This document shows positions 1 through 64,000 of a stretch of 64,000 nucleotides of DNA, piece by piece. This DNA comes from Planctomycetota bacterium (GTDB lineage: Bacteria > Planctomycetota > PUPC01 > DSUN01). The notes below the pieces were generated by a model that saw nothing but the letters and a program-made list of their open reading frames with translations, was not told where the DNA came from and ran no database searches. The translations under genes were made by a program, and so were the position numbers. Position 1 is the stretch's first letter. The number at the start of each line of letters is the position of its first letter. The stretch spans positions 10,545-74,544 of the forward strand of contig DAOOIT010000016.1 of assembly GCA_035384565.1 (NCBI GenBank), written 5' to 3'.

Positions 1-249
1 CAGAACCAGACCTCGCCCGCGTCCCAGCTCGCCGAGAGGGCCACGCGGGCGCTCACCAAGGTGCTGCATACGGTGCTGCCGCCATTCCACAAGTACTCTC
101 CCTCGGAACTGGTGAGCTCGGGCGAGGAGGTCTCGCTGGGCCTTGTGCTCGACGCCACGTGGAGCATCGCGCTCCTCTACGGCGGCGTCCTGATGCTGCT
201 GGGAACCTTCATATTCGAGCGCCGCGAGATCGCGTTGGCGAGCCCATGA
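1..249 (+). CDS. 3' end (about 80 codons) of an upstream gene running off the window start; hydrophobic C-terminus ending ...FIFERREIALASP, possibly an ABC-2-type permease
   Basis: Frame 1 is open from position 1 to the stop at 247-249. The tail is hydrophobic (LLYGGVLMLLGTFIF). The stop overlaps the next start as ATGA (246-249). Confidence 0.35.
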   Translation, partial: QNQTSPASQLAERATRALTKVLHTVLPPFHKYSPSELVSSGEEVSLGLVLDATWSIALLYGGVLMLLGTFIFERREIALASP

Positions 250-1940
250 GACCCACGAGCGCCACGACCCTTCGCCGGTGGATGTTTGCGGGGGCGGCCC
301 TGGCCTTCGCCATCGTCGCCAGCCAGGTGCAGTTGCATCTCCAGCGCCGGATGGAGCAGGCGGAGCTCCGCGGCTACGCGGGCGCCGCCAAGGTGCCGCC
401 CGCCATCGAGTTCGCCACCAAGACGCTCGGGTGCTTCCGCGCCCTGGCCATCATCGGCCTCTGGGTGCGCTCGTCGGACCTTCAGGAGGCGGGCAAGTTC
501 TTCGAACTCAACGACCTCTTCCGCATGATCAGCCAGCTCGAGCCGCGATTCCCGGGCGTCTGGGCCTACTGGGCATGGAACGTGGCCTACAACTGCTCGG
601 TCAAATTCCCAGCCAGCCAGCCCGAGGAGCGTTGGCGCTGGATCAAGTTCGGCATCGAGATTCTCCGCGACGAAGGCATCCCCATCAACCCCAAGGCCCC
701 CACCCTCTACCGCGAACTGGCCTGGATCTACAATCACAAGATCGGCGGCGACACCGACGATGCCCACATCTACTATAAGGTGCAGCTCGCCCTCGAAACC
801 GAGCAGGCTCTCGGCAAGCCCCCGTATCTCGACCGCCTCAAGGCCATGGCGGCCGCCCCGCCGACCGAGCGCGAGCTGCTCAACGACCCCGCTGTGCGCG
901 TCCTCGTGGACGCGCTGCGGGCCGCGGGCGTGAACCCGTTCAGCAAGCCGCTGGAGATCGCCAACAGGGCCGCCGAGCTGCCCGCGCCCGTCCTGGCCCT
1001 GCTCAACGACCCGGCTAACGCCGACGCCGCAGGCCGTCTCGAAGCCTACCTACGCGCCGCCAACCTCCGCGACCGCCTCAAGCTCGACACGGGGCGGATG
1101 ATTCGCCTGATGGACTTCGGGCCGATCGACTGGCGCCTGCCCGACGCCCACTCGCTCTACTGGGCGGGCCGCAGTGTGGAGATCTTCGGCACCGACGCGT
1201 TCGCCGCCGCCAACTCCGACCGCATGCTCTTCCACTCGCTCAGCGAACTCTACCGCCGCGGCCGGCTGCGCTTCGAGGCCGGCAACGACGAAGAGCCCGA
1301 CACCTGGGTCGCCGCGCCCAACTTCGGCTTCATCGAGTCGATCATCCGCCTTCACCAGGAGATCGTCGCCCGCCATGCCAAGAGCGACTGGGCCGAGCCC
1401 ACGCGCGAGGGCTACCTCAACTTCCTCCGCGATGTCGTCGTCAACCTCTATGTCCACAACGACGTCAAGAACGCGGCGCGGTACTTCAAGATGCTCCTCG
1501 ACCTCGGCGGCGAGACCCCGGTCCCGCTTCAGGAGTTCGTCTACAGCCGCTACACGAAGCTGCTGGAGGCCATGACCACCGAGCAGGCGCTCAACCTCAT
1601 CCGCGGCTTCCTCTTCCGCTCGCTGATGTGGGCGTCCCTCGGCGACAACGACCAGGCCGCGGGCGAGGACAATCTGGCCCGGTACGTCTACAACAAGTAC
1701 CGCGAAGAGCGGGTCAGCCCGCGCATCCGGGCGCAAATCCCGCCGCTGCGCACCCTCTGGCTCGACGCCTTGCGCGAGGCCCTGCGGTCCTTCCGCAGGT
1801 TCCAGGTGGACGAGCTCCGCCGCCTCTATCCCACGGACGTCAAGGCCATCGAGGACGAGTTCAAGAAGCTCGCCGAGGAAGAGGCGGCCAAGCGCGCCGC
1901 CCCCGAGGGCCCCCCCGCGCCCATCGCACCGAAGAAGTGA
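246..1940 (+). CDS. hypothetical membrane-anchored protein (N-terminal TM helix, large soluble domain)
   Basis: ATG at 246 is coupled by ATGA overlap to the upstream permease-like fragment. The N-terminus RRWMFAGAALAFAIVASQ is a TM/signal anchor. A 1.7 kb ORF with good codon periodicity. I recognise no family. Confidence 0.65.
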   Translation: MRPTSATTLRRWMFAGAALAFAIVASQVQLHLQRRMEQAELRGYAGAAKVPPAIEFATKTLGCFRALAIIGLWVRSSDLQEAGKFFELNDLFRMISQLEPRFPGVWAYWAWNVAYNCSVKFPASQPEERWRWIKFGIEILRDEGIPINPKAPTLYRELAWIYNHKIGGDTDDAHIYYKVQLALETEQALGKPPYLDRLKAMAAAPPTERELLNDPAVRVLVDALRAAGVNPFSKPLEIANRAAELPAPVLALLNDPANADAAGRLEAYLRAANLRDRLKLDTGRMIRLMDFGPIDWRLPDAHSLYWAGRSVEIFGTDAFAAANSDRMLFHSLSELYRRGRLRFEAGNDEEPDTWVAAPNFGFIESIIRLHQEIVARHAKSDWAEPTREGYLNFLRDVVVNLYVHNDVKNAARYFKMLLDLGGETPVPLQEFVYSRYTKLLEAMTTEQALNLIRGFLFRSLMWASLGDNDQAAGEDNLARYVYNKYREERVSPRIRAQIPPLRTLWLDALREALRSFRRFQVDELRRLYPTDVKAIEDEFKKLAEEEAAKRAAPEGPPAPIAPKK

Positions 1941-1965
1941 AACCGGGGGCGCACCCAACGGCCCC

Positions 1966-3552
1966 CTATCGGTCCGCCACGAGCCGAAGCGCGCCCAGGA
2001 GAAGGCTGCTGCCACCCGGGTCGGGGTTGGGCTGGAACTCGATCTTGCGCAGGCTCAGGGCCGGATCGTACGGCGCGCCGTTGCGAAGCAGCCTGGCGAA
2101 GGGGATGGCCAGCTCCTGCCACTCGGCGCCCACCGGGAAGACGCCGCTGTACGCCTCCCCGTCTGCGTGGTACGCTTTCACCTCGAGCCGGCACGGCTTC
2201 TCGCTGCGGATCTCGAGCGCGAGACCCGAATGCCCCGCGCAGCCCAGTCCTCCAAAGTAGACCCCCACGCCGACCCAGGCGATCGCGCCTTTGTGCTTGT
2301 AAGTGATCATGCGCGCCTTGCGACCGCCGCCTTCGACCGTCTCGCTGGCGAACTCCGAGCCCTCGTTCGAGTAGTGGTAAGACTCCCCCTTCGCGGCGAA
2401 GTCGTGGACGATCCCCCCGCGCGACCCCGCCGGGACACGGTTGGCCCCCTCGCGGGCCGCCCGCTCGGCTTCGGCTGCGGCGGCCAGCCAGGGCTTCGGC
2501 CCGGTCGGGTCGCCCCCCACGCCGTAGCGCTCCAGCACGGCCATCTGCGGCCGGTCGCGTCCGTCGCGTGGTTCGACGGACTGTGCGTACCTGCCCCACC
2601 ACGGCCCGGCGGCCCAATAGGTGCCGCCGATGCCGTGCTCCCGCATCGCGGCGAGGAAGTTGTCGAGGACGACGAGCCAGCGGGGGTCGTCGTCGGGCAC
2701 GCCGAACTCGCCGATGAAGCCGCGGGCGTGGCGCGCCTTGAGCCAATCGGCAAAGGGCTTCAGCCGCTCGACGCCGACCGTGGGCGTCGCGCCGCTCGCG
2801 TCATAGCTCTCCTTGTACGTGCCCGAGCTGTCGCGGTCGAAGTACTGGTGCGCCTCGTAGACCAGGTTGCCCTCGGGGTCGCGGATGGCCAGGTCTTTGT
2901 TGACCGCCTGCCACGAATGGGCGCCGCCCCAGCCGTCGCCGCAGACGAGGATCGTGTGCGTCCTGTCCACCGAGCGAATCGCATCCGCCCCTGCCTGGGC
3001 GGCCGCGGGCCACAGGCCGCCCGTATCGTGCGGCTCGTTCATCAGGCCGTAGCCGAAGATTGCCGCCTCGTCTCTGTAGCGGGTGGCGAGCTTCCGCCAC
3101 AGGTCGGCGAATGCCTCGTTGGGGAGCTCCGTCGTGCCGATGAGCTTGCCGCGGTAGCGGGCGTAGTTATGCACGTCGAGCAGCAACTTGATGCCGTGCT
3201 TGCGGGCGTGCGCCACGACCCCGTCGAGCCGCGCCATCTCGGCCTCGTCCAGCGGCGCCAGCGGCTCGCGCTGAATCCGCTCCCACTTGAATGGCAGGCG
3301 CACCACAAGCAGCCCTTTGCCCTTGAGGTAGGCGAAGTGCCTCTCGCCCGGATACGTGTAGTCGCGATCCACCACGCCCGGCACCTTGCCGAACTCGGCG
3401 CCGGCCAGATTCACGCCAACCATTGCCGCCTCCGGCGGAACGCGCATCAGCCTCGCCTTCGGGGCAGAGGCCGTCGGTGTCGGCGTTTCCCTCGATGTAC
3501 AGCCAACCGCACACAGAGCCACCACAGCCGGCAACCAGACGCGCGAAGTCAT
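1966..3552 (-). CDS. GH5-family (cellulase-like, clan GH-A) glycoside hydrolase lipoprotein with C-terminal beta-sandwich domain
   Basis: Lipoprotein signal MTSRVWLPAVVALCAVGC. A GH5-type block ...FGYGLMNEPHD... carries the NEP acid/base motif, and ...IGEFGV... is the likely nucleophile region. About 150 residues of C-terminal extra domain. Confidence 0.8.
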   Translation of the reverse strand: MTSRVWLPAVVALCAVGCTSRETPTPTASAPKARLMRVPPEAAMVGVNLAGAEFGKVPGVVDRDYTYPGERHFAYLKGKGLLVVRLPFKWERIQREPLAPLDEAEMARLDGVVAHARKHGIKLLLDVHNYARYRGKLIGTTELPNEAFADLWRKLATRYRDEAAIFGYGLMNEPHDTGGLWPAAAQAGADAIRSVDRTHTILVCGDGWGGAHSWQAVNKDLAIRDPEGNLVYEAHQYFDRDSSGTYKESYDASGATPTVGVERLKPFADWLKARHARGFIGEFGVPDDDPRWLVVLDNFLAAMREHGIGGTYWAAGPWWGRYAQSVEPRDGRDRPQMAVLERYGVGGDPTGPKPWLAAAAEAERAAREGANRVPAGSRGGIVHDFAAKGESYHYSNEGSEFASETVEGGGRKARMITYKHKGAIAWVGVGVYFGGLGCAGHSGLALEIRSEKPCRLEVKAYHADGEAYSGVFPVGAEWQELAIPFARLLRNGAPYDPALSLRKIEFQPNPDPGGSSLLLGALRLVADR

Positions 3553-3704
3553 AGGCGACTGCTCTCCTCATGCCATGTCTTGATCATAGCGGCCCGGACC
3601 CTCCGCCGCAACCGCAGCCACTCTTGACAAAGCATCGGCCATGAGCTACAAGGGCACGCGACGCAACGGGGTTCCCGGGCCATCTAAACGAAGGAGAAGA
3701 TTCC

Positions 3705-5174
3705 TTGGCTATCAAGGTCGCCTTCATCGGCGCAGGCAGCATCGGCTTCACGCGGGGCCTGTTCCGCGACATCCTGAGCGTCCCAGAGCTTCAGGACACG
3801 CAGTTCGCCTTCCACGACATCAACCAGCGCAATCTCGACATGGTCGTGGCCCTGTGCGAGAAGGAGTTGAAGGCGGCCAGGCTGCCCGCCACGATCACGG
3901 CCACGCTCGACCGCCGCCGCGCGGTGGCCGATGCCGACTACGTGCTCAACGTCGTCCGCGTGGGCGGCCTCGACGCCTTCAAGCTCGATATTGACATCCC
4001 GCTCAAGTACGGCGTGGACCAGTGCGTGGGCGACACCCTGGCCCCCGGCGGCATCATGTACGGCCAGCGCAACATCCCGTGCATTCTGGACTTCTGCCGC
4101 GACATGCGCGAGGTGGCCAAGCCCGACGTTCTGTTCCTCAACTACGCCAACCCCAACGCAATGAACACCTGGGCCGCCATCGAGTATGGCAAGGTGAACA
4201 CCGTGGGCCTCTGCCACGGCGTCATCGGCGGCCACCACCAGATCGCCCAGGTGCTCGGGGCCAAGAGCGCCAAGGAAGTGGACATCATCTGCGCCGGCAT
4301 CAACCACCAGACCTGGTACATTCAGATCATCTACCAGGGGCGCAAGATCACGAGCGAGGAACTGCTTAGGGCGTTCGAGAAACACCCCGTCTACTCGAAG
4401 ACCGAGAAGGTGCGCATTGACGTCCTCCGCCGCTTCGGGTACTACTCCACCGAATCCAACGGCCACCTCTCCGAATACGTGCCGTGGTACCGCAAGCGCC
4501 CCGCCGAGATCAAGCGCTGGATTGACCTGTCGAGCTGGATCAACGGCGAGACGGGCGGCTACCTGCGCGTGTGCACCGAGGGGCGCAACTGGTTCAAGAC
4601 CGAGTTCCCCAACTGGCTCAAGGCCGACCCCAAGCCCATCTCGCCCGAGACCCGCGGCCACGAGCACGGCTCCTACATCATCGAAGGGCTGGAGACAGGC
4701 CGCCTCTACCGCGGCCACTTCAACGTCCGCAACAACGGCACCATCTCGAACCTGCCCGACGACTGCATCGTCGAGGTACCCGGCTACGTGGACCGCAACG
4801 GCATCAACATCCCGCGCGTGGGCGACCTGCCGCTCGCGTGCGCCGCCACGCTCATGGCCAGCATCAACGTCCAGCGCATGGCCGTCAAGGCCGCCGTCGA
4901 GGGGAACGTGACGCTGCTCAAACAGGCCATGCTCCACGACCCGCTGACCGCGGCGTGCCTGAACCCGCCCGAGATCTGGCAGATGACCGATGAGATGCTC
5001 GTCGCACAGGCCCAATGGCTGCCGCAGTACAAAGGCGAGATCGCGAAGGCCAGGAAGCGCCTCGCCCGCGAGAAGCCCCTCGGCACCCGAAAGTGGAAAG
5101 GCGCCGCCCGCCTCCACACCAAGTCCGTCGCGGAGATGAAGGCCGAGCGACGCAAGAGAGCACGGAGCAAGTAG
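3705..5174 (+). CDS. GH4-family NAD(+)/Mn-dependent glycosidase (alpha-glucosidase/alpha-galactosidase type)
   Basis: N-terminus MAIKVAFIGAGSIGFTR is a Rossmann NAD site, and ...NTVGLCHGV... is the GH4 catalytic Cys-His region. TTG start at 3705 sits 8 nt after the AAGGAGA Shine-Dalgarno at 3691. Confidence 0.85.
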   Translation: MAIKVAFIGAGSIGFTRGLFRDILSVPELQDTQFAFHDINQRNLDMVVALCEKELKAARLPATITATLDRRRAVADADYVLNVVRVGGLDAFKLDIDIPLKYGVDQCVGDTLAPGGIMYGQRNIPCILDFCRDMREVAKPDVLFLNYANPNAMNTWAAIEYGKVNTVGLCHGVIGGHHQIAQVLGAKSAKEVDIICAGINHQTWYIQIIYQGRKITSEELLRAFEKHPVYSKTEKVRIDVLRRFGYYSTESNGHLSEYVPWYRKRPAEIKRWIDLSSWINGETGGYLRVCTEGRNWFKTEFPNWLKADPKPISPETRGHEHGSYIIEGLETGRLYRGHFNVRNNGTISNLPDDCIVEVPGYVDRNGINIPRVGDLPLACAATLMASINVQRMAVKAAVEGNVTLLKQAMLHDPLTAACLNPPEIWQMTDEMLVAQAQWLPQYKGEIAKARKRLAREKPLGTRKWKGAARLHTKSVAEMKAERRKRARSK

Positions 5175-5323
5175 CGAGCGAGCATGCCGCGTGCGCTCCG
5201 ACTGCTCCCTCAGCAGCTTGCCTGGCACCGGACCCGAATCACCAGGCCTCGTGGCCTTCAACGCTGGACCCTGTGCGGGCTGCCAGGCGCCGGGACGCCC
5301 CGGTCGCCCGATGGAGGCGCATC

Positions 5324-6913
5324 GTGAGCCATCCGGGTCGGTATCTCGCCACACTTGCGTTTGTCGGATTCGCCACTGTGTCAGTTCCAGGTGCCGCCGG
5401 GTCGCTAGGCCTTGCGCAGAACCCGATTCTCTGGACAGATCTCCCTGACCTCGCGATCATGCGCGTCGGCGCCAACTACTACATGAGCAGCACCACGATG
5501 CACATGAGTCCCGGCCTGCCGATCATGAAATCAAGTGACCTGGTGAACTGGGAACTGGTTGGCTATGCCTACGACACGCTCGCAGACAACGACGCCCTGA
5601 CCCTCACGAACGGCAGAAACGCCTACGGCGCCGGGTCCTGGGCCAGCAGTCTCCGCTACCACGGCGGGGTCTTCTATGCAACCACCTTCTCGAGTACGAC
5701 CGGCAGGACTCATGTCTACACGACGAAGGACATCGAGAAGGGCCCGTGGAAGGAGACGTCGTTCCCCCCCTCGCTGCACGATCACTCGCTGTTCTTCGAT
5801 GACGACGGCCGCGTATACATGGTGCACGGCAGTGGTGACATTCGTCTCACCGAGCTCTGTGCCGATGCTTCGGGGGTCAAGCCCGGCGGCCTCAGCCAGG
5901 TGATCATCAGGAACGCCAGTCGCGTGGCCGGCGAAAGGGTTGGCCTGCCCGCCGAGGGCTCCCAACTCCACAAGATCGGCGGCAAGTACTACCTGATGAA
6001 CATCACTTGGCCTCGCAACGACGTCCGCACGCAGATCATCCACCGGGCCGACCGGATCACGGGTCCGTACGAGGGCAGGGTGATTCTCAGAGACCGCGGC
6101 ATCGCGCAGGGGGGACTTGTTGATACAGCGGACGGCCGGTGGTATGCGCTGTTGTTCGAGGACCACGGCGCCGTCGGCCGCATCCCCCATCTTGTTCCGG
6201 TGAGGTGGGAGGACGGCTGGCCTGTCTTAGGCGTGGATGGCAAAGTGCCAGCGACCCTCGACATCCCTGCCGGCAAGGGGGGCCTCGCCAACATCGTGGC
6301 CTCCGACGAATTCGACCGCCGCCCCGGCGACCGCGCGCTCCCGCTGGCCTGGCAATGGAACCACAACCCCGACAATCGGCACTGGTCGCTCACCCATCGC
6401 CCAGGCTGGCTGCGGCTGACCACAGGCAGAGTCGACCCCGACATCACCAGCGCCAGGAACACCCTCACGCAGAGGACCTTCGGTCCGCAGTGTTCGGGCA
6501 CCGTGGCGCTGGATGTGAGCCGTATGAGGGACGGCGACCTCGCTGGCCTCAGCGTGTTCCAGCGGAAGTATGGATTCGTCGCCGTCAAGACGGTTGGCGC
6601 CGCCAGGTCCGTTGTCATGGTGAGCGCCGAAACGGGTGTTCCCCTGGAGGCGGAATCCGTTCCCTTGAGGCAGGAAGTCGTCTTCCTCAGAGCGGACTGC
6701 GATTACAGGAACCGCGCCGACAGAGCCTCCTTCTACTACAGCCTCGACGGCAGACGCTGGACTGCCATTGGGGGCCCGCTGAAGATGTCCTACACACTCC
6801 CACACTTCATGGGCTACCGCTTCGCGTTGTTCAATCTCGCAACCAAGGTGGCAGGCGGTTCCGTGGACTTCGACTACTTTCGCGTGAGCGATCGGATCAC
6901 GGACGGGAACTGA
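5324..6913 (+). CDS. GH43-family glycoside hydrolase (beta-xylosidase/alpha-L-arabinofuranosidase type) with C-terminal beta-sandwich (GH43_C2-like) domain
   Basis: NPILWTDLPDLAIMRVGANYYM is the canonical start of the GH43 five-bladed propeller. The C-terminal half resembles the beta-xylosidase C-terminal domain. GTG at 5324 is preceded by GGAGG (5313-5317). The ORF is open back to 5015, so the exact start is uncertain. Confidence 0.8.
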   Translation: MSHPGRYLATLAFVGFATVSVPGAAGSLGLAQNPILWTDLPDLAIMRVGANYYMSSTTMHMSPGLPIMKSSDLVNWELVGYAYDTLADNDALTLTNGRNAYGAGSWASSLRYHGGVFYATTFSSTTGRTHVYTTKDIEKGPWKETSFPPSLHDHSLFFDDDGRVYMVHGSGDIRLTELCADASGVKPGGLSQVIIRNASRVAGERVGLPAEGSQLHKIGGKYYLMNITWPRNDVRTQIIHRADRITGPYEGRVILRDRGIAQGGLVDTADGRWYALLFEDHGAVGRIPHLVPVRWEDGWPVLGVDGKVPATLDIPAGKGGLANIVASDEFDRRPGDRALPLAWQWNHNPDNRHWSLTHRPGWLRLTTGRVDPDITSARNTLTQRTFGPQCSGTVALDVSRMRDGDLAGLSVFQRKYGFVAVKTVGAARSVVMVSAETGVPLEAESVPLRQEVVFLRADCDYRNRADRASFYYSLDGRRWTAIGGPLKMSYTLPHFMGYRFALFNLATKVAGGSVDFDYFRVSDRITDGN

Positions 6914-6988
6914 GGGATTCAGATTCACTCCCCCGTCCCTCACCGCGGTGGAAGGAACATGCGAGGGATGCGCCTGCTCGCCGAGAGG

Positions 6989-7100
6989 TGAGCAAGTATG
7001 GCGCTTGGGCGATCCGGGCGGGTTTACGGCCTTTCCGCCCATACTTGCTCAATTCCCTCCCCCTCCAGGTTGAGCAAGTATGGCGCCCGGGCGATCCGGG
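6989..7100. repeat. Family-A hairpin repeat cluster: three alternating-orientation copies of TGAGCAAGTATGGCGCYYGGGCGATCCGGG / CCATACTTGCTCA
   Basis: Direct copies at 6989-7018 and 7071-7100 and an inverted copy at 7038-7052, forming nested stem-loops. The same core recurs at 45861-45983 and, degenerate, at 12414-12447. Confidence 0.7.
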
Positions 7101-7146
7101 ACCTTCGGTGGCCGTCCCTGCCCATCTGCGCCACTCCCGCCCTCAC

Positions 7147-7245
7147 CACTACTCCGGCCGCGAACCCGTCTGCATCCTTCCGTGTAGCGACAAGCGTCTC
7201 GCTTGCCGAAAACCATCGCAAGCGGGACGCTTGCGGCTACGCTTG
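7147..7245. repeat. Family-B double-hairpin repeat (ACTACTCCGGCCGC...GCGACAAGCGTCTCGCTTGCC...CGCAAGCGGGACGCTTGCGG)
   Basis: Two short palindromes, CAAGCG-N4-CGCTTG and CCGCAAGC-GGGA-CGCTTGCGG. Related copies are at 47459-47600 and 60037-60110. Confidence 0.65.
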
Positions 7246-7481
7246 AGGCCCTGGCCGACGTAGCCTGGTCCCGGCGGCCACTCCAGGATGGCTCGCTGCC
7301 GGAGTAGGATGTGATACGGGCAGGGAACGGGCAGGGCCTGAATGCCTCTATGGCGCGGCTGGCCGAGTCTGGGACCCGTACTCGGCGCGCCAGGCGGGCC
7401 ACAGCGCTGCTCCTGCGAGGCTCCGCCCGACAGCGTACCGAGCAGACGGGAGGGTTGGGAGTGCAGCACCCCCTCCCCTCG

Positions 7482-9401
7482 TCAGCGCGCGGCCACGAGC
7501 CTCTTGACGGCAGCGACGACGGACGCGGGGTCAATGCCCTGCTCGGCATAGAGGTCATCGGGCGTGCCCGAGCTGGCGTAGCGGCGCACGCCGAGCATCT
7601 CGAGCTTGCATGCGATGCCGCTGAGGGCCAGGGTCTCGGCCACCGAGGCGCCGAGGCCAGTCCAGACGTTGTGGTCCTCGCAGGTCACGAGGACGCCCGT
7701 CCTCGCGGCGGCCTTGATGGCCTCCACATCGGGGTCCTTGGGGCAGCTCATGGCCAGGAGGCCCACGCTCAGGCCCGCGGCGTTGAGCTCGGCCACGGCC
7801 TTCTGGCAATAGCCCACCATCGTGCCCATCGCGATCACCACGGCGTCGGTGCCCTCCGCGATGACATCGGCCTTTCCTGGTTGGAAGGTGTAGTCGCCGG
7901 CGTAGAAGGGCCGGCCCTTCGCGTCGGTGACGATGGGGAGCTTGGAGCGGCCCATGGCGACGGCGAAGTTGCCCGGCTGCTGCGAGATGTAGCGCACCAC
8001 GCGGTCGGTCTGGTTGCCGTCGGCGGGCACGATGATCTGGAAGCCGAACAGGTTGCGCATGGCGCCCACGTAGTCGAGGCACTGGTGGGTCTTGCCGTCC
8101 TCGCCCACGTCGAGGCCGCAGTGGGTGCACACGAGCTTGAGGTTGGTCTCGTTGATGTCGTTGAGCCGGTGCTGATTATAGGTTTCGTCGAAGCCGAAGA
8201 CCCCGAAGTCGGAGAAGTAGGTGAGCACGCCGCTGACCGACAGGGCGCCGGCGATGGTGGCGGCGTTGTGCTCCTGCACGCCGACCTGGAGGAAGTTGTT
8301 GGGCAGGGCCTTCTGGAAGTCGCCCGTGCGCACGGAGGGCAGCAGATCGCAGTCCACGCAGGCCATCGGCACCTTCTGGCCGTTGAGCTTGGCGAGGTCG
8401 CCGAGGGCGTTGCCCCAGGCCGAGCGGTTGTCAATGGGCGCCGTGTAAGTGCGGGGCGTGCCGGGGTCTATGGGGGCGGGGGCGTGGGCGAGGTGAATGG
8501 TCGAGCGCATGCCCGGGCCGGCCTTGCGCATCGCGGCGTAGCGCTCCAGGTCGTTCTCGACGCCCAGCACCTTCAGGGCGTCCTCGAACATGTCCTTGGG
8601 CAGCGCGGCGCCGTGGTACTTCTCCTTGTGCTCGATGGCGGGCACGCCCTTGCCCATCACGGTCGTGCACAGGATGGCCACGGGGTTCGCCGTGTCGAGC
8701 ACCGCCTCGCGCGTCGCCTGGTAGATGGCCTGGTAGTCGTGGCCGTCCACCTCGATCACCCGCCAGCCGTCGGCGAGGATCGTCGCCTTGATGTTCACGG
8801 GCATGATGTCCGAGGTCTTTCCGCTGATCTGGAGGCCGTTGAGGTCGAGCAGGACGGTGAGGTTGGACAGGTTGTACTTTCGGGCGAAGCGGCGGGCCTC
8901 GGCCACCTGGCCCTTGGCGTGCTCGCCGTCGCTCATCATGGCGAACACGTGGTAGTTGCGCCCCGTGAGGCGCGCGGCCATGGCCATGCCGGCCGCGGCC
9001 GACAGGCCCTGGCCCAGGTTGCCGCTCGACCATTCGCACCCGGGGATCGAGCGCTCGACGTGTCCCTCGAAGATGCTGCCGCTCTGGCGGAAGTGCGCCA
9101 CGGCCTCGTCAATCGGGAAGAAGCCCAGGCGCCCCAGCGTCGCATACACGCCGGGCGACGTGTGGCCGTGGCTCACGACGATCCGGTCGCGGTCGGGGTC
9201 CAGCGGGTTCCTCGGGTCAACGTTGGCCAGCGACCACACGACCAGATAGAAGTCAATGGATGACATGGAGCCGCCCGGGTGGCCGCAGGCGGCCAGCTCC
9301 GTCATCTTCAGGATATCGCCGCGGCACAGGCGGCCGAGTTCCTTGAGGCGTGCGAGTTGTTCGGGGGTCAAAGCAGGCGCCGCGAATCTGTTTCCGGCCA
9401 T
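7482..9401 (-). CDS. tkt: transketolase
   Basis: 639 aa with the HPGGSMSSIDFY thiamine-diphosphate motif and full-length collinearity with bacterial Tkt (N-terminal TPP domain, Pyr domain, C-terminal domain). Confidence 0.92.
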   Translation of the reverse strand: MAGNRFAAPALTPEQLARLKELGRLCRGDILKMTELAACGHPGGSMSSIDFYLVVWSLANVDPRNPLDPDRDRIVVSHGHTSPGVYATLGRLGFFPIDEAVAHFRQSGSIFEGHVERSIPGCEWSSGNLGQGLSAAAGMAMAARLTGRNYHVFAMMSDGEHAKGQVAEARRFARKYNLSNLTVLLDLNGLQISGKTSDIMPVNIKATILADGWRVIEVDGHDYQAIYQATREAVLDTANPVAILCTTVMGKGVPAIEHKEKYHGAALPKDMFEDALKVLGVENDLERYAAMRKAGPGMRSTIHLAHAPAPIDPGTPRTYTAPIDNRSAWGNALGDLAKLNGQKVPMACVDCDLLPSVRTGDFQKALPNNFLQVGVQEHNAATIAGALSVSGVLTYFSDFGVFGFDETYNQHRLNDINETNLKLVCTHCGLDVGEDGKTHQCLDYVGAMRNLFGFQIIVPADGNQTDRVVRYISQQPGNFAVAMGRSKLPIVTDAKGRPFYAGDYTFQPGKADVIAEGTDAVVIAMGTMVGYCQKAVAELNAAGLSVGLLAMSCPKDPDVEAIKAAARTGVLVTCEDHNVWTGLGASVAETLALSGIACKLEMLGVRRYASSGTPDDLYAEQGIDPASVVAAVKRLVAAR

Positions 9402-9875
9402 GGACTCCTCCGTGGATGGTGCAGAGGCGTTCGCAACTCATCCCGACGAAGTCATCATTATAGGCATTTGGCCTGATGCTTCAACTCTCGGCCTCTGTGC
9501 GGACTCACGGCCAGGCTTGCTGCCCGCAGGCAACCTGAGTCAGCGGGATTTGCCGTTCTTGACGGTATGGCACCGCGCAGACACGGACGACGCCTGGGAG
9601 CCTGTCCAAGAATCCGCGTGAGGCTGCGACGCCGCCGACTCTGGCCGCACGCAAGGAGCGAGGAGGAGGCGATGCAACGGAGCGCATCGCGGACGATGAG
9701 CGACACAGCGGGCGGCCTGAAGTCGCGGCGTCCCTTCGGGTTGCGGCGTCAGCGGGCCGGCTGCCACGTTGCGGCTCCTCAGCGATGCATTCCAGGGCAT
9801 CGCCTGCGTCGCCGCGCCTCGCATCCAGCCCGCTGACGCCGGCAACGCAGCCCACGGGGATACTTGGACAGGCTC

Positions 9876-11972
9876 CTAGCCACCCTGCTTGCGGCTGCGC
9901 CGCCGGCGGGCGAGGAGAGCGAGGCCGCCGAGGCCGAGGAGGGTGAGGGTGGCCGGCTCCGGGATCGCGCCCTGCTGCTGGACAGGGGAAAGGAGGAAGG
10001 CGAGCGGATCGCTGGGCGAGGGCTCCCCACTGCCGGCGATGTACTCGCCAGAAGGACTAATCGTCCACTGCAAGAAGTCCCACCCGTTGGCGGCCAGGCC
10101 GCCGTCCACCAGCGAGCCGAGGTCGTGCAGGCCGCCGGCGACGGTGAAGTAGAAGGGCCGCAAGCCGAGGTCGGTGTCCAGTGCGTCGAAGAGTTGGTAC
10201 TGGCCCAGCACCAGCCCGTTGTCGCCGAGCCACGTGACCTCGCTGTAGGCGTACCCGTCCGAGCGGGTGGAGAGGTCGAAGGGGTAGGTGGTGTCGGTTC
10301 CCGGGTCGTACATCCAGGCGCTGTAGCCGAGCGGGGTCTCGCCTCCGTTGTAGCGGGTGGCCTGGCCTGCGACCTGGCCGAGCGCGTTCAGAAGCAGGTT
10401 CCCCTCGTCTTCTCCGCCTATGCCCGCCCCGCTGCTGTAGCGGAATCCGTCGGCGCGCGTGCGCATGGGGTCGGCGAGGCCGACATTGAGGGTGGCCGTG
10501 CCGTTGTAGAGCCAGGCGGACTGCCCCAGGTAGCCGGTGCCCGCGGCGTCGAAGCGGATCGCCGTGCCGGCGACCCAGCCGGCGTCGTTCAGGGCATGGG
10601 GGTAGCTGGAGCGGTACTCGTTGACGGCGGTGTGCTCGGGGTCGGTGAGGCCCACGTTGAGGGTGGTCGTACCGTTGTAGAGCCAGGCGGTCTCGCCCAG
10701 GTCGTTGCCGGCGGCGTCGTACCGGTACGCCACGCCCACGACTCGGCCCGCGGCGTTCAGGCCAGCGACCCAGCTCTCGCGGTACCCATCGGCCGCGCGG
10801 GTGTGCTCAGGGTCGGTGGGGCCCACGTTCAGGGTCGTCGTGCCGTTGTAGAGCCAGGTGCTCCAGCCGTTGTAGTTGCCGGCGCCGTCGTAGCGTTCCG
10901 CCTGGCCCGCGACCTGGCCCGCAGCGTTCAGGAAGTACACGTCAGCATAGCGGCGGTTATCGGTGACGCGTGTGTGCTCAAGGTCGGTGGGGCCGACATT
11001 GAAGGTGGTCGTGCCGTTGTAGAGCCAGATGCTCGAGCCATTGTAGTTGCCCGCGCCGTCATAGCGGGCTGACCAACCCGCGGCCTGGCCCGCGGCGTTC
11101 ATGTTGTTCGCCCAACTCGAGCGGTAGCCATCGGTCACGCGCGTGTGCTCGGGGTCGGTGAGGCCGATATTGAGGGTCGTGGTGCCGTTGTAGAGCCAGG
11201 TGCTCGCGCCCAGGTCGTTGCCGGCGCCATCGTAGCGGAACGCACTGCCCACGACCTGGCCCGCGTCATTGAGGTAGTTCGGCCAACTGATGCGGGTGCC
11301 ATCGGTCGCGCGCGTGTGCTCTGGGTCAGTGAGGCCGATGTTGAGGGTCGTCGTGCCGTTGTAGAGCCAGGCGCTCGCGCCGTTGTGGTTGCCTGCGCTG
11401 TCGTAGCGGTCCGCCCAGCCCGCGACCTGGCCCGCGGCGTTCAGGCCGATGGCCCAACTGTGGCGGTACTCATTGGTCACGCGGGTGTGCTCGGGGTCGG
11501 TGAGGCCCACGTTTTGCGTCGTCGTGCCGTTGTAAAGCCAGGCGCTCACGCCGACGTCGTTGCCCGCGGCGTCGTAACGGTTTGCCCCGCCCACCACCTG
11601 GCCCGCAGCGTTGAGGCCTGTGACCCAACTGTAGCGGTAGGCGTTCGTGCCCGTGTGCTCGGCGTCGGTGAGGCCGACGTTGAGGAGGGCAGAGCCGTCG
11701 TAGAACCAGGCTGTCTGGCCCAAAGGGCCTTCGGGTGGGACGTAGCGCGTCTGGCTGCCCGCGACCTGGCCCGAAGCATTAACGTACCGGGGGAAGCTCT
11801 CGCGGGTGCCTCCAGGGCCCGTGTGCTCGGCGTCTTTGAAACCGAGGGAGGTGATGCTGAAGATGGGGGCGGCTGGCGCGCGGCCCGCCCCCCCGAGCAA
11901 GATTGCGCCCGCCACGCCGATGGCGAAGCAGAGGGAGAGTCGCCCGAATCGCCCGTTGACTGTGCCGCCCAT
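9876..11972 (-). CDS. extracellular tandem-repeat protein (HAF-family-like repeats) with C-terminal PEP-CTERM sorting signal
   Basis: About 11 tandem copies of a roughly 40-aa unit (..SAWLYNGTTTLNVGLTDPEHTR..GYR.SW..GLNAAGQVAG.A.RYD.AGN..G.). The C-terminus IPEPATLTLLGLGGLALLARRRRSRK is PEP, then a TM helix, then a basic tail. The signal peptide begins at MGGTVNGRFGRLSLCFAIGVAGAILL (start 11972); the ORF is open to 12059. Confidence 0.75.
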   Translation of the reverse strand: MGGTVNGRFGRLSLCFAIGVAGAILLGGAGRAPAAPIFSITSLGFKDAEHTGPGGTRESFPRYVNASGQVAGSQTRYVPPEGPLGQTAWFYDGSALLNVGLTDAEHTGTNAYRYSWVTGLNAAGQVVGGANRYDAAGNDVGVSAWLYNGTTTQNVGLTDPEHTRVTNEYRHSWAIGLNAAGQVAGWADRYDSAGNHNGASAWLYNGTTTLNIGLTDPEHTRATDGTRISWPNYLNDAGQVVGSAFRYDGAGNDLGASTWLYNGTTTLNIGLTDPEHTRVTDGYRSSWANNMNAAGQAAGWSARYDGAGNYNGSSIWLYNGTTTFNVGPTDLEHTRVTDNRRYADVYFLNAAGQVAGQAERYDGAGNYNGWSTWLYNGTTTLNVGPTDPEHTRAADGYRESWVAGLNAAGRVVGVAYRYDAAGNDLGETAWLYNGTTTLNVGLTDPEHTAVNEYRSSYPHALNDAGWVAGTAIRFDAAGTGYLGQSAWLYNGTATLNVGLADPMRTRADGFRYSSGAGIGGEDEGNLLLNALGQVAGQATRYNGGETPLGYSAWMYDPGTDTTYPFDLSTRSDGYAYSEVTWLGDNGLVLGQYQLFDALDTDLGLRPFYFTVAGGLHDLGSLVDGGLAANGWDFLQWTISPSGEYIAGSGEPSPSDPLAFLLSPVQQQGAIPEPATLTLLGLGGLALLARRRRSRKQGG

Positions 11973-12333
11973 GGTTCGGTCCCCTGGTGCCCCCATGCTG
12001 TTGCAGAATCGCGGGTTTGCCCATCGCCCACCGAAGCCGGCTCCCCGGCGATGGCGCACGACCAGGATTCAAGCGCTTTCTCCCCGCGCTGTCAAGTGCA
12101 CTTCAATTCTCGCGAGGCGGTTGCGATGTCACCTTGGGCCTTCGCCAGCAGCAGGACCTGAGGGCCTCACGAAGGTATTGGAATCTTCGGGACGGAACTT
12201 GAAAGAAGGGGGTCTTCGGGGTTTGCTGATCCTGCCTCGACTGGCCGGTGCAGGGCGTGGGCATGCCCTCTCCCTGCGGACCTGGCGGTTCCTGGGGAGG
12301 GCCCTGCCGAGGGGCTGGCGGGCGCAGCCTGCG

Positions 12334-12375
12334 CATGCTGTATCAACCCTGTGAGGGGGGAAGTGATACAGCATG
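12334..12375. repeat. perfect 12-bp inverted repeat (CATGCTGTATCA ... TGATACAGCATG) with an 18-nt loop
   Basis: Seen directly in the sequence. The loop (ACCCTGTGAGGGGGGAAG) resembles the loop of the family-A hairpin at 45877-45894 (TTCCTGTGAGGGTGGAAT). Confidence 0.5.
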
Positions 12376-12413
12376 GATAGAAGGACGAGGATTGGCGATT
12401 CTCGCGGTTCCGG

Positions 12414-12447
12414 CCATACCTGCTCATCTGGGGGATGAGCAAGCATG
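12414..12447. repeat. degenerate family-A hairpin (CCATACCTGCTCA-TCTGGGGGA-TGAGCAAGCATG)
   Basis: Inverted pair with two mismatches to the TGAGCAAGTATGG core. Confidence 0.5.
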
Positions 12448-12711
12448 TGAGCGGGAATGCCCGGAGGGCGTAAGGCGTTGGGGTATAGAGGGTTATGGGA
12501 CGGTCCTCACTGGCGCCACATCTCCCGTCGCGCGCTCCCCAACGGGGCCGCGTCAGGATGGTCAAACCGTGGCGAGTCCGACATCTGAAGCCTCAGGCAA
12601 GCGGTCCGCCCGCAGGAACGTCCGACATCGCAACCGCCTGAGTTTTCGCCCAGCAAGAGCTGAGGCGAAGCGCCGCAGAGGCGTGGGATGCAGCCCGGGG
12701 GCCTGGAATAC

Positions 12712-14334
12712 TCACCTGGGCAGGCGGTAGATATGGACGCCCAGCGGGGCAAAGGTGTCGGTGAAGGAGCCGGCGCTGGCCTTGAGCGTGCGGTTCTCGT
12801 CAACGACTGTCACCTCGCCCCCTGCGGGCAGGCCCTCGACTTTGATGGTGGCTTTGGCCTCCCTCAGGCGCTCGTCGTAGTTGACGGTGAAGAGGTAGAG
12901 GCCATCGGGGCCTTCTTTGGCCAGGAGGTCGAGCTTCACGTCGCCCTCGGCCGCAATGGAGGCGGCCTGCTTCGGCGCGGCGCCGAGGATGGCGGGCGCG
13001 AGCCGCGTGATCTGTTCGTTGATCTCGCGGATCGCCTTGCGGTTCTCGTCGGGCACACCGAACTGGCTGTAAGAGGGCTTCCAGATGTGGGTGAAGTAGC
13101 CAATGGCTGTGGCCCCGCGGGTGATGGACATCCACACCTCGGCGCGGATGTGGGTGGGCGTGACCTCCTTCTGGTTCTCGAGGGCGCCTGTCCATTGTCC
13201 TCCCCTGCCCGTCTCGATCCAGGCATACACGGGCTTGTCGCCGGCCATCTTCACCAGCAGGTCGGTCGCCTCCTGAACGAGGTGGATCCACTCGGGCTTG
13301 TTCCAGCCGTAGATGGGGTAGATGTCGTAGCCCACGACGTCGGCGGCCTTCACGTACTCGGGATACGCCCGCCGCAGGTCATCGGGAATGCGTTTGAAGA
13401 AGGGATGGAAGTTGCCCGTGAGGGTCATGAAGACCGGCCGCGTGGGGTCGGCGGCCTTCATCGCGTTGTACTTTGCGAGCGTCTCGGCGGGGGTGGCGCG
13501 CGGCACGGTGCGCGGCGGCGACAGGAGGACGTTTCTCCCCGCCTTGTCGAAGCCCTCGATCTCGCCGAGCGAGCCCCACTCCTGATCGCCGGGGTAGGTG
13601 GACACCACCTTGAGGGTAAGTTCCTTGAAGGTGGCAGGCTTGGCAAGCGCGAACTTCTGCTCGCCCTTCTTGTTCTCGACCGTAGCCTTGAGGATTTCGG
13701 CGCCATCGCCCTCGAAGACGACCTCCTTCATCACGGCCAGGCCCTTCGAGATGGTGGGCCAGACCGCCAGGGCCTCGACGGTGATCGGCGCCTTGAGCTT
13801 GATCGCGATGACGGCACCCTGAAGCGGGTCGAGCACCGACCAGCTCGTCCTGTCGCCGTCGAGGACCTTCCACAGCGGCGTACGGTTGTTGATCTTCAGG
13901 TGCTTCGCGGGCACGACCTCGGCGTCGCTCGCCTGGTGGGTGAGGTCGGGCTCGTCGTCGTGGATGTAGCCGAGCAGCGCGGGGTGGCCTTTGAGCTTCG
14001 GCTCAAACGGCATCACGCCGTAGAGGCCGGCCGCGGCCACAAGCGGCAGGTAGCCCGTCACGTCCTGCGTGCCGGACGACTTGGGCCAGTAGCCGGCCAC
14101 CGTGTTCATCGCGCATTCGGCGACCAGCGGGAAGTTCCGCGCGTCCTGGAGCCACGCCATCAGTGGAAAGAATGGCTTGCCGTTGACCAGGAACGCTCGG
14201 CCCGGGCCGATGGCGACCTTCTCGATGGGCGGCAGCTTGGCCTCGCCCGCCGATGCGAGAGCAGGGACAAGCACGAGTGCGACCGCAAGGCATCTGGCCA
14301 CGGCGGTTCCTCCTGAGAAGCGCGCAGTTGACAA
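12712..14334 (-). CDS. secreted hypothetical protein, putative glycoside-hydrolase-like (TIM-barrel plus beta-sandwich)
   Basis: Signal peptide MSTARFSGGTAVARCLAVALVLVPALASA. A 540-aa ORF with strong codon bias. I assign no family with confidence. Confidence 0.65.
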   Translation of the reverse strand: MSTARFSGGTAVARCLAVALVLVPALASAGEAKLPPIEKVAIGPGRAFLVNGKPFFPLMAWLQDARNFPLVAECAMNTVAGYWPKSSGTQDVTGYLPLVAAAGLYGVMPFEPKLKGHPALLGYIHDDEPDLTHQASDAEVVPAKHLKINNRTPLWKVLDGDRTSWSVLDPLQGAVIAIKLKAPITVEALAVWPTISKGLAVMKEVVFEGDGAEILKATVENKKGEQKFALAKPATFKELTLKVVSTYPGDQEWGSLGEIEGFDKAGRNVLLSPPRTVPRATPAETLAKYNAMKAADPTRPVFMTLTGNFHPFFKRIPDDLRRAYPEYVKAADVVGYDIYPIYGWNKPEWIHLVQEATDLLVKMAGDKPVYAWIETGRGGQWTGALENQKEVTPTHIRAEVWMSITRGATAIGYFTHIWKPSYSQFGVPDENRKAIREINEQITRLAPAILGAAPKQAASIAAEGDVKLDLLAKEGPDGLYLFTVNYDERLREAKATIKVEGLPAGGEVTVVDENRTLKASAGSFTDTFAPLGVHIYRLPR

Positions 14335-14373
14335 GCGCGGAACAACTTGCCAGCATTATAGCCCGGGAGGCCC

Positions 14374-16893
14374 ATGGGAGAAAGCAAGGAGCGCAGAATG
14401 CGGCAGCCTGTGGCGTGTCTCGGGCTCTGGCTCTCGACCCTCGCAGCGGGGATCGCGGGCGAACCAGGTGTGACGCCCATCCTCGACGACGGCAGCTACT
14501 ATCGCTACTTCATCGCCTGGCGAACGGAGTTCCTGCGAAAGAGCGACGGTTCCCTCGAGCCGATTGACGACAAGGGGAAAGGCCCCGCGCCCGTCGTGGC
14601 CTCGGACCTGCCGCCTGCGAACTGGGCGGCGCCGGATTTCGACGATTCGGCCTGGGCGCGGCGGCGCGGCCCGCTCAAGGCTGCCGCCACCGAGATGTCC
14701 CTCATTTGCCTTCGCTCGCGCTTCGAGGTGAGCGACCCCGCCAAAGTCGGCGACCTGTGCGTCTCCGCCGTTTTCACCGCCGGCGGCGTGCTGTACGTCA
14801 ATGGCGTCGAGGTGGCGCGCGTGGGCCTGCCTCAGGGCGCGACCCTGGATGCCGAGGCCGAAGACCTGCCCAAAGAGGCGTATCTCGACCCCGACGGCAA
14901 CCTCTACCGCATCGGTTGGGGCGACGAGAAGAAGTTCGAGGAGCGCCAGAAGGCGCGGCTGCGCGCCTTCGACGCCGTGAAGATTCCCCCTGCCGCGCTG
15001 CGCAAGGGCGTCAACGTCATCGCCCTCGAGATCCACCGCGCGCCCGCGAGCGAGCTGCTGCTCACGGCCAAGCCGCTGCGCTGGCGCGAGGAGGCCTGGC
15101 GCGGGCGCAGCTACTACTGGTGGAGCCGCCTCGGCCTCGAGGGCGTCAAGGTGACGGCGACAGGCGAGGGCGTCGTGCCCAACGTGGGCCGCCCGCCGAA
15201 GCTCCAGGTGTGGAACCACCCGCTGATCGAGCGCCCGATGATGAGCGATTGGGGCGACCCGTGCGAAGCCTTGCGTCCCGTGCGCTTCGCCGGGCAGCGC
15301 GGCGCCGTGCTGTCGCAGGCTCTCTGCGTCGGCTCCCCGACGGCCATCAAGGGACTCAAGGTGGCGGCGGAGGCGACGCTGCCTGGCACGGTCATCGAGG
15401 TGGCCTATCTCCAGGCCGACGGCGACGTGCGCGGCTCGTTCGGCAGCCTGGTCGCCGAACCTCCCGAGGGCAGTGCGGTGCAACCCGTATGGCTGCGTCT
15501 GCGTGTGCCGGCCGACGCCAAGCCCGGCGACTACACAGGGAAGGTGACCGTCGCCTGCGAGGGCGCCGCTCCCGTCATTGTGCCCGTCGAGATGACGGTC
15601 TATGGCTGGACAATGCCTGCGCCCCGGGACTTCACAGCGCACGTCGGCCTCATCCAGTCGCCCGACACGCTGGCGCTGCACTACGGCGTCGAAATGTGGT
15701 CGGAGGCGCACTGGAAGCTCATCGAGCGCTCGTTCCAGCTTCTCGGCGAAGTGGGCAACAAGGTGGTCTTCATCCCCGCCATCCGCCGCACGCACTTCGG
15801 CAACGAGCACGGCATGGTGCGTTGGGCGAAGGCCGACGGCGGCCACAAGCTCGACTTCTCACTCGTCGAGAAATACCTCGACCTGGCGCTCAAGCACCAA
15901 GGCAAGCCCCAGGTCGCGTGCCTCTACTGCTGGGAGCCGTACACGGGCGGCAAGTACCTCGACCACGCGGCGAAAGGCAGCGGCAAGGGCATGTGTTACA
16001 CCGTGCTCGACCCGAAGACGGGCCAGCTCGAAGAGGCCGAAGGGCCAAGATGGGGCGAGCCCGCCGTCCGCGAGTTCTGGAAGCCCGTGATGGACGGGTT
16101 CCGCGACCTGCTCGCCAGGCGCGGCATCGAGGGGGCGATGATGCTCGGACTCGCCGGCGACACCCGCCCCACGCGGGAGGCGGGCGAGGACCTCCTGGCC
16201 GTCGCTCCGAACGCCAAGTGGGTCGTCCACTCCCACGCCACGGCCGACAGCCTCTGGGGAATGCCCGTGGGCTACCTGTGCGACGTGTGGGGCGCCCCCC
16301 AGGCCCCCGACCCACCCAAACGGCTCTACGGCTGGCAGAACCCCTTCCTGCGGGCCACGTTCCCCCGGGCCGGCAGCAACACGGTCGGCTCGATGCATCC
16401 GGACGCACCGCTCGCCATGTGGTACCTGTCGCTTGAGGCCATGCAGGCAGCCGGCATCCACGGCTTCGGGCGCGTGGGGGCCGATTTCTGGCCCGTCGTG
16501 CCAGGCCCCGAGAACCGCAAGAAGACCATTCTCGGCCGATTCCCCGAGAGCGGCTGGGGGCAGCTCAGCATGACCGAGAGCGCCCCCTGGACCCTCGCCC
16601 CGGGCAAGGACGGCGCTTTGCCGACGCTTCGCTTCGAGATGCTTCGCATGGCGCAGCAGCAGACGGAGGCACGCATCTTCATCGAGAGGGCACTCGCCGA
16701 TGGCGCGAAGCGGGCCAAGCTGGGCGATGTCGCGGCACGGGTTGAGAGACTGCTGGATGACCGCACCCGCGCCCTCAACTACGCTCGTTCGCGCGGCTGG
16801 GACTACTTTGCCAGCTCGGGCTGGCAGGCCCGCGAGGAGGCCCTCTACGCCGCCGCGAGCGAAGTCGCCGCAAAGCTCGAGGGAGCACGCTAG
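14374..16893 (+). CDS. large secreted glycoside-hydrolase-like protein, paralog 1 of a three-member family (N-terminal galactose-binding/PA14-like beta-sandwich with a PDFDDSAW motif; C-terminal catalytic-like domain of uncertain family, possibly GH123/DUF4091-like)
   Basis: Signal peptide is present. Conserved blocks are shared with 30278-32905 and 34418-37138 (e.g. VYGWTMPAPRDF..SPDTLALHYGVEMWSEAHW..RTHFGNEHGMVRW; QQQTEARIFIERAL). Confidence 0.8.
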   Translation: MGESKERRMRQPVACLGLWLSTLAAGIAGEPGVTPILDDGSYYRYFIAWRTEFLRKSDGSLEPIDDKGKGPAPVVASDLPPANWAAPDFDDSAWARRRGPLKAAATEMSLICLRSRFEVSDPAKVGDLCVSAVFTAGGVLYVNGVEVARVGLPQGATLDAEAEDLPKEAYLDPDGNLYRIGWGDEKKFEERQKARLRAFDAVKIPPAALRKGVNVIALEIHRAPASELLLTAKPLRWREEAWRGRSYYWWSRLGLEGVKVTATGEGVVPNVGRPPKLQVWNHPLIERPMMSDWGDPCEALRPVRFAGQRGAVLSQALCVGSPTAIKGLKVAAEATLPGTVIEVAYLQADGDVRGSFGSLVAEPPEGSAVQPVWLRLRVPADAKPGDYTGKVTVACEGAAPVIVPVEMTVYGWTMPAPRDFTAHVGLIQSPDTLALHYGVEMWSEAHWKLIERSFQLLGEVGNKVVFIPAIRRTHFGNEHGMVRWAKADGGHKLDFSLVEKYLDLALKHQGKPQVACLYCWEPYTGGKYLDHAAKGSGKGMCYTVLDPKTGQLEEAEGPRWGEPAVREFWKPVMDGFRDLLARRGIEGAMMLGLAGDTRPTREAGEDLLAVAPNAKWVVHSHATADSLWGMPVGYLCDVWGAPQAPDPPKRLYGWQNPFLRATFPRAGSNTVGSMHPDAPLAMWYLSLEAMQAAGIHGFGRVGADFWPVVPGPENRKKTILGRFPESGWGQLSMTESAPWTLAPGKDGALPTLRFEMLRMAQQQTEARIFIERALADGAKRAKLGDVAARVERLLDDRTRALNYARSRGWDYFASSGWQAREEALYAAASEVAAKLEGAR

Positions 16894-17128
16894 TAACGTC
16901 TGCATGAGTGATGCGAAGATAGGAGGGGCGTCATTTCGGGCGTAGCGCAGTCGGGGAGTCTCTTTTCTCTGGCGGCACAGGAGAGATGCCCCGCCTTAGC
17001 TCGGCATGACCGCCCTTTGCACTATTCATGCAGAAGGCTGTAGGCTGCGTACCGGATCCAGTTGGCAGTTCGAGCGACATGGGTTATACTGTAATGGCGG
17101 CGCGGGAAGGTGCTGATATGAGACGGCC

Positions 17129-17689
17129 ATGACCCTGAACTTCAAGACGACGGTGGTGCTTCTGCTCATCGTGGCGGGGGGGTACTACGCGTACTCCTTG
17201 TACTTCCCTGGTGTGGATACTGGGGACGTCGCGAAGCTGTTGCGCAGCCACCGCCGAGCCGAACCCGGGGCGCAGACGGTGCTCAAGCACCGGATCATGA
17301 CGACGTATGACTCGAAGAGGGACTACGCGATCATCTTTCGCGCCCTGGACAGCCCCAGCCCGGCCACGCAGGCCCTGGCAGTCGAGATTCTCACCGAGAA
17401 GGTGGAGCGCCGGGCCCTCCCCAAGCTGCTGGAGATGCTGAACGATCCGACACGGGCGGAGTTCGTCCTGGAGACGGTCGCAGCCGCCATGGGCACGCTG
17501 GATGTACGCGAGGCGGTGCCACGCCTCGTCGAACTCACCGACACGTCGGAGCCTCCAGCCGTGCGCTCGGCGGCGCACAATGCCCTGGTGAGAATGACCG
17601 GGGCGGGCGCTCAGGTGAAGTTCGGGCCCAACTCTCGCGAGCAGTGGACCTTGTGGCTCCGCACCCAACAATCTGGCGGGACACGCTGA
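17129..17689 (+). CDS. membrane-anchored HEAT-repeat protein
   Basis: N-terminal TM helix (TTVVLLLIVAGGYYAYSLYF). HEAT-like repeats (ALAVEILTEK..LPKLLEMLNDP..VRSAAHNALVRM). Confidence 0.55.
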   Translation: MTLNFKTTVVLLLIVAGGYYAYSLYFPGVDTGDVAKLLRSHRRAEPGAQTVLKHRIMTTYDSKRDYAIIFRALDSPSPATQALAVEILTEKVERRALPKLLEMLNDPTRAEFVLETVAAAMGTLDVREAVPRLVELTDTSEPPAVRSAAHNALVRMTGAGAQVKFGPNSREQWTLWLRTQQSGGTR

Positions 17690-17709
17690 CCTGAAACAGC
17701 CGCGGCCGG

Positions 17710-18540
17710 CTACTGGCGTTGCGCAGTGCCGGGAGTGGGGCTCGCCTCCTCCGGCAGAGCAGGAGTCTCGGCGATCACTTGCTCCTTGATCAGCGTCAGC
17801 CCGAATAGCGTCTTCTCCTTCAGCACCTCGCCGTTGTCTGACACCCACGCTTGCGCCTTCAGGTAGCCCGACCGAATCTCCACCACGTGCGTATCCCAGG
17901 AGCGGCCGGCCCATTGCAGCGGTTCCCGGCCCACCACCTCCAGTTCCACCTCCGTGGGCTCCAGCGTCAGGGGGTTCAGCACGATCACCGACCAGCGCAG
18001 CCCCACGCGAAGCGGCGGCAGGGCCAAGAGGGGCGACAGCCCCGTCGCCACCAGGCCCCCGCGAGGCAGGGGCAGCTTGTGCACCTGCTCACCCTCGCCC
18101 TGGACCGCCGCGCGCAACACCAGGTCCCCGTCCACCACCTCGCCGCGGCACTCCGCGTCAATCACGGGCGAATGCAGCACCATGGAGAACCGCTCCAGCG
18201 CGTATCCCTTGTCCACCACGACCACCATGTCCAGAGCGAAAGCCGACAGCTTCTCCAGGAATCCCGGCACGGGCGCCCGCAGCCGGGTGGCATTGCTGAT
18301 GCGGTACTTCCCGTCCTCGGAATAGAGGAACACCGTCTCGGTGTACCCCATCTTTTCTCGAACGCCCGGCAGGTAGATTGCCATGCGGTTCTGGTAGTTC
18401 TGCCGATCCGCCGTCAGCACCGAGCGATAGGTGCCTGGGATGGACTCGGGCTTGACCTCAAGCAGCCACCGCCGGACAAGGGAGGTCGTCATGACCGCCC
18501 AGAACCCGATCACCGCCACCACCACGAGCCGATGGAGCAT
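17710..18540 (-). CDS. hypothetical membrane-anchored protein
   Basis: Start MLHRLVVVAVIGFWAVM at 18540 is preceded by AGGAG 8 nt upstream. It lies 14 bp downstream of the CYTH gene on the same strand, so the two are probably co-transcribed. The ORF is open to 18573. Confidence 0.55.
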   Translation of the reverse strand: MLHRLVVVAVIGFWAVMTTSLVRRWLLEVKPESIPGTYRSVLTADRQNYQNRMAIYLPGVREKMGYTETVFLYSEDGKYRISNATRLRAPVPGFLEKLSAFALDMVVVVDKGYALERFSMVLHSPVIDAECRGEVVDGDLVLRAAVQGEGEQVHKLPLPRGGLVATGLSPLLALPPLRVGLRWSVIVLNPLTLEPTEVELEVVGREPLQWAGRSWDTHVVEIRSGYLKAQAWVSDNGEVLKEKTLFGLTLIKEQVIAETPALPEEASPTPGTAQRQ

Positions 18541-18554
18541 CTTCCCGGCTCCTG

Positions 18555-19109
18555 CTACCCCGCGGGGGGACATGATGCCGCGTCACCTGGCCCGGTCGTC
18601 TGCCCTGGCTGCATGTCGCCGTAGGACTGGCTCAGAATGTCCTCGGGAGCCACTCCCAGTTCGGCCAGAAGCCGCCGGAGGAGAGCGTGGGCCGCGGCGT
18701 CGGACTCGACCCCATCCATAACGGCCTCAAGCTCGATGAACGTGCCCAGTCCCTCCACCTCGTCCAGGTGAACCCGCACGTTCTCCAGCATGTAGAGCGC
18801 ACGTTCCTTCTGCACGTGCGCGCAGGAGCCGTGACGGGCCTCGAGCTCTCGGAGCGTCTCCTCTGCGTCGGGCACGGACAGCAGCTCATAGTGGCTGTCG
18901 CGGATTCCGGCCACGTCGGCGCGCCGATAGCGCACCAGGGTCGCCTCCCCGGGCTGCTCGATGCGGAGTTTCAGCCGCCCGTCAGGCACGGCGAAGTAGA
19001 CGTCGGTTTGACGACGCGTCCACACGTGAAGCGCTCCTGCACGCCGGCAGATCGCCTCCGCGCGCGCCAGATCGCGGCACCTGGCTTTGACCTCGATGTT
19101 CCTCTTCAT
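18555..19109 (-). CDS. CYTH-domain protein (class IV adenylyl cyclase / triphosphate tunnel metalloenzyme family)
   Basis: 184 aa. The N-terminal EIEVKA motif is the ExExK signature of CYTH/CyaB/ThTPase. The size is typical for the family. Confidence 0.65.
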   Translation of the reverse strand: MKRNIEVKARCRDLARAEAICRRAGALHVWTRRQTDVYFAVPDGRLKLRIEQPGEATLVRYRRADVAGIRDSHYELLSVPDAEETLRELEARHGSCAHVQKERALYMLENVRVHLDEVEGLGTFIELEAVMDGVESDAAAHALLRRLLAELGVAPEDILSQSYGDMQPGQTTGPGDAASCPPAG

Positions 19110-19237
19110 ACCGCCATCTTACGCCTGCCCATGAGCGGCGTCAAGGGAGGCACCCAACTTGATCGGCTGCTGCCCCATGAGTATCATGGGGCGGTTCAAA
19201 CGTGTCCGGGCAGTATCCAGCACGCTGGAGGAAGCGC

Positions 19238-21541
19238 ATGGTTCGCGAGTTGACAGTGCTGCCCAGCTTCGACCCGAAGATCGTCGAGCTTGGCCAGATT
19301 CCTGTGTACCAATACAACCGCACGCTCGAGCAGGAACTTGCCGACGGGCGGCTGACCGAGCGCGATGCCAGGCAGTTCCTCGAGTTCATGATGACGATCC
19401 GCGCCTTCGAGGAGATGATCGTCGCGGCGCGCAACCAGGCCTATGAGCCGCTCAAGGGCATCGCGTTCGAGTATCGCGGCCCCACCCACCTCTCGATAGG
19501 CCAGGAGGCCACCAGCGTGGGCGGGTGCGCCGCCCTCCGCCTCACCGACTACATTACCAGCACCCACCGCGGGCACGGCGACGGCATCGCCAAGGGCTGC
19601 TTCGCCGTCTACCAGCGCGACCCCGCCACGCTGCGCAAGGTGCTGGGTCTCTCGGAGGCCGAGAAGCTCAGCGAGGAGGCCCTGCGCGAGAGGGCCATGG
19701 AGCACCACCTCTTCCGCACGGCTGCCGAGCTGTTCGGGCGCGACGCCGGCTACTGCCGGGGCCGCGGGGGCGGGATGCACATCGCCGATTTCAGCGTCGG
19801 CCACCTGGGCGCCAATGCCATCGTCGGCGGCAGCATCGGCATCGCGGCAGGGGCGGGAATGTCGGCACGCTATCGCCACAGCGGCCAGGTGTGCCTCTGC
19901 TTCGCGGGCGACGGCGCCTACTGCAACGGCATTTCCTTCGAAGCCCTCAACATCGCCTCGATGGGACAGTTCACCAACGAGCTGGCGTCGCACCCCTTTG
20001 GCGTCCCCACCATCTTCGCCATCGTCAACAACCAGTACGCCATGACCGGCCAGGTAGACGGCGAGGTAACAGGGGTGGACCACATGGCCCGCCGCGGCGC
20101 GGCCTTCCGGCCGGACAACCTGCACGCCGAGGTGATCAACGGCATGGACGTTCTGGCCGTCCTCGACGGCGTGCGCCGCGCCGCCGAACTCGCCCAGGAG
20201 GGCAAGGGCCCCGTCATCCGCGAGCTAGTGACCTATCGCTACCACGGCCACTCGCTGAGCGACCCTCGCATCGAGTACCGCTCGAAAGAGGAGGAGGCCG
20301 CCTGGCGGCAGGTGGACCCCATCGCCCGCCTCTCCGGCCAGCTTGTCGAAGCCAAGGTGTGCACCCAGGACGAGATCGAGGCGCTCCAGAGGAAGGTGGA
20401 TGAGCGGCAGGGCCGCGCCGCGCGCCGCGCGGCAGAGGCCCCTGAGCCGAAGGCCGAGGACGTGCTCGTATTCATGTACAGCAGCGGCACGTCGGACACG
20501 GTTCCCGCCGCGGCCAAGGAGCCCCGCCAACTCACCACGCCTGAGCCTCTCCCGCGCAAGGGCGGCAAACTGAGCTTCAAGGATGCCATCAAGGAGGCCC
20601 TCATCGAGGAGATGGTGCGCGACAACCGCGTGATCTTCTACGGCGAGGACGTGGCCGACTACGGCGGCGCCTTCAAAGTCACCAAGGGGCTGATTGACAT
20701 CTTCGGGCGTGATCGCGTGTTCAACACCTCCATCTCCGAGGCTGCGATCATCGGCACCGCGGTCGGTGCGGCCATGACGGGCCTCCGCCCCGTGGTGGAG
20801 CTGATGTATTCGGACTTCGAGTACCAGGCGGGCGACCAGATCTACAACCAGGCGGCCAAGTGGTCGTACATGTCGGGGGGCTCCCTGTCGGTGCCCCTCG
20901 TCATCCGCTCGTCGGTGGGCGCGGGCAAGGGCTATGGAGGCCAGCATTCGCAGAGCCTCGAATCGCATTCCACGCACACGCCCGGCATCAAGGTGGTCTT
21001 CCCCAGCACGCCGTACGACGCGAAGGGCCTGCTCAAGACGGCCATCCGCGATGACAATCCCGTGATGTTCTGCGAGAGCCAAGCCCTCTACAACGATCTG
21101 GGCGAGGTGCCGGCCGAGGACTACACAATCCCCTTCGGCCGGGCGGCCGTCCGCCGCGAGGGCTCCGACCTCACCATTGTGGTCTGGGGCAAGGTGGCGT
21201 CCGACGTCCTCGAGGCCGCCCGAGTCCTCGAAGCCGAGCACAGCATCGCTGTCGAGGTCATTGATCCCCGCACCCTCATCCCGTTCGACATCGAGACCGT
21301 GTTGCGCTCGGTGCGCAAGACCGGCCGAGCCATCGTGGCCTCACAGGCCTGCCGCACCGGCAGCTACACGGGCGAGATCGCCGCGCAGATTCAGGAGCTG
21401 GCCTTCGACTACCTCGACGCCCCGGTCGGCAGGATTGGCGCCCTGGATGGGGTGTCGCCGCAATCCTACGTCCTCGAGCAGGCTTTCCTGCCAAGCGTAG
21501 CCACCATCATCGAGACCGCGCGCAAACTGGTCGGGCGGTGA
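19238..21541 (+). CDS. thiamine-diphosphate-dependent 2-oxoacid dehydrogenase E1 component, fused alpha and beta subunits
   Basis: The N-terminal half carries the E1-alpha TPP-binding region (YRGHGDGIAKG; GGGMHIAD; GDGAYCNG). The C-terminal half is the E1-beta transketolase-like Pyr and C-terminal domains (FGEDVADYGGAFKVTKGL...). ATG at 19238 follows GGAGGA at 19227. Confidence 0.85.
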   Translation: MVRELTVLPSFDPKIVELGQIPVYQYNRTLEQELADGRLTERDARQFLEFMMTIRAFEEMIVAARNQAYEPLKGIAFEYRGPTHLSIGQEATSVGGCAALRLTDYITSTHRGHGDGIAKGCFAVYQRDPATLRKVLGLSEAEKLSEEALRERAMEHHLFRTAAELFGRDAGYCRGRGGGMHIADFSVGHLGANAIVGGSIGIAAGAGMSARYRHSGQVCLCFAGDGAYCNGISFEALNIASMGQFTNELASHPFGVPTIFAIVNNQYAMTGQVDGEVTGVDHMARRGAAFRPDNLHAEVINGMDVLAVLDGVRRAAELAQEGKGPVIRELVTYRYHGHSLSDPRIEYRSKEEEAAWRQVDPIARLSGQLVEAKVCTQDEIEALQRKVDERQGRAARRAAEAPEPKAEDVLVFMYSSGTSDTVPAAAKEPRQLTTPEPLPRKGGKLSFKDAIKEALIEEMVRDNRVIFYGEDVADYGGAFKVTKGLIDIFGRDRVFNTSISEAAIIGTAVGAAMTGLRPVVELMYSDFEYQAGDQIYNQAAKWSYMSGGSLSVPLVIRSSVGAGKGYGGQHSQSLESHSTHTPGIKVVFPSTPYDAKGLLKTAIRDDNPVMFCESQALYNDLGEVPAEDYTIPFGRAAVRREGSDLTIVVWGKVASDVLEAARVLEAEHSIAVEVIDPRTLIPFDIETVLRSVRKTGRAIVASQACRTGSYTGEIAAQIQELAFDYLDAPVGRIGALDGVSPQSYVLEQAFLPSVATIIETARKLVGR

Positions 21542-21563
21542 GCAGCGGAAAGGGACTTCCCGG

Positions 21564-22004
21564 ATGGCCGACAGCCCTTCGACCTATCATCGGGCGCTGC
21601 CGCTCACGACCGGGCAACTTGAGGCGCTCTGCCCCGCCAGCGTCTTCCGCCAGGCGGCGCGGTACGCCAAGAGCGCGCACATGGTGGACCGGCTGCGAAT
21701 CGGCGAGGCCCTCTACGCGCGGTTCCACGGCACCCGAGGCATCTACTCGACTCGCATCGCCGTGGCCGAGCGCGACCTCAAGTTCGAATGCACGTGTCCG
21801 CTGGCCAACCCCCGCCAGCCCTGCAAACACGCCATCGCGCTGGGCCTGGGCTGGCTCGAGAGCCCTGGCAGCTTTCACGACCTGGACCTCACGCTGGCAC
21901 GCCTGGCCCACGCGCGCAAGGCTGAAATCCTCACGCTGTTGCGCCAGGCCGCCCAGCAGTTGCCAGAGCTCGTTCCCCTGCTCGACCGGCGCCGCCCCTC
22001 GTAA
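21564..22004 (+). CDS. SWIM zinc-finger protein
   Basis: CxCx(n)CxH motif in FECTCPLANPRQPCKHAIAL. A 146-aa ORF immediately downstream of the E1 gene. Confidence 0.6.
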   Translation: MADSPSTYHRALPLTTGQLEALCPASVFRQAARYAKSAHMVDRLRIGEALYARFHGTRGIYSTRIAVAERDLKFECTCPLANPRQPCKHAIALGLGWLESPGSFHDLDLTLARLAHARKAEILTLLRQAAQQLPELVPLLDRRRPS

Positions 22005-22007
22005 CCG

Positions 22008-24503
22008 TCATTCCATTCCGCAGACCGCCTCAGCCGCCCACCGAAGCTCCAGCCGCACGACGCGGCGGTTCATCGCGTCAGCGACGTAGAGGCGCCCTCT
22101 CTGCACCTGCCCCGCGCTCACGGCCATCGGCCAGCCGAGCGGCACGTCGGGCTCGGGCACGGGGCTCTGTGGGCCGGCGGAGTCGGGGTTGCCGTAGTAG
22201 CCGAAACGCAGGATCTCATTCCCCGCGTTGTCCACCACCGCCACATAGTAGTCCAGAGCGTTGGGGATGTAGAGGCGCCCCCACGGGTCGAGGTCGAAGC
22301 GGCCCTCCTTGCACACGCAGCCGCCTTCCACCTGCGGCGCCAGGATGGGATAGGCGGCAAGAGCGCCCTTCACATAGTCCCCCACCTGACTCCCCGCCCA
22401 GGCCATGCCCTGGCCCTCCGCCTCTTCGCCCTGCGCGAGCTTCACGTAGCCGCCACCTTCGGGGCCGAACTTGACAATGGCGCCCTTGGTGCGCCGCTTG
22501 TCAGCGGCCGCGGGAGAGCCCGCCGGGGCGCCGTGGAGGCCAACATAGATGTTGCCCGCTGCATCCACGCACAGCCCGCCGCCTTGGGGGTCCGTCGGCC
22601 CCACCAAACCATCGGCGGGGCCGGAGTGCTTCTCGGCCTGCCCATTCGCGTCCCACACGCTGACATGGTACTTGCACCAGTCGAACATGTGATGGACGTA
22701 GATTCGGCCGCTCGGGGCGACCCAGAGGCCCTTGTTCGACCACCCGTGGCCGTAGCGGCCATAGACGTCTTTGCCTGTAGTGGTCAGCGTGGTCGTGTTC
22801 TTGCCTGTGGCGGCGAACGGCACAGGCTTGAACTCGCAGTCGAAGCGGGTCACGAGTTCGTGCCAGCCCTGCTGGCCATAGACGTAGAGGCGGCCGTCGG
22901 GGCCGAAGGCCAACTCCATCCCCTTGAGCGGGAAGGGCCTCTTCTCGCCCGTGAGGCCGTCGCAGCGGGTGAGGCCGCTCCAGCCGTCGCTCACCACGAT
23001 GTCGTCGGAGAAGGGGTCGGCCCACACCTTGACCACGGCCTCGGGCATCAGAACCTCCTCGCCGCCCAGCTTGCCGGTGACGACGAACGCCGTCCCACGG
23101 TCCTCGATGCGGGTGACGCCCTCCGTCTTCATCCCGCGCCCTTCGGGATGAATGGCCTCCTGGCACACGTTGCTGAGCCAGATAACGGCGGGGTCCTGCG
23201 AGGCATCCACGGCCATCGCAGGAGCGTTCAGGCAGCCGAGCGTCAACTCGGCGAGCACCTTGCCGTCCTTCCACCCCGAGAGCTTGAGCAGCTTGACCTC
23301 GTTGACGGCCTTGTAGCCGTTGACGATTCTCCGTGTGGTGACGTAGACCCCCGGCCCCTTGGGGCTGAGAGCCACCAGGTCGGGCCACTCGACAGGCGTA
23401 GAGCCGAGCAGCTTGCCGGCAGGGTCGTACACGGCGAGGCGCTGGTTCACCCGGTCGCACACGTAGATGCGCCCCTCCCTGTCGGCGGCGAGTCCGTGCA
23501 AGGCGCTGAGGCCGTTCTTGCGGCCCCAGTTGGTGTAGTGATACCAGCCGTTCTTCTCCTTCGCCCAGAAGTTATCGGCAGGCACGTCAATCGCAATGAA
23601 GGGGGAGCGTTCGCCGGTCGCTGGGTCCACCTTGAAGACCTGTCCGTCAGCGATCTTGCGGCTCTCGTGATACCAGCCGGCGAGATAGAGGCTCCTGCCG
23701 TCAGGCGCGGCGGCCCAGCAGATCGGCCCCTGGGCGGGCGGCGCAGGCGTCTTCGTGTCGCCCCAGGCGATGCACGCGCCGTCGGCCGCGCGAATGCGGC
23801 ACAACTCGCCGCGGCCGTTCGTGAGCCACAGCACCCCGCTCTGCACGCGACTCCCGATGAAGCCGCCGATGGCCTCGGGGTGAATCCACGGCAGGAGTGC
23901 GTTGTGCTGCGGGGGACTGAGCTTCCCGTCGCGAAGCGCCGGCTTGCCAAAGCCTTCGACCTCCCCTGCCTTCAGGTTGGCGGGATAGGGGAAGATCGTT
24001 CGCAGGTACTTGCCCGTGCGGTCGAACACCTTGATGGTGAAGATGTTTCCCCCATAGCCGCCGCCCGTGGCCACGTAGACCTCGCCCTGGTCGTCGGTCG
24101 CAAGGCCGTAGACCTTGCTCGCGATGGCCTCGGGGCCGCCGATGATGCCGGAGAACACCGCCTGCGCGCCGAGGCGGACATAAGCTTTGAAAGGCGCGCC
24201 CTTGGCCGGCTGGCCGAGGTCATCGGAACCATCCCACTCGAGGCTCTGCGTCAGCCCGGGCCTCAGGGGCGGCGGCGGCGCGTTCTGGCCGCCGAGCGCC
24301 CCGGCGGCCAGATGCCGCACGACGTTGCTCTGGACATCGAGGATGCTCACCTCGGCATCCGTCGGCGCGTTGACCGCAAACTCGACGAGCCGTTTCGCCC
24401 CGTCCGTGCGCACGGTCGGCTTCTGCGCGAAGTCGGGCTTCACCTCGCCGGCCAATGCCGTGCCGACAAGCAACGCACACGTTGCCGCAAGGGTGGTTCT
24501 CAT
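22008..24503 (-). CDS. secreted NHL-repeat beta-propeller protein
   Basis: Signal peptide MRTTLAATCALLVGTALA. NHL-like repeats (GRIYVCDRVNQRLAVYD; GRLYVADAMNRRVVRL; GNIYVGLHG). 831 aa. Confidence 0.7.
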   Translation of the reverse strand: MRTTLAATCALLVGTALAGEVKPDFAQKPTVRTDGAKRLVEFAVNAPTDAEVSILDVQSNVVRHLAAGALGGQNAPPPPLRPGLTQSLEWDGSDDLGQPAKGAPFKAYVRLGAQAVFSGIIGGPEAIASKVYGLATDDQGEVYVATGGGYGGNIFTIKVFDRTGKYLRTIFPYPANLKAGEVEGFGKPALRDGKLSPPQHNALLPWIHPEAIGGFIGSRVQSGVLWLTNGRGELCRIRAADGACIAWGDTKTPAPPAQGPICWAAAPDGRSLYLAGWYHESRKIADGQVFKVDPATGERSPFIAIDVPADNFWAKEKNGWYHYTNWGRKNGLSALHGLAADREGRIYVCDRVNQRLAVYDPAGKLLGSTPVEWPDLVALSPKGPGVYVTTRRIVNGYKAVNEVKLLKLSGWKDGKVLAELTLGCLNAPAMAVDASQDPAVIWLSNVCQEAIHPEGRGMKTEGVTRIEDRGTAFVVTGKLGGEEVLMPEAVVKVWADPFSDDIVVSDGWSGLTRCDGLTGEKRPFPLKGMELAFGPDGRLYVYGQQGWHELVTRFDCEFKPVPFAATGKNTTTLTTTGKDVYGRYGHGWSNKGLWVAPSGRIYVHHMFDWCKYHVSVWDANGQAEKHSGPADGLVGPTDPQGGGLCVDAAGNIYVGLHGAPAGSPAAADKRRTKGAIVKFGPEGGGYVKLAQGEEAEGQGMAWAGSQVGDYVKGALAAYPILAPQVEGGCVCKEGRFDLDPWGRLYIPNALDYYVAVVDNAGNEILRFGYYGNPDSAGPQSPVPEPDVPLGWPMAVSAGQVQRGRLYVADAMNRRVVRLELRWAAEAVCGME

Positions 24504-24659
24504 GCCACTTCGCTCCAGGCTCCTGGGTTACCCTCGCCGTGCGCCGTATCGTATTCCGTCCTGCGGCCCTGTCAAGGCTTGATTTGCCTCCCCCCTTCGG
24601 CTAAGCTGGCGCTCAGTCGCCGGCACACCCATAGATTTCCCTGTGGAAGGAGACCCCTG

Positions 24660-25394
24660 ATGCGTGCGATGGCTCTTGCCGCGTTGGTATTCGTCGGCCT
24701 GGTGAGCGGAACCGTTCGAGCCGCGGAGGCCGAGGGGAAGCTCAAGGTGCTCGTCGTGTGGGGCGGCCACGGCTTCAACCAGCCCGCCTTCTGGCAGATG
24801 TTCAAGGACAACCCCGACATCGCCTACACCGAGGCCAAGCACGAGAAGACCTCCGAGGTCTACGACCGCGACGACCTGCTCACCTACAATGCCATCGTGC
24901 TCTACGACTTCTGGCAGAACATCACGGACGACCAGAAGAAGAGGTTCGAATCCCTGCTCGACAAGGGCGTAGGTCTCGTCGTCCTCCACCACGCCCTGGC
25001 CACCTACCAGGACTGGCCTGTGTTCGAGAAGACGGTCGGCGGCAAGTTCCTCCTCCGCGACGAGGAGCGCAACGGCATCAAGGTGCCCAAGTCGGGCACC
25101 GGCGGCGGCGAGATCGCCCTGCACGTGTGCTCGAAGGACCACCCGATCACGAAGGGGATGGACGACTTCAAACTCCAGGACGAGTACTACAACAAGTGCC
25201 TCGTGAGCAAGGACGTGACGCTGCTCCTCACCACCGACTGCCCGGGGAATCAGAGGGAAGTGGCCTGGTGCCACGAACAGGGCAAGTCGCGCGTCGTCTA
25301 CATCATGAGCGGCCACGACCAGAAGGTCTATAACGACGCCAACTACCGCCGGCTCCTGGCCAACGCGATCCAGTGGGCCGCCCGAAAGCTCTGA
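24660..25394 (+). CDS. ThuA-like (trehalose-utilisation, class-I glutamine-amidotransferase-like) secreted protein
   Basis: Signal peptide MRAMALAALVFVGLVSG. Blocks KVLVVWGGHGF...VVLHHA match the ThuA family. ATG at 24660 follows GGAAGGA. The N-terminal 2.1 kb of the long ORF 22533-25394 is antisense to the NHL gene. Confidence 0.75.
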   Translation: MRAMALAALVFVGLVSGTVRAAEAEGKLKVLVVWGGHGFNQPAFWQMFKDNPDIAYTEAKHEKTSEVYDRDDLLTYNAIVLYDFWQNITDDQKKRFESLLDKGVGLVVLHHALATYQDWPVFEKTVGGKFLLRDEERNGIKVPKSGTGGGEIALHVCSKDHPITKGMDDFKLQDEYYNKCLVSKDVTLLLTTDCPGNQREVAWCHEQGKSRVVYIMSGHDQKVYNDANYRRLLANAIQWAARKL

Positions 25395-25499
25395 GCAGAG
25401 ATTGGCGGTTGATCTCCTGCTCCTCTTCCGGGATAATCCGAGGTGGCGTTGTGGCCCGAGGGGCACGCTTCGGCCATCCCTGAACCTAGGAGGAATCGC

Positions 25500-26759
25500 A
25501 TGCGGCGTACGGCGCTGGTCTGTCTGGGGCTCATTGCGGGCGCTTCTGCCCTGGCGGCCGACTGGCCCCGCTGGCGTGGGCCCAAGAACGACGGCATCTG
25601 CACCGAGACCGGCCTCCTCAAGGAATGGCCCGCCGAGGGCCCTAAGCTGCTCTGGACCGCCACCGGCGTGGGCAAGGGCTTCTCCAGCATGTCCATTGTC
25701 GCCGGCAAGCTCTACACCATGGGCGACCTCAAGACCGAGGAGGGCGAACGCCAGCACGTCATCGCCCTCGACCTCGCGTCGCAGAAGATCATCTGGACCG
25801 CGCTCGTCGGCCCGCCGCACGGCGACGGCTCACGTTGCACACCCACCTTCGACGAGGGGCTCCTCTACGCCGTCGGCACCGATGGCGACCTGGTGTGTGT
25901 GCAGGCCGCGGACGGCAAGGTGGTCTGGAGGAAGAACTTCAGCAAGGACTTCGGCGGGCGCATGATGTCGGGCTGGAAGTACAGCGAGTCGCCGCTCGTG
26001 GATGGCGACAAGCTCCTATGCACGCCCGGCAGCGACCAGGCGGCTATCGTGGCGCTGAACAAGAAGACCGGCGAGACGATCTGGAAGTGCGCCTCGCCCA
26101 AGCCCGTGGGCGGCGCCGGCTATGCCTCGATTGTCGTGTCGGAAGGCGCCGGGGTGCGCCAGTACATCACCCTTTTCGGCCGCGGCGCCCTGAGCGCCAG
26201 GGCCGACGACGGCAAGTGCCTCTGGCACTACCCCCGCATCGGCAACGGCACCGCCAACATTCCCACGCCCGTGGCGGATGGCGACTACGTGTTCGTCTCC
26301 ACCGCCTACGGCACCGGAGCGGCCCTGCTCAAGCTCTCGCCGGCCGACGGCGGCGTGAAGGCTGAGGAGGTCTACTTCCTCGACGCCAAGACGTTCCAGA
26401 ACCACCACGGCGGCTTCGTGAAGGTGGGCGACTACATCTACGGCGGCAGCGGCCACAATGCCGGCAAGCCCACTTGCCTTGAAATGAAGACGGGCAGAGT
26501 CGTGTGGCAGGAGGACCAGCCGGGCGGCGGCTCGGGGGCCGTGCTCTATGCCGACGGCAACCTGATCATCCGTTATCAGGGCAAGGAGGTGTGCCTCATC
26601 GGCGCCACGCCCGAAGGCTACAAGCTCAAGGGCAAGTTCACGCCCCCCGGCCAGCCCGGCATGGGCGGCCCCGCCTGGGCGCACCCCGTCATCAGCGACG
26701 GCAAGCTCTATCTCCGCCACGCCAACTACGTCTTCTGCTACGACATCAAGGGGAACTGA
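25500..26759 (+). CDS. secreted PQQ-like (BamB-type) beta-propeller repeat protein
   Basis: Signal peptide is present. ADWPRWRGPKNDG is the typical start. There are repeated W..G and G.LY...DG.L.A.D..TG blades. ATG at 25500 follows AGGAGGA. Confidence 0.75.
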   Translation: MRRTALVCLGLIAGASALAADWPRWRGPKNDGICTETGLLKEWPAEGPKLLWTATGVGKGFSSMSIVAGKLYTMGDLKTEEGERQHVIALDLASQKIIWTALVGPPHGDGSRCTPTFDEGLLYAVGTDGDLVCVQAADGKVVWRKNFSKDFGGRMMSGWKYSESPLVDGDKLLCTPGSDQAAIVALNKKTGETIWKCASPKPVGGAGYASIVVSEGAGVRQYITLFGRGALSARADDGKCLWHYPRIGNGTANIPTPVADGDYVFVSTAYGTGAALLKLSPADGGVKAEEVYFLDAKTFQNHHGGFVKVGDYIYGGSGHNAGKPTCLEMKTGRVVWQEDQPGGGSGAVLYADGNLIIRYQGKEVCLIGATPEGYKLKGKFTPPGQPGMGGPAWAHPVISDGKLYLRHANYVFCYDIKGN

Positions 26760-26800
26760 GCGAGGCGACGCCCCGTTATCGCTGCCCGCCGACAGCCACG

Positions 26801-26836
26801 AACCCACCCGAAGGTTCCAACGCCTTCGGGTGGGTT
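26801..26836 (+). terminator. GC-rich stem-loop (AACCCACCCGAAGG-TTCCAACG-CCTTCGGGTGGGTT) 42 nt downstream of the 25500-26759 gene
   Basis: A 14-bp perfect stem seen in the sequence. It belongs to a hairpin family sharing the loop GGTTCCAAC (see 55056-55157, 12170-12189). Confidence 0.4.
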
Positions 26837-26900
26837 TCGCTTTGGCCTCTGAGCGGTCACACGGCTGGTGCCGTGCCGCCATGACGCGGGCGGTGCCACG

Positions 26901-28187
26901 CTACCTGCCAACGCAGAACACGCTCTTCTGGCCGACAAGGAACAGGCACCCGCCCGCCACAGCCGGCGAAGGATGGCTTCCGTCGCCCAGGTCGTTGGTG
27001 GCGAGAACTCTGAACTCCGGGCCGGCCTGGACGACGTAGCTCTTGCCCGCGTTGGCGAAGAAAAGGCGGCCCTCCGGGTCGGCGATGGGGCTCGCCCAGC
27101 CGGAGGAAATGCCCTCCAGCCGCTGTGTGTAGACCTCCTTGCCCGTCGCCGCCTCCCAGCACCGCAGCGTGCCCTGGTCGTAGAGCCGGTAGACGTGGCC
27201 TCCGACGATGATCGGCGAACTGAGCCCGCCGCCCGAAGCGACCTTCCACTTGACGTGCGTCGCCGTCACGTCGCCCTCGCCTGTGGGGTCCACGGCAGCG
27301 CCTGGGCCGCCGCGCCCGTTGTCGAAGTAGACGATCCCCGCGCCATAGGCCGGGGACGATGTCTCCCCTGCCCCAGCGCACCACCAGAGGGTCTTGCCCG
27401 TGGCGGGGTCGAGGCTCCGCAAGGCGTCGGGCAGGCGCCCGAGACCGCCGGCGAGGACGAGCATCTGCGGCTTGCCCTTCACCTCGATGAGCGTGGGCGT
27501 GCTGTGGCCGAAGCCCATCGTGGGCTGCTTCGCCTCCCACTTCACCTCGCCCGTCGCCTTGTCGTAGGCCGACACCCGCGAGTTCTGCGGCACGGTCTCA
27601 TAGGCGAAGATCAGCGTGTCCTCGTAGAGAATCGGGCTGCTGCCCACCGTGACGTCGAAGTCACCCGGCACGAGTTCCCGGCGCCACACGATCTTGCCTT
27701 CGTAGTCGAGGGCGGCGAGCACCTTGGATCCGAAGGCGGCATAGACGAGCTTGCCGTCGGTGCAAGGCGTAGGCGCGGCATAGCCGCCGCCGGGGCCGCT
27801 GCGAAAGTCGTTCCGCAGCCAGGGGCCGGGCGGCACCTGCGTGTCCCAGAGCAGCTTGCCGTCGCTCGTGTCGTAGCACAGCACGTGATGCTCGGGCATC
27901 ATCTTGCCGTCCGGCTTGCCCTCCCCCGGCCACCGCACGGTGGAGATGAACAGGCGATTGCCCCAGACAATGGGGCTGGCATGCCCCTGGCCGACGAGCG
28001 GCGACTTCCAGCGCACATTCTCATTCTTCGGCCCGCCCCAGGTGAGGGGCAGGCTGGCTTCCTTCGTATAGCCCAGCCCCGTCGGCCCGCGGAACTGCGG
28101 CCAGTTCTCCTCCCGTGCCCAGGCGAGCCTGGCGGCCACAGCGGCCAGGCACAGCGTTGCTGCGGCTGTTAGTCGGTGGCATGCCAC
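26901..28187 (-). CDS. secreted PQQ-like beta-propeller repeat protein (second copy, divergent from 25500-26759)
   Basis: GTG start (VACHRLTAAATLCLAAVAARLAWA signal peptide) preceded by GGAGGA. ENWPQFRGPTGLGY is the typical PQQ-propeller start. The upstream 1.4 kb of the 902-aa ORF is low-complexity S/P/A/T/R read-through and was rejected. Confidence 0.75.
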   Translation of the reverse strand: MACHRLTAAATLCLAAVAARLAWAREENWPQFRGPTGLGYTKEASLPLTWGGPKNENVRWKSPLVGQGHASPIVWGNRLFISTVRWPGEGKPDGKMMPEHHVLCYDTSDGKLLWDTQVPPGPWLRNDFRSGPGGGYAAPTPCTDGKLVYAAFGSKVLAALDYEGKIVWRRELVPGDFDVTVGSSPILYEDTLIFAYETVPQNSRVSAYDKATGEVKWEAKQPTMGFGHSTPTLIEVKGKPQMLVLAGGLGRLPDALRSLDPATGKTLWWCAGAGETSSPAYGAGIVYFDNGRGGPGAAVDPTGEGDVTATHVKWKVASGGGLSSPIIVGGHVYRLYDQGTLRCWEAATGKEVYTQRLEGISSGWASPIADPEGRLFFANAGKSYVVQAGPEFRVLATNDLGDGSHPSPAVAGGCLFLVGQKSVFCVGR

Positions 28188-28215
28188 GTTGGGTCCTCCT
28201 TCGCAGTTGCTCGGA

Positions 28216-29622
28216 TCAACCTCTGGCAAGCGCCAGGTCCAGCGCCAGCAGTTCGCGGGTGAGTTCGTCGTGGGCGTTGGCGTAGGGGAGGCTGGCGCAG
28301 ATGAAGGGGACCATGTCGGCGGCGTAGCCGCCGCGGGCCGCGGCAGTACGGTCGGGCGCATAGCCCACGCTGTCGTTGACGAAACTGCACACCAGCGTGG
28401 GCTTGCCCTGCGCGGCGGCCACCACGTCGTTCTTGATGGCCTGGAAGGTTTCGAAGCCGGAGCCGAGAATGGCGAGGGACCCGATGCGCATCCCCGCGAC
28501 CTCGGTGGGGTCAGCCAATGGCTGGTTGGCCGCCGCCTTGGCGAGCAGTCGCCGCAGGGCCGTGACGTAGACCATGGCGATCCGGACCTCGTGCGGGGCG
28601 TCCGTGGCGTCGAGCTTGTGGAGCTTGGGCTCGCATTCGGCGAGGAGTTCGCGCAGCTTCTCAACGCCCCACGGCTTGCGGCTGAATGTGACTTTGCGGC
28701 GGGCCGACGAAATGCGATCAACGCCGAGGGGCTTCGCCGCCGCGATGCCGTTGCGAACCGCGTTGGCGTAGCGGCCGGCGATGATGTCGAGAGCAAGAAG
28801 CGAGTCGGTCTCGGGCTTGTGGCAGACGCAGGTGTTGACATCGCCCTGGGCGCCCTGAAGGAAGAGACCGACGGCGCCGGGGTGCTCGCGCTCGATGAGA
28901 TTGGTGGCCACGCCGGCGTAGTCGCCGTGGATGTAGCGCGTGGCCTCGCAGCACACGACGGGGTGGCAGCCGAAGTAGCTGACGAAGCCGAGGATGCCGT
29001 CTCCTTGTGGGCGGGGCGTCTCTGCCCCGCGGGGCGCGGAGGCCCCGCCCACAGCGCCGAGGCCCCGCCCACGCCTGGTGGCGACGAGCACGTGGCAGGT
29101 GGTGTCGGTGAGTTCGGGCTTGGCGGGGCGCCAGTCGTCGCGGAGCACCACGTCGAGGGGCTGAGCGTCCTTGTCGTATTCGCGGTTGCAGCCGATGCCG
29201 TGGCAGGGCACTTCGGCGTGGGCGAGTTCGGCCTCCTCGAGGCGTTCGAGGGCATGAAGGCAGGCGGTGGCAATTCGTGACGGAAGGGTCTCGACGTAGG
29301 GCGGGTCGGGCTCTCCCCAGCCGATGTACGGGCCGGTGCAGGGGCCGCTGTGAGTGTGGGACGAACAGAGGAGCACGGCGTCGGGGGCAAGGCCGGCACG
29401 TTCGCCGAGGATCGTGCGCACGCGCTCGGTGATGGGCAGTGCCGTGCCGATGAGGTCGAGGGCAACAAGGACTTGGCGGAGGCCGCCGAGTTCCAGCGCC
29501 ATGGCCCGCGCCCACAAGTGGTCGCGGACCTCGATGCTCTTGCGGCAGCGGAACGGCCCGAAGCCGCACAGTTCCACGCCCACCCGCGGCGTGATGTCGT
29601 TCTTCGCAAAGCCGATGCGCAT
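28216..29622 (-). CDS. neutral/alkaline ceramidase N-terminal-domain-like hydrolase
   Basis: Start MRIGFAKNDITP..ELCGFG and the overall architecture match the neutral ceramidase N-terminal family. It contains a G/A-rich low-complexity insertion (RGRGLGAVGGASAPRGAETPRPQGDG). Confidence 0.6.
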   Translation of the reverse strand: MRIGFAKNDITPRVGVELCGFGPFRCRKSIEVRDHLWARAMALELGGLRQVLVALDLIGTALPITERVRTILGERAGLAPDAVLLCSSHTHSGPCTGPYIGWGEPDPPYVETLPSRIATACLHALERLEEAELAHAEVPCHGIGCNREYDKDAQPLDVVLRDDWRPAKPELTDTTCHVLVATRRGRGLGAVGGASAPRGAETPRPQGDGILGFVSYFGCHPVVCCEATRYIHGDYAGVATNLIEREHPGAVGLFLQGAQGDVNTCVCHKPETDSLLALDIIAGRYANAVRNGIAAAKPLGVDRISSARRKVTFSRKPWGVEKLRELLAECEPKLHKLDATDAPHEVRIAMVYVTALRRLLAKAAANQPLADPTEVAGMRIGSLAILGSGFETFQAIKNDVVAAAQGKPTLVCSFVNDSVGYAPDRTAAARGGYAADMVPFICASLPYANAHDELTRELLALDLALARG

Positions 29623-29798
29623 CGCGGGGCCTCCTGGGGTTCGCTGACAGAACCAACACGACTGGGAACATACCTGCCCTGTGAGCAGGTGTCAACTGGG
29701 ACTGATGCGCCTCATAGGGCCGACGTGGTGCATGGAATGGACGCGATGGAAATCGTGGACGCGCGCAAGGAGCGAGTCCACAGTGTCCATCGGGTGCA

Positions 29799-30266
29799 TT
29801 ATGCCCAGTCGAGGGAGCGCGCGATGACCATAGCTCGCCTTGGGCTTCTGGTCGTGCCGCGGCACGTTCCCTTGTCACTGGTTGGGCACGAGCTTGACGA
29901 CGAAGGCTTGGCCAGAAAACCGTCGTTCATGCCCCTCAGCTCGCGTTGAACCGCCGCGTCGGTCGTCGGAAAGTCGGGCGATGCAGTGACGCCGGAGAGG
30001 AGGAAGGAGCCATCGGCCAAGAGGAGCGGGCGGTGCTCGGCGCGGTTGCCGCTCGGAGGCCCGAGGCGCTGGCCCGTCAAGCCAAGATCGTCCACCAGAA
30101 CGCCCGGCACCTGCGCCTGCACTGCCTCAAGGGCATCGGGCACGTGAGCGGTGCCGCCCCAGCCTAGGACCTTCTGGTAGCGCGTAGAGGAGTCCACGGT
30201 CACGGTAGCTGCCGTCGCGACGAGGCACCCACCGCACAGAGCAAGCCAGCTCAAGGCAGGCCGCAT
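29799..30266 (-). CDS. truncated paralog of the SBBP beta-propeller gene 32918-34414 (signal peptide plus one repeat; possible remnant or pseudogene)
   Basis: Residues ..RPLLLADGSFLLSGVTASPDFPTTDAAVQRELRGMNDGFLAK are near-identical to the 33-34 kb protein. About 130 bp (29.93-30.06 kb) are almost identical to 33.36-33.49 kb. The original C-terminal codons (..FVVKLVPNQ*) persist out of frame. ATG at 30266 has a GGAG Shine-Dalgarno and is coupled to the stop of the upstream gene (30278). Confidence 0.45.
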   Translation of the reverse strand: MRPALSWLALCGGCLVATAATVTVDSSTRYQKVLGWGGTAHVPDALEAVQAQVPGVLVDDLGLTGQRLGPPSGNRAEHRPLLLADGSFLLSGVTASPDFPTTDAAVQRELRGMNDGFLAKPSSSSSCPTSDKGTCRGTTRSPRRAMVIARSLDWA

Positions 30267-30277
30267 GGCTTCTCCTC

Positions 30278-32905
30278 TCAAGGCCTTCCGCTGGCGGTCG
30301 CAGCGGCCTGATAGAGTCGGCGCGAACGGGCCTGCCAGCCGAGATGGTACTGCTCCATGCTGTAGATGACCGAGTTCCCGACGAAGAAGGTCGTCTCGCT
30401 GAAGTGGTCGGCGAGCACCTGCTTCAGGCGCGTGTTGGCCGCCTTGGGGAATTGCAGACGGTCCAGTGCTTGCTCGATGGCGATGCGGGCCTCGGCCTCC
30501 TGGATGCCCTCGAGGAGCGCTTCGAACCGGGCGCTGGATTCGGCCCCCGCCTCGCCCGGCCAGAGGAGGAAGAGGACTGGAACACCCGTGATCCAGCGTG
30601 GCGGCTCCATCGCCTCATAGTGGATGCCGGCCCATTCGTCGGCGCCGACCCACGCGAAGCCGTTCCGCCCCATCGCCAGCGCGCGGTCCACCATCGCCCG
30701 GTAGGCAAAGGGGTGCGAGGTGGTGTGCAAGGCGAACGACGTGCCGCCGACGCGCGGGCTGGCCAGATGGATGCAGGGGCTGCGCCAACCCTGGTCGTCG
30801 CGGAAGTTCCGCCAGCCGCCCTGGTAGCGGATGTCGGTGATCAGCTTGTAGAAGCGGTCGTTGAGGCAGTACTTTGCGTTGTACATGATCTCGTGGCCAT
30901 AGGCGGTCCAGAAGACCTCTGGCGCAGCGGCGGCAAGAATGTCCTTGAGCTGTGGGTCAGCCTCAGCCTCGAGGGGTGCGCCCCAATACATGCTCTTGTC
31001 GAGCCCGCGGGCCTTCATGTGGGCGACGAGCGAGCGGGCGAATGCCTCCCACATCGGGCGGTCCACAGGCGCGAGAGCGGCCTCACCCGTCGCCTCGTCG
31101 AGCACGCACACCTGCGCGGGCGCATCAGGGTTGATCTGGCTTTTCATCCCCTGCATCACGACGAACTGAATGACCCGAGGCGGCCCGCAGTGCTTGACGG
31201 CCAGGTCCAGATAGCGGTCGAGAATGGCGTAGTCGAACGCAATCTGGCCGCCCTTGCGCTTCCAGCGGACCATCGAGTCCGAGCGGTTGCCGAACTCGGT
31301 GCGCGCGATGACGGGCACGTTGAGCCAGGCGTTGCCGATGCGCGCGAGCTGGCGGAAGCTAGCATCAAGGAGCCTGAAGTGTTCGTCGGACCAGAGCTTC
31401 ACCCTATATTGCTTCGCCACTCCGTAGGGGTTCTGCATGCAGGCGACGAAGGTCTTGAAGTCCCTGGGGTCGGGCAGTCGCCACGGCAGGACCTCGGCCT
31501 CGACAGGCAGACTCGCCGGCTCCATCCCATTCGCCGTCACCTCGACAGCGCCGCGGTAGGTGCCCGGCACCGCATCCGCTGGCACGCGCAGCGAGAGCCA
31601 GATGGGGCGCGCTGCATTGGCAGGGAGCACGACGGAAGCATCGGGAATGAGGTGGTCGAAGAGCCAGGGGCCGTCGTCCTGCATCTTCGCGTAGGCCGCG
31701 AGCTGCGCCGCATCGGGAAACGAGGCGCCGAGCCCCCGCTCATCGCCCAGTTTCCTCAAGCTCCAGGCGGACACCGGAAAAGGGGCCATGTGCGTGGCAC
31801 GGATGGCGGAGGCGGGGAGCTTGGCGCCGCCCTCGATGGCGAGGTCGGTCACCCGCGCCCGAAGATCGGTGAGCGGGGCCGCGCTGCGGATCACCACTTG
31901 AGCGGAGTACGTGCCGTTTCGCGCGGCCACAAAACGCACGGTGCCCGGCGTCTCACCGGGCGGCAGGAAGTCGCTGGAGAGCGTCCGGTGGTGCATGTCC
32001 TCGGCCCACACCTGGACATGCCCAGGGCGATCAGAGGCGGGTCTTGCCTCATGTGGGGCAGCGCGAAGCTCGAGGCTGATGAGGCGGCCGTGCGGCCACG
32101 GGCGCTGTGGCCCGCCCCAGTTTGGCTGGATCGGGTTCATGAGGACCACGGGATGGAAGCAGCTTGCGCGAACCTCGACGGCGAGGACGTTGAGACCTCT
32201 GCGCAGTGCAACCGCGGGGACAGCGATCGGCCCGAGCGAGCGCTGAGACAGTTCGGCGCCCTTCGGGCCGTAGGCCTCGGGCGGGTAGTCGTCGCCCGGG
32301 GTGTCGGGCGCCAGTTCGCCCTTGGGCAGATGGCCGCGGGCGACCTCGTAGCCGTTGACGAACACGCGGACCCCGCCGCTGTAGGCCAACCGAAGGGTAA
32401 GGGCCTCAGGCTCCGTGAGGGCGAATCGCGTGCGGTAGCAGGCCACGAGGAGCCGCAGGTCCACGCTCTCGTCGTACTGGCCGAGGTTGATCATCGTGAG
32501 TTCGGGCGCCGGGCCGCCCTGGAAGGGCCGACGGTCGCGGACCCACCCGCCATCATCGAAGTCGGCCGCCATCCAGTCCGCAGGCGGCGGAGGCGTGGGA
32601 ACGGGGTCGTTCGAGCGGAACCCGCCGCCGCCCATGCTCAACACCGCGTGGTCGCGCCAGTCCACCACGGCAGGGTCTATGCCCTTGGCCTTGAGCGCCC
32701 TTTCGGTGTCGGCCTTGAGCCTGGCAGCGAGGCGCGGCTCGATCGGCTTGCCTGCCTGAGCCTTCAGGGGGACCGGCGAGATGCGGTTGAGGCCGAACTG
32801 GTAGTACCGCCGCCAGTAGCACGTCTCGTCGAGCACAAGCAGGGAGCTCTCGCCGCCGAACGCTTGAGCAAGGAGCAGACCACAGCCGAGAACTAGCCGC
32901 CGCAC
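30278..32905 (-). CDS. large secreted glycoside-hydrolase-like protein, paralog 2 (same family as 14374-16893)
   Basis: Signal peptide MRRLVLGCGLLLAQAFG. N-terminal ADFDDGGW motif. Conserved blocks LPWRLPDPRDFKTFV..NPYGVAKQYRVKLWSDEHF..RTEFGNRSDSMVRW and QEAEARIAIEQAL. Confidence 0.8.
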   Translation of the reverse strand: MRRLVLGCGLLLAQAFGGESSLLVLDETCYWRRYYQFGLNRISPVPLKAQAGKPIEPRLAARLKADTERALKAKGIDPAVVDWRDHAVLSMGGGGFRSNDPVPTPPPPADWMAADFDDGGWVRDRRPFQGGPAPELTMINLGQYDESVDLRLLVACYRTRFALTEPEALTLRLAYSGGVRVFVNGYEVARGHLPKGELAPDTPGDDYPPEAYGPKGAELSQRSLGPIAVPAVALRRGLNVLAVEVRASCFHPVVLMNPIQPNWGGPQRPWPHGRLISLELRAAPHEARPASDRPGHVQVWAEDMHHRTLSSDFLPPGETPGTVRFVAARNGTYSAQVVIRSAAPLTDLRARVTDLAIEGGAKLPASAIRATHMAPFPVSAWSLRKLGDERGLGASFPDAAQLAAYAKMQDDGPWLFDHLIPDASVVLPANAARPIWLSLRVPADAVPGTYRGAVEVTANGMEPASLPVEAEVLPWRLPDPRDFKTFVACMQNPYGVAKQYRVKLWSDEHFRLLDASFRQLARIGNAWLNVPVIARTEFGNRSDSMVRWKRKGGQIAFDYAILDRYLDLAVKHCGPPRVIQFVVMQGMKSQINPDAPAQVCVLDEATGEAALAPVDRPMWEAFARSLVAHMKARGLDKSMYWGAPLEAEADPQLKDILAAAAPEVFWTAYGHEIMYNAKYCLNDRFYKLITDIRYQGGWRNFRDDQGWRSPCIHLASPRVGGTSFALHTTSHPFAYRAMVDRALAMGRNGFAWVGADEWAGIHYEAMEPPRWITGVPVLFLLWPGEAGAESSARFEALLEGIQEAEARIAIEQALDRLQFPKAANTRLKQVLADHFSETTFFVGNSVIYSMEQYHLGWQARSRRLYQAAATASGRP

Positions 32906-32917
32906 ATGGTTCTCCTG

Positions 32918-34414
32918 TCATTGGCTTGGCACGAGCTTGACGATGAAGGCGTCGCCACTGCCGGCGTGGGTCTTCTGGACGGCATTCGGGGTCACGGGGA
33001 AGTCGGGCGACGAAGTGTTGCCGACGAGGTAGACCTCGCCCTTGGAGCCAAGGGCAAGGCTGCGAATCAGGTCGCCCCCGCTCCCGCCGAAGTAGGTGGC
33101 GTAAAGCAGTCTTGAGCCATCGGGGCTCACAATGGCCAGCACCCCGTCGCCCTCCCCTGCTTCCTCGGGGCCGCGGAAGGTGGGCTGCACAGCATCCGGG
33201 GTCACGGGGAAGTCGCGCGAGGTGGTCGTTCCAACGACGTAGAGGTTGCCGTCGGCATCCTGTGTCGGCATGAGGAAGAACTCACCCCCAGTTCCTCCGA
33301 GGAGGGTGGAGAAGATGAAGCGTCGTCCGTCGGGCGAGAGCTTGGCCAGGAAGCCGTCGTTCCTACCCCTCAGCTCGCGTTGAACCGCCGCGTTCGTCGT
33401 CGGGAAGTCGGGCGATGCGGTGACGCCGGAGAGGAGGAAGGAGCCATCGGCCAAGAGGAGCGGGCAGTGCTCGGCGAACTCGTTACCGCGGCCTCCGAGA
33501 TAGGTGGCGTGGAGGATGCGGGAGGCGTCGGGCGAGAGCTTGGCCAGGTAGCAGTCGAACTCCCCGCCGAGCTTGGGCTGGGGCGCGCCGGCCGTCACGG
33601 GGAAGTCATCGGACCTCGTGTGGCCCGCGACGTAAAGGTTCCCAGCGGCGTCGAGGCGGATGCCCATGATGGCGTCGTCCTCGCCGCTGCCGCCGAGGAG
33701 GGTGGCGAAGACGAGGCCGGAGCCGTCGGGTTTGAGCCTCACGATGGCGGAGTCGCGCGGCCCGCTCCGTTTCGGCTGCACGACGCCCCGGGTCGTGGGG
33801 AAATCGGGCGAGTTGCTGGTGCCGACGACGTAGACCGTGTCGTCCGGCCCGACAGCCAGGCCGCCGCGTGGGAAGTCGTCGCCCGAGCCGCCCACATAGG
33901 TGCACCAGAGGAGCTTCTTGAGGTCGGGCGAGAGCTTGGCCACGAGCATGTCGGACGGCCCGCCGCCGAACGTGGGCTGGAAGCAGCCCGAGGTGGTCGG
34001 CGCATCGGGCGAGCGGGTGGCGCTCGTGATGACCACGTTGCCCTTCGAGTCGATGCCCATGCCGTAGACGTTGCGCTCCTGCTTCGAGCCGCCGAAGTAA
34101 GTGGCGGCGAGCACCTTCGAGCCGTCGGGGCTGAGGCGGAGAAGGAAGCAGTCGCCGCCATAGATGCCGCCGTGGCCGAGGGCAGGGTCGTCGCCCGCGT
34201 AGGCCGGCTGCACAACGCCCTCCGTGGTCGGAAGGCCGGGTGAGCACACCTGTGCACCCACGAGCACGGAGCCGTCGGGACACGGGATTACCTCGCGCGC
34301 CTGGTCCCAACCGCTGCCGCCGAAGTAGGTGGCGTACTCCAGTTTGAACCTGGGCTGGGCGGCGGAGGCCGCCCCACACGAGAGGCACAGGAAGAGCACG
34401 AGTGTTCGCGACAT
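32918..34414 (-). CDS. secreted SBBP (beta-propeller repeat) protein
   Basis: Signal peptide MSRTLVLFLCLSCGAASA. Repeated YFGGSG..D.....DG.VYV.G.T.S.DFP.T.GA.Q units are typical of the SBBP repeat. Confidence 0.75.
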   Translation of the reverse strand: MSRTLVLFLCLSCGAASAAQPRFKLEYATYFGGSGWDQAREVIPCPDGSVLVGAQVCSPGLPTTEGVVQPAYAGDDPALGHGGIYGGDCFLLRLSPDGSKVLAATYFGGSKQERNVYGMGIDSKGNVVITSATRSPDAPTTSGCFQPTFGGGPSDMLVAKLSPDLKKLLWCTYVGGSGDDFPRGGLAVGPDDTVYVVGTSNSPDFPTTRGVVQPKRSGPRDSAIVRLKPDGSGLVFATLLGGSGEDDAIMGIRLDAAGNLYVAGHTRSDDFPVTAGAPQPKLGGEFDCYLAKLSPDASRILHATYLGGRGNEFAEHCPLLLADGSFLLSGVTASPDFPTTNAAVQRELRGRNDGFLAKLSPDGRRFIFSTLLGGTGGEFFLMPTQDADGNLYVVGTTTSRDFPVTPDAVQPTFRGPEEAGEGDGVLAIVSPDGSRLLYATYFGGSGGDLIRSLALGSKGEVYLVGNTSSPDFPVTPNAVQKTHAGSGDAFIVKLVPSQ

Positions 34415-34417
34415 GGC

Positions 34418-37138
34418 TCACTCCTTGTGTGAAGCGAGGGCTGTGGCCACCTCGCCGGCCGCGTCGAAGAGGCGTCGGCTGCGCTCTTGCCAGCCGAAGG
34501 GCGCGATGTCCTGGCAGCGCAGGCGCCAGAGGCGCATCAGGTTGGTTCGCACGTCGAGGAGTTGCTGACAGCTACGAGCGAGGTCGGCGGGCAGGGGTTG
34601 GTGCTTGTTCAACAAGGCTTTCTCGATGAAGACTCGGGCCTCGGCCTCCTGGTTGCCCTCGCGGGCGCACTCGAGGCGAATGGTCGTCACAGGGCCATCG
34701 GGGCCCGGGGCGAAGAGGTCGGTGCAGCTCCGCCCGAGGCCGGTCTCGTCGGCGTGCGAATGGAAGTAACGGTTGAAGAGCGTGCCGCCGCTGCCGCCCA
34801 CAATGCCCCAGTCAGGCTTGCCGTCGCCGAGGAGTTGCGCGCCGATGTGCCAGTAGTCGCCGCCGACGCGGCCGTTGCCGGCCCGGCCATAGACCAGCGT
34901 GCTCTCCATCCACATACGGAATGACCAGGGCGGCGGGAAGCCGATCAGCAGCAGGGCCGAGCCGCTGCGGTTGAAGTTGAGGATAACCTGGTTCGGGTCG
35001 TACTGCCAGCCATAGAGGCGCCGCACGGCGGGGTCGGGGATGTCGCCGCCGTAGACCACCGAGTTCCAGCGGACGGGCACGGTGGCCTTGGTCGCCGGGT
35101 CGTAGACGTAGGCTCGCTGGGGCTGGTGCGACTCGGCGAGCCAGCCGGCCTCGGGCAGAATGCGGCGGAACATGGCCGCCGTGGGCGGGTCAGGCCCCAT
35201 GTCGCCAGCGATCCCGAGTACGACCCGGTCGCCCAGCCCTTTGGCCTTCAGCCGTTCGTGAAGCGCGACGAGCAGGGGGCGCCAGGCGGCCTCGCACTCG
35301 GGCGTGCCGTACTGGGGGAGCTTGACGCTCTCGCGCCTGCCCGTGGCGGGGTCAATGACTGTGACGCGGGCGCCATAGAAGGAGGCGTAATCGCGCGGCC
35401 CCTTCCACGTGCGGTTCGACGCCTCGTAGCCCCAGGCGTTCAGCGAGACGAATCGCAAGCGGCCGTGGGTCTTGAGCGCCGCGTCGAGATAGCGGTCGAA
35501 CCGGCTGAAGTCGTAGCGATACGAGCCGTCGGGCTGCTTGAGCCAGGGCACGAGCGATTCGGGGTTGCCCATTTGGGATTCGGCGAGCAAGGGGATGAGG
35601 AGGCCAATGTTGCCCATCTCGCCCATCAGCGCCAGGCTCTTCTCGATGAGCCGCCAATGCGCGTCGGACCAGGGCTCGACCTTGTAGTATCGAGCCAGGG
35701 TGTCGGGCGACTGATAGATGTGGAGGAGCGTCGCATAGTCCTTCACGTCGGGAAGGGTCCAGTCGCACACATGTAGTTCGAGGGTGCCGGCGAAGGCCCG
35801 GCCTTGCGCTTCGATGGCCAGTTCGCCGGTGTAGCGGCCGGCAGGAGCGCCCTTAGGCACCCTGGCCGATACCCAGATGGCCACGGCCGTGGCGTTGGCT
35901 GGCGGGGCGTCGAGAAGCATGTCGAAACGGGTGCCGCCCTCGGCGCCGGCATCGCGCTTCCAACGGGGCGGCGTGACGGGCATGCCCATCTGGCGCAGCG
36001 CGTCGGGCCAGAAGGGGTTGGGCACGCCGTAGCGCACGCGGATCGCCTCGGCGGGGATGAGGCCGCTGCCGCTTACCTGCTTGAGAGCCGCGGCCCTGGC
36101 CGAGAGGCCCCTCAGCGGCTCGTCGCTGGCCACGATGGCCTGGCCGGCGAAGGTGCCGTTGCGGGCGCCCACGATGCGCACCTTGCCTCGGCTCTCGTTG
36201 GCCGCCGACAGCGCGGGCTCGAAGAGCGTGCGCGTCGTGTCCACGGTCCACACCTGGATGCCGCCCGGTCCGGTCCTTGTGGCTCCATCCTGAGCGTCCA
36301 GGCGGAGTTCGAGGCGGCCCAGGCCCACCGTGGCGGCGATGGCGTCGGGCTGCCGCATGCACTGGGGCGGGTAGGTGCCGCGGTGCATCTCGATGGCGAG
36401 CACGTTCGCGCCGTTGCGCAGGGGGCCGAGCGGGATCGCGACGGGACCGAATGCCCGCTCGCGCAGCGCCCACTGCGGGCACCGGAGGTCGTTGGTGTCG
36501 AGGGGTCGGGGGCGGCCCTTCTCCAGGCTGTCGCGGTAGAAGAAGGCTTCGGGCGGGTATGCCTCAGCGGGGGTGCCGGGGCGCAGATTGCCCTCTGGCA
36601 GGTGCGCGCGGGCGACTTCGACGCCGTTGAGGTAGGCCACGAAGCCGCCGCGGCAGCTCAGCGCGAGCGTGAGCCTGCGCACCTTCGTGCGGTCGGCCAC
36701 GGCGAAGCGGCCGCGCAGGCACACCAGGCCCACGGCGGGCAGAAACGGGTCCGTGCCGCGGAGGCGCGTGCTGATTCCCTCCTGGCTCATCTCGCCGATG
36801 AGCTTGAGGTCTTTCACGCCGTGCTCGAACTCCTGGCCGGGGGCGAGGAGCCAGTCGTCATCGTCGAAGTCGGGTGCGGCCCAGTTCGATGGCGGCGCCT
36901 CGGGGAACATCGCGGCCAGGCTGTCGGGTCTGGGTGCCTGGGCACCCTCGTCCGCGAACACAGGTGGGAACGTGGTGTAGTGCTTGCGCCAGTAGTGGCG
37001 CTGGGTAAGGAGGGCTTCGCCGCCGCTCAGCGGCTCGGCTCCAGAGACGGGAGGGCCGCCGAGCGCCGACACCAGAAGAGCCATGAGCACTACGAGGGGG
37101 GGGCGCACAAGGAGCGAAGGCCCCCCAGACATGGTCAT
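34418..37138 (-). CDS. large secreted glycoside-hydrolase-like protein, paralog 3
   Basis: PDFDDDDW motif. Blocks HVCDWTLPDVKDY..SPDTLARYYKVEPWSDAHW and QEAEARVFIEKAL. The likely start is MTMSGGPSLLVRPPLVVLMALLVSALG at 37138; the ORF is open to 37396 but the upstream codons are R-rich low complexity. Confidence 0.78.
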   Translation of the reverse strand: MTMSGGPSLLVRPPLVVLMALLVSALGGPPVSGAEPLSGGEALLTQRHYWRKHYTTFPPVFADEGAQAPRPDSLAAMFPEAPPSNWAAPDFDDDDWLLAPGQEFEHGVKDLKLIGEMSQEGISTRLRGTDPFLPAVGLVCLRGRFAVADRTKVRRLTLALSCRGGFVAYLNGVEVARAHLPEGNLRPGTPAEAYPPEAFFYRDSLEKGRPRPLDTNDLRCPQWALRERAFGPVAIPLGPLRNGANVLAIEMHRGTYPPQCMRQPDAIAATVGLGRLELRLDAQDGATRTGPGGIQVWTVDTTRTLFEPALSAANESRGKVRIVGARNGTFAGQAIVASDEPLRGLSARAAALKQVSGSGLIPAEAIRVRYGVPNPFWPDALRQMGMPVTPPRWKRDAGAEGGTRFDMLLDAPPANATAVAIWVSARVPKGAPAGRYTGELAIEAQGRAFAGTLELHVCDWTLPDVKDYATLLHIYQSPDTLARYYKVEPWSDAHWRLIEKSLALMGEMGNIGLLIPLLAESQMGNPESLVPWLKQPDGSYRYDFSRFDRYLDAALKTHGRLRFVSLNAWGYEASNRTWKGPRDYASFYGARVTVIDPATGRRESVKLPQYGTPECEAAWRPLLVALHERLKAKGLGDRVVLGIAGDMGPDPPTAAMFRRILPEAGWLAESHQPQRAYVYDPATKATVPVRWNSVVYGGDIPDPAVRRLYGWQYDPNQVILNFNRSGSALLLIGFPPPWSFRMWMESTLVYGRAGNGRVGGDYWHIGAQLLGDGKPDWGIVGGSGGTLFNRYFHSHADETGLGRSCTDLFAPGPDGPVTTIRLECAREGNQEAEARVFIEKALLNKHQPLPADLARSCQQLLDVRTNLMRLWRLRCQDIAPFGWQERSRRLFDAAGEVATALASHKE

Positions 37139-37263
37139 TCCGAGTGGTGTCTTGCGAAGTCGAGGAATCTGCCGTCTGCTGGAGCCGAGAAGAGTCGCCT
37201 CGCCTTCGTTCGGCATGCGCAACCCCATTGCTGCGTCCACCGTGCGCCAGGGCATCATGAGAG

Positions 37264-39508
37264 TTACTGCTCCGGGAAGTTCAGGGGGTTCAGCGGGTCG
37301 GTGCCTGCCTTCTTCTCCTCTTCGTTCGAGTAGCCGTCGCCATCGGCGTCCGGGTCGGCGTTGTCGCCGATGCCGTCGCCATCGGTGTCGCGCCACTCCT
37401 TCGGGTCGCGGGGGAAGGCGTCCCAGGGCACGGCCGAGGCGTTCGGCACCCCGTCGCCGTCCCAGTCGAGTTCCTCGTTGTCGGGCACGCCGTTCTTGTT
37501 CAAGTCGTCCGCCTTGCCGTCGCCGTCAATGTCGGCGTCGAGGTTGTCGCCGATGCGGTCACCATCCACGTCGGCCTGCTCCTCACGCTCGAGGGGGAAG
37601 GCATCTTTGGCATCGGGCGCGCCGTCGTTATCGTCGTCATCGTCCTGATCGTTGGGCTGGCCGTCGCCGTCGCTGTCGGGCGGGGCGCCCTCGGTGACAA
37701 GGAGGGCGATGTCCACACTGAAGGGCGGTGCGACGAAGGTCTGCGTGCCGGCGGGGGCGTCGAGGCGGGCGAGGATGGCGGCGTCGGTGGGGCTGTACCA
37801 GTAGGCTTTGGCGGCCTGAGGCACGTCTACGGTGACTTGGAGGTCTTTGACCTCGCCGCGGTCGTGGTCCCACGTGTGGTGACGGGGCTGGCCGGCGGGC
37901 GTCTGTGCGCATTGGGCGCAGGCGCCGTGGTGGAGGTAGACGCCGGCGCGCCGGTCGGAGCGGAGGCCGTACGCCCGCACATCCTTGGCCTGCAACCCGG
38001 CCAGGTGGACGGGCATCGGCCTCACGCCGGCATCCAGGCAGTGGGCGAAGTCCTGGAGGGCCTTGGTGTACTGCCGCTCTTCGGGGCCGATCCAGATGTT
38101 CATGTGGTGGCCGTCCTTGGCGTAGGACGTTTCCCAGAAGATGAAGGAGACTTGGTTGAAGAAGGCGCTCCAGAGTCGGACGCGCATGCGGCGGGCGGAG
38201 CCTGGGTCCCACACGCCGCCGATGCCCTGGGGGATGAGTTCGGGTTTGCCGCCGCCGTTGCCCTGCTCGCCGTAGACGACGGGCTTGCCGTGCCGTTTGT
38301 GGTTCCTGGCGTTGCCGGCCGATGCCTGGTCGGAGGCGAGTTCGTCTTCGCGGCCGTACCAGTGGGGGGCCGAGATGTCAATGCCGGCCAGATCGGGTCG
38401 CTCCCAGCTCGTGGCCAGGGGCTTGCCGTAGGGGTCAATGGACTTCAGGTAGGGGATGGTGATGGCGTACCAGCCGTCGGCGGCTTTCTGCTCGTTGAGG
38501 AGTTCCCAGAAGTCCACGTAGGCGCCCCAGCGGTCCACCGAGTACTTGATGAGGGCTTTGACTTTGGCCATGCCCACGGCGTCGTCGGGCTGGTCATTGA
38601 AGACGCGGGCAAAGCCGAAGATGCCATAGAAATTGCGGATGCCATACTTCATCGTGAGCTGGAGCATCTCGTCCACCATCGCCGCCTGTTCCCAGCGGAT
38701 GCGGGCGGGGGTGGCGGCTTTGGGGTCGTAGTGGATGTCGAAGACGGGGATGGAGAAGTTGTGGGGCGAGAAGCGCCAGAGGTTGAAGCCGGCGCGAGCG
38801 TGGCGGCCGAAGTAGACGTCGCCGTTTTGCGGATTCATCGAGGGGCCGCGGGCAAACATCGCTCCAGGCGGCGGGGCGGGGCGCTCGCCGCCATGTGTGT
38901 CGAGGCGGAAGGGACCCTCCATGGACTTCTGGTCCATCGCTGATCCGTTGTGGTTGCCATCGAAGACGCCGTCCTGGGTGCCGATGGGCCAGAAGGGGCT
39001 GCCGTCTTCGTAGATGAAGGTGAAGGGGTTCGCGGGGTTGATGCGCACCCAGCCCTTGGGCGGGATGCGGGGTTTGACGACCTTGAAGGCTCCCTTGCCC
39101 TCCGTGCTCTGGCCCTGGGCATTGCGGAAGACCCATTCGTAGGACCACTCGCCCACCTCGCTCGGGGCGTAGCGGGCCTTCCAGGTGTCGGCGGGGTCGC
39201 AGGGCCAGACGGCGTCGGATCGCTCGCGGCCCTTGGCATCCTTGAACTGGTGGATGACCGGCTTCTGGGGCTTCGAGGAGCCGTAGAAGAAGCCACCGAC
39301 CTTGGGCTTCTTGCCGCTGGGCGACGTGAGGGCCACGTCAATCGTCACGTCCCAGTTCGGGTCGGTATACCTGCCCTCATGCTGGAAGGTCAGCTCAATG
39401 ACCTGGTAAGGCATGAGGCGCGGGGTGTTCTGGGTGACCTTCACCTCGAGGGCCCAGGCGGGCGCGAGCCCGCCGAAAGCCAACGCCAATGCCACCGGCC
39501 ATCGCATC
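37264..39508 (-). CDS. secreted GH-A-clan (cellulase-like TIM-barrel) hydrolase-like protein with C-terminal thrombospondin type-3 calcium-binding repeats
   Basis: Signal peptide MRWPVALALAFGGLAPAWA (ATG at 39508, GGAGG 9 nt upstream). Central TIM-barrel-like region has ..FWELLNEQK.. and ..VVYGEQGNGG... The C-terminal 150 aa are D-rich DxDGDGxxDxxD repeats typical of TSP3 Ca-binding motifs. Confidence 0.75.
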
Positions 39509-39521
39509 AGTGTCGCCTCCG

Positions 39522-41270
39522 TCACTTGAGGAAATCGGGCAGGTAGCTATCGCCGGAGTCCTTGGGCTGGAGCTTCTTGCGCTGCTCCTCGCGCTGGCGG
39601 CGCTCGGCCTCGCGGAGTGCGCGGTAGGAGCCGCGCGTGAGGCGATCCTCGTTGCCCGGCCCGGCGATGACGACGATGGAGCTCTCGGCCATCAGGTGCT
39701 TCTGCTTGGCATTGATGTGGTAGCAGCGGCTCTGGCACAGGCCGCAGCCGTTGCACTTGTCGGCGAGCACGACGGGCGCGGAGAAGCCGCTGCCTTCGAC
39801 CGGCTGGCCGTCGTCGCCGATCTCGACGTGGACGCGGACGAACTCGATGGCGTCGTAGCCGGCGGCCTTGCACTCGTCGAAGCACATCTGGCAGGCCTCG
39901 GTGCCGAGGTGCGGCAGGCAGGTGGCCTCGTTGACGATGGCCAGGCCGATGCGGGCGGCGCGCTTCTCGTCGAGCGGCAGGGCGCGAATCGCGCCCGTGG
40001 GGCACACCTGGCCGCAGTTGTTGCACTTCGGCTCGCAGCCGACCCAGTCGGGCACCACCTGCGGCGTCCACAGGCTCTCAAGGCCGTGCTCGAAGCCCAT
40101 CGGCTGAAGGACGTTGAACGGACAGGCCTTGAGGCACTGGCCGCAGCGGACGCACAGGCGCAGGAAGTCGGGCTCGGGCACGCTGCCCGGCGGGCGCAGC
40201 GGCGGGTGGTCGGGCGGCGCGCCGCGGAGCTGGCGAATCCCGACCGCTGCGGCCAGACCCGCCCCCAAGCCCATCGCGAAGCCGCGGCGCGAAACAGGGC
40301 CGTCGCTGGCGCCGGATGTGCGACGCGCGAGGCGCCGCCAGCCGAACTCGATGGCGTTGACGGGACACACCTTGCCACAGGTCTGGCAGAAAGTGCAGTC
40401 GAGGGCGCGGGTGGTGAAATCGGGCCTGATGGCGTCGAAGGAACATGCCCGCGCACACTTGCCGCATTGGATGCACGCCGGCGTCACCTTGCGCTCGGTC
40501 AGCCGGAGGACGTTCGCCACGGAGAAGACTGCGCCACTGGGACACAGGTACCGGCACCAGAAGCGGGCGGCGAGCAGGCCCAGCGCGATCGTGAGCACGA
40601 ACAGCCCGATGGAGAGGTAGTGCCCCGCGTGCATCGGCGGGATGAGGTACCAGCCCTTCGCCAGACCGAGTTGCACGGGGGCGGCCAGATACATCATCCC
40701 GCGCGTGAACACGGGGATGGCGGCGACGAAGCCCGACAGCAGCACGCCGCACGCCGCGGCGGCGAGGAGGCCGCCGAGCACATAGTACCGCAGATGCACC
40801 CACCAGCCGCGGCGCCGCGCTTCCCCCACCTTCTCGTCCCTGCGCTCTGCGTGGGAGCGTGTCTGCCGACGCTCTGCGTCGCGGGCACGGAGGGCCGCGG
40901 AGCGGCCGAAGAGGCGTCCCCAGGCGGAGCGCAGGGATGAGAGCGCGACATGGAACAGGTCGAGGAGGGTGCCGAAGGGGCAAACATAAGCGCAGAAGCC
41001 GCGCGGGATGACCAGGCACACGGCCAGCAGTGCGGCCGCCCAGGCGAGCGACCAGACCCAGGCTCGCGCCGCAATGGCCGTCGAGACGCTCACGAGCGGG
41101 TCGAGTGCGAGGAATGCCTCGGCCTCGACCATCTCGCGCGCGGCCCGCGCCTCCGCGTGGTGGCGCACGTCATAGGGCCAGCAGACGGAGAAGAAGAGGG
41201 CGAGGAAGAGGAGGAAGCAAGCAGATTGAATCGGCCGGCGGAGTCTGCCAATGGCGCGGAGCAGGAACAA
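39522..41270 (-). CDS. membrane-bound polyferredoxin, a NapH/MauN-like N-terminal half fused to a NapG/MauM-like C-terminal half
   Basis: Two CX3CP motifs in TM helices (CAYVCPFG, CRYLCPSG). Six CxxCxxCxxxC(P) 4Fe-4S motifs follow (CIQCGKCARAC, CTFCQTCGKVCP, CVRCGQCLKACP, CNNCGQVCP, CQMCFDEC, CNGCGLCQSRC). There is an internal twin-arginine-like motif, SRRGFAMGLGAGLAAAVG. Confidence 0.8.
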   Translation of the reverse strand: MFLLRAIGRLRRPIQSACFLLFLALFFSVCWPYDVRHHAEARAAREMVEAEAFLALDPLVSVSTAIAARAWVWSLAWAAALLAVCLVIPRGFCAYVCPFGTLLDLFHVALSSLRSAWGRLFGRSAALRARDAERRQTRSHAERRDEKVGEARRRGWWVHLRYYVLGGLLAAAACGVLLSGFVAAIPVFTRGMMYLAAPVQLGLAKGWYLIPPMHAGHYLSIGLFVLTIALGLLAARFWCRYLCPSGAVFSVANVLRLTERKVTPACIQCGKCARACSFDAIRPDFTTRALDCTFCQTCGKVCPVNAIEFGWRRLARRTSGASDGPVSRRGFAMGLGAGLAAAVGIRQLRGAPPDHPPLRPPGSVPEPDFLRLCVRCGQCLKACPFNVLQPMGFEHGLESLWTPQVVPDWVGCEPKCNNCGQVCPTGAIRALPLDEKRAARIGLAIVNEATCLPHLGTEACQMCFDECKAAGYDAIEFVRVHVEIGDDGQPVEGSGFSAPVVLADKCNGCGLCQSRCYHINAKQKHLMAESSIVVIAGPGNEDRLTRGSYRALREAERRQREEQRKKLQPKDSGDSYLPDFLK

Positions 41271-41436
41271 GAGAGAGCCCTCGACTTTGCTTGGCTCCGC
41301 TCGGGATCACGAAGGCCGACTGGGCCGCGTCCCCTCAGTACCGCCCCACAAGGAAGGGCGTGCAGTTCTGGTGGCACAGCCCCTAGGCTGTGGACGAAGC
41401 GGGGCGTGCGCCCAGGCGGCGTTCATGAGCAGGCGT

Positions 41437-42849
41437 TCATTTCATCGCCCCGGCGAGGGCCTTCGCGGTGGCGTTCACGATGGCCTCGGAGGTGATGGTG
41501 GCGCAGGTGACGGCGTCAATCCCCTTGACGCTCTGCTTGGCGACGATCTGCTCGGGGACGGCGACGAGCGAGCTGTAGTATTGCTTGTCTTCGAAGCGGC
41601 TGACTCGGACCGATTCGATGCGGCCGGCGGCGACGGTGACGGTGACCTCGAGCGGCCCGGCGTAGGAGATGCTGGTCGCGCGGTAGGCGCCGTCGGGGAT
41701 GCGCTTGAGGTCCAGGGCATCGTAGACCTTGATGGCGTCTATGTTGGCCTGGGCGCGGTTGCGGAGGCGCTCGATCTGGCCCTTGCGCTGGCCGATGGGC
41801 TGGATTTCGAGGACCTTCTGGTAGCGGGCGACGGCGTCGGAGTAGCGGCCGTGGAGGCGGCAGACGTCCCCGGCGGCGAGGTGGCCTTCGGCCACCCAGC
41901 TCTGGTCGCCGCGCTCGTCGGGCCGCGCCATGGCGGCGGCGAGTCGGAGGGCCTTCTCAGGCTCGCCCATTTCGGACCAGAGCTTGACGATGCCGGCCGA
42001 CACATAGCCGTCCACCTCGCGCATCTTGGCCACGGCCATGGCCTTGCTACCGAGGCGCCAGTAGCATTCGGCCAGGCGCACCGTGTTGAACACGCTGAGC
42101 TTCTGGCGGGCGGCCACCTTCTCCCACCAGAAGGCGGCCCGCGCCCAGTCCTGCATCAGGTTGAAGTAGCTGTTGGCCAACGCCTCCATGGTGCGCGTGA
42201 GCACGGGGGGATTGTCTTTGTGCACGGTGAGGAGGTGGTGGAGGAAGCGGATGCCGCTCTTCCAGCGGCTGGGGTTCTCGTTGATGGTGCTCCAGAGGTA
42301 TTGCCCGATGTTCTTCGAGGGGTTCCAGGGGCCTTGGGGCTTCTCGGGCCACGAGAGGTCGAGGCTCTGGGGATAGTCGAGGGGCGTGGCCTCGTACCAG
42401 TCGGGCGGCGTAGCGCCCGCCTTACGGATGAGCGCAGCCACCTCGGCTTGCGAACGTGCGCCGGCCTTGGGGCTGGGCTCCGACTTGGCCTCCGGCTCGG
42501 GGTCCGATGCCACCGGGGTCTTGGCGGCCTGCGGGGTCTCCTCGTCGTCGGGCGCCTCGCCGTGCTCAGGAGGCTGGGCCTTTGTGGCGGCCTTCGATTC
42601 GGCGCCGGGCTTCTCATTCAGCACGATGCGCCGGCCGCCGATGGTGACGGCGTGGACGCGCGAGACGGGGAACCGCATCTTCGTCTCGGCCCCGCCCATC
42701 GTCACGTTGAAGGTGATGGAGTCTTTGGACTCCTCGACCACGCTGCCGCGGATCCGCTGGCCGTTGAGGAGTTCGACCTCGTCGGCGAGCGCAAGGCCCG
42801 ACATCAGCAGCGAACCCGCAAGAAGCACTGCCATCACGTAGACCCGCAT
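41437..42849 (-). CDS. exported FMN-binding-domain protein (NosR/RnfG/NqrC-type FMN_bind domain at the C-terminus, TPR-like middle region)
   Basis: Signal peptide MRVYVMAVLLAGSLLMSGLALA (ATG at 42849, GGAGAAA upstream). The C-terminal block ..KGIDAVTCATITSEAIVNATAKAL is the conserved FMN_bind motif carrying the flavinylated Thr. A low-complexity P/E/A linker is present. Confidence 0.65.
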   Translation of the reverse strand: MRVYVMAVLLAGSLLMSGLALADEVELLNGQRIRGSVVEESKDSITFNVTMGGAETKMRFPVSRVHAVTIGGRRIVLNEKPGAESKAATKAQPPEHGEAPDDEETPQAAKTPVASDPEPEAKSEPSPKAGARSQAEVAALIRKAGATPPDWYEATPLDYPQSLDLSWPEKPQGPWNPSKNIGQYLWSTINENPSRWKSGIRFLHHLLTVHKDNPPVLTRTMEALANSYFNLMQDWARAAFWWEKVAARQKLSVFNTVRLAECYWRLGSKAMAVAKMREVDGYVSAGIVKLWSEMGEPEKALRLAAAMARPDERGDQSWVAEGHLAAGDVCRLHGRYSDAVARYQKVLEIQPIGQRKGQIERLRNRAQANIDAIKVYDALDLKRIPDGAYRATSISYAGPLEVTVTVAAGRIESVRVSRFEDKQYYSSLVAVPEQIVAKQSVKGIDAVTCATITSEAIVNATAKALAGAMK

Positions 42850-42956
42850 GCTCGGTTTCTCCAAGGCCCTGGGTCGCAATTCAAGCACGAAGGGGCGCTG
42901 GCCGTCAAGCGCGAAGGCCGACGGAGCGACCCGGCCATCCCACGAAGGGGCTGGCG

Positions 42957-45221
42957 TCACTCGCCCTGTATCTTGCGCAGCACCTCGACGAGACGGACGA
43001 CCTTGCCCTCCTGGTGGGCGATGCCGGCCGCCACGCGGTCGCCTGCGCGCACGGTGCCCAGGGCCTCCGCGAGAGCGGGGGGCAGCCCGTCGCGGTTCAC
43101 CGACACGGTGAGCAGCTTGCCGGCGAGGCCCTCGGGATTCCTGGCGGTGTTGGACTGCCAGACTCTCGTGACCTTGTCGGCGCGGAGGACCAGGACGCCT
43201 TCGCCCTTGCCGACCACCACGCCCTCGATCATCCCGCGGAAGCCTGCCACGTCGTCGGCCGTGGCCGGGCCGGCGGCTTCGGTGCGGGTTTCGGGCTTCG
43301 GCTCGTCGCGGCGCTCGCCGTCGCGGGCGACCTTCTTCTCGCGCCAGAACGCCTCGTCGTCGCCGTCGCGTCGCACGGGCTTCTCGCGGCGTTCGCCCTC
43401 GCCGTCGGGCGCGACCTTCTTCTCACGTCTCTCGCCGTCGCCCTCGGGGGCGGTCTTCTTCTCGCGCCAGCCGCCGTCGCCCTCGCCTTCGGTGCGAACC
43501 TTTTTCTCGCGCCAGCCGCCTTCGCCCTCGCCCGAGCGCTTGTCGCGCTTGGGCTGATCGGGCGCGTCGAGCACGCGGTACCTCTTCACCACGAGGCCCG
43601 GCTCGATGCCGTCCTCGCCCGGCGTCGCCTCGCCCACGAGGCGCACGCGGCGGCCGTTCGCCTCGTCCACCAGCTTCGCGCCGTCGGCCTCCTTGAGGAT
43701 GCGGTAGACGGTGACCTTCTCGCGCACGCCCTCGTCGGTCTCCTTGCGTTCGACGACTTTGAGGATGCCGGCGCAGTCGCGGTCGGGCGTGGCCTTCACC
43801 CAGCCCTCGAGTTCGCGCAGCCGACCGCTCTCGGCCTCGACCTTCTTGACGCGGGCGTGGCCTTCGCCTTCGCTCTCGCGGACGGGTTCGACCTTCTTGA
43901 CGCGCGCATGGCCTTCGCCCTCGCCCTCGCCCTCCGGCGCGATCCTCTTCTCACGATGGTGGCCTTCGCCCTCGCCTTCGCGGACGGGTTCGACCTTCTT
44001 GACGCGCGCATGGCCTTCGCCTTCGCCCTCGCCCTCGCCCTCGGAGCGAGCCGGCTTGTCGCGCTCGCCCTCGCCGCCTTCGGTTTCGGCCTTGCGAAGG
44101 AGCTCCATTACGGAGAGGCGGAAGCCCTGGATGTCGAATGCCTCGACGATGATCTGGTCGCCCTGTCGGAGCGACTTGAGGGTTTCGAGGTGCTTCTCGA
44201 GCATGCGGTTCTCGGGCACGACGACCTCGATCGTCTTGCCAACGGCCTGTTCGGGGTGTCGGGCCGTGCTCTGGGGCCAGGTGGCGGCCACTTTGTCAAT
44301 CTTCAGCAGGAACTCGCGTGTGACCTTGCTGGTGATGGTGCCGACGAGGATGCCCTTGAAGCCTTTGAGTTCGGGGGGCAGGGTCGGGCGCTCGGCGTCG
44401 CCGCCGGCGAACACCTGGCTCATGCCGGGGCCCAGCACCGCCACGTCGCCGAAGTGGCAGGCCACCATCCCCGTCACCACCATCACCGTCACCACGGCCG
44501 ACTTCTTCAGCGTCCCCATGTCGCGTTCTCCTTTCTGCGATTCGGGGTATTCGACGCTGGTGAGAAACTCGGTGCCTTTGACCTCGATGGAGCCGATGGG
44601 CGTGAGGAGCGTGAAGCGCCCCCTGCCCGGGTCAATGCGGGAGATGGCGCGGCCGCGCTGGAGCTCGATGGCCTCGTGGCGCGGCTGGCCGCGCACGACG
44701 GCCTGGGCGTTGGGGTCGAGGGCCACGCGGCAGTAGCCGCCGAGGGCGAGTTCGGCGCCGCCGGCTTCGGCGACGATGCGCTGGCCCCGCGAGAGCGCGG
44801 CGGAGCCGGTGCGGAGGGTGTCACCGTCGCCGAGGCGGAATGCGCCCGTGGCGATGAGCGAGTGTGCGCGCCCGCGGCTCGCCTGCCAGACGCCGTGGGC
44901 GGCATAGAGCGCGCCGAGGAGGACGGCGGCGGCCGCGGCCCAGCGCAGCCCTCGGCCTCGGCGGGCCGGGCGGCGCTGGATGGCGTGGGCTTTGGCGCGC
45001 AGGGTGGCCTTGGCGAGGAGACGCTCGCGGCTGTGGGCCAGGGCGTCGGCCTGGCGGCCTGCCAGGCGCTGGCGGAGCTGGCCCTCGAAGCACACGGCGG
45101 CCGCGGCCTCCTGGCGCCGGGCCGGGTCGGCGAGGGCGGCGGCCAGGGCGCGGGCTTCGGCCTCCGAGAGCGGCTCGCCCTCCAGCGCGCGGTCGAGGAG
45201 ATCGTGCCAGTGGCTGCTCAT
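42957..45221 (-). CDS. anti-sigma factor (N-terminal anti-sigma domain, one TM helix, FecR-like domain) with a long C-terminal extension of three repeated ~70-aa domains separated by EG-rich tandem repeats
   Basis: Start MSSHWHDLL at 45221 overlaps the sigma-factor stop (ATGA). TM LRWAAAAAVLLGALYAA. A FecR-like block (GSIEVKGTEF). Repeats (EGEGEGEGHARVKKVEPVRE)x4 and (GEGDGGWREKKxAPE)x4. Upstream in-frame codons (to 45527) are R/P-rich and were rejected. Confidence 0.7.
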   Translation of the reverse strand: MSSHWHDLLDRALEGEPLSEAEARALAAALADPARRQEAAAAVCFEGQLRQRLAGRQADALAHSRERLLAKATLRAKAHAIQRRPARRGRGLRWAAAAAVLLGALYAAHGVWQASRGRAHSLIATGAFRLGDGDTLRTGSAALSRGQRIVAEAGGAELALGGYCRVALDPNAQAVVRGQPRHEAIELQRGRAISRIDPGRGRFTLLTPIGSIEVKGTEFLTSVEYPESQKGERDMGTLKKSAVVTVMVVTGMVACHFGDVAVLGPGMSQVFAGGDAERPTLPPELKGFKGILVGTITSKVTREFLLKIDKVAATWPQSTARHPEQAVGKTIEVVVPENRMLEKHLETLKSLRQGDQIIVEAFDIQGFRLSVMELLRKAETEGGEGERDKPARSEGEGEGEGEGHARVKKVEPVREGEGEGHHREKRIAPEGEGEGEGHARVKKVEPVRESEGEGHARVKKVEAESGRLRELEGWVKATPDRDCAGILKVVERKETDEGVREKVTVYRILKEADGAKLVDEANGRRVRLVGEATPGEDGIEPGLVVKRYRVLDAPDQPKRDKRSGEGEGGWREKKVRTEGEGDGGWREKKTAPEGDGERREKKVAPDGEGERREKPVRRDGDDEAFWREKKVARDGERRDEPKPETRTEAAGPATADDVAGFRGMIEGVVVGKGEGVLVLRADKVTRVWQSNTARNPEGLAGKLLTVSVNRDGLPPALAEALGTVRAGDRVAAGIAHQEGKVVRLVEVLRKIQGE

Positions 45222-45712
45222 GGCGCCAGTTCCCCGGCCAGTTGGCCCTCGACGCATCGCTTGAGGGCTTGGCGGATGCGGAAGAGCTGGACCCGTACGG
45301 TGGCGGCGTTCCGGGAGAGCTGCTCGGCGATCTGGGTGACCCGCAGGCCGTGCTCGTAGCGGCGGGCCACGAGGTCGCGGTCCTCGGGCGATAGGGTGCC
45401 GAGGCAGTGGTCGAGGGCGGCGTGAAGCTCGCGGCTGGCGGCGCGCGAGAGTGCGTCGTCGGCCTCCTCGGCCAGGAGAGCGAGGCGGTCGGCGGCGTCC
45501 TGCGTCAGCTTCTGATGCTCGCGCCACCAGGTCTTCACCAGGTTACGCACGGTGCCGCGGAGCCAGGCGCCGGGGTCGCCGGTGAACTCGCGCCCCTCTT
45601 CCAGGCGGTCGAAGGCGATGAGGAATGCCTCGTGCACGATGTCCTCGGCCTCGGGGGCGCCGCGGGTGAGGAAGCGCGCGTAGCGCCACGCGCCTTCGTA
45701 GTGGCGGTCCAC
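45218..45712 (-). CDS. ECF-type RNA polymerase sigma factor (sigma-70 family group 4)
   Basis: ..RFEALVDRHYEGAWRYARFL.. is region 2.1/2.2, and ..LSPEDRDLVARRYEHGLRVTQIAEQLSRNAATVRVQLFRIRQAL.. is the region-4 HTH. GTG at 45710-45712. The in-frame upstream codons (..RLRHRFEALV..) suggest the true start lies a few codons further 5' at a non-ATG codon. Confidence 0.75.
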   Translation of the reverse strand: MDRHYEGAWRYARFLTRGAPEAEDIVHEAFLIAFDRLEEGREFTGDPGAWLRGTVRNLVKTWWREHQKLTQDAADRLALLAEEADDALSRAASRELHAALDHCLGTLSPEDRDLVARRYEHGLRVTQIAEQLSRNAATVRVQLFRIRQALKRCVEGQLAGELAP

Positions 45713-45860
45713 CAGGGCTTCGAAGCGGTGGCGCAGGCGGCTGATGGCGAGTCTCCTGGTATGTGCGGCCAGCTTCCTTCATAGGGTACTGTGGCGCGGG
45801 AATCAAATGTTTCACGGTTCTCCGCCTGCGGCGCCGGCATGTTGCTGCTTGGCAACATGC

Positions 45861-45983
45861 CACCCATACTTGCTCATTCCTGTGAGGGTGGAATTGAGCA
45901 AGTATGGGTGGAACGCCCCCGGAGGCCGCCGGATCGCCAAAGCGCCATACTTGCTCACCTGGGGGGATGAGCAAGTATGGGGG
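45861..45983. repeat. Family-A hairpin repeat cluster (four alternating copies of CCATACTTGCTCA / TGAGCAAGTATGG) in the divergent promoter region between the ECF sigma gene and the 46169 gene
   Basis: Copies at 45863-45876(-), 45895-45908(+), 45945-45958(-) and 45968-45980(+). The 45929-45958 copy carries the full 30-bp unit including GGCGATCCGG. Confidence 0.7.
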
Positions 45984-46168
45984 ACGGGGTGTCTGATTTG
46001 TCGGACTCGTTGGACGTGTCGGACTGGTCGGACGCATCGGACTTGTCGGGTTCGCCGGCTTCGGGGGCTAATTGGCCTTGCACGAGATGGGCGGGCTGAC
46101 ATGAATAGAGTCGCTGCCCCGCACGAGGGCGGAGAGACCGAGGGTGAAGGGGAGAAGGAGGAGTGGCG

Positions 46169-47434
46169 ATGAAGCAACGGGTTCTTTCGCGCCGCGGCTG
46201 GCTGGCGCGGGCCGGGGCGGGCGCGGCAGCCTTGGCCGTGGTGAACCGCTCCGCCCTCGGCGGCGAGGGGCGCCGGGCGCCCAGCGATGTGCTCACCCGC
46301 GCCACCATCGGCATCGGCGGCGCGCTGGCGGGCACCGTGCGCCCCAACGAGCCGGGGAAGCCCCCCTTCATGCTCGCGGTGTGCGATGTGAATGAGTCTC
46401 GCTTGCAGGCAGCACTCAACAAGGCGGGCTCGCCGTGCGAGGGCTATGTGGACTTCCGCCGGGTGCTGGACCGCCAGGATATTGACGTGGTCTACATCGG
46501 CACGCCGCCGCACTGGCACGCGCTGATCTCGATCATGGCGATGCAGGCGGGGAAGGACGTGTTGTGCGAGAAGCCGATGACGCGGTTCATCGCGGAGGGC
46601 CGGGCCGTGGCGGAGACGGCCCGCCGCTACGGCCGGCTCTTCCAGATCGGCACCTACGGGCGCTTCGGCGTCGGGGGCAACGACCGCACCTACAAGGTCA
46701 TGGCCAGCGGCGCGATCAAGGAGAACGGCCCGGTCGTGCGCTTCACGCGCCCCCAGTACGACTGGAAGGTGAAGATGTGGAGCGGCCGCACGCATCTCGA
46801 GCCGCAGCCCGTGCCGAAGGGGTTCCACTACGACCTGTGGCTCGGCCCCTCCCCTTCCAAGCCCTACCACCCGCACCGCGTGCACGGGAGCTTCCGCGGC
46901 TACTGGGACTACGATGGCGGCGGCCTGGCCGACATGGGCGAGCACTACCTCGACGGGCCGCAGTGTCGCTACGCGAAGGACCACACCAGCCCGGTCGAGA
47001 TCGAGGCTTCGGCCCCCCGGCCCCAGCACGACGAGGCCGTGCAGATGTGGGGCTGGGTGACGCTGAAGTACGCCGACGGCACCACGTTCATCCTCGAGAG
47101 CGGCGAGTGGGGCGAGCCGTGCCCGCTCCAGGAGCGCGGCTTGCCGCCGCTGACAGACGAGCAGGAGAAGCTGGTGGCCGCCGTGCCTGACATGCCGCGC
47201 AAGTACGGCGCCGGCGAGGGCAGCTTCGAGGAGGCCGTGCGCCTGCGCGTCCAGTGCGCGGGCAACGCCGACGTGTCGCACCGCTGCGCCACCCTGCTGC
47301 ACCTGGCCAACATCGCCATCCGCCTCGGACGCAAGCTGCGCTACGACCCCGACAAGGAGCAGTTCATCGGCGACGACGAGGCGAACCGCCTGGTGAACGT
47401 GCCCATGAGGGCGCCGTGGCATTTGCCTGTGTGA
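46169..47434 (+). CDS. Gfo/Idh/MocA-family oxidoreductase with twin-arginine (Tat) signal
   Basis: MKQRVLSRRGWLARAGAGAAALAV is a Tat signal (SRRGWL). ..DIDVVYIGTPPHWHA.. is the Gfo/Idh/MocA Rossmann block. ATG at 46169 is 7 nt after GGAGG. The long antisense ORF 45812-47422 was rejected. Confidence 0.8.
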   Translation: MKQRVLSRRGWLARAGAGAAALAVVNRSALGGEGRRAPSDVLTRATIGIGGALAGTVRPNEPGKPPFMLAVCDVNESRLQAALNKAGSPCEGYVDFRRVLDRQDIDVVYIGTPPHWHALISIMAMQAGKDVLCEKPMTRFIAEGRAVAETARRYGRLFQIGTYGRFGVGGNDRTYKVMASGAIKENGPVVRFTRPQYDWKVKMWSGRTHLEPQPVPKGFHYDLWLGPSPSKPYHPHRVHGSFRGYWDYDGGGLADMGEHYLDGPQCRYAKDHTSPVEIEASAPRPQHDEAVQMWGWVTLKYADGTTFILESGEWGEPCPLQERGLPPLTDEQEKLVAAVPDMPRKYGAGEGSFEEAVRLRVQCAGNADVSHRCATLLHLANIAIRLGRKLRYDPDKEQFIGDDEANRLVNVPMRAPWHLPV

Positions 47435-47458
47435 GGTGAGCGGCCGAGGCAGGTCTTA

Positions 47459-47600
47459 CTACTCCGGCCGCCAACCAGTTTGCAGTGGCCGGGATCACGC
47501 TGCGTCGGCCAGGGCATCAAATGTTCCGCTTGCGGTGGTTTTCGACAAGCGAGACGCTTGTCGCAACGCGGAAGAATGCGAACTGATTCGCGGCCGTGGC
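47459..47600. repeat. Family-B double-hairpin repeat (ACTACTCCGGCCGCCAACC..CCGCTTGCGG..CGACAAGCGAGACGCTTGTCG)
   Basis: It shares the ACTACTCCGGCCGC leader and the CAAGCG/CGCTTG palindromes with 7147-7245 and 60037-60110. Confidence 0.6.
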
Positions 47601-47685
47601 AGTATCTGTCCCCATCGGTGCCATCGGTCCTATAGAACAGATAGGACGGATAGGGCCGATAGGACGCCAGAGAGGAGAGAAAGCA

Positions 47686-50310
47686 ATGGTCGTCAGCCGC
47701 ACGGGCGTCGTGTTGGGAGCACTCGTCTTCGGGCTGGGCCTTGCGGGCCTGGCCTCCGCCGCTGAGCCGCCCCAGGGCGTTGCCGCCCTCGTGGAGAAGC
47801 TGCCCTGCGACAAGCCGGAGGAGGCACAGGCCATCCTCCAGGAGATCCTCAAGGGGGCGCCCGACAGCCTCGTGGAGCTGACGAAGATGCTCAAGGCGCC
47901 CGGCCCGGACGACGACAGCAAGGCCCGCTTCGCCCTCCACGGCCTGGCGACCTGGGTGCAGCGCGCCGACGCGGAGGCCGAACGCGAGCTCTTCGCGGAG
48001 ACCGTCGCGAAGCAGCTCGACGCCGACCTGGCGCCCGCGGTCAAGGGCTTCCTCATCCGCCAGCTCCAGCTCGCGGGCAAAGCCGAGTCCATCGCGCCGC
48101 TCGGCAAGTTCCTCACCGACGCGGAGCTGGGCGAGTACGCCGCCCAGGCCCTTCTGGCGATGAACGACAAGGCGGTCGTCCCGGTCTTCCAGGAGGCGCT
48201 GCCCAAGGCGACCGGCCCATGCCGCGTGGCCATCCTCCAGGCCCTCGGCGTGCTGCGCGCCGCGAAGGGCAACAGCATCGCCCTCAACGCCTTGGGCGAC
48301 AAGGACCGCGAGACGCGTCTCGTGGCGGCGTTCGCTCTGGCGAACTCCGCTGACCCCTCGGCCGTGGCGCCGCTGCTCAAGGGCGCGGAGGCCGAGGAGC
48401 AGTACGAACGCAGCCAGATGACCGACGCAGCACTTCTCCTCGCCCGCCGCCTGGGCGAGACGGGCGAGAAGGCGGCCGGGGCGAAGCTGGCACGCCAGCT
48501 CCTCGCGGGCAAGGCCAGCGGCATCCACGTCCGCTGCGCGGCCCTCGTCGCCCTGGCGGCCGCGGCCGGCGAAGAGGCGATGGATGAGGTGCTGGCCGCG
48601 ATGGGCAGCGAGGACCTGGACATCCGGGCCAGCGGCATCTCCGCCGCCATCGCCATGCCCGGCGAGAAGGCCACCCAGCGCTGGGTCGGCCAGCTCAAGG
48701 CCGCCAAGCCGGCGGCCAAGGTCGCCATCCTCGACCTGTTGGCCAAGCGCGGCGACCCGGCCGCGTGCCCGGCCGTCATCGAGGCGATGGGCGACGCCGA
48801 CGAGGCGGTGCGCCTGGCCGCCATCCGCGCCGCCGCCACCGCCGGCACCGAGGCTGCCGTGCCGCCTCTGGCTGCGAAACTCGCGGGCGAGAGCGCCGCC
48901 GAGCGCTCCGCCGCGCAGGGCAGCCTCCTCCGCCTTCCCGGGGAAGCCGCCACCGCGGCCCTCGTGAAGCAGCTCGAGGCCGCCGCGCCCGACGCCAAGG
49001 CCCCGCTCTTCGACATCCTGGCCGGCCGCAAGGGCCGCGAGCACCTGAAGACCATCCTGGGCTACACGGCCGACGCGAATCCCAAGATCGCCGCCGCCGC
49101 CGTCGCCGCCCTCGGCAAGCTGGCAGACGAGAGCGACCTGCCGGCCCTCGGCAAGCTCCTCCTGGAGGCGAAGGACGACGCCGTGCGCTCCGCCGCCGAA
49201 CGCGGCCTCGCCTCCGCCTGCTCCCGCTTGGCCGACAAGGAGAAGGCCACGGTCGCCGTCGCCGCCGCACTCAAGGACACCCAGGGCGCCGCCCGCGCCG
49301 CCCTCCTGCGCGTCCTGGGCGGCCTCGGCACCCAGGGCGCCTGCGAGACCCTCCGCGCCAGCCTGAACGACCCCAGCGCCGACGTGAAGAACGCCGCGAT
49401 CCGGGCACTGGCCGACTGGCGCGACGACGCCCCGGCGGCCGACCTCCTCCAGGTCGCGAAGACCGCCACGGATGACGTCCACCACGTCCTCGCCCTGCGC
49501 GGCTACGTGCGCCTGATCGCCGTGCGCAAGGACCGGCCGGCCGACGAGCGCCTGAAGATGTGCCAGGAGGCCATGGCCGCTGCAAAACGCGATGACGAGC
49601 GGCGCGCCGTCCTCTCCGCCGTCGGCGACATTCCCACCGCCGAAGCGCTGACGATGGCGGAGGCCAGCCTCGGCAATGCCGCCCTCAAGAACGAGGCGGC
49701 CATTGCCGCCATCAAGATCGCGCGTGCCCTCAGCGGCGCCGACCGCGACGCCGCCAGGCAGGCCATCGGCAAGGCCGCCGCCGCGAGTGACAACCCCGAA
49801 GTCCAGAAGCAGGCCAAGGAGGCCGTCGCTTTCCTCGAACGCAACGAGGGCTTCATCACCGCCTGGCTCGCCAGCGGCCCCTACAAGGGCGCCAAGACCG
49901 CCACCGTCCATGAGCCCGAGAAGCCCGAGGCCAAGGACGTGAAGTGGAAGCTCGTGGCCGCCACGGGCGACCAGCCGGGCTTCGTGGACCTCAACAAGGA
50001 GCTGGGCGCGCCCGGCGATTGCGCCGGCTACCTCAAGTGCCAGGTCTACTCGCCCAAGGAACAGCCCGCCGTCATCGAAAGCGGCAGCGACGACGGCATG
50101 AAAATCTGGCTCAACGGCGCCGTGGTCATGGACAAGGACGTGCCGCGCTCCTTCAAGCTCAACGAGGACCAGACCAAGGTCACCCTCAAGGAGGGCTGGA
50201 ACCAGTTGCTCATCAAAGTCGTCAACGGCGGGGGCGGCTGGGAGGCCGCGGTGCGGCTGCGCGCGCCTGACGGCGGGGCGCTGCCCGGCCTCAAGCTCAA
50301 GGCGGAGTGA
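47686..50310 (+). CDS. secreted HEAT-repeat (PBS-lyase-like) protein with C-terminal PA14-like domain
   Basis: Signal peptide MVVSRTGVVLGALVFGLGLAGLASA (ATG at 47686 after GAGGAGAG). About 700 aa of alanine-rich HEAT-like repeats. The C-terminal ..DDGMKIWLNGAVVMD..WNQLLIKVVNGGGGW resembles PA14. The antisense 1182-aa ORF was rejected. Confidence 0.7.
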   Translation: MVVSRTGVVLGALVFGLGLAGLASAAEPPQGVAALVEKLPCDKPEEAQAILQEILKGAPDSLVELTKMLKAPGPDDDSKARFALHGLATWVQRADAEAERELFAETVAKQLDADLAPAVKGFLIRQLQLAGKAESIAPLGKFLTDAELGEYAAQALLAMNDKAVVPVFQEALPKATGPCRVAILQALGVLRAAKGNSIALNALGDKDRETRLVAAFALANSADPSAVAPLLKGAEAEEQYERSQMTDAALLLARRLGETGEKAAGAKLARQLLAGKASGIHVRCAALVALAAAAGEEAMDEVLAAMGSEDLDIRASGISAAIAMPGEKATQRWVGQLKAAKPAAKVAILDLLAKRGDPAACPAVIEAMGDADEAVRLAAIRAAATAGTEAAVPPLAAKLAGESAAERSAAQGSLLRLPGEAATAALVKQLEAAAPDAKAPLFDILAGRKGREHLKTILGYTADANPKIAAAAVAALGKLADESDLPALGKLLLEAKDDAVRSAAERGLASACSRLADKEKATVAVAAALKDTQGAARAALLRVLGGLGTQGACETLRASLNDPSADVKNAAIRALADWRDDAPAADLLQVAKTATDDVHHVLALRGYVRLIAVRKDRPADERLKMCQEAMAAAKRDDERRAVLSAVGDIPTAEALTMAEASLGNAALKNEAAIAAIKIARALSGADRDAARQAIGKAAAASDNPEVQKQAKEAVAFLERNEGFITAWLASGPYKGAKTATVHEPEKPEAKDVKWKLVAATGDQPGFVDLNKELGAPGDCAGYLKCQVYSPKEQPAVIESGSDDGMKIWLNGAVVMDKDVPRSFKLNEDQTKVTLKEGWNQLLIKVVNGGGGWEAAVRLRAPDGGALPGLKLKAE

Positions 50311-50347
50311 GCTGCCGGGCCGCGGCCCGCGATGAAGGGAGCCGACC

Positions 50348-53005
50348 GTGAGAACCCCCTCGAAGGTTGCGTGGGCGGGATGGGGCATGCTCTGCTCCCT
50401 CGCCCTGGCCGGCGAGCCGCCCCAGACCCTGTGGCAGACGACGCTGAAGGACCGCATCGGCCACGCCTGGTCGGGCGAACTCGTGCATTTCGATATCCCG
50501 ATCCGCCTCGCCGCCGACCCGGCCCACCACCGCCTGATCGTCGCCGAGGGCGACACCGCGGCCGAAATCCCGTTCCAGACCACCGTGTCGCCGGACAGGA
50601 AGCGCCAGCTCTGGTGCGTGGTGAACCTGTCGCCCTTCGCGGAGAAGACGCTGCGCCTCGAAGCGAGACCGGCCGCCACGGACATCACAACCCCAATGCC
50701 GGCCACCGAGGCCAAGGACCGCTGGCAGATCGAAAGCGGCGCGCTCCGCATCGAGGTGCCGCGAAGCATCGCCGACAGGACGGCCGAGAACGACGCCCCC
50801 CCTCCCCTCCTCCGCCTCCAGAACGCCGCGGGAAGCCCCTGGGTCGGCGCGGGCCGCTTCAAGGGCACGGGCGACCTCCTCTCCCTCAAGGCCGCCGTTC
50901 ACCGCGGCCCCGTGACCACCGAGGCCACGCTCCACTATGAGTTCGAGAAGGGCAAGTACGACGCCTGGCTCCGCCTCATCCGCGGCCAGCCCGAGGTCCT
51001 CTGGATGGAGCGCGGCGAGTTCCAGAGCAGCGATGCCTCGCTCGAATGGGACCTTGCAGGCTTCGAGCCTGGCACAGGCGTGTGGGACTACTATCGCACC
51101 CAGAGCGAATGGCGCAAGACCGCCCTCGGCGTCTCCAAAGCCTATCCCATCGAGGACGGGCAGGCCGAGACGACCACCTTCACGCCCTGGGTCCAGTGGT
51201 GGATGGACGACGTTTCGACATGGCTCGAGCTGTGGGACAAGGAGAAGGCCTGGGCCATAGGCATCTTCACGGGCGACCCGCTCGACTGGGGACCCGAGGA
51301 CCGTGAAGCCTATCGCGCCGCCGCCTTCCGTCTCGACCGCCAGGGCCGCCGGGCCAAGCTGCACCTGCCGCTGCGGAAGGGCACCCGCACCTGGGGCCTC
51401 TCGCTCGCGCCCCGCACCCCCGACGAGCGCATCGGCCCGAACACCACGGTAGGCCCCGCCGACACCGCCCGCCGCCAGATCAAGTACGCCGAGTCGCCCC
51501 TCGACGAGGTCAAAGACTATGTACTCACCGACGCCACGCCGCCCACGTCCTATCCCCTCTTCGCCATCACGAAGGCCGACCGCGAGCGGCTGCGCGGGGC
51601 GGCGCCGCAGGGCATCCCGTTCCTCCAGAAGCTTGCCGAAGCGGCCGAATGGGCGAGGAAGGCCAGGCCCATCGAGGATGCCGAGGGCTTCTGGCACCTG
51701 GGCGTGCCGCCCGACCAGCGTCCCTGGCCCGCGCTGCCGCCCAAGGACACCCTTGCCGCCGCCGCCCTCCTCGGCATCCCCTGGGCCGCCGAGAGCCACC
51801 TCCGCTGCATGGTCCTGCGCGAGAGCCTGGGCTGCGTCGAGAACATCCTGCGCCACGTGACCGGCCCCGGCATGGGCATCGCCCCGCACAACTGGATGTG
51901 CGGCGGCCCGTTGGCCTACTTGCCGCCGCTGGCCGACCTGGCCATGCCGCACCTGAGCAGCCGCGAGCGCGACGTGCTGTGCGCCCGCCTGCTGTTCCTT
52001 GCCTACAAGCTCGCCTCCGAGAGATACTGGGCGCCGCGTCTCGGCTTCTCGGCCAACCCGAACATGACGACGCTCGTCTACGCCGAGCTGGCCTTCCTGT
52101 CGTTCCTCTTCCCCAAGCACCCGATGGCCGCCGAGTGGCGCAAGGCGGGCGTGGGCGAGATGTTCCACGAGGTCGAAACATGGTCCGGCCCGAACGGCGG
52201 CTGGCTCGAGGCGCCCCATTACGCCACCGTAGCCCTCGACCACATCGTGGCCATCGGCTACGCGACGAAGAACCTCGGGCTCGGCGACAAGCTGCTCTAC
52301 CACGAGCGCCTCAAGAAGTCCATCGAGTGGCTCGCCAAGATCGCCACGCCGCCCGACCCGCGCTTCCACGGCCTCCGTCACTCGCCTCCCATCGGCAACA
52401 CCTGGCTCTACGAGACCACCTGCCTCCCCGGCTACATGGCCAAGGTCTGGCGCGACCGCGACCCTGCCTACGCCAACGCCATGCAATGGATGTGGGAGCA
52501 GCAGGGCCGCCCCCTCCACCCCGGCATCGGCGGCGCCTATCCCACCACCGACGGCTTCCGCGAGGCGCTCTTCAGCCCCTTCCCCTCGCTCGGGCCGCCC
52601 CAGTGGGGCAGCGAGCAGTTCCCCGGCAGCGGCGCCATCCTTCGCGCCCATTTCCCCGGCGACCGCGAGACCCAGCTCTACCTCATCCAGGGCAAGCTCC
52701 ACGACCACTACGACGACGACCAGGGCAGCTTCGAGCTCTGGGGCAAAGGCCGCCCGCTCCTGTGCGACTTCGGCTATAACGGCTATGACCCCGCCGAGCA
52801 CCACAACCGCATGGACATCAATGGCCCCGGCGACATCGTGGCCTTCGCCACCACGCCCGCCGCCGACTTCCTCCACAACCGGCAAGGCGCCTGGGACCGT
52901 CGCATCCTGTTCGTCAAGGACCCCGACCCCCTCGGCCCCAACTACGTCCTCATCCGCGACACCGTGGGCAAGGACGCCGCGCGCCCGGGCAACTGGCGCC
53001 TGTAG
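50348..53005 (+). CDS. secreted polysaccharide-lyase-like protein (heparinase II/III-like alpha/alpha-toroid, tentative), interrupted by an in-frame TAG at 53003-53005
   Basis: Signal peptide (GTG start, ..AWAGWGMLCSLALAGEP). 885 aa. The following ORF 53006-53533 is in the same frame, separated only by TAG. Confidence 0.6.
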   Translation: MRTPSKVAWAGWGMLCSLALAGEPPQTLWQTTLKDRIGHAWSGELVHFDIPIRLAADPAHHRLIVAEGDTAAEIPFQTTVSPDRKRQLWCVVNLSPFAEKTLRLEARPAATDITTPMPATEAKDRWQIESGALRIEVPRSIADRTAENDAPPPLLRLQNAAGSPWVGAGRFKGTGDLLSLKAAVHRGPVTTEATLHYEFEKGKYDAWLRLIRGQPEVLWMERGEFQSSDASLEWDLAGFEPGTGVWDYYRTQSEWRKTALGVSKAYPIEDGQAETTTFTPWVQWWMDDVSTWLELWDKEKAWAIGIFTGDPLDWGPEDREAYRAAAFRLDRQGRRAKLHLPLRKGTRTWGLSLAPRTPDERIGPNTTVGPADTARRQIKYAESPLDEVKDYVLTDATPPTSYPLFAITKADRERLRGAAPQGIPFLQKLAEAAEWARKARPIEDAEGFWHLGVPPDQRPWPALPPKDTLAAAALLGIPWAAESHLRCMVLRESLGCVENILRHVTGPGMGIAPHNWMCGGPLAYLPPLADLAMPHLSSRERDVLCARLLFLAYKLASERYWAPRLGFSANPNMTTLVYAELAFLSFLFPKHPMAAEWRKAGVGEMFHEVETWSGPNGGWLEAPHYATVALDHIVAIGYATKNLGLGDKLLYHERLKKSIEWLAKIATPPDPRFHGLRHSPPIGNTWLYETTCLPGYMAKVWRDRDPAYANAMQWMWEQQGRPLHPGIGGAYPTTDGFREALFSPFPSLGPPQWGSEQFPGSGAILRAHFPGDRETQLYLIQGKLHDHYDDDQGSFELWGKGRPLLCDFGYNGYDPAEHHNRMDINGPGDIVAFATTPAADFLHNRQGAWDRRILFVKDPDPLGPNYVLIRDTVGKDAARPGNWRL

Positions 53006-53533
53006 ATGAACGCCTCCGAGCCCCCCCAACTCGACCGCCAGGACGACACGACCGTGCGCGCCAGGGGCCGGCACGACGTGGACCTCGACCTCTGGTTCCC
53101 CCCGGCCGCGAAAGCCTTGTTGCCGCTGGACAAAGGGTCCCTCAAGACCGACTTCCTCTCCATCAAGACGCACAGCGCCGGCCCCCCCTCGACCGACCAG
53201 TATGGCCTGCACCTCGTGCTGGAGCCGGGCGCAAGCCTGCCCTTCATCCTCTACCCGCGCCTGCGCGACGAGAAGCCCCCGGCCCTCTTCGTCCACGGCA
53301 CGCCCGAGGCCATCGAGCTCGCCAGCCCGGCGGGCACGGACTACCTGTTCCTTTCGCCCGAGTCGCGCGAACTGCGCGTCGCCAACATCCGATTCAAGGG
53401 CACCGTCGGTGTCGTGCAGGCGCGCGGGAAGCAAGTCACGCTCACCCTCTGCGCACCGGGGGAATTGAGCTTCGGCCGCCTGGAACTGGCGGGCGAGAGG
53501 CCGGTCTCTCGGGCCTTTGCCCGACAGGATTGA
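53006..53533 (+). CDS. C-terminal beta-sandwich continuation of the 50348-53005 protein (same frame, begins at the codon after the TAG)
   Basis: ATG at 53006 directly abuts the TAG, and no Shine-Dalgarno of its own is apparent. Either a split/pseudogenised gene or a read-through. Confidence 0.4.
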   Translation: MNASEPPQLDRQDDTTVRARGRHDVDLDLWFPPAAKALLPLDKGSLKTDFLSIKTHSAGPPSTDQYGLHLVLEPGASLPFILYPRLRDEKPPALFVHGTPEAIELASPAGTDYLFLSPESRELRVANIRFKGTVGVVQARGKQVTLTLCAPGELSFGRLELAGERPVSRAFARQD

Positions 53534-53540
53534 AATGGCG

Positions 53541-53569
53541 TTGAAACCGGGCGGTCAGTCTGCTAGAAT
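53541..53569 (+). promoter_or_regulatory. sigma-70-like promoter: TTGAAA, 17 bp spacer, TAGAAT
   Basis: Near-consensus -35/-10 pair 29 bp upstream of the ATG at 53598. An AT-rich island in otherwise GC-rich DNA. Confidence 0.45.
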
Positions 53570-53597
53570 GCACGGAGACAGGGTGGAGACTTGACAG

Positions 53598-54305
53598 ATG
53601 CGTCTGACCCGATCTTCTTGGGTGTGCATCTTCATCGTCGTCGCATCGCGGCTCGGCCTCGCCGTTCCCATCACCCTGCTCGAGTACACTTTCCCCACGG
53701 CGGGCGGCGCGGGGGTCGAAGTCCACTCCTCGCTCAACCCAACCACCGTCGCCGTAGGCCTCAACCCGTCGTTCAACATGGCGATTCGAGACACGGCGGG
53801 CACCATCACCCTCGGCACCGAGAACCCCACGCCGAACTACGCCACGCAGCCTGTGCTGCGCGTGGACCCCGATGGCAATTCCAGTAGCCTGGCTCAGGCC
53901 ATTACGAACAACAAGTACTTCGTCTTCGCGCTGCAGCCCGACCTCAACTACGAGCTGGACCTGCTCCAGCTCGAGTTCCTCACTGCGCGCGGGGGCGCGG
54001 GCACGCCGCGCGGTTGGGGGCTGCGGTCGAGCGTTGACGGCTATGCCTCCACCATCGCGGGGGCGGACATCACAACCGTGCGCGCGACATGGTCGAGCGT
54101 CACGGTGCCCCTGCCCGCTTCGTACTTCGAGGGCATCACGGGCCCCGTCACGTTTCGCATGTACGTGTACTCGCCCGCGGACGGCTCGACCATCGAGTTC
54201 GACAACATCCGCCTCATCGGCGAGGCGACGCTACTGCCCGAGCCCGCCACCATGTCGCTCCTCGCCGTGGGGGCGCTGATCCTCGTTCGTCGCCGCCGCA
54301 AGTGA
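53598..54305 (+). CDS. secreted PEP-CTERM-anchored protein
   Basis: Signal peptide MRLTRSSWVCIFIVVASRLGLA. The C-terminus LPEPATMSLLAVGALILVRRRRK is PEP, then a TM helix, then an Arg-rich tail. Confidence 0.75.
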   Translation: MRLTRSSWVCIFIVVASRLGLAVPITLLEYTFPTAGGAGVEVHSSLNPTTVAVGLNPSFNMAIRDTAGTITLGTENPTPNYATQPVLRVDPDGNSSSLAQAITNNKYFVFALQPDLNYELDLLQLEFLTARGGAGTPRGWGLRSSVDGYASTIAGADITTVRATWSSVTVPLPASYFEGITGPVTFRMYVYSPADGSTIEFDNIRLIGEATLLPEPATMSLLAVGALILVRRRRK

Positions 54306-54403
54306 CCCTGGCCCGCGCCCGCGTCTCCCCCATTTCCCCCCGTTCCGAGCCCGTGGTATAATGCCGCCGTCGGCGGCCCCAGGACACTCCACGCGGAACA
54401 GCC

Positions 54404-55090
54404 ATGAAGAGCCGCTGGGCCATCTTCGCGAGCGCACTGGTCATCGGCCTCTCGGGCGCCATGATGCCCGGGCCGCTGCTCACGGCGAGCATCGGCTACA
54501 CGATGCAGCGCGGGTTCCTCGCGGGCGGACCGCTGCTGGTCCTCGGCCACGCCATCCTGGAGCTTGCGCTCGTGGTGCTAGTCCTCGCGGGCATCGGGCC
54601 GCTGCTGTCGCGGCCAAGGGTGGGCGCCGCCATCGGCCTCGTCGGAGGCGCCGTGCTCATCTGGATGGGCTACGGGATGATTTCCTCAGCCATGGGCGGG
54701 ATGCGGCTCGCTGCCGAGCCGCGCGCGGGCACACTGATGACCAGTCCCGTGCTCGCGGGAGCGCTCATCTCGCTTGCGAACCCCTACTGGTCGCTGTGGT
54801 GGGCGACGATTGGGCTGAAGTACATTGCTCTTTCGCGCGAAAGAGCCAACACCGGTGTCGTCGCATTCTACTGCGGCCATCAACTCTCGGACGTGGCCTG
54901 GTACTTCTTCGTCGCAGGCGCCGTGGCCCTGGGCCGCAAGGCCATCCCCGATGTGGTCTATCGCTGGGCCATCGGTGCCTGTGGCATCGTGCTCCTGGCC
55001 TTCGCCGCATACTTCATGGTCGGAGCGGTCCGCACCTTCGTTCGCGCGCGTCTCGCCCTCCCGAAGGTTCCAACACCTTCGGGAGGGTAA
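54404..55090 (+). CDS. LysE/RhtB-family amino-acid exporter
   Basis: 228 aa with six TM helices. The N-terminal ..GLSGAMMPGPLL.. is the LysE signature region. Confidence 0.8.
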   Translation: MKSRWAIFASALVIGLSGAMMPGPLLTASIGYTMQRGFLAGGPLLVLGHAILELALVVLVLAGIGPLLSRPRVGAAIGLVGGAVLIWMGYGMISSAMGGMRLAAEPRAGTLMTSPVLAGALISLANPYWSLWWATIGLKYIALSRERANTGVVAFYCGHQLSDVAWYFFVAGAVALGRKAIPDVVYRWAIGACGIVLLAFAAYFMVGAVRTFVRARLALPKVPTPSGG

Positions 55091-55157
55091 TCCGGCCGCG
55101 CCCTGGCCGGGGCGACGTGACGTTACCCTCCCGCAGGTACTGGAACCTGCGGGAGGG
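55056..55157 (+). terminator. two consecutive GC-rich hairpins (CCCTCCCGAAGG-TTCCAACA-CCTTCGGGAGGG and CCCTCCCGCAGG-TACTGGAA-CCTGCGGGAGGG) at the 3' end of the LysE gene
   Basis: 12-bp stems seen directly. The first overlaps the stop codon. Both belong to the GGTTCCAAC-loop hairpin family. Confidence 0.4.
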
Positions 55158-55187
55158 AGCGGACTCTCAACTGAAAGGGGAAACCGA

Positions 55188-56114
55188 ATGCGTCTCGTCA
55201 CATTCCGCAAGGGCAAGGCCAACCATCTCGGTGCGATCGTGGGCGACAGCGTGGCCGACATCGTGGCGGCCAGCCGCGCCAGCGGCGGCCCGGCCCTCCC
55301 GGCCGACATGATCGCGCTGCTCGACATGGGCGCCAAGGGCCTGCGCGCCGCCAAGGCCGCGGCCCGCTTCGCCCTCAAGAACCCCAAGCGCGGCCTCCTC
55401 GTGCCGCTCGAACTCGTGCGCCTCGAAGCCCCCGTGCCCTGCCCCCGCAAGCTCCTCGCCCTCGCGGGCAACTACTCCTCGCACCTCAAGGAGGAGGGCA
55501 AGAACGCCCGCGCCAAGCGCGAGCAGACGCCCCGCGTGTTCATGAAGCCCCCCTCCACCACCGTCAACCGTCCCGGCGGACCCATCCCCATCACCCGCTA
55601 TTCTCACTTCGTGGACTGGGAGGTGGAGCTGGGCATCGTTATCGGCCGCAAGGCGAGGGACGTGTCGGCTAAGGATGCTTCCCGCCACATCGCAGGCTAC
55701 ACCATCGTTAACGACATCTCGGAGCGCGAGTTCTGCGTCCAGAAGCGCACGAAGACCGAGGACTTCGACAAGTTCTTCGACTGGCTGAACGGCAAGTGGC
55801 CCGACGGCTTCGCCCCGATGGGGCCGTGCATCACCACGCCCGACGAGATCGGCGACCCGATGAACCTGGCCATCCGCCTGAGCGTGAACGGCACCGTGAT
55901 GCAGGACGCGAACACGAGCGGGATGATCTACAACTGTGCGGAAATCGTGTCCTTCATCTCGCGCTGGGTCACGCTGGAGCCGGGCGACATCATCGCCACG
56001 GGCACCCCCGCCGGCATCGGCAAGGTGCGCGGCATCCGCCTGAGGCCAGGCGACCTGGTGCGGTGCGAGATTGAGAAGATCGGTGTGCTGGAGAACAGGG
56101 TCGTGAAGAGCTGA
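55188..56114 (+). CDS. fumarylacetoacetate hydrolase (FAH) family protein (2-keto-4-pentenoate hydratase / 2-oxohepta-3-ene-1,7-dioate hydratase type)
   Basis: ..VDWEVELGIVIGRKARDVS.. and ..GDIIATGTPAGIG.. are FAH-fold metal-binding blocks. ATG at 55188 follows GAAAGGGG. Confidence 0.85.
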   Translation: MRLVTFRKGKANHLGAIVGDSVADIVAASRASGGPALPADMIALLDMGAKGLRAAKAAARFALKNPKRGLLVPLELVRLEAPVPCPRKLLALAGNYSSHLKEEGKNARAKREQTPRVFMKPPSTTVNRPGGPIPITRYSHFVDWEVELGIVIGRKARDVSAKDASRHIAGYTIVNDISEREFCVQKRTKTEDFDKFFDWLNGKWPDGFAPMGPCITTPDEIGDPMNLAIRLSVNGTVMQDANTSGMIYNCAEIVSFISRWVTLEPGDIIATGTPAGIGKVRGIRLRPGDLVRCEIEKIGVLENRVVKS

Positions 56115-56165
56115 TGCGTGATGCGTGAGAAGAGAGACTGCCGACTCGCTTTCCCGGGGCTCGCA

Positions 56166-57692
56166 TTACACAAGCTCGCCGTCGCGCAGGACGAGTCGGC
56201 CGCTCAGAAGCACGTGGTGGACCCCTTCGGCGAGGAGGAGCGGCTGGTCGTAGGTGGCGCGGTCGCGGATGGCCGTGGGGTCGAAAACCACGAGGTCCGC
56301 CGCCATGCCCTCGGCGATGACGCCCCGGCCATCCAGGCCATAGCGGCGGGCGGGAACCGACGTGATGCGGCGAATGGCCTCCTCGAGCGGCAAGAGACCA
56401 AGGTCCCTCACGTAGTGGCCAAGGTAGCGGGCGAAGCAGCCCGAGGCCCTCGGGTGGCGTGCGCCGCCCATCGGGATGCTGTCGCTGCCCACAAGGCACA
56501 GCGGGTGACGCAGCACCTCGCGTAGATCGCTCTCCTCGATCGGCCAGCCTACGACGCCCACGCGCAGCCGCTCCTCAACCAGAAGGTCCACGCAGGCGTC
56601 GAAGACGTCCTTGCCCACGGCCTCGGCGAAGGCGGGCAGGCGCAGGCCCTCGAAGCGCCGGTTCGCCTCGCTCCACACGCTGGCGATGTGGACCTCAGAC
56701 CAGTCGGCCGCGGGCGCAGCATCCCGCAGGCGACGCCGCTCGGCGGGCTCGCCCAACAGAGACAACGCCGCCTCGATGCCCCCCGCATACACCTCGGGCG
56801 CGAGGAACAGCGCCGACATGAGCGTGTAACCTTTGAGGTAGGTGTACATGTCGAAGGCGACGTCCACCCCCCTCGCCCGCCAGGACTCGATGTGGGTGAG
56901 CACATCGCCCGCGCGGTTGCGGAACCTGCCCTGCGGCCTCAGGTGGGAGATCTGGACGGGCAGGCCGGCGCGGCGGCCGATCTCGCACGCCTCATCTATC
57001 GCATCAAGGAACTGGTCAGTGTAGTTGCGCAGGTGCGTCACATAGACGCCCCCGCGCGCGGCCACGACCTCGGCCACCGCGACGAGTTCCTCGATGTCGG
57101 CCTCGGAGCCGGGGAAGTAGGTGAGCCCGGTCGAGAGCCCCCGGGCGCCTTGCTCCATTCCCTCGGCGGCGAGGGCCTTCATCCGGTCGAGCTGCCGCGA
57201 CGAGAGCGGGCCGCGGCGCATCCCCGCCACCTCCGCGCGCAGCAGCCCGTGCGGCAGGATGGCAACAACATGGGCCGCGCTGCCCCGGAGGAGCGCAAGG
57301 TAATCCGCCACGGTGCGGAACGGCGGCAACGCAGGATCGCCCGTGATGCCGGCCAGGTAGTCGCGAAACAGGGCCTGGGTCCCGGGCGATGCGGGCGCGA
57401 AGCCCAGGCCGCACTGGCCAACATGGTAGGTGGTGATCCCTTGCCGCAGGCCGTCGAGATGGGCCGGCTCGGCAACAAGCGACAGGTCGAAGTGGGTGTG
57501 AATGTCATGGAAGCCCGGAGCCACGGCCAGGCCCGTAGCCTCCAGCACCTCGCCGTCGGCGCCCTGGCCGCAGCCGCCGACAGCGGCGATGCGGCCGCCC
57601 TCCACGAGCACATCGGCCCGCCTTGCCGGCGCGCCCGTGCCGTCAATCACCGTGCCGCCTCGCACAAGAATGCGGCCCAATTTGCCCATCAC
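56166..57692 (-). CDS. N-acyl-D-amino-acid deacylase (D-aminoacylase), amidohydrolase superfamily
   Basis: ..LVRGGTVIDGTG..DVLVEGGRIAAVG..DIHTHFD.. is the amidohydrolase metal-binding start. 508 aa, collinear with D-aminoacylases. Confidence 0.8.
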   Translation of the reverse strand: MMGKLGRILVRGGTVIDGTGAPARRADVLVEGGRIAAVGGCGQGADGEVLEATGLAVAPGFHDIHTHFDLSLVAEPAHLDGLRQGITTYHVGQCGLGFAPASPGTQALFRDYLAGITGDPALPPFRTVADYLALLRGSAAHVVAILPHGLLRAEVAGMRRGPLSSRQLDRMKALAAEGMEQGARGLSTGLTYFPGSEADIEELVAVAEVVAARGGVYVTHLRNYTDQFLDAIDEACEIGRRAGLPVQISHLRPQGRFRNRAGDVLTHIESWRARGVDVAFDMYTYLKGYTLMSALFLAPEVYAGGIEAALSLLGEPAERRRLRDAAPAADWSEVHIASVWSEANRRFEGLRLPAFAEAVGKDVFDACVDLLVEERLRVGVVGWPIEESDLREVLRHPLCLVGSDSIPMGGARHPRASGCFARYLGHYVRDLGLLPLEEAIRRITSVPARRYGLDGRGVIAEGMAADLVVFDPTAIRDRATYDQPLLLAEGVHHVLLSGRLVLRDGELV

Positions 57693-57775
57693 CTGCCTTT
57701 CCTCTACAATCTCCGTCGTGGGTCGTCAGTATAGCACGGACGCTCTCCGGCTACCAGTCTCCTGAGGACGTTGCG

Positions 57776-58858
57776 ATGGGTTCTGTGGCGATTGCGGAAC
57801 TGGATACCCCCGCGTTGGTGATCGATCTGGACGCGCTGGAGCGCAACCTGCGGCGGATGGCCGCGTTCTTCGCGCCGCTGCCGTGCAAGCTGCGGCCCCA
57901 CGCGAAGACCCACAAGTGCACCGAGATCGCGCGCCGCCAGGTGGCGCTGGGGGCCATCGGCATCACGTGCGCCAAGCTGGGCGAGGCCGAGGCGATGGCC
58001 GCGGGCGGCATCGAGGACATCCTCATCGCCAATCAGGTGGTCGGCGAGCGCAAGCTCCAGCGCCTCGCAGCACTGGCCCGTCGCGCCCTGGTGACCGTGG
58101 CCGTGGACAATCTGGTCAACGCCGGCGCGATTGCCGAAGCCGCGCGCCGCGCCGGGGCCACGGTGGGGGCGCTCATCGAGGTGGACACGGGAATGGGGCG
58201 CTGCGGCATGCCCGCCGACCGAGCGACCATCGTGCGCGCCGCGCAGGAGGTCGCGCGCATGCCGGGGCTCCGCTTCCGCGGCCTGATGGGCTACGAGGGC
58301 CACGCCGTGCTGCTGGAGGACGCCACCGAGCGAAAGGCCCGGGCCGAAGCGGCCGCACGCACCCTGGTGGCCTGTGTCGAGGCGGTGCGGAAGGCGGGGA
58401 TCGCGGTGGAGATCGTCTCGGCCGGCGGCACAGGCACCTACGACCTCACCTCGCAGGTCGAAGGCATCACCGAAATCCAGGCCGGCTCGTACGTGTTCAT
58501 GGACGCCCGCTACGCGCGTGTGAAGCCCGAGTTCGAGAACGCCCTCTTCCTCGCCGCCACCGTGGTGAGCCGGCCCACGCCCGACCGCGTGGTGCTCGAC
58601 GCTGGGATGAAATCCGTCACCCACGAATTCGGCCTGCCCGCCGTGGCCGAGCCGCCGGGCCTGAGGCTGGCCAGCCTGTCGGAGGAGCACGCCACCTGCA
58701 CGGCCGAGGGGCTGTGCGACCTGGCGCCCGGCGACCAGGTGTGGCTCCTACCCACGCACTGCTGCACCACCGTGAACCTTCACGACCGCTACTGGTGCGT
58801 GCGCGACGGCCGGGTGGCGGCCTCCTGGCCCATCGAAGCCCGCGGCAAGTTCGCCTGA
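57776..58858 (+). CDS. PLP-dependent D-amino-acid aldolase / D-serine dehydratase-like (alanine-racemase-fold, DSD1 family)
   Basis: ..LVIDLDALERNLRRM..LRPHAKTHKC.. carries the PLP Lys in the alanine racemase N-terminal-like fold. C-terminal beta domain is present. Divergent from the D-aminoacylase gene. Confidence 0.78.
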   Translation: MGSVAIAELDTPALVIDLDALERNLRRMAAFFAPLPCKLRPHAKTHKCTEIARRQVALGAIGITCAKLGEAEAMAAGGIEDILIANQVVGERKLQRLAALARRALVTVAVDNLVNAGAIAEAARRAGATVGALIEVDTGMGRCGMPADRATIVRAAQEVARMPGLRFRGLMGYEGHAVLLEDATERKARAEAAARTLVACVEAVRKAGIAVEIVSAGGTGTYDLTSQVEGITEIQAGSYVFMDARYARVKPEFENALFLAATVVSRPTPDRVVLDAGMKSVTHEFGLPAVAEPPGLRLASLSEEHATCTAEGLCDLAPGDQVWLLPTHCCTTVNLHDRYWCVRDGRVAASWPIEARGKFA

Positions 58859-58929
58859 CCCCCGTTGACTCCCCTCCCCTGCGTGCGTAGAATCTGCCCT
58901 GCGCACTGACAGAGAGCGAAGAAGCCCAC

Positions 58930-60030
58930 ATGACCGTGACCACCATCGTCGGCGCCAGGCCGCAGTTCGTCAAGGCTGCCCCCGTCTCGCGCGCGCTCGC
59001 CGCACGCGGCGTGGCCGAAACGCTGGTCCACACCGGCCAACACTACGATCCGCAGCTCTCCGACGTCTTCTTCGCCGAGCTGCGCCTGCCAAAGCCCCAC
59101 CACCACCTGGGCATCGGCTCCGGCACCCACGCGGCGCAAACGGGGCGCATGCTCGCCGCCATCGAGGCCGTGCTCGTGGCGGAACGGCCCGACTGGGCGC
59201 TCGTCTACGGCGACACCAACTCGACCCTGGCCGGCGCCCTCGCTGCCGCCAAGCTAGGGATTCGAGTCGCCCACGTGGAGGCGGGACTGCGCAGCTTCAA
59301 CCGCACCATGCCCGAGGAGATCAACCGCGTGGTCGCCGACCACCTGGCCGACCTCCTCCTCTGCCCCACCCAGGCCGCCGTGAGAAATCTGGCCGCCGAG
59401 GGCATCCAGCGCGGCGTCCACCTCGTGGGCGATGTGATGTACGATTCCCTGCTCCATAACCTCCGCCTCGCCGACCAGGCGCCCAGCCCTCTCGAGGCCA
59501 TCGGCATCGCCCCGCGCGCCTACTACCTCGCCACCGTGCACCGCGCCGCCAACACCGACGACCCCGCCCGCCTCGCCCGCCTGCTCGGCCTGCTCGCGGG
59601 CCTCGATGCGCCCGTGCTCCTGCCGCTCCATCCCCGAACAGCAGGAGCCCTCGCCGCCGCGGGCATGGAGGCCCGACACGGAGTCCTCCGCCCCATCGAG
59701 CCCGCCTCGTACCTTCAGATGCTCCGCCTCGAGCGGCACGCCAGGGCCATCCTCACCGACTCGGGCGGCGTGCAGAAGGAGGCCTACCTCCTCGCCGTGC
59801 CCTGCATCACCCTCCGCGCCGAGACCGAGTGGGTGGAGACTGTGGAAGCAGGCTGGAACGCGCTGGTGGACGCGGATGCGGCGCGCTTCGCCGAGGCGAT
59901 GGAGGCCGTGGCCCGATGGGACGGGCAGCGCGCGCCTTTCGGCGCGGGCAGCGGACGCCCCGACCTCTACGGCGATGGCCACGCCGCCGAGGCCATCGCG
60001 GAAATCCTCACCCGAGTCCAGGAGGAGTAG
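58930..60030 (+). CDS. wecB: UDP-N-acetylglucosamine 2-epimerase (non-hydrolysing)
   Basis: MTVTTIVGARPQFVKAAPV..HTGQHYD..SDVFF.. and ..DSGGVQKEA.. are hallmark WecB/MnaA blocks. 366 aa. Confidence 0.88.
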   Translation: MTVTTIVGARPQFVKAAPVSRALAARGVAETLVHTGQHYDPQLSDVFFAELRLPKPHHHLGIGSGTHAAQTGRMLAAIEAVLVAERPDWALVYGDTNSTLAGALAAAKLGIRVAHVEAGLRSFNRTMPEEINRVVADHLADLLLCPTQAAVRNLAAEGIQRGVHLVGDVMYDSLLHNLRLADQAPSPLEAIGIAPRAYYLATVHRAANTDDPARLARLLGLLAGLDAPVLLPLHPRTAGALAAAGMEARHGVLRPIEPASYLQMLRLERHARAILTDSGGVQKEAYLLAVPCITLRAETEWVETVEAGWNALVDADAARFAEAMEAVARWDGQRAPFGAGSGRPDLYGDGHAAEAIAEILTRVQEE

Positions 60031-60036
60031 CCTCTC

Positions 60037-60110
60037 TTGCGGACGCATGTGGCGACAAGCGCCGCGCTTGTCGAGACGCCGAAGGGGACCGCAAGCGGGA
60101 TGCTTGCGGC
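60037..60110. repeat. Family-B double-hairpin repeat (GCGACAAGCGCCGCGCTTGTCG ... CCGCAAGCGGGATGCTTGCGG)
   Basis: Third copy of the element, between wecB and proB. Confidence 0.6.
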
Positions 60111-60139
60111 CACACAGAGAGATAGGAAGGCTCAGCGAC

Positions 60140-61279
60140 ATGGCTGTTGACCCCCGCCAACTGCTGGCACAGGCCCGCCGAGTAGTCGTCAAGATCGGCT
60201 CGAACGTCCTCACCTCGAAGACCGGCTCGCTGGACCGCCGCCGCGTGCACCACCTGGCGGACCAGATCTCTGAGCTCTGCGACGCGGGGCGCGAGATCAT
60301 CGTCGTCAGCTCCGGCGCCATCGCCGCCGGCATGGGCGAGCTGGGCCTGCCCAAGCGCCCGGCCACCCTGCCCGAGCTTCAGGCCGCCGCCGCCGTGGGC
60401 CAGAGCCGCCTGATCCGCACCTACAACGAGAGCTTCCGCCGCCACGGCCGCTGCGTGGGCCAGGTGCTGCTGACCCGCGAGGACATGGAACACCGCGCCC
60501 GCTTCCTCAACACCCGCAATACCCTCCACGCGCTCGTGGCCATGGGCTGCGTGCCGGTGATCAACGAGAACGACTCGGTGTCGGTGGACGAGATTCGCTA
60601 CGGCGACAACGACTTCCTGGCGGCGCACCTGGCCGCGCTGATCCTCGCCGACCTGCTGGTGATCCTGAGCACCGTGGACGGCCTGCTGGAGGAGGATGCC
60701 GCGGGCCGCCCGCACGTCGTGCCCCTGGTCGAAAGAATCTCGGACGACATCGTGAGGCTCGATACGGGCGAGAAGTCGGCGCGCGGCACGGGAGGCATGG
60801 GCAGCAAGCTGCGGGCGGCCGCTATGACGACCCGCGCGGGCGTGCCCGTGGTGATCGCGGGCGGCCGCCGCCGCGGCATCCTGCGCCGCATCGTCGCGGG
60901 CGAGAACGTCGGCACCCTCTTCCTGCCCGCGGCGCGCCGCATGGCCAGCCGCAAGCGCTGGATCGCCTTCACCGCCCGGCCCAGCGGCGAATTGGTGGTG
61001 GACGCGGGGGCACGGCGCGCGCTGGTCGAGGGCGGCAAGAGCCTGCTGGCCTCGGGGGTGCGGGCGGTCCGCGGCACGTTCGGCAAAGGCGCCGTGGTGG
61101 CTCTGGCCGTGGGCCAGGAGCCGCCCTTCGCGCGCGGCCTCACCAACTACTCCTCGGCCGAGCTGGCCCTCATCCAGGGCTACCACACGCGCGACATCCA
61201 GGCGCGTCTCGGCTACAAGGACTACGACGAGGTGGTCCACCGCGACAATCTGGTGATTCTCGGGGGCGGAGCCGGCTGA
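60140..61279 (+). CDS. proB: glutamate 5-kinase
   Basis: ..VVKIGSNVLT.. amino-acid kinase fold and a C-terminal PUA domain. ATG at 60140 follows AGGAAGG. The upstream part of ORF 59606-61279 is not coding. Confidence 0.9.
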   Translation: MAVDPRQLLAQARRVVVKIGSNVLTSKTGSLDRRRVHHLADQISELCDAGREIIVVSSGAIAAGMGELGLPKRPATLPELQAAAAVGQSRLIRTYNESFRRHGRCVGQVLLTREDMEHRARFLNTRNTLHALVAMGCVPVINENDSVSVDEIRYGDNDFLAAHLAALILADLLVILSTVDGLLEEDAAGRPHVVPLVERISDDIVRLDTGEKSARGTGGMGSKLRAAAMTTRAGVPVVIAGGRRRGILRRIVAGENVGTLFLPAARRMASRKRWIAFTARPSGELVVDAGARRALVEGGKSLLASGVRAVRGTFGKGAVVALAVGQEPPFARGLTNYSSAELALIQGYHTRDIQARLGYKDYDEVVHRDNLVILGGGAG

Positions 61280-61348
61280 GCCGGCGAAGGAGGCGCCGCG
61301 CCTCCCCTCTCTTCGGAGCGAAGCAGGCACTCGGCGCACCGCGGCCCG

Positions 61349-62068
61349 TCACACGACGCCGCTCGGCATGTAGAGCAGCCGCGAACAGCTCGGGCACTTG
61401 ACGATCTTGCGGCCCGCGCGCAGCGTGTGCGAGAGCTGGGGCGGGAGCTGCATGAAGCAGCCCTGGCACGAGTTGCCGACAACCGGGGCCAGGGCCGAGG
61501 AGCCCTTCTTCTGGGCGATCCGCTCGTACTCGCCGAGCAGGGCGGGCTCTACCCTGGCCACAGCGGCCTGCCGCGCCTCCTGAAGCTCCGCGATCTGCTC
61601 GTCGAGCTGGCCCACATCGGCCGACACGCCCTTGGCTTCCTCGGCGTGCTGACGCTCGAGCTGGGCGATGCCGCGCTCGAGCTCTCGCGCGTCGCTCTCG
61701 AGTTCCTCCACGTCCGCCATCATCGCCAGCAGGTCGTCCTCGATGCGCGACGCATCCGCCTTCTTCGCGGCGATCTCGTGCTGGAACGCCGTGTACTCTT
61801 TGTTGGTGCGCGCGGTGTTGAGCTGCGTGGTGAGCTTCTCGGTCTCCTGTTCGGCGGCGCGGAGGTCCACCTCGCGGGCGTGGATCTGGGTGCGGAGCTG
61901 CTTTACGCTCGCGCGCTTCTCCTCCAGGGCCTGCCGTTGCTGGGCGAGGTGGGTCTCGATGTGGCGCAGGGCGACGGGAAGCAGGTCCTTCTGCGCGGTG
62001 AGCTTGTCAATCTTGCTGTCGATGCTGTGCAGGCTCAGCAGGGCGTCAATCTCGGGGCTGTTGGGCAT
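61349..62068 (-). CDS. C4-type zinc-ribbon domain protein (zf-RING_7 / DUF164-like coiled-coil protein)
   Basis: Long coiled-coil then a C-terminal CQGC..(n)..CPSC zinc ribbon. This family is often encoded near rpoD or flagellar genes. Confidence 0.65.
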   Translation of the reverse strand: MPNSPEIDALLSLHSIDSKIDKLTAQKDLLPVALRHIETHLAQQRQALEEKRASVKQLRTQIHAREVDLRAAEQETEKLTTQLNTARTNKEYTAFQHEIAAKKADASRIEDDLLAMMADVEELESDARELERGIAQLERQHAEEAKGVSADVGQLDEQIAELQEARQAAVARVEPALLGEYERIAQKKGSSALAPVVGNSCQGCFMQLPPQLSHTLRAGRKIVKCPSCSRLLYMPSGVV

Positions 62069-62081
62069 GCAGGGTTCCTGT

Positions 62082-63716
62082 CTACTTCAATATGTCCTCC
62101 ATGAACCCCTCCAGCTTCCGGCTGCGGATGGGGTGCTGGAGCTTTCGAATGGCTTTGGCCTCGATCTGCCGGACGCGCTCGCGGGTGACGCGGAAGCGCC
62201 GGCCGACCTCTTCGAGGGTGTAGGTGTAGCCGTCGCCGATGCCGTAGCGGAGCTTGATGATCTCGCGCTCGCGGTACGTCAGGGTGTCGAGGACCGAGTG
62301 AATCTTGTCCTTGAGCATTTCGTGGGTGGCCGCACTCACGGGGTTCTCGGCGTTCTCGTCCTCGATGAAATCGCCGAAGTAGCTGTCCTCGCTCTCGCCG
62401 ATCGGGCGGTCGAGCGAGATGGGGTGCTTGGAGATCTTGAGCACGCGGCGCGCCTCTTCCATCGAGATGTCGGCCTCGGCCGCGATCTCGTCCACCGTGG
62501 GGTCGCGGCCCAGCTCCTGCACCAGGCGCTTGCTGACGTTGCGCAGCTTGCTCATCGTCTCCATCATGTGCACGGGGATGCGGATGGTGCGCGCCTGGTC
62601 GGCGATGGAGCGGGTGATGGCCTGGCGGATCCACCAGGTGGCGTAGGTGGAGAACTTGTAGCCGCGGCGGTACTCGTACTTTTCCACGGCCTTCATCAGG
62701 CCGGTGTTGCCTTCCTGGATCAGGTCGAGGAACGACAGGCCGCGGTTGCGGTACTTCTTGGCGATGGAGACGACGAGGCGCAGGTTGCCGCCGGAGAGCT
62801 TGCGCTTGGCCTGCTCGTAGCCCATGAAGCGCTCGGTGATGGCAGCCACGCGGCGCCGAAGCTGCTCGCGGTCCTCCAGGCACTCCTCCTCGAGCTGCGC
62901 GAGGTCCTCCTCGAGGCCCCGGATGCGCGCTCCGTCGCCATCGTTCGCGTTCTGCACCAGCCGGTCGCGCAGCTCGGCGCAGCGGTCCATCCGCTCGCTC
63001 AGCTCCTGGAGGTTGCGCATCATCGGCTGGATCTTGTCTATGTTGATGTTGAGTTCTTCGAGCAGCGCCACGGCCTTGCGGCGGCGCGAGCGCAGGCGGG
63101 CCAGCGCCTGGGCCCTCTCGCTGGGGCTGCTGCCGGGCCGGTTGATGATGCGGTAGTCGGCCTTGTTGCGCTCGTGGATCTTGCGCAGCGTGGCCAGGTT
63201 GAGCGGCAGCAGGCGCATGATCTCGTCGCGGCCCACCTCCACCGCCGTCGAGAGGCGCAGGGTGCGGTCGAACGGCAGCTTGCCGCTCTGCACGTCCTCA
63301 AGGATCCGGATGCCGGTGCGCAGTGAGTAGTCGGATTCGAGCACCTTGGTGCGGTAGCGTTTGCGCGTGACCTCGATCTTCTTGGCGAGAGAGATCTCCT
63401 CCTCGCGGCTCAGCAGGGGGATTTCGCCCATCTGCGTGAGGTACATGCGCACGGGGTCATCTATGCGGTCCGCGACCTCCTCCTCTTCGACCTCTTCGAG
63501 GACGTCCGGCTCCTCCTCCTTCGCGGCGCCCGGCTCCTCGGATTCGTCGAGGATATCAATCCCCATCTCGTCGAGGGTCATGAGGATCTTGTCAATCTTG
63601 TCGGGCGACACGGCGTCCTCGGGGAGCAGGTCGTTGAGCTCCTCGTAGGTGACGAAGCCCTTTTCCTTGCCCCTCTCGACGAGGAGTTTCAGGCTTTCAT
63701 CGAGCGTGGTCGGCAT
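62082..63716 (-). CDS. rpoD: RNA polymerase primary sigma factor (sigma-70)
   Basis: Regions 1.1, 1.2 ([11 protein letters not shown]), 2 (..[38 protein letters not shown]..), 3 and 4 (..[27 protein letters not shown]..) are all present. ATG at 63716 after GGAGTG. Confidence 0.93.
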
Positions 63717-63743
63717 GGCGCCATGCACTCCTGTGGCCGGCGA

Positions 63744-64000
63744 TTACGGGACGGGCGCGCCGCTGGGGCGGCCCGCTCGACGCCGGTGAAGTTGCTGTAT
63801 CGCGGCCAGGGCGCTCGGGTCGGCGCCCCGGGCCTGTTCCTTCAGTCGCTCGTACTCGGCCCGCTGCTGCCGCGCCTCGAGCCGGTCGAGGCAGTCCTGC
63901 ACCGATTTCTCGGCCTTCCCCCCACCCCCCTCAAAGTCCAGCGTGGCGATGATGGCGCTCAGTTCCCGGTCCTGGAGCGTGGAGCTGAGCATCGCCGGGT
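63744..64000 (-). CDS. dnaG: 3' end of a gene running off the window; likely DNA primase (dnaG) C-terminal region given its position immediately upstream of rpoD
   Basis: Open frame to the window edge. Synteny (dnaG-rpoD) only. The sequence itself is not diagnostic. Confidence 0.35.
   Translation of the reverse strand, partial: PAMLSSTLQDRELSAIIATLDFEGGGGKAEKSVQDCLDRLEARQQRAEYERLKEQARGADPSALAAIQQLHRRRAGRPSGAPVP

Follow-up and report, generated by a model that had tools for sequence, protein, structure and literature searches.

A probable MITE-like transposon superfamily with a shared hairpin cassette in an uncultured lineage of Planctomycetota

The inverted 13-nt repeats that lie between the genes of this DNA are, with a probability that we put at about 0.7, the internal stems of a MITE-like superfamily of non-autonomous transposons, whose members share a conserved hairpin cassette within an uncultured lineage of Planctomycetota. 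Multiple copies lie scattered between genes, inverted ends and target duplications were seen in two subfamilies, copies present in one species are absent from another, and the stems of the hairpins are compensated. The original prediction, made from the window (the whole stretch of 64,000 nucleotides analysed here), spoke of a small mobile element of REP or MITE type. The MITE half of that description is upheld by the inverted ends, the target duplications and the absence of elements from a sister species. The size of the unit had to be revised, the mobile unit being a composite of about 200–400 nt in which the 13-mer is an internal stem. The REP/RAYT half is not supported: a conserved GTAG or CGTC tag is missing from the hairpins, the targets are duplicated, and the sequences searched yielded no Y1 transposase.

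How secure is the repeat itself? The core TGAGCAAGTATGG is present in seven exact and two degenerate copies distributed over three sites (table 1). When up to two mismatches are allowed the window contains nine copies; dinucleotide-preserving shuffles give an expectation of 0.55, and the highest count in 100 of them was five. The exact positions and the shuffles bear out the predicted occurrence at three intergenic loci in alternating orientation, and the copy numbers given for them (three at site 1, four at site 3 and a degenerate pair at site 2) are likewise correct. Inverted copies pair as stems, as had been proposed; these are of 13 bp, with loops of 9–10 or 17–20 nt. On the other hand, the supposed free-standing ‘30-bp unit’ is actually one arm together with the first 17 nt of a 37-nt linker, linker A, and a second hairpin at site 2 (12333–12376) had been overlooked. 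Each of the three sites is part of a larger element, extending over approximately 6955–7155, over 12210–12578 and over approximately 45836–46010. Proteins encoded in the window have identical counterparts among those annotated in MAGs of Planctomycetota. Thirteen contigs, assembled independently, contain the region of the transketolase gene, and the site 1 cluster does not differ among any of them, so the repeats are not an artefact of assembly.

Table 1. Positions of the repeats, of the elements that contain them and of the neighbouring genes (window coordinates).
Feature	Position	Strand	Remarks
Core TGAGCAAGTATGG, exact copies	6989, 7039, 7071, 45864, 45895, 45945, 45968	+, -, +, -, +, -, +	
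Core, degenerate copies	12414, 12436	-, +	1 and 2 mismatches
Site 1, Type I element	6955–7155	-	decayed, ends truncated; from alignment to 12 other Type I copies
Site 1, degenerate upstream unit	7084–7155	-	
Site 1, long-loop hairpin	arms 7071–7083 and 7039–7051, loop 7052–7070	-	
Site 1, linker A	7002–7038	-	37 nt; adjoining arm 6989–7001
Site 1, degenerate terminal GC-loop hairpin	6955–6988	-	
Site 1, neighbours	GH43 gene 5015–6913; transketolase gene 7482–9401	+; -	convergent 3' ends
Outer shell, family E	12116–12638		a different repeat family; perfect 15-nt inverted ends GGCGGTTGCGATGTC at 12116–12130 and 12624–12638
Site 2, Type II element	12210–12578	+	full length, 369 nt
Site 2, left inverted end	12210–12231		GGGTCTTCGGGGTTTGCTGATC; 3 mismatches to family pattern
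Site 2, right inverted end	~12557–12578		6 mismatches to family pattern
Site 2, hairpin 1	arms 12333–12345 and 12364–12376	+	variant ‘A2’ arms GCATGCTGTATCA and TGATACAGCATGG; 18-nt purine-rich loop
Site 2, linker B	12377–12413	+	37 nt, ATAGAAGGACGAGGATTGGCGATTCTCGCGGTTCCGG; own small internal hairpin
Site 2, hairpin 2	12414–12448	+	CCATACCTGCTCA, 9-nt loop, TGAGCAAGCATGT; the degenerate pair first noticed
Site 2, neighbours	gene of unknown function 12712–14334; PEP-CTERM gene 9876–12059	-; -	
Site 3, Type III element	45836–46010	+	four consecutive hairpins
Site 3, 5' hairpin	45836–45861	+	GGCATGTTGC/GCAACATGCC
Site 3, long-loop hairpin of family A	45864–45907	+	
Site 3, linker C	45908–45944	+	37 nt
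Site 3, short-loop hairpin of family A	45945–45980	+	
Site 3, tail hairpin		+	GTGTCTGATTTGTCGGAC
9-nt tandem repeat	46000–46049	+	GTCGGACNN, 5.6 copies, after the Type III tail
Site 3, neighbours	ECF sigma factor gene 45218–45712; GFO/IDH/MocA oxidoreductase gene 46163–47434	-; +	divergent

What, then, is the unit that is repeated? We denote the arm CCATACTTGCTCA by ‘<’ and the core as given above by ‘>’. The interval from ‘>’ to the next ‘<’ is always exactly 37 nt, bar one duplicated case of 65 nt whose ‘<’ is actually an element end. The interval from ‘<’ to ‘>’ is a loop of 17–19 purine-rich nucleotides, of 20 GC-rich nucleotides or of 9–10 nt, and orientation is strictly coupled. Read in its own orientation, a cassette runs from a long-loop hairpin through a 37-nt linker to a short-loop or GC-loop hairpin. 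From these fixed intervals and loop classes we conclude that the units are hairpins with 13-bp stems joined by fixed linkers. The consensus of the purine-rich loop is ACCGAGAGGGGGAGGAAAT, with G8–G12 and G14 near-invariant, and by sequence there are three kinds of linker, A (CGCTTTGGCGATCCGGGCGGCTCTACGGCCTTTCCGC), B (CCGGAGCCGCGAGAATCGCCAATCCTCGCCCATCTAC) and C. Type I elements have one to four copies of an 82-nt unit, a long-loop hairpin plus linker A, followed by a hairpin with the 20-nt loop; in Type II a long-loop hairpin, linker B and a hairpin with a 9-nt loop succeed one another; in Type III the linker is C and the second loop is of 10 nt.

The per-site divergence is about 8% in arms not forced by the search pattern, 10.6% in linkers and 21.5% in loops. 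The unforced arms are thus about as diverged as the linkers and are not exceptionally conserved; an earlier impression that the arms are far more conserved than the rest was in part an effect of ascertainment, and the difference vanished once the pattern-forced arms were excluded. We also considered the cassette as a small open reading frame, with its ATG in an arm and a GGAGG in a loop. The ‘peptides’ are not conserved, and the reading was rejected because the GC-rich linkers are open in every orientation; the apparent starts at -3 arise because the arm holds TGA...ATG in frame.

How widespread is the cassette? Metagenome contigs were scanned for two inverted arms, ATACTTGCTCA and TGAGCAAGTAT, separated by a gap of 8–38 nt. 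At least 119 stretches matched, so the motif is enriched beyond the window, which was the check set by the original prediction. Among the matches listed, 96 combine a G+C content of 65–73% with arm arrays, the sources are Planctomycetota populations in anaerobic-digester-type samples, and merging of the same site across assemblies leaves at least 79–86 distinct sites. With that many flanking contexts the repeat is not confined to a single duplicated segment. The elements are spread over at least two related populations, at about 90% identity. Since 764 kb of fetched sequence yielded only two elements in addition to the scan matches, we put the number per genome at between dozens and roughly a hundred copies. 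A paired-arm scan of 185,579 species-representative genomes, a set from which the source species is absent, returned seven single chance palindromes in unrelated, mostly low-GC taxa.

Among the matches listed, 98 of 99 clusters are intergenic. The settings include 19 divergent, 14 convergent and 30 co-directional gene pairs, with the cassette in both orientations, and we find no bias of orientation or towards promoters. The elements are about 205–420 nt in length and have no coding capacity, being crossed only by spurious high-GC reading frames.

If the hairpins are internal, where do the elements begin and end? This is clearest for Type II. When 23 copies were aligned with that of site 2, conservation extended over some 370 nt, far beyond the arms, and was bounded by 22-nt terminal inverted repeats, GGCTCWTCRGGGTYTGGCGATC, which start with GGCTCTTCG. 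In the youngest copy (L130:7255-7620) the ends are perfect, as is the 8-bp duplication of the target, TGAAGTTG. In five older copies the flanks match at 5–6 of 8 positions, compared with 2 of 8 by chance. The Type II elements carry the signature of the ISL3 family, namely ends that begin with GGCTCTT(C/T)G together with a direct repeat of 8 bp. ISArsp7, a member of that family, has the ends GGCTCTTCGCGG... (GGCTCTTCGCGGTTGG...) and an 8-bp direct repeat (PMC6305408), both of which we verified on the annotated plasmid record NZ_MH067972; its end is identical to that of Type II at 15 of 22 positions. The ISL3 copies of Microcystis and their MITE also have ends that start with GGCTCTTCG and 8-nt direct repeats (PMC11448079).

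Site 2 is a decayed example of the same kind. A Type II HMM, whose alignment included the site 2 copy itself, matches 12194–12601 at E = 1.5e-103. Every strain of the species has the element, which is nested inside the shell of family E. Its flanks agree at 2 of 8 positions, so that a target duplication is no longer recognisable, and none is recognisable at any of the three sites in the window. We had considered the Type II copy as one long palindrome; folded whole, it is no better than shuffled sequence (z = -0.8), and only the ends and the local hairpins pair. Motifs related to the shell (GAAGTTCACATCGCAACCGCC) flank elements in L030, L070, L122 and L130, and in the last of these the youngest Type II copy is itself inserted into such a motif. 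In one MAG (L008, ~6830–7000, the orthologue of 12400–12580) the right half of the element at site 2 has about 14 substitutions close together, with flanks identical over hundreds of bases; either another copy has converted this half or the assembly is chimeric.

The Type I copies share about 120–150 nt upstream and 60–110 nt downstream of the cassette. Their terminal inverted repeats, GAGCATGGCCCCCAGGCCTGGC, are distinct from those of Type II. The 9-bp flanks match at 8 of 9, 8 of 9 and 7 of 9 positions, the duplication length of about 9 bp being drawn from these few imperfect cases. At site 1 no terminal inverted repeats remain, both ends having been lost; beyond the arm cluster, other copies remain similar over no more than 138 nt upstream and 16 nt downstream. 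A REP-like inverted doublet headed by GTAG (GTAGCGACAAGCGTCTCGCTTGC and its partner, 7184–7240) adjoins site 1. A third copy of that motif lies near 47550 (47545–47567), in a 144-nt block (47459–47602) that is missing from the sister species, and the motif is also found in the flanks of L078 and L136.

Type III elements, site 3 included, are about 205 nt in length, and among them we found neither terminal inverted repeats nor target duplication. The 9-nt tandem repeat that follows the tail of site 3 lies directly upstream of the oxidoreductase gene. Similar 9-nt runs follow the Type III copies in L046, L086 and L141, and in the sister species the run after the Type III copy is 24 nt longer.

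Are the elements gained and lost between relatives? The sister species retains the gene order of the window at about 87% nucleotide identity. Its intergenic region at site 2 measures 203 nt, compared with 652 nt in the window: a block of about 535 nt, comprising the shell of family E and the Type II element, is missing. Site 1 is absent as well, and so is the GH43 gene. Two additional repeat families of the window are also missing. Such presence and absence indicates gains or losses of elements over the time in which species diverge. Site 3, by contrast, is found in the same place and the same orientation in both species. There the orthologous linkers are identical at 27 of 37 positions, each arm differs at 6–7 of 13 positions, and all 13 pairs of the long-loop hairpin are kept in both; from the sequences, the arm change looks like a replacement en bloc. 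All three copies in the window are old: the ends of site 1 are gone, those of site 2 have decayed, and site 3 predates the split of the two species.

Several other repeats lie in or near the same regions. An element of 286 nt with 27-nt inverted ends (CTRGGAGCCTGTCCAAGWATCC...) occupies 9594–9879, upstream of the transketolase gene; the intergenic region that holds it measures 474 nt in the window and 190 nt in the sister species, contigs of six independent assemblies end inside the element, and its inverted ends recur in L031, L061 and L065. At 40832–40942 there is an inverted pair of about 47 nt of the CGCAGAGCGTAGGGACGAG type, where the window is about 100 nt longer than the sister species; a motif of this type also lies upstream of the element in L019. 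A hairpin doublet, CCCTCCCGAAGGTTCCAACACCTTCGGGAGGG, at 55056–55157 and 12165–12195 belongs to yet another dispersed hairpin family of the genome, also present in the flanks of L034, L070 and L072. Compared with the window from 9402 onward, positions 1–6690 of L010 have alcohol dehydrogenase and sulfatase genes, rather than the PEP-CTERM gene, upstream of the transketolase gene, a strain-level rearrangement with its breakpoint at the repeat-filled intergenic region. The PEP-CTERM gene itself contains, at 10305–11845, eight to nine tandem coding repeats of 171 nt (57 aa) with 60–80% identity. In L137 (GCA_041320515.1), positions 12150–12530 hold three tandem units of about 144 nt with the hairpin TTCTCACATTCTTGAGAATGTGGGAA, downstream of the transketolase gene; relatives thus carry hairpin repeat families of their own.

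By what mechanism might the elements move? We suggest that a transposase supplied in trans would bind the inverted ends and insert the element, duplicating 8 bp of target in the case of Type II and about 9 bp in that of Type I. For Type II the enzyme would, by analogy, be a DDE transposase of the ISL3 family, because the ends start with GGCTCTTCG. The Type I arrays may grow and shrink by slippage or by unequal recombination between their 82-nt units. The ends of a parent insertion sequence should match GGCTCTTCGGGGTTTGGCGATC (Type II) or GAGCATGGCCCCC. A Pfam scan of the 29 reading frames of the window returned no transposase, Y1_Tnp included, and a tblastn search of about 1.2 Mb fetched from the lineage, with the ISL3 transposase of ISArsp7 as the query, gave no significant match.

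What role might be played by the cassette itself? The core and five stem variants, six in all, are each perfectly or almost perfectly self-complementary, which indicates that pairing is maintained. The variant CCATGCTGTATCA, with four stem positions of the core changed on both sides in the A2 arms, is found at eight independent loci, which include hairpin 1 of site 2 and the youngest Type II copy. Another, CCATACTGTATCA, comes from a relative with a complete genome, and GCATACTTGCAC comes from another relative, in a solitary hairpin with a 20-bp stem directly after the stop codon of the transketolase gene; CCATGCTCGCTCA is a further variant, and CCCATCTGTATCA is that of the sister-species copy of site 3. 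In an alignment of 34 stem sequences 97.3% of cells are paired and 6 of the 13 pairs show double changes, although these represent few independent events; none of 500 shuffles reached this degree of pairing, and no slid register came close. Selection on a hairpin, of DNA or of RNA, may keep the arms paired; alternatively, changes may be copied from one arm to the other without selection when the template is switched within a quasi-palindrome, which is a known mechanism of mutation. As each ‘>’ can pair with the ‘<’ of the next hairpin, template switching could spread a variant along an array.

The same cassette is common to backbones with unrelated ends, ISL3-like, of the GAGCATGG type or none at all, which is unusual for MITEs. 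This, together with the at least six paired variants and the replacement of arms en bloc beside an orthologous linker, is the argument for regarding the cassette as a module with a function of its own, which would be swapped or rewritten between elements and become uniform within each species. It would then be recognised by a dedicated, co-evolving protein, RAYT-like or some other hairpin-binding enzyme, or would act as a structured RNA. We consider it unlikely that the cassette has this independent standing.

Could the hairpins instead be the primary mobile units? On this account the family would be of the REP/BIME type, an extragenic palindrome spread by a RAYT (a Y1 transposase, IS200-like) acting on single-stranded hairpins, with the larger elements assembled secondarily. 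Planctomycetes have been reported to contain REP families and many Y1 transposases (PMC3733652). Alternating hairpins with fixed-length linkers of a few sequence classes are what BIMEs display, the relative with the solitary hairpin offers a family-A-like unit standing alone, a GTAG-headed REP-like family adjoins site 1, and covarying stems, with arms that differ at an orthologous site, would be expected if arms co-evolve with the protein that recognises them. However, a REP is defined as a palindrome of 20–40 nt with a conserved GTAG (or CGTC) tag at one end (PMC3733652). The hairpins of family A, at 35–46 nt, have no such tag: the sequences beside them vary (CGC, GTG, GTAG, ACAG), and the GTAG of linker B is itself variable (GTAG, GTGG, ACAG, GCAG) and lies on the wrong side. 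The composite elements, moreover, have terminal inverted repeats and target duplications of 8–9 bp, and Y1 transposition makes no target duplications. A tblastn search of the fetched loci with approximate IS608 TnpA and E. coli RAYT queries gave no significant match. We judge an origin of this kind improbable.

A functional RNA is a further alternative, in which the transcribed cassette stabilises or ends transcripts, or serves as a sponge for a protein or for ribosomes through its purine-rich GGAGG/AGGA loops, and in which copy number is selected. The four hairpins of site 3 give a fold of -101 kcal/mol (z = -7.0), that of site 1 reaches z = -2.8, the stems stay paired through compensatory changes, the loop consensus retains its near-invariant guanines, and site 3 has been kept since the species split. 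Against this, the whole Type II copy of site 2 folds no better than chance, the sister species does without sites 1 and 2, and the cassette shows no orientation bias relative to its flanking genes. A scan of site 3 for sigma-70 promoters and intrinsic terminators found no promoter consensus and no U-tract terminator. Nor is there a relevant match in Rfam: release 15 gave none at the gathering threshold over the window and, at E <= 1, nothing at site 2 and only two chance-level matches at site 3. The inverted ends and target duplications indicate that the copies arose by insertion, and an RNA module as the explanation of the family seems to us quite doubtful.

That the repeats form an array of operators bound by a transcription factor, such as a regulator of the divergent promoter of the ECF sigma and oxidoreductase genes, is very improbable indeed: inverted 13-mers do resemble dimer-binding sites, and the element between these divergent genes has been kept in the sister species, but the cassette also lies between convergent gene ends (in 14 cases, site 1 among them) and beside unrelated genes at at least about 80 sites, occupying every intergenic setting in both orientations, site 3 shows no promoter consensus, and a change of 6–7 of 13 arm positions with pairing kept is the opposite of what a protein-recognised operator would show, so the repeated operator once proposed is set aside.

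We therefore return to the MITE-like superfamily and ask how it compares with known systems. Its Type II members resemble the ISL3-derived MITEs of Microcystis aeruginosa (PMC11448079), which are likewise small, non-coding, multi-copy and intergenic, with the same start to their ends and an 8-bp duplication. They differ in that no parent ISL3 copy was found in the window or in the ~1.2 Mb fetched, in their planctomycete host, and in the two-hairpin cassette of their interior, which is also carried by elements with other ends. The BIMEs of E. coli, built from Y, Z1 and Z2 REPs with L, S, l, r and s linkers, have in common with family A the alternation of hairpins, the fixed-length linkers of few types, the variable repeat number and the extragenic location; unlike them, the family-A hairpins have no GTAG tag and their arrays lie inside elements with inverted ends and duplications, and no RAYT was found in the fetched loci with the approximate queries. 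The pneumococcal BOX element (boxA–boxB(n)–boxC) is similarly modular, with a middle module of variable repeat number (here the 82-nt unit, one to four times), strong predicted structure, dispersal between genes and no identified transposase. Its sequence is unrelated and its host belongs to another phylum, whereas here ends and duplications are defined for two subfamilies. The Correia/NEMIS, ERIC and RUP elements are also non-coding repeats bounded by inverted repeats that form stable hairpins when transcribed, but their ends, their duplications (TA for Correia) and their interiors are different, and there is no sequence relationship.

To our knowledge, the biology of mobile elements in Planctomycetota has been little described. 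The elements account for long, structured intergenic regions in this lineage, and they explain breaks in metagenome contigs and differences of hundreds of bases in intergenic length between sister species. They are worth masking before promoters, small RNAs or operators are predicted in the organism. If the main reading is correct, they add to the Planctomycetota a well-resolved superfamily of MITEs with an ISL3-type member and an unusual, shared and covarying hairpin cassette. Should the cassette be independently functional or exchanged, it would offer a useful system for the spread of a hairpin module between transposon backbones.

Follow-up and report, generated by a model that had tools for sequence, protein, structure and literature searches.

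In a 64,000-nucleotide stretch of DNA (the window) of an uncultured bacterium of the Planctomycetota, three genes encode multidomain proteins, here called A, B and C, that are built on the GH123 scaffold but have lost the residue that defines its catalysis. Judged by their sequences, neither these three proteins nor the whole family to which they belong are canonical GH123 enzymes. Placement in GH123 does not by itself assign a function to A, B and C, since no member of the clade has the Glu that defines the acid/base. The positions of the three genes, their motifs and their neighbors are listed in Table 1.

Table 1. Genes and motifs of the window (nucleotide positions in the window; residue numbers are those of each protein)
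Feature	Coordinates	Strand	Length (aa)	Remarks
Paralog A	14374..16893	+	839	signal-like N-terminus; GH2-N-like jelly roll, residues ~30-270; GH123_N beta-sandwich, ~275-415; (beta/alpha)8 barrel, ~420-751; helical bundle, 752-837
A motif D596-T597-R598-P599	16159..16170	+		counterpart of BvGH123 D361-E362-R-P
NHL/SGL/SBBP propeller protein	22008..24503	-	831	
PQQ_2 propeller	25443..26759	+	438	PF13360, E 2e-28
Second PQQ_2 propeller	26901..28187	-	428	PF13360, E 5e-23; ortholog in related contig
Paralog B	30278..32905	-	875	architecture as in A
B motif E646-A647-E648-A649	30959..30970	-		D/E-x-E arrangement
SBBP beta-propeller	32918..34414	-	498	PF06739, E 5e-17
Paralog C	34418..37138	-	906	
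C motif D646-M647-G648-P649				E669 two residues before invariant H671
DUF5060 + bacterial TSP3 repeat protein	37264..39525	-	753	directly upstream of C
Polyferredoxin-like Fer4/Fer4_5 protein	39522..41270	-		co-directional array member
TPR + FMN_bind protein	41437..42960	-		co-directional array member
FecR-like anti-sigma factor	42957..45221	-		PF04773; start approximate
ECF sigma factor	45218..45778	-		Sigma70_r2 and r4; array head

The open reading frames of A, B and C were recovered at the positions and on the strands originally predicted. The chosen frames had a GC3 of 0.83-0.88, and an opposite-strand ORF over B (30344-32896) was rejected as a high-GC artefact. The ORF of C stays open to 37396; the extra part is rich in Arg and runs into the gene upstream. 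All three proteins have hydrophobic N-termini compatible with (putative) signal peptides. A 'hypothetical protein' [Planctomycetota bacterium] of an NCBI MAG, PLE19_08080, is 100% identical to B. In pairwise BLASTP the proteins aligned over nearly their full length, with 28% identity between A and B (E 1e-74), 31% between A and C (E 8e-95) and 31% between B and C (E 2e-81); across comparisons their mutual identity was ~28-32%. Such likeness, far above chance, marks them as true paralogs, in keeping with the original prediction of three paralogs, and all three are full-length. The shared motifs quoted there were also present in the translations: APDFDDSAW, AADFDDGGW and APDFDDDDW in the jelly rolls of the three paralogs, and SPDTLA..Y..VE.WS.AHW, FGN, MVRW/LVPW and Q..EAR(I/V)(F/A)IE.AL elsewhere. 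A tblastn search for a fourth copy across the window found A, B and C only; the ORF at 22008-24503 is similar in length but encodes the NHL propeller and is not a paralog.

A, B and C each consist of a GH2-N-type jelly roll, a GH123 beta-sandwich, a (beta/alpha)8 barrel and a helical bundle. PF13320 (GH123_cat, formerly DUF4091) matched A with 61.4 bits (E 1e-16), B with 79.8 bits (E 3e-22) and C with 80.1 bits (E 2.5e-22), all above the gathering threshold of 23.1 bits, and the matches spanned only profile positions 2 to ~163-181 of 324. PF22680 matched B (E 4e-12), and no NCBIfam model matched any of the three. Sequence and profile searches of the PDB returned BvGH123, CpNga123, NgaDssm, NgaP2 and NgaCa. 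Employing an AF2 model of A (pLDDT 91.9, pTM 0.92; strands assigned with DSSP) as the Foldseek query, we recovered every solved GH123-like enzyme (E 1e-14 to 4e-27), with BvGH123 at E 4e-27 and TM 0.71. The guess that these proteins are GH123/DUF4091-like was thus right by Pfam HMM, by PDB sequence search and by predicted fold.

The N-terminal domain had been likened to both GH2 enzymes and PA14, and only the former likeness held. When the domain was modelled in isolation (AF2 pLDDT 94), GH2 structures made up the whole of its best 50 Foldseek matches in the PDB (E 5e-5 to 4e-4; TMq 0.28-0.43). PA14 was found neither among Pfam matches nor among the top Foldseek matches of the domain. The sole sequence-level link of the domain was a match of the family profile to the GH78 rhamnosidase 3w5m (E 9e-9); PF02837 (GH2_N) and other Pfam profiles gave nothing beyond noise at E <= 10 with the isolated N-domains. 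GH2 enzymes (LacZ, beta-glucuronidases) share with the family the domain order of jelly roll, Ig-like sandwich and TIM barrel, as well as the F-D-D-x-x-W motif and fold of the N-domain. However, the barrel of the family is GH123-like rather than that of clan GH-A GH2, no GH2_N Pfam match is found, and the whole-chain TM is just 0.15-0.2. Compared to GH123 enzymes (BvGH123 5L7R/5L7V, CpNga123 5FQE, NgaP), the family shows the same fold (Foldseek TM 0.62-0.73), the same beta1-beta4 blocks (Q-S/N-P, S..H, N, W...D and the Asp of DE) and the same structural residues G697 and R753 (numbering of A), but it carries an extra N-terminal GH2-N-like domain of ~240 aa (~850-900 aa versus ~580 in total), shares an identity of only 22% and is covered by half of the Pfam catalytic profile. 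The enzymes of Sumida Groups 1-4 (NgaCa, NgaAt, NgaDssm, NgaLy/NgaP2; PDB 8K2F-8K2N) were likewise matched in fold (E 1e-14 to 3e-23) and have the C-terminal 'PG.DG...R.E..EG.Q' block in common with the family.

[quoted passage not shown] 2024, PMC11087588). Mutants of the motif lose activity, those with E changed to Q or D retaining a reduced level, and a D-to-E change of the stabiliser nearly abolishes activity in true beta-NGAs (PMC11087588). Profile alignment placed the family consensus 'lGlagDarP' on 'HIAMDERP' of BvGH123, and the register of D-x-R-P on D-E-R-P was exact and the same by three methods. The BvGH123 profile was shallow, since its homologs found were all at least 80% identical, and a 3-sequence profile could be aligned with the solved enzymes only at the C-terminal block and around the DE motif. 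A keeps the stabiliser Asp (D596) and has Thr (T597) at the site of the acid/base Glu. In B, a Glu (E646) occupies the stabiliser site and a clade-conserved Glu (E648) lies at +2; at position 596 the B clade has E and D in nearly equal numbers (59 E, 55 D), and 94 of its 120 sequences have E at position 598, where 6-7 of the 120 are gapped. In the family as a whole, position 596 is 93% D, whereas the acid/base position 597 is hypervariable and was D or E in none of ~365 sequences. A DE dipeptide within ~8 residues of the motif occurred in 2/364 sequences, both out of register. With the acid/base Glu missing family-wide, the chemistry of A, B and C is probably different from that of GH123.

The second half of the barrel aligned less firmly, with NgaLy residue numbers carried onto the family via BvGH123 only; the posterior against BvGH123 was ~0.5-0.7 in the vicinity of G697-W706 and fell to 0.1-0.2 in the Tyr392 region. 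With hhalign, G697 fell on the universal Gly, so that position 701 (V/I/L/M) fell on the substrate-binding NgaLy W431 (posterior ~0.6-0.7); the alternative register for W431 would be G702/W706. The Trp site is probably aliphatic in the family. The Y392 region of NgaLy aligned to P657/F658 of A at 0.1-0.2 confidence, with no conserved Tyr nearby and W654, close to this region, 93% conserved in the family. Structural residues (NgaLy D95, W115, G427, Y466, R478) are mostly kept: conservation of W373, G697 and R753 is 86-99%, position 357 is Asp in most of the family, B and C included, and Gly in A, and the Y466 position is Y, F or D depending on the clade. Groups 1-4 keep the DE motif and nine universal residues (PMC11087588); the family is without E328 and probably without W431. 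It lies outside the groups described in that study, which sampled 734 Pfam sequences and whose main text does not mention Planctomycetes.

The catalytic face of the barrel is ringed by near-invariant residues, H446, N477, D494, H621, R665 and D704 in A. Across the family both His residues are conserved at 100% and the other four at 96-100%; D704 stands where BvGH123 has Asn. DSSP of the A model located H621, R665, D704 and N477 (beta2 loop) just after barrel strands, and such an invariant polar ring at the C-terminal ends of the strands points to a pocket under selection. In 291 of 365 sequences a carboxylate occurs at exactly one of positions 521, 598 and 619; two of these are acidic in 10/365 and none in 64/365. 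Which position is acidic is specific to the clade: E521 in A, E648 in B, E669 in C. As the pattern tracks clade structure, it could reflect phylogenetic inertia rather than compensation. The placement of H621, D704, E521, E648 and E669 relative to D596 is by strand order alone.

We tentatively propose, with slightly less than even confidence, that A, B and C are secreted, GH123-scaffold-derived proteins that process glycans with a re-wired catalytic center. Their substrate would probably be other than simple terminal beta-GalNAc. The candidate proton donor is the invariant His (H621 in A), which may be paired with a carboxylate contributed by a different neighboring strand end in each paralog, namely E521, E648 or E669. 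Another possibility is an enzyme nucleophile, a role that may fall to D704 of A, the invariant Asp of the strand read as beta7. A His-based precedent exists among HexNAc-ases, in that NagZ-type GH3 N-acetylglucosaminidases employ an Asp-His dyad as acid/base; NagZ differs from the family in fold and family, and the likeness is by analogy only. The re-wired enzyme is weakened as a reading by the stabiliser site of B, where Glu stands instead of Asp, by the 64/365 sequences that have no carboxylate at any of the three positions, and also by the loss of the catalytic Glu itself, which is a hallmark of pseudoenzymes as well.

At least 9 independent 50%-identity clusters of the family consist of an ECF sigma factor (r2+r4), a linker, one TM helix and the full ectodomain; A, B and C in the window are not fused in this way. 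ECF sigma factors with C-terminal extensions or fused sensors have been described (PMC7826278) and resemble these one-TM fusions; no GH123/DUF4091-like ectodomain was found among those in the main text of Casas-Pastor et al. 2021 (PMC7826278), and literature searches on DUF6067 and on GH-fused ECF sigma factors returned nothing relevant. It is possible, though we hold it as doubtful, that the PVC-wide GH123-derived clade without the DE Glu constitutes an undescribed GH family of different mechanism and substrate with a rebuilt active site, whose ectodomain has also been joined repeatedly to an ECF sigma factor, giving a transmembrane glycan sensor in a single polypeptide. In such a rebuilt site the proton-donating carboxylate would have been relocated between strand ends by subclade, with A, B and C each exemplifying one subclade, and the invariant His and beta7 Asp would be new.

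Within the window, B and C lie downstream of a separate ECF sigma/FecR pair, at the end of an array with the order sigma, FecR, FMN_bind, Fer4, DUF5060, C, SBBP, B. The array is tightly packed and co-directional, and we infer that it is co-transcribed; the SBBP gene is separated from C and B by gaps of 3 nt and 12 nt, and in a related contig its ortholog lies directly upstream of that of B. The start of the FecR-like gene is approximate because its ORF runs to 45542, overlapping the sigma gene; the ortholog in the related contig encodes 717 aa and has a 4-nt overlap with its sigma gene. A scan for terminators and promoters rose above chance only with a 10/12 sigma-70-like site upstream of a ceramidase-like gene; within the array, terminator-like sites were no more frequent than expected by chance. 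Together, the sigma/FecR-headed array and the sigma-TM fusions tie the family to envelope glycan sensing, beside or instead of glycan breakdown.

The propellers said to be interleaved with the three copies were confirmed (NHL/SBBP, two PQQ_2 and one SBBP gene), and so was the glycan-related context, with GH5, GH4, DUF5060, ThuA and heparinase-like genes in the window. Homologs of the 831-aa propeller protein occurred within 6 kb of family genes at 12 of 78 loci, in 10 of 31 assemblies (best E 1e-147). In the PDB, the NHL and SBBP neighbors matched generic repeats or nothing. Elsewhere, distant members of the B clade are fused to NPCBM and BACON domains, and GntR/sugar-binding regulators and PcRGLX-like lyase-type proteins are recurrent neighbors of family genes; around two distant homologs (L006 and L007), gene context was not conserved gene for gene.

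A rival explanation, somewhat unlikely in our estimation, is that these proteins are catalytically dead, glycan-binding pseudo-glycosidases that keep the GH123 pocket as a ligand site. The periplasmic copies would bind glycan, the sigma-fused relatives would pass the binding signal across the membrane, and in this window the separate sigma/FecR pair upstream of B and C would take the signalling role. The family-wide loss of the acid/base Glu at a hypervariable position fits this explanation, as do the Glu of B at the stabiliser site and the retention of the same invariant pocket residues in the sigma-fused clusters; moreover, an alternative carboxylate is absent from 4 of 9 fusions compared to the 64/365 overall. 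There is also a precedent in the chi-lectins, GH18 pseudoenzymes in which loss of the catalytic Glu turned a glycosidase fold into a lectin, again analogous only, in another fold and family. However, conservation of the two His and the Asp, Asn and Arg residues at such levels across paralogs of less than 30% identity is more typical of catalytic machinery than of a binding site with diverging ligands, and most stand-alone members retain one nearby carboxylate. The NPCBM, BACON, lyase-like and sugar-responsive regulator context fits enzyme loci, and sensor ectodomains can be enzymes too.

It is very unlikely that A, B and C are ordinary GH123 exo-beta-N-acetylgalactosaminidases with substrate-assisted catalysis, the missing Glu being an alignment artefact or dispensable. 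The significant GH123_cat matches, the GH123 enzymes as best fold matches and the stabiliser Asp in 93% of the family agree with such an activity, and the ceramidase-like gene near B recalls the substrates of NgaP and CpNga123, which are reportedly glycosphingolipids. Mutants of true enzymes with E changed to Q or D are also partly active (PMC11087588). Against this, the D-x-R-P/D-E-R-P register is exact by three methods, the two DE dipeptides found nearby are out of register, the universal substrate-binding Trp aligns, with moderate confidence, to an aliphatic residue, and the Pfam match ends about halfway along the catalytic profile (2 to ~163 of 324). The ceramidase match was rejected as a glycosphingolipid link: it is weak, with E 1e-8 over 95 residues, and such a gene is not a recurrent neighbor, occurring at 1 of 78 loci.

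The family comprises at least 883 clusters at 50% identity and is multi-copy in many PVC genomes (Planctomycetota, Kiritimatiellae, Victivallales), with 15 loci in one MAG. Homologs in other assemblies were 41-90% identical to A, 42-100% to B (the 100% match, P0264, being B's own record and the next ~80%) and up to 59% to C. In an NJ tree built on capped distances, A and B fell into separate clades with 95-96% bootstrap, and the three copies did not group together to the exclusion of homologs from elsewhere. A relative's syntenic contig contains orthologs of A and B (79-90% identical) and lacks C. The 'lineage-specific expansion' of the original prediction was not supported, each copy being closer to homologs in other genomes than to its paralogs; on these data A, B and C are three old, divergent subclades of one large uncharacterised PVC family. 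A recent expansion diversifying substrates within this organism is hardly credible: three copies within 23 kb, B and C one gene apart, and a copy content that varies between close relatives would fit it, but the low mutual identity, the closer non-self homologs, the separate A and B clades and the multi-copy family across three PVC groups all speak against it.

Automated annotation labels members of the family as 'glycoside hydrolase domain-containing', 'DUF4091', 'DUF6067' or 'GH123', and so labelled they would enter CAZyme censuses of Planctomycetota and the rest of the PVC group as beta-N-acetylgalactosaminidases. On the present evidence, hundreds of sequence clusters are probably mislabelled in this way. 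If active, the family would represent a new variant of catalysis on the GH123 scaffold, perhaps a GH family in its own right, and a natural case of a catalytic residue moving between paralogs. If inactive, it would represent a large set of glycosidase-derived glycan receptors, some of them fused to ECF sigma factors, and the sigma-fused receptors would make polysaccharide sensing experimentally tractable in PVC bacteria, a poorly understood group.

The three genes A, B and C were chosen by their translations and the third-position GC of their frames (0.83-0.88), which together support the choice in a window of 64-73% GC where long spurious ORFs are frequent on both strands. One such misleading frame covers two real genes in different frames, those of a PQQ_2 protein and a ceramidase-like protein. 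Aligned over nearly their whole length by BLASTP, A, B and C showed 28-31% pairwise identity (E = 1e-74, 8e-95 and 2e-81); they are full-length paralogs, as predicted, and all the motifs quoted in the original prediction were found in them. A tblastn search of the 64-kb window revealed no further paralog. The N-terminus of each is hydrophobic and signal-peptide-like. B matches PLE19_08080, annotated as a 'hypothetical protein' in a Planctomycetota MAG, at 100% identity.

Coordinates of A, B, C and surrounding features (window numbering, except the last line)
Feature	Position	Strand	Remarks
Transketolase-like gene	7482-9437	-	separate gene
Divergent neighbour of A	12712-14334	-	540 aa
A	14374-16893	+	translation and third-position GC
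E1 dehydrogenase	19202-21541	+	779 aa, fused alpha/beta; E1_dh + Transket_pyr + Transketolase_C
NHL/SGL/SBBP propeller	22008-24503	-	831 aa
Misleading open frame	26901-29609	-	902 codons
PQQ_2 protein	26901-28187		
Ceramidase-like protein	28216-29622	-	468 aa
Interval in place of DUF4838 gene	29623-30277		~650 bp
Sigma-70-like promoter match	29695-29667	-	10/12
B	30278-32905	-	translation and third-position GC
C	34418-37138	-	translation and third-position GC
Array with C and B	45778-30278	-	eight co-directional genes
GFO/IDH/MocA oxidoreductase	46148-47434	+	
HEAT-repeat protein	47587-50310	+	907 aa
Heparinase II/III-like protein	50336-53005	+	889 aa, weak match
DUF4838 gene (relative, locus L005)	12649-14559	opposite	636 aa

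The guess that these proteins are GH123/DUF4091-like proved correct. All three match PF13320 GH123_cat (formerly DUF4091; E = 1e-16 to 3e-22), though only in the first half of the profile, and are also placed in PF22680, GH123 N-terminal domain 2. A PDB sequence search matched BvGH123 at 2e-20 and also CpNga123. With a family profile of 48 sequences (A1), the BvGH123-type match improved to 1e-38, NgaDssm, NgaCa, NgaP2 and a Niabella enzyme were added, and GH78 rhamnosidase 3w5m was also matched (E = 9e-9). AlphaFold2 on the A1 alignment modelled A confidently (pLDDT 91.9, pTM 0.92), with a GH123-type fold; the top Foldseek match of the model in the PDB was BvGH123 (E = 4e-27, TM 0.71), followed by every other solved GH123-like beta-N-acetylgalactosaminidase and then by GH2 enzymes with low whole-chain TM. 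The N-terminal ~240 residues, in which no Pfam match was found, were folded in isolation (pLDDT 94), and their 50 best PDB matches were all GH2 enzymes; this domain had been likened to both the GH2 sugar-binding N-domain and PA14, and only the former likeness held. Based on the fold, profile and isolated-domain matches, the predicted layout of A, B and C is a signal peptide, a GH2-N-like jelly roll, a GH123 beta-sandwich, a (beta/alpha)8 barrel and a helical C-domain.

[quoted passage not shown] 2024, PMC11087588). In a profile alignment, with which hhalign concurs, the consensus 'lGlagDarPtk' of the family (PVC-group homologs of A, B and C) aligned on 'HIAMDERPMKD' of BvGH123 and 'LADEP' of NgaDssm. 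The counterpart of the DE motif is D596-T597-R598-P599 in A, D646-M647-G648-P649 in C and E646-A647-E648-A649 in B. In the HMM alignment of ~365 full-length homologs, the Asp was kept in 93%, and the next position, which is hypervariable, was never Asp or Glu; a 'DE' dipeptide within ~8 residues occurred in just 2/364 sequences, both out of register. In the hhalign alignment, G697 and R753 (A numbering here and below) are the retained universal Gly and Arg, the universal substrate-binding Trp aligns, with moderate confidence, to an aliphatic position, and no counterpart of the universal Tyr could be placed in the family. With Asp, Gly and Arg kept and Glu (and probably Trp) changed, the family appears from these alignments to retain the structural signature of GH123 with an altered catalytic and substrate-contacting signature.

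Within the barrel, H446 and H621 are 100% conserved across the family, N477, D494, Y501, R665 and D704 96-100%, and Q428, S429, P430, W654, E688, R700, W706, R753 and E755 81-98%. D704 aligns with an Asn of BvGH123 (posterior confidence ~0.6-0.7). According to DSSP of the A model, most conserved barrel residues come directly after a barrel strand: Q428-S429-P430 after strand 423-427, D596 after 589-593, H621 after 615-620, R665 after 659-662, and D704 and W706 after 697-702, with N477 in the loop after 464-468. In the model, these strand-end positions lie on the face where TIM barrels canonically have their catalytic site. The pocket is under strong selection despite the missing acid/base. At three neighbouring strand-end positions, carboxylates occur in a clade-specific and nearly mutually exclusive manner, the clades being named after the window copies: position 521 is acidic in 136/152 members of clade A (E521 in A), position 598 in 94/120 of clade B (6-7 gapped; E648 in B) and position 619 in 17/26 of clade C (E669 in C). 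Of 365 sequences, 291 have an acidic residue at exactly one of these positions, 10 at two and 64 at none. The pattern would fit a relocated proton donor, but is confounded by phylogeny.

At E <= 1e-30, a full HMMER scan with C yielded 883 clusters (50% identity representatives). Among species-representative genomes, the family is found in Planctomycetota (Phycisphaerae, Brocadiia, Planctomycetia), Kiritimatiellae, Victivallales and 'Zipacnadia', among many lineages. The best orthologs in other assemblies are 90% (A), ~80% (B) and 58% (C) identical. When 87 family sequences were placed in an NJ tree with BvGH123 as root, A and B fell in separate clades (bootstrap 95-96%) and C in a looser group (bootstrap 20). 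Identity to the window paralog is 41-90% within clade A and 42-100% within clade B (100% being B's own record), versus 29-32% among A, B and C. In 78 genome loci collected with a single strict pattern, 15 of them from one MAG, a second family copy lay within 6 kb in 12/77 and at least three copies in two. Tandem or adjacent copies were seen in L019, L028 and 10 further loci, and as P0268/P0314 (FJ291_20170/20175). Because the clades are separate, outside homologs are closer and genomes are multi-copy, A, B and C come from old duplications in a habitually multi-copy family; the proposed lineage-specific expansion is not supported. Copy content differs between close relatives: a syntenic contig with orthologs of A (90% identical) and B (79%) has neither C nor the 831-aa NHL protein, with a DUF4838 gene following B instead. 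This gene, flanked by the B ortholog and the ceramidase-like gene, was lost or gained between close relatives, as the window has just ~650 bp at that place. In this contig, the ThuA gene comes directly where the propeller gene is absent.

B and C belong to an array in the order ECF sigma, FecR-like anti-sigma, TPR/FMN_bind, polyferredoxin (Fer4), DUF5060/TSP3, C, SBBP propeller and B, which the relative shares except for C. Most neighbouring genes overlap by 4 nt or are 3-125 nt apart; the widest gap (~165 nt, FMN_bind/polyferredoxin) probably holds a small ORF, one being called in the relative. Terminator-like sites in the array were no more frequent than by chance. The FMN_bind and Fer4_5/Fer4 genes stand together amid glycosidase-like genes; from their domain content, we take the pair to resemble a split NosR/NirI-type redox module. 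The genes just beyond the array add a polysaccharide-utilisation flavour to the region; in 3 loci, homologs of the 907-aa HEAT-repeat protein occur close to family genes. A is located 13 kb from the array, amid GH5, GH4, PEP-CTERM, HEAT, CYTH and E1-dehydrogenase genes, a neighbourhood syntenic in the relative. Its divergent neighbour had no Pfam match and a below-threshold one to an NADase-type discoid glycan-binding domain (NCBIfam E = 4e-5), and a homolog adjoins the A ortholog in L049 and L001 (82% identity). The E1 dehydrogenase and transketolase-like genes, amid glycan genes, are both syntenic in the relative. The ceramidase-like protein weakly matches the N-terminus of neutral/alkaline ceramidases (E = 1e-8, 95 residues) and is far shorter than typical ones; it is conserved beside the cluster in the relative and is not a recurrent family neighbour elsewhere.

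Clustering the ORFs of the 78 loci, we found homologs of the 831-aa propeller within 6 kb of family genes in 12 loci (10/31 assemblies; best homolog E = 1e-147, 37% identity over 889 aa), so the interleaving with propellers noted in the window is a recurrent feature. PcRGLX-like (lyase-type) proteins and GntR regulators bearing a periplasmic-binding-protein sugar domain each recurred in 11 loci, and the setting is carbohydrate-related. PQQ_2, FG-GAP and HEAT proteins are also recurrent neighbours, and distant B-clade members bear NPCBM and BACON domains.

The examined family members of 1087-1163 aa, all outside the window (P0061, P0116, P0156, P0161, P0208, P0209, P0214, P0235 and P0246), share one layout, established by Pfam for eight and by sequence inspection for P0235: a complete ECF sigma factor (Sigma70_r2 + r4, residues ~20-180), a ~50-residue linker, one predicted TM helix and a full ectodomain beginning at 'S(Y/F)WR', as do the mature window proteins. 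They fall into at least 9 distinct clusters at 50% identity, and the invariant pocket residues are retained in them; all three candidate carboxylates are missing in 4/9. Each would be a one-polypeptide sigma/sensor of ~1100 aa. As Rosetta-stone type evidence, the fusions link the family to ECF signalling; the window array matches this, with the sigma, anti-sigma and GH123-like proteins encoded by separate, neighbouring genes.

We tentatively favour a re-wired enzyme, in which a His/carboxylate would be the proton donor, or the invariant D704 the nucleophile, and whose substrate would probably be other than that of GH123. Catalytic-type residues are almost absolutely conserved between very deep paralogs, which argues for it, as do the enzyme-like neighbours and fusions. 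The same evidence speaks against a non-catalytic glycan receptor, a less probable reading that the sigma fusions and the Glu-for-Asp substitution in B keep alive. Canonical beta-GalNAc-ase activity of A, B and C is very improbable. The fold, the Pfam family and the general theme were already known; in the literature searched, there was no description of GH123-like/ECF sigma fusions, the Glu-less clade, the added domain or the clade-specific carboxylates. The best-supported statement is that A, B and C are secreted GH123-derived proteins with an extra GH2-N-type domain and a pocket conserved yet without the family acid/base, members of a large uncharacterised PVC clade that sit in glycan-related, ECF-regulated contexts.

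Follow-up and report, generated by a model that had tools for sequence, protein, structure and literature searches.

What brings the genes for a transmembrane electron conduit into one gene row with that for a secreted carbohydrate-active protein, behind an ECF sigma factor? The question is posed by a set of minus-strand genes in a 64-kb stretch of DNA from an uncultured planctomycete (hereafter the window; GC ~68%), in which the first-pass annotation had recognised an ECF sigma/anti-sigma pair, a redox module split between an FMN-binding protein and a NapH-NapG polyferredoxin, and a GH-A-like protein with calcium-binding repeats, and had proposed that these might form a redox-assisted machine acting on extracellular polysaccharides. 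Searches with the Pfam and NCBIfam models upheld all of its domain assignments, and every part proved to belong to a known kind. The reading that we favour, with moderate confidence, is that of an exported glycan-degradation cluster headed by ECF sigma and FecR-type anti-sigma genes, in which a NapH-like conduit is embedded and co-expressed, with a client that is most likely not the chemistry of the hydrolase.

Extent of the gene row

The five reading frames of the original description are all present on the minus strand, and a screen of the window's long reading frames by codon-position GC kept them among the likely coding ones, with GC3 values of 0.80–0.90 (Table 1). Their coordinates needed only small corrections: position 39508, formerly taken as the start of the hydrolase gene, is out of frame, and the ATG at 39507 leaves a gap of 14 nt rather than 13 nt to the stop codon of the polyferredoxin gene. 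The view of these genes as a five-gene unit held as to the genes themselves, but not as to its end at 37264, beyond which the co-directional row runs on by three or four more genes. The gaps in this extension are ~125 nt to a GH123-like gene, 3 nt to an SBBP beta-propeller gene and 12 nt to a second GH123-like gene, which likely closes the tightly spaced row, a ceramidase-like gene following only after 655 nt. Orthologues of the first GH123-like gene come next after the hydrolase gene in four related loci (L006, L008, L053 and L137; loci of the comparison are designated by L numbers), and SBBP is the most widely kept neighbour of the DUF5060 hydrolase family as a whole, being encountered in 10 loci including Anaerolineae and Terriglobia MAGs. 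Within the upstream part of the row, gaps of 107 nt and 166 nt respectively precede and follow the FMN gene, and the gap between polyferredoxin and hydrolase genes measures 13–16 nt in the window, L005, L006, L008 and L053.

Table 1. Features of the locus, with positions in the window
Feature	Position	Strand	Evidence and remarks
Tat-signal (SRRGWL) GFO/IDH/MocA oxidoreductase	46169-47434	+	divergently transcribed neighbour
Candidate ECF-type promoter GAAAC-N17-CAGTAC	45786-45813	-	74 nt upstream of sigma gene
ECF sigma factor, 164 aa	45218-45712	-	Sigma70_r2 4e-10, Sigma70_r4_2 4e-11
FecR-type anti-sigma factor, 754 aa	42957-45221	-	FecR PF04773, 24.6 bits, barely over the cutoff of 24
Exported TPR/FMN_bind protein, 470 aa	41437-42849	-	signal peptide aa 1-22, TPR, FMN_bind aa 396-465
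Candidate flavinylation motif DAVTCATITS	41488-41517		aa 445-454 of the FMN protein
NapH-NapG fused polytopic polyferredoxin, 582 aa	39522-41270	-	Fer4_5 PF12801 twice, four transmembrane helices
Internal SRRGF motif	40278-40289		aa 327-331 of the polyferredoxin
Secreted DUF5060/GH-A-like hydrolase with TSP3 tail, 747 aa	37264-39507	-	DUF5060 1e-11, TSP3_bac 9e-9
GH123-like exported protein	34418-37138	-	GH123_cat 3e-22; signal peptide; adjoins hydrolase gene
SBBP beta-propeller protein	32918-34414	-	SBBP PF06739 5e-17
Second GH123-like protein	30278-32905	-	GH123_cat 3e-22, GH123_N_2 4e-12
Ceramidase-like gene	28216-29622	-	beyond 655-nt gap

The sigma/anti-sigma pair and its neighbourhood

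The presence of sigma-70 regions 2 and 4 only and the coupled FecR gene, which overlaps the sigma gene by 4 nt, identify the first two genes as an ECF sigma/FecR-type anti-sigma pair. The sigma protein scores 79 bits with TIGR02937 (cutoff 42.9), and its best subfamily, the Rhodopirellula/Verrucomicrobium type TIGR02989, is matched below the cutoff of that model. The C-terminal part of the anti-sigma protein consists of a ~120-aa domain in two copies with EGEGEG-rich spacers between them, and this repeated domain matches a stand-alone gene of 130 aa in L134 and L009.

The motif GAAAC-N17-CAGTAC is found exactly once per locus, in the equivalent place 5' of the orthologous sigma gene, in the window, L005, L006, L008, L133, L134 and L009, and no second copy was detected in the clusters of these seven. 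We infer that it works as a promoter. The 107-nt and 166-nt gaps around the FMN gene could hold internal promoters, and strong hairpins were seen in the gap between anti-sigma and FMN genes in L006, L008 and L133. On the other side of the sigma gene lies a divergent gene for a Tat-signal-bearing GFO/IDH/MocA oxidoreductase, for which the top-scoring NCBIfam model is that of the glycoside 3-dehydrogenase BT_2158 family, with 140 bits where the cutoff is 750. L005, L008/L053, L133 and L137 likewise have this gene beside that for the sigma factor; L006 and L134 do not.

The electron conduit

The C-terminal block of the exported protein had been read as an FMN-binding domain, and this is indeed what the PF04205 model finds there (5e-10; 40.3 bits against a cutoff of 22), behind a signal peptide with cleavage between MRVYVMAVLLAGSLLMSGLALA and DE. 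The candidate flavinylation motif of this domain, with T451 as the candidate target, has a Cys where the canonical Dxx[ST]GA[ST] has a Gly. Most of 120 homologues show the pattern D[AT][VT][ST]xAT[IM]TS including the candidate Thr, with close variants in nearly all others; many have the canonical DAV[ST]GATITS, and the candidate Thr itself is retained in nearly all. The 64-kb window contains no ApbE gene; in seven other planctomycete loci ApbE lies directly upstream of the orthologous FMN/polyferredoxin pair, and three of these seven genes were verified by Pfam (1e-68 to 1e-74).

Its partner matches PF12801 in two stretches (45.8 bits against a cutoff of 22) and displays four strong helices (aa 12–35, 66–100, 160–190 and 215–239), with CX3CP motifs at C93 and C239. 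The [4Fe-4S] motifs are arranged 2+4: two of the CxxCxxCxxxC type starting at aa 266 and 292 (region aa 266–302), and four of the NapG type at aa 373–383, 412–423, 451–467 and 506–516. Between the two sets, an invariant internal SRRGF motif, whose R328 and R329 are unchanged in 28 sequences, precedes a fifth segment, GFAMGLGAGLAAAVGIR, that is followed by Arg residues. This fifth helix is weakly hydrophobic (Kyte-Doolittle 1.38), and it is therefore by analogy with a homologous system (see below) that we infer a periplasmic location for the NapG-like half.

The domain logic recognised in the first-pass annotation, in which an exported FMN domain is the partner of a CX3CP/4Fe-4S membrane protein, thus stands, but the relation to NosR/NirI does not extend to membership: the FMN_bind domain is on a separate gene, and with the NosR model NF046105 the score is 36.9 bits, the cutoff being 1000. 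The polyferredoxin was also rejected as a NapH/NapG ortholog of the periplasmic nitrate reductase system, its scores being under the equivalog cutoffs (NapG NF007012, 94.8 against 269; NapH NF007013, 38.8 against 234; TIGR02163, 45.9 against 213). No nosZ, napA, nirS or cytochrome c gene was found, either in the window or among the related loci that were examined. The conduit is instead of a known class, that of the NapH-like flavinylated electron-transfer modules with a separate FMN gene.

The secreted hydrolase

The GH-A-like fold attributed to the 747-aa protein is borne out by structure prediction. Its AlphaFold model (pLDDT 68, with low confidence at aa 334–337 and 416–434) has a barrel at aa 154–490, and the top Foldseek matches are the GH5 mannanase ManDH5 (E 4e-28; TM-score 0.69, target-normalised) and 4n0r; a profile search of the PDB retrieved 9gmj for the DUF5060 part. 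Following the signal peptide, the protein can be divided into a beta-sandwich (aa 23–143), the TIM barrel, a second beta-sandwich (aa 496–605) and a TSP3 tail (aa 610–747). This tail matches PF18884 and, in the PDB profile search, the type 3 repeats of COMP and thrombospondin-2 (3e-10 and 5e-7 respectively), and its Asp-rich DxDxDGxxDxxD repeats are predicted to bind Ca.

Members of clan GH-A have the acid/base Glu on strand 4 and the nucleophile Glu on strand 7. The candidates for these roles are E339 (in LNEQ) and E414 (in GEQGN), which would make up a catalytic Glu pair of the ordinary kind. All of 26 close homologues retain N338-E339 and E414, and the corresponding WELxNE and FGEQGN motifs are kept in homologues from other phyla down to 25% identity. 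Model and motifs together place the protein, with its conserved Glu pair, among the predicted GH5-like members of clan GH-A, and it is probably a conventional glycosidase with the retaining mechanism of the clan. Assignment to family GH5 proper was rejected, as Pfam gave no PF00150 match at E <= 0.01. A genuine GH5 gene is present elsewhere in the window (1966–3567; 5.6e-43). The protein further shows PVC-specific Cys/His inserts, namely C103 and HHxxCxxC...HxWDH at aa 526–548.

Conservation of the two modules and of their linkage

Within the polyferredoxin family, full-length identity is ~55–60% among many Planctomycetota proteins, and outside the lineage of the window the FMN gene adjoins the polyferredoxin gene in 19 of 21 loci. 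There, the polyferredoxin loci have no conserved neighbour besides the FMN gene and ApbE. The FMN-protein/polyferredoxin pair, which also occurs in 30 loci without a sigma homologue, is a self-contained unit across Planctomycetota. The hydrolase family, for its part, is widespread without any redox neighbour gene: outside the linked lineage, a polyferredoxin or FMN_bind gene is found in none of 34 hydrolase-family loci, and the hydrolase in none of 23 polyferredoxin loci. Among the loci examined, the pairing of conduit and hydrolase is confined to one planctomycete lineage, and this, together with the ordinary Glu pair, speaks against the conduit-plus-hydrolase machine of the first-pass annotation as a general system.

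Within that lineage the gene order anticipated for relatives was recovered. What we term order A, with the pair directly after the sigma and anti-sigma genes, is seen in the window, L005, L006, L008/L053, L133 and L137, and the pair has the same position in L138. In order B (L134–L136) and order C (L140) the pair is distant from the anti-sigma gene, or else the locus shows no sigma gene. The outer flanks differ between linked loci (L006 as against L005; L134; L140), and the FMN protein has diverged to 49–54% identity within the linked clade. A second TPR-FMN_bind paralogue, FMN2, lies among the hydrolase genes in L007, L008, L053, L134–L136 and L140, and is missing from the window, L005, L006 and L133. 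In a neighbour-joining tree the linked FMN proteins form one super-clade, which is consistent with a single origin of the linkage. Given the linkage within this one lineage and the single ECF-type motif heading the cluster, co-regulation of conduit and hydrolase is plausible. Given also that the linkage occurs in three gene orders and that an extra FMN paralogue lies among the hydrolase genes, there could be a lineage-specific functional tie, which may be more than regulatory.

A model for the locus and its alternatives

We propose that the phylum's conserved, ApbE-dependent NapH-like conduit became embedded, in one planctomycete lineage, in a glycan cluster that comprises the DUF5060/GH5-like hydrolase, two GH123-like proteins and an SBBP propeller and is headed by the ECF sigma and FecR anti-sigma genes. 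The quinol-facing part would consist of the four NapH-type helices and the CX3CP motifs, and two [4Fe-4S] clusters would lie towards the cytoplasm; the internal twin-arginine motif, with the weakly hydrophobic fifth helix, would direct the four-cluster NapG-like domain to the periplasm. From this domain electrons would pass to the FMN domain of the TPR protein, covalently flavinylated at the candidate T451. TPR domains mediate protein-protein contacts, and the TPR part of the FMN protein would dock the client proteins. The hydrolase, with E339, E414 and its putative Ca-binding TSP3 tail, would catalyse without electrons, and a single ECF-dependent promoter, located 5' of the sigma gene, would probably drive both conduit and hydrolases.

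A closer coupling is possible, if distinctly short of probable. Quinol electrons would in that case pass via the polyferredoxin to the FMN_bind and FMN2 carriers, and these would dock to a protein encoded in the cluster and so power, or drain, a redox step that acts on the glycan or the enzymes. The persistence of the linkage in three gene orders despite the divergence of the FMN protein favours such a coupling, as does the narrow gap between polyferredoxin and hydrolase genes; however, the two modules are never together outside the clade, the hydrolase has a complete GH-A catalytic pair, and profile matches revealed no recognisable redox enzyme coded in the row. Other features cut both ways: FMN2 has joined the hydrolase genes in several loci, but is lacking in others including the window; the Cys/His inserts of the hydrolase could bind metal, but occur as well in lineages that lack the linkage (L019, L026); and the Tat-exported GFO/IDH/MocA oxidoreductase, a possible periplasmic redox client, stands beside the sigma gene in most order-A loci, but is absent from L006 and L134.

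We consider it unlikely that the association is neutral, with a housekeeping pair that landed by the hydrolase cluster once in an ancestor and has its own promoter and no functional or regulatory relation to it. The autonomy of both modules everywhere else and the one super-clade of linked FMN proteins would agree with such an event, as would the 107-nt and 166-nt gaps on either side of the FMN gene and the hairpins ahead of it in relatives. Nevertheless, the pair stays within one co-directional cluster in three arrangements with differing outer flanks, the hydrolase part of this cluster has recruited FMN_bind paralogues, and each cluster has a single ECF-type motif, with the hydrolase gene following closely upon the polyferredoxin gene.

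It is very improbable that the FMN protein and polyferredoxin serve as a redox input to signalling, reporting the state of the periplasm or quinone pool to the anti-sigma factor and thereby tuning the hydrolase cluster. We know of no precedent for such a mechanism, in which a conduit would act on a FecR-type anti-sigma factor. The contact-forming TPR domains and the position of the pair directly after the sigma and anti-sigma genes in order A and L138 would suit it, but orders B and C break this arrangement and the same pair occurs in the 30 loci that have no sigma homologue. Finally, the weak matches to the NapG, NapH and NosR models might suggest a module that assists one of the classical respiratory reductases, in the way that NosR/NosGH serve N2O reductase and NapGH the periplasmic nitrate reductase, but this is effectively refuted by scores far under the ortholog cutoffs and by the lack of reductase genes in the window and the related loci examined.

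Implications for planctomycete glycan degradation

Returning to the embedded, co-expressed conduit that we favour, we note that its genomic pairing hints at a redox step in glycan breakdown. It is a tentative idea, and a rather doubtful one, that the quinol-fed flavin relay, from polyferredoxin to one or two TPR-FMN carriers, is a working part of extracytoplasmic glycan degradation in this lineage. If so, the relay would supply or remove electrons for a step beyond ordinary hydrolases, which could be the reductive or oxidative pre-processing of a modified glycan, the re-oxidation of a Tat-exported sugar dehydrogenase, or, in the DUF5060 hydrolase, the activation of a metal site within the Cys/His inserts. 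To our knowledge ApbE-type flavinylated conduits have not been linked to polysaccharide breakdown before, and this would be the first such case. A tie that proved to be only regulatory or historical would show conduit and DUF5060 family to be modules independent of each other, with the hydrolase as an ordinary enzyme of clan GH-A. On either account the Planctomycetota carry a distinct and nearly phylum-wide version of the conduit, with a TPR-FMN carrier and a NapH-NapG fusion. The present lineage is the only one found in which it has a stable genomic context, namely ECF-controlled secreted glycan-active proteins; this offers a concrete handle for finding its client, and makes the role of electron supply in planctomycete glycan degradation a testable question.

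Comparison with known systems

NosR/NirI and PceC are single-chain proteins that join an FMN_bind domain to a NapH-like membrane part. The locus shares with them a periplasmic FMN domain, here predicted to be flavinylated, that would feed from or into a CX3CP/[4Fe-4S] membrane protein, but differs in having this domain on a separate soluble protein, in the extra NapG half, and in the lack of a nos, nir or rdh gene context. In polysaccharide utilisation loci of Bacteroidota, ECF sigma factors and anti-sigma factors control exported glycan enzymes. The heading of exported glycan-degrading enzymes by an ECF sigma and a FecR anti-sigma gene is common to both, whereas the present row has no SusC/SusD or TonB-dependent transducer gene, its anti-sigma factor has an unusual duplicated C-terminal domain, and the cluster contains an electron conduit.

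By fold, the known relatives of the hydrolase are ManDH5, a DUF5060-containing GH5 beta-mannanase from Dictyoglomus thermophilum (9gpa, 9gpe, 9gmj), and BVU_0362 (4n0r). In all of them a DUF5060 beta-sandwich comes first, then a (beta/alpha)8 barrel and at the C terminus a further beta-sandwich, and the nucleophile Glu and the NE motif of the acid/base residue are conserved; identity is only 14%, however, and the present protein adds the TSP3 tail, predicted to bind Ca, and the PVC-specific inserts.

The split between FMN-binding and membrane proteins, which had seemed undescribed, has ample precedent, as Meheust et al. 2021 (eLife, PMC8238504) reported 539 NapH-like clusters with the FMN-binding domain on a separate gene, and the NapH-NapG fusion is likewise known (Tooke et al. 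2017, eLife, PMC5449189). The former authors regard the flavinylated apparatus as modular, and state that for most NapH-like systems the reaction is unknown. As in their systems, a multi-helix PF12801 Fe-S membrane protein stands beside a signal-peptide-bearing FMN_bind protein with a putative ApbE-type motif, with ApbE itself upstream of the orthologous pair in the seven planctomycete loci mentioned above. In contrast to them, the FMN carrier (~450 aa) combines an SHD1-like N-terminal domain with a TPR domain, a NapG half is fused to the membrane partner, and the module sits inside an ECF-headed glycoside-hydrolase cluster, a context absent from the main text of that paper and not found in the supplementary files searched.

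The architecture described by Tooke et al. for the dual Sec/Tat-inserted polytopic polyferredoxin is that of the present membrane protein: four helices in the N-terminal half, with two [4Fe-4S] motifs on the side predicted to be cytoplasmic, a conserved twin-arginine motif just before a weakly hydrophobic fifth helix with positive charges after it, and a C-terminal domain with four NapG-type clusters whose export is predicted to be Tat-dependent. The planctomycete family is only 29–35% identical to the fused polyferredoxins of other, non-orthologous loci of our scan, which differ in their company: 31 of 35 such loci pair the fusion with a DUF362 gene, whereas the planctomycete proteins are paired with a TPR-FMN_bind protein.

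Gene organization of the cluster

The window belongs to an uncultured planctomycete, has a GC content of ~68% and contains all five minus-strand ORFs claimed in the first-pass annotation, and these were retained as likely coding (GC3 0.80-0.90) in a screen of codon-position GC across its long reading frames. The polyferredoxin and hydrolase products match, at 100% identity, proteins carrying the NCBI label "MAG TPA: Planctomycetota bacterium". HMM searches confirmed the domain call for each of the five products, including the FMN_bind assignment at the C-terminus of the exported TPR protein (Table). The start proposed for the secreted hydrolase, 39508, is out of frame and its reading gives 11 stop codons; it was corrected to the ATG at 39507, leaving a gap of 14 nt from the polyferredoxin stop codon. 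Nor does the row end at 37264 as had been supposed: co-directional genes continue beyond it, the first (GH123-like) after ~125 nt, the next (SBBP propeller) after 3 nt and another GH123-like one after 12 nt, with a ceramidase-like gene 655 nt further on. All the downstream hydrolase-type proteins bear signal peptides. A heme or other redox cofactor in the cluster proteins was rejected, with the heme motif CxxCH absent from all ten that were checked.

Coordinates of the five genes, gene orders of the linked loci and positions of FMN2 (L-numbers denote homologous loci on other contigs)
Feature	Location	Strand	Basis or content
ECF sigma factor	45218-45712	-	HMM
FecR-domain anti-sigma factor	42957-45221	-	HMM; 4-nt overlap with sigma gene
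Exported TPR protein with C-terminal FMN_bind	41437-42849	-	HMM
Membrane polyferredoxin, two Fer4_5 stretches, NapH-like and NapG-like halves	39522-41270	-	HMM
Secreted DUF5060/TSP3 protein (hydrolase)	37264-39507	-	HMM
Order A	window, L005, L006, L008/L053, L133, L137		sigma, anti-sigma, FMN protein, polyferredoxin, hydrolase, (FMN2), GH123
Order B	L134-L136; L009 partly		sigma, anti-sigma, 130-aa gene, hydrolase, PKD, GH2, SBBP, FMN2, GH123, FG-GAP, FMN protein, polyferredoxin
Order C	L140		hydrolase, beta-helix, PKD, FMN2, FMN protein, polyferredoxin
FMN2	L007:4918-5856, L008:12283-13215, L053:13982-14914, L134:19238-20203, L140:4576-5475		amid hydrolase genes

Within the 655 nt that separate the second GH123-like gene from the ceramidase-like one lies a 58-aa stretch (29907-30080, minus strand) sharing 78% identity with SBBP residues 301-358, probably the remnant of a duplicated SBBP gene. 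There are three GH123-like genes in the window (28216-37138 and 14362-16893), along with GH5, GH4 and heparinase-like genes, and the match of the ceramidase-like gene is N-terminal only. The combination of GH123, ceramidase and GH5-like genes hints at GalNAc-containing glycoconjugates or glycolipids as substrates. The C-terminal two thirds of the anti-sigma factor comprise two copies of a ~120-aa domain with no Pfam match, spaced by EGEGEG/GEGEGH low complexity. A copy of this domain forms a separate 130-aa gene at L134:9233-9625 and, apparently, at L009:9000-9311, directly after a shorter anti-sigma gene whose own end is another copy of the domain (again only apparently so in L009).

The redox pair as a NapH-like, probably flavinylated system

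In the polyferredoxin, CX3CP motifs (C93 and C239) accompany four strongly hydrophobic helices, and aa 266-302 hold two CxxCxxCxxxC motifs. An SRRGF motif comes next, succeeded by a weakly hydrophobic Gly/Ala-rich segment (Kyte-Doolittle 1.38) and four NapG-type cluster motifs; in 28 aligned family members R328 and R329 do not vary. This architecture is the same as that of the "polytopic polyferredoxin" of Tooke et al. 2017, a NapH-NapG fusion in which, as they showed, Sec inserts the first four helices and Tat then translocates the C-terminal domain (PMC5449189). The FMN protein has a cleavable signal peptide and the motif DAVTCATITS. The pattern D[AT][VT][ST]xAT[IM]TS, which includes the candidate target Thr, is retained in most of 120 homologues, with near-variants in nearly all others, and many of the 120 have the canonical DAV[ST]GATITS.

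In gene content the pair corresponds to the "NapH-like" flavinylated systems as operationally defined by Meheust et al. 2021, who counted 539 such clusters with the FMN domain on a separate gene and for whom the reactions of most NapH-like systems are unknown (PMC8238504). The split arrangement, pointed out in the first-pass annotation, had already been tallied. Membership in NosR/NirI did not hold, with the NosR model scoring 36.9 bits against a cutoff of 1000. The NapG and NapH models gave 94.8 bits (cutoff 269) and 38.8 bits (cutoff 234), no reductase gene was found near the pair, and orthology to NosR or NapGH was dismissed on the scores and the gene context.

Distribution of the pair and of the hydrolase

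Full-length identity within the polyferredoxin family is ~55-60% for many Planctomycetota proteins, and within the TPR-FMN family identity is ~43-50%. A scan of metagenome contigs with the polyferredoxin alignment, supplemented by single-protein look-ups, recovered 30 orthologous loci outside the linked lineage, i.e. the one planctomycete lineage in which the pair and the hydrolase share a cluster. The FMN gene is directly upstream in 19 of the 21 loci with enough upstream DNA, and within 1.6 kb in 20 of them. No DUF5060 hydrolase was found at any of the 23 loci with at least 2.5 kb downstream, and no sigma-factor homologue at any of the 30. Annotation-free clustering of all neighbouring ORFs brought out an ApbE flavin-transferase gene as the sole further recurrent neighbour. 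It lies directly upstream of the pair and co-directional with it in 7 loci (L056, L057, L058, L062, L065, L068 and L074; Pfam E-values 1e-68 to 1e-74 in the three checked), giving a three-gene unit of ApbE, FMN gene and polyferredoxin on these planctomycete contigs and independent support for flavinylation. The pair is thus an autonomous, phylum-wide unit. In remoter fused polyferredoxins brought up by the same scan (29-35% identity, L086-L132) a DUF362 gene precedes in 31 of the 35 loci analysed, taking the position held by the TPR-FMN gene in Planctomycetota, which suggests that periplasmic partners are interchangeable for one NapH-NapG membrane module.

The hydrolase family is 62-86% identical in many MAGs labelled Planctomycetota, Phycisphaerae, Verrucomicrobiota and Sumerlaeia. 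Outside the linked lineage, 34 loci encode a protein at least 55% identical to that of the window; flanking DNA reaches 5 kb or more on one side in 23 of them and on both sides in 9. Neither a polyferredoxin gene nor an FMN_bind gene of any kind turned up in the available flanks of the 34. The most widely kept neighbour is the SBBP propeller (10 loci, including distant homologues in other phyla). Given this lack of redox genes at the hydrolase loci, and of the hydrolase at the polyferredoxin loci, the proposed combination of conduit and hydrolase is not a general system.

Linkage in a single lineage

The linked lineage was delimited by an orthologous sigma factor with at least 64% identity, and a hydrolase with at least 75% identity, to those of the window. 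Conservation of gene order was borne out within this lineage: the modules occur together there in three orders (A, B and C), and at none of the loci surveyed outside it. Order A is also seen in L138 as far as the contig end. Several relatives have an extra exported TPR-FMN_bind paralogue of ~300-320 aa, FMN2, with the canonical motif DAVTGATIT; the window, L005, L006 and L133 lack it. The outer flanks vary among the linked loci, for example between L006 and L005. In a neighbour-joining tree, built without bootstrap support, all the linked FMN proteins fall in one super-clade, making a single capture followed by rearrangement the simplest history that these sequences suggest and independent capture in orders A, B and C less parsimonious. 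Linkage that persists through rearrangement goes beyond trivial synteny, taken together with a second FMN carrier having been recruited into the hydrolase part, though it is confined to one lineage.

One further locus, L001, was re-read as a split copy of the operon. A 768-aa GH2_C-like protein near its polyferredoxin was rejected as a hydrolase homologue (BLASTP E 0.068); the first 209 aa of the true hydrolase directly follow the polyferredoxin, and the remainder is in L023 on the same "5.97-Mb contig". In this assembly, GCA_041320515.1, L001 (at 5.09 Mb of JBGLNR010000001.1) has its FMN gene cut to 114 aa, and L023 (at 1.93 Mb of the same record), 3 Mb away, contains hydrolase residues 176-747 and then SBBP and GH123. 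The record looks like concatenated contigs, and synteny read from it is consequently unreliable.

Divergent from the sigma gene are genes for a Tat-signal GFO/IDH/MocA oxidoreductase (46169-47434, plus strand) and a HEAT-repeat protein (47596-50310, plus strand). Both recur at the matching position in L005, L008/L053, L133 and L137, and the oxidoreductase gene is missing from L006 and L134. The best match of the oxidoreductase is the glycoside 3-dehydrogenase BT_2158 family, far under cutoff. It did not hold up as a regular companion of the pair, since just one unrelated genome (L002/L003, 34% identity) has a homologue close by; it is conceivable as a periplasmic client of the conduit.

Transcription

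The element GAAAC-N17-CAGTAC is found exactly once per locus in seven loci, no further than ~105 nt ahead of the sigma gene (in the window, at 45786-45813), and the rest of each cluster lacks it. It is a promising candidate autoregulated ECF promoter, and would be the row's only one of that type. The polyferredoxin-hydrolase gap is 13-16 nt in the window, L005, L006, L008 and L053, and so short a gap makes co-transcription of these two genes very likely. Internal promoters could lie in the 107 nt ahead of the FMN gene and the 166 nt ahead of the polyferredoxin gene, and strong hairpins occur in the anti-sigma-to-FMN gap of L006, L008 and L133. Within 28000-46500, terminator-like sites were at chance level (9 found against 9.2 expected), and a sigma-70 scan returned just two promoter-like sites, neither telling for the operon. 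Rfam detected no riboswitch, such as the FMN riboswitch, or other known RNA in the window. A REP-like palindrome (CCATACTTGCTCA ... TGAGCAAGTATGG; 9 matches against 0.5 by chance) forms hairpin pairs in three intergenic regions (6989-7083, 12414-12448 and 45864-45980), one of these sites being inside the divergent sigma/GFO promoter region.

The hydrolase

The protein was modelled with AlphaFold from 26 homologues (pLDDT 68). In the model the DUF5060 beta-sandwich is N-terminal, a (beta/alpha)8 barrel and a C-terminal beta-sandwich follow, and the Asp-rich tail is disordered. The top Foldseek matches bear out the GH-A-like fold initially claimed: they are the putative hydrolase BVU_0362 and ManDH5, a DUF5060-containing GH5 beta-mannanase from Dictyoglomus, which is the closest fold (14% identity, E 4e-28, target-normalised TM-score 0.69). 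Searching PDB sequences with a profile retrieved the same entries and matched the tail to thrombospondin/COMP type 3 repeats; PF00150 (GH5) gave no match to the sequence. Without exception, close homologues carry the motifs WELxNE (E339) and FGEQGN (E414), which are also kept at 25-36% identity in MAGs labelled Deinococcus, Anaerolineae, Binatia, Armatimonadota, Terriglobia and Patescibacteria. This conservation, along with the modelled fold, identifies the protein as a predicted conventional clan GH-A hydrolase. Two inserts, at 37861-37932 (aa 526-548, HHxxCxxC...HxWDH) and ~39190-39210 (C103), are specific to the PVC subfamily, with C103, H526, H527, C530, C533, H544, W546 and H548 invariant. 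They are absent from L043 and every distant homologue, are present with or without a redox module nearby, and may form a metal site or a disulfide.

Functional implications and comparison with known systems

We favor, with moderate confidence, the reading that an ECF-controlled glycan-degradation cluster incorporated its lineage's copy of the planctomycete NapH-like flavin conduit. NapGH is a quinol dehydrogenase. By homology to NapGH, NosR/PceC and the polyferredoxin of Tooke et al., electrons would pass from membrane quinol to the NapH part of the polyferredoxin, to the periplasmic NapG-type clusters, to covalent FMN on the exported TPR protein and on to a client; the hydrolase itself would operate through ordinary acid/base catalysis.

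A truly coupled redox/glycan machine, to which the tight polyferredoxin-hydrolase spacing and the added FMN2 would be congenial, is unlikely, the hydrolase family occurring outside the lineage with no redox gene in its flanks. Less likely again is a neutral juxtaposition of pair and cluster, with which the single super-clade of linked FMN proteins agrees and the persistence of the linkage through rearrangement does not. Redox input to the anti-sigma factor, whose gene precedes the FMN gene in order A and is well separated from it in order B, is improbable, and a classical Nos or Nap accessory role, hinted at by weak matches to the NapG, NapH and NosR models, is scarcely credible on the model scores and gene context.

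The combination of this conduit with glycoside hydrolases was not found described in Meheust et al. 2021 (PMC8238504), the available supplements to it or the 2024 flavinylation paper; these supplements have no PF16586 or Planctomycetes entries, and the 2024 paper makes no mention of NapH, tetratricopeptide, glycoside, Planctomycetes or iron-sulfur. The observation behind the first-pass annotation is confirmed and its interpretation borne out in part. The parts themselves would not surprise a specialist; what is unexpected is that a predicted flavinylated conduit, along with extra FMN carriers, is stably tied to a glycoside-hydrolase cluster, an association through which the client of this planctomycete conduit might be found. 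Compared with known systems, each component is of a described kind, and their combination is a lineage-restricted variant.
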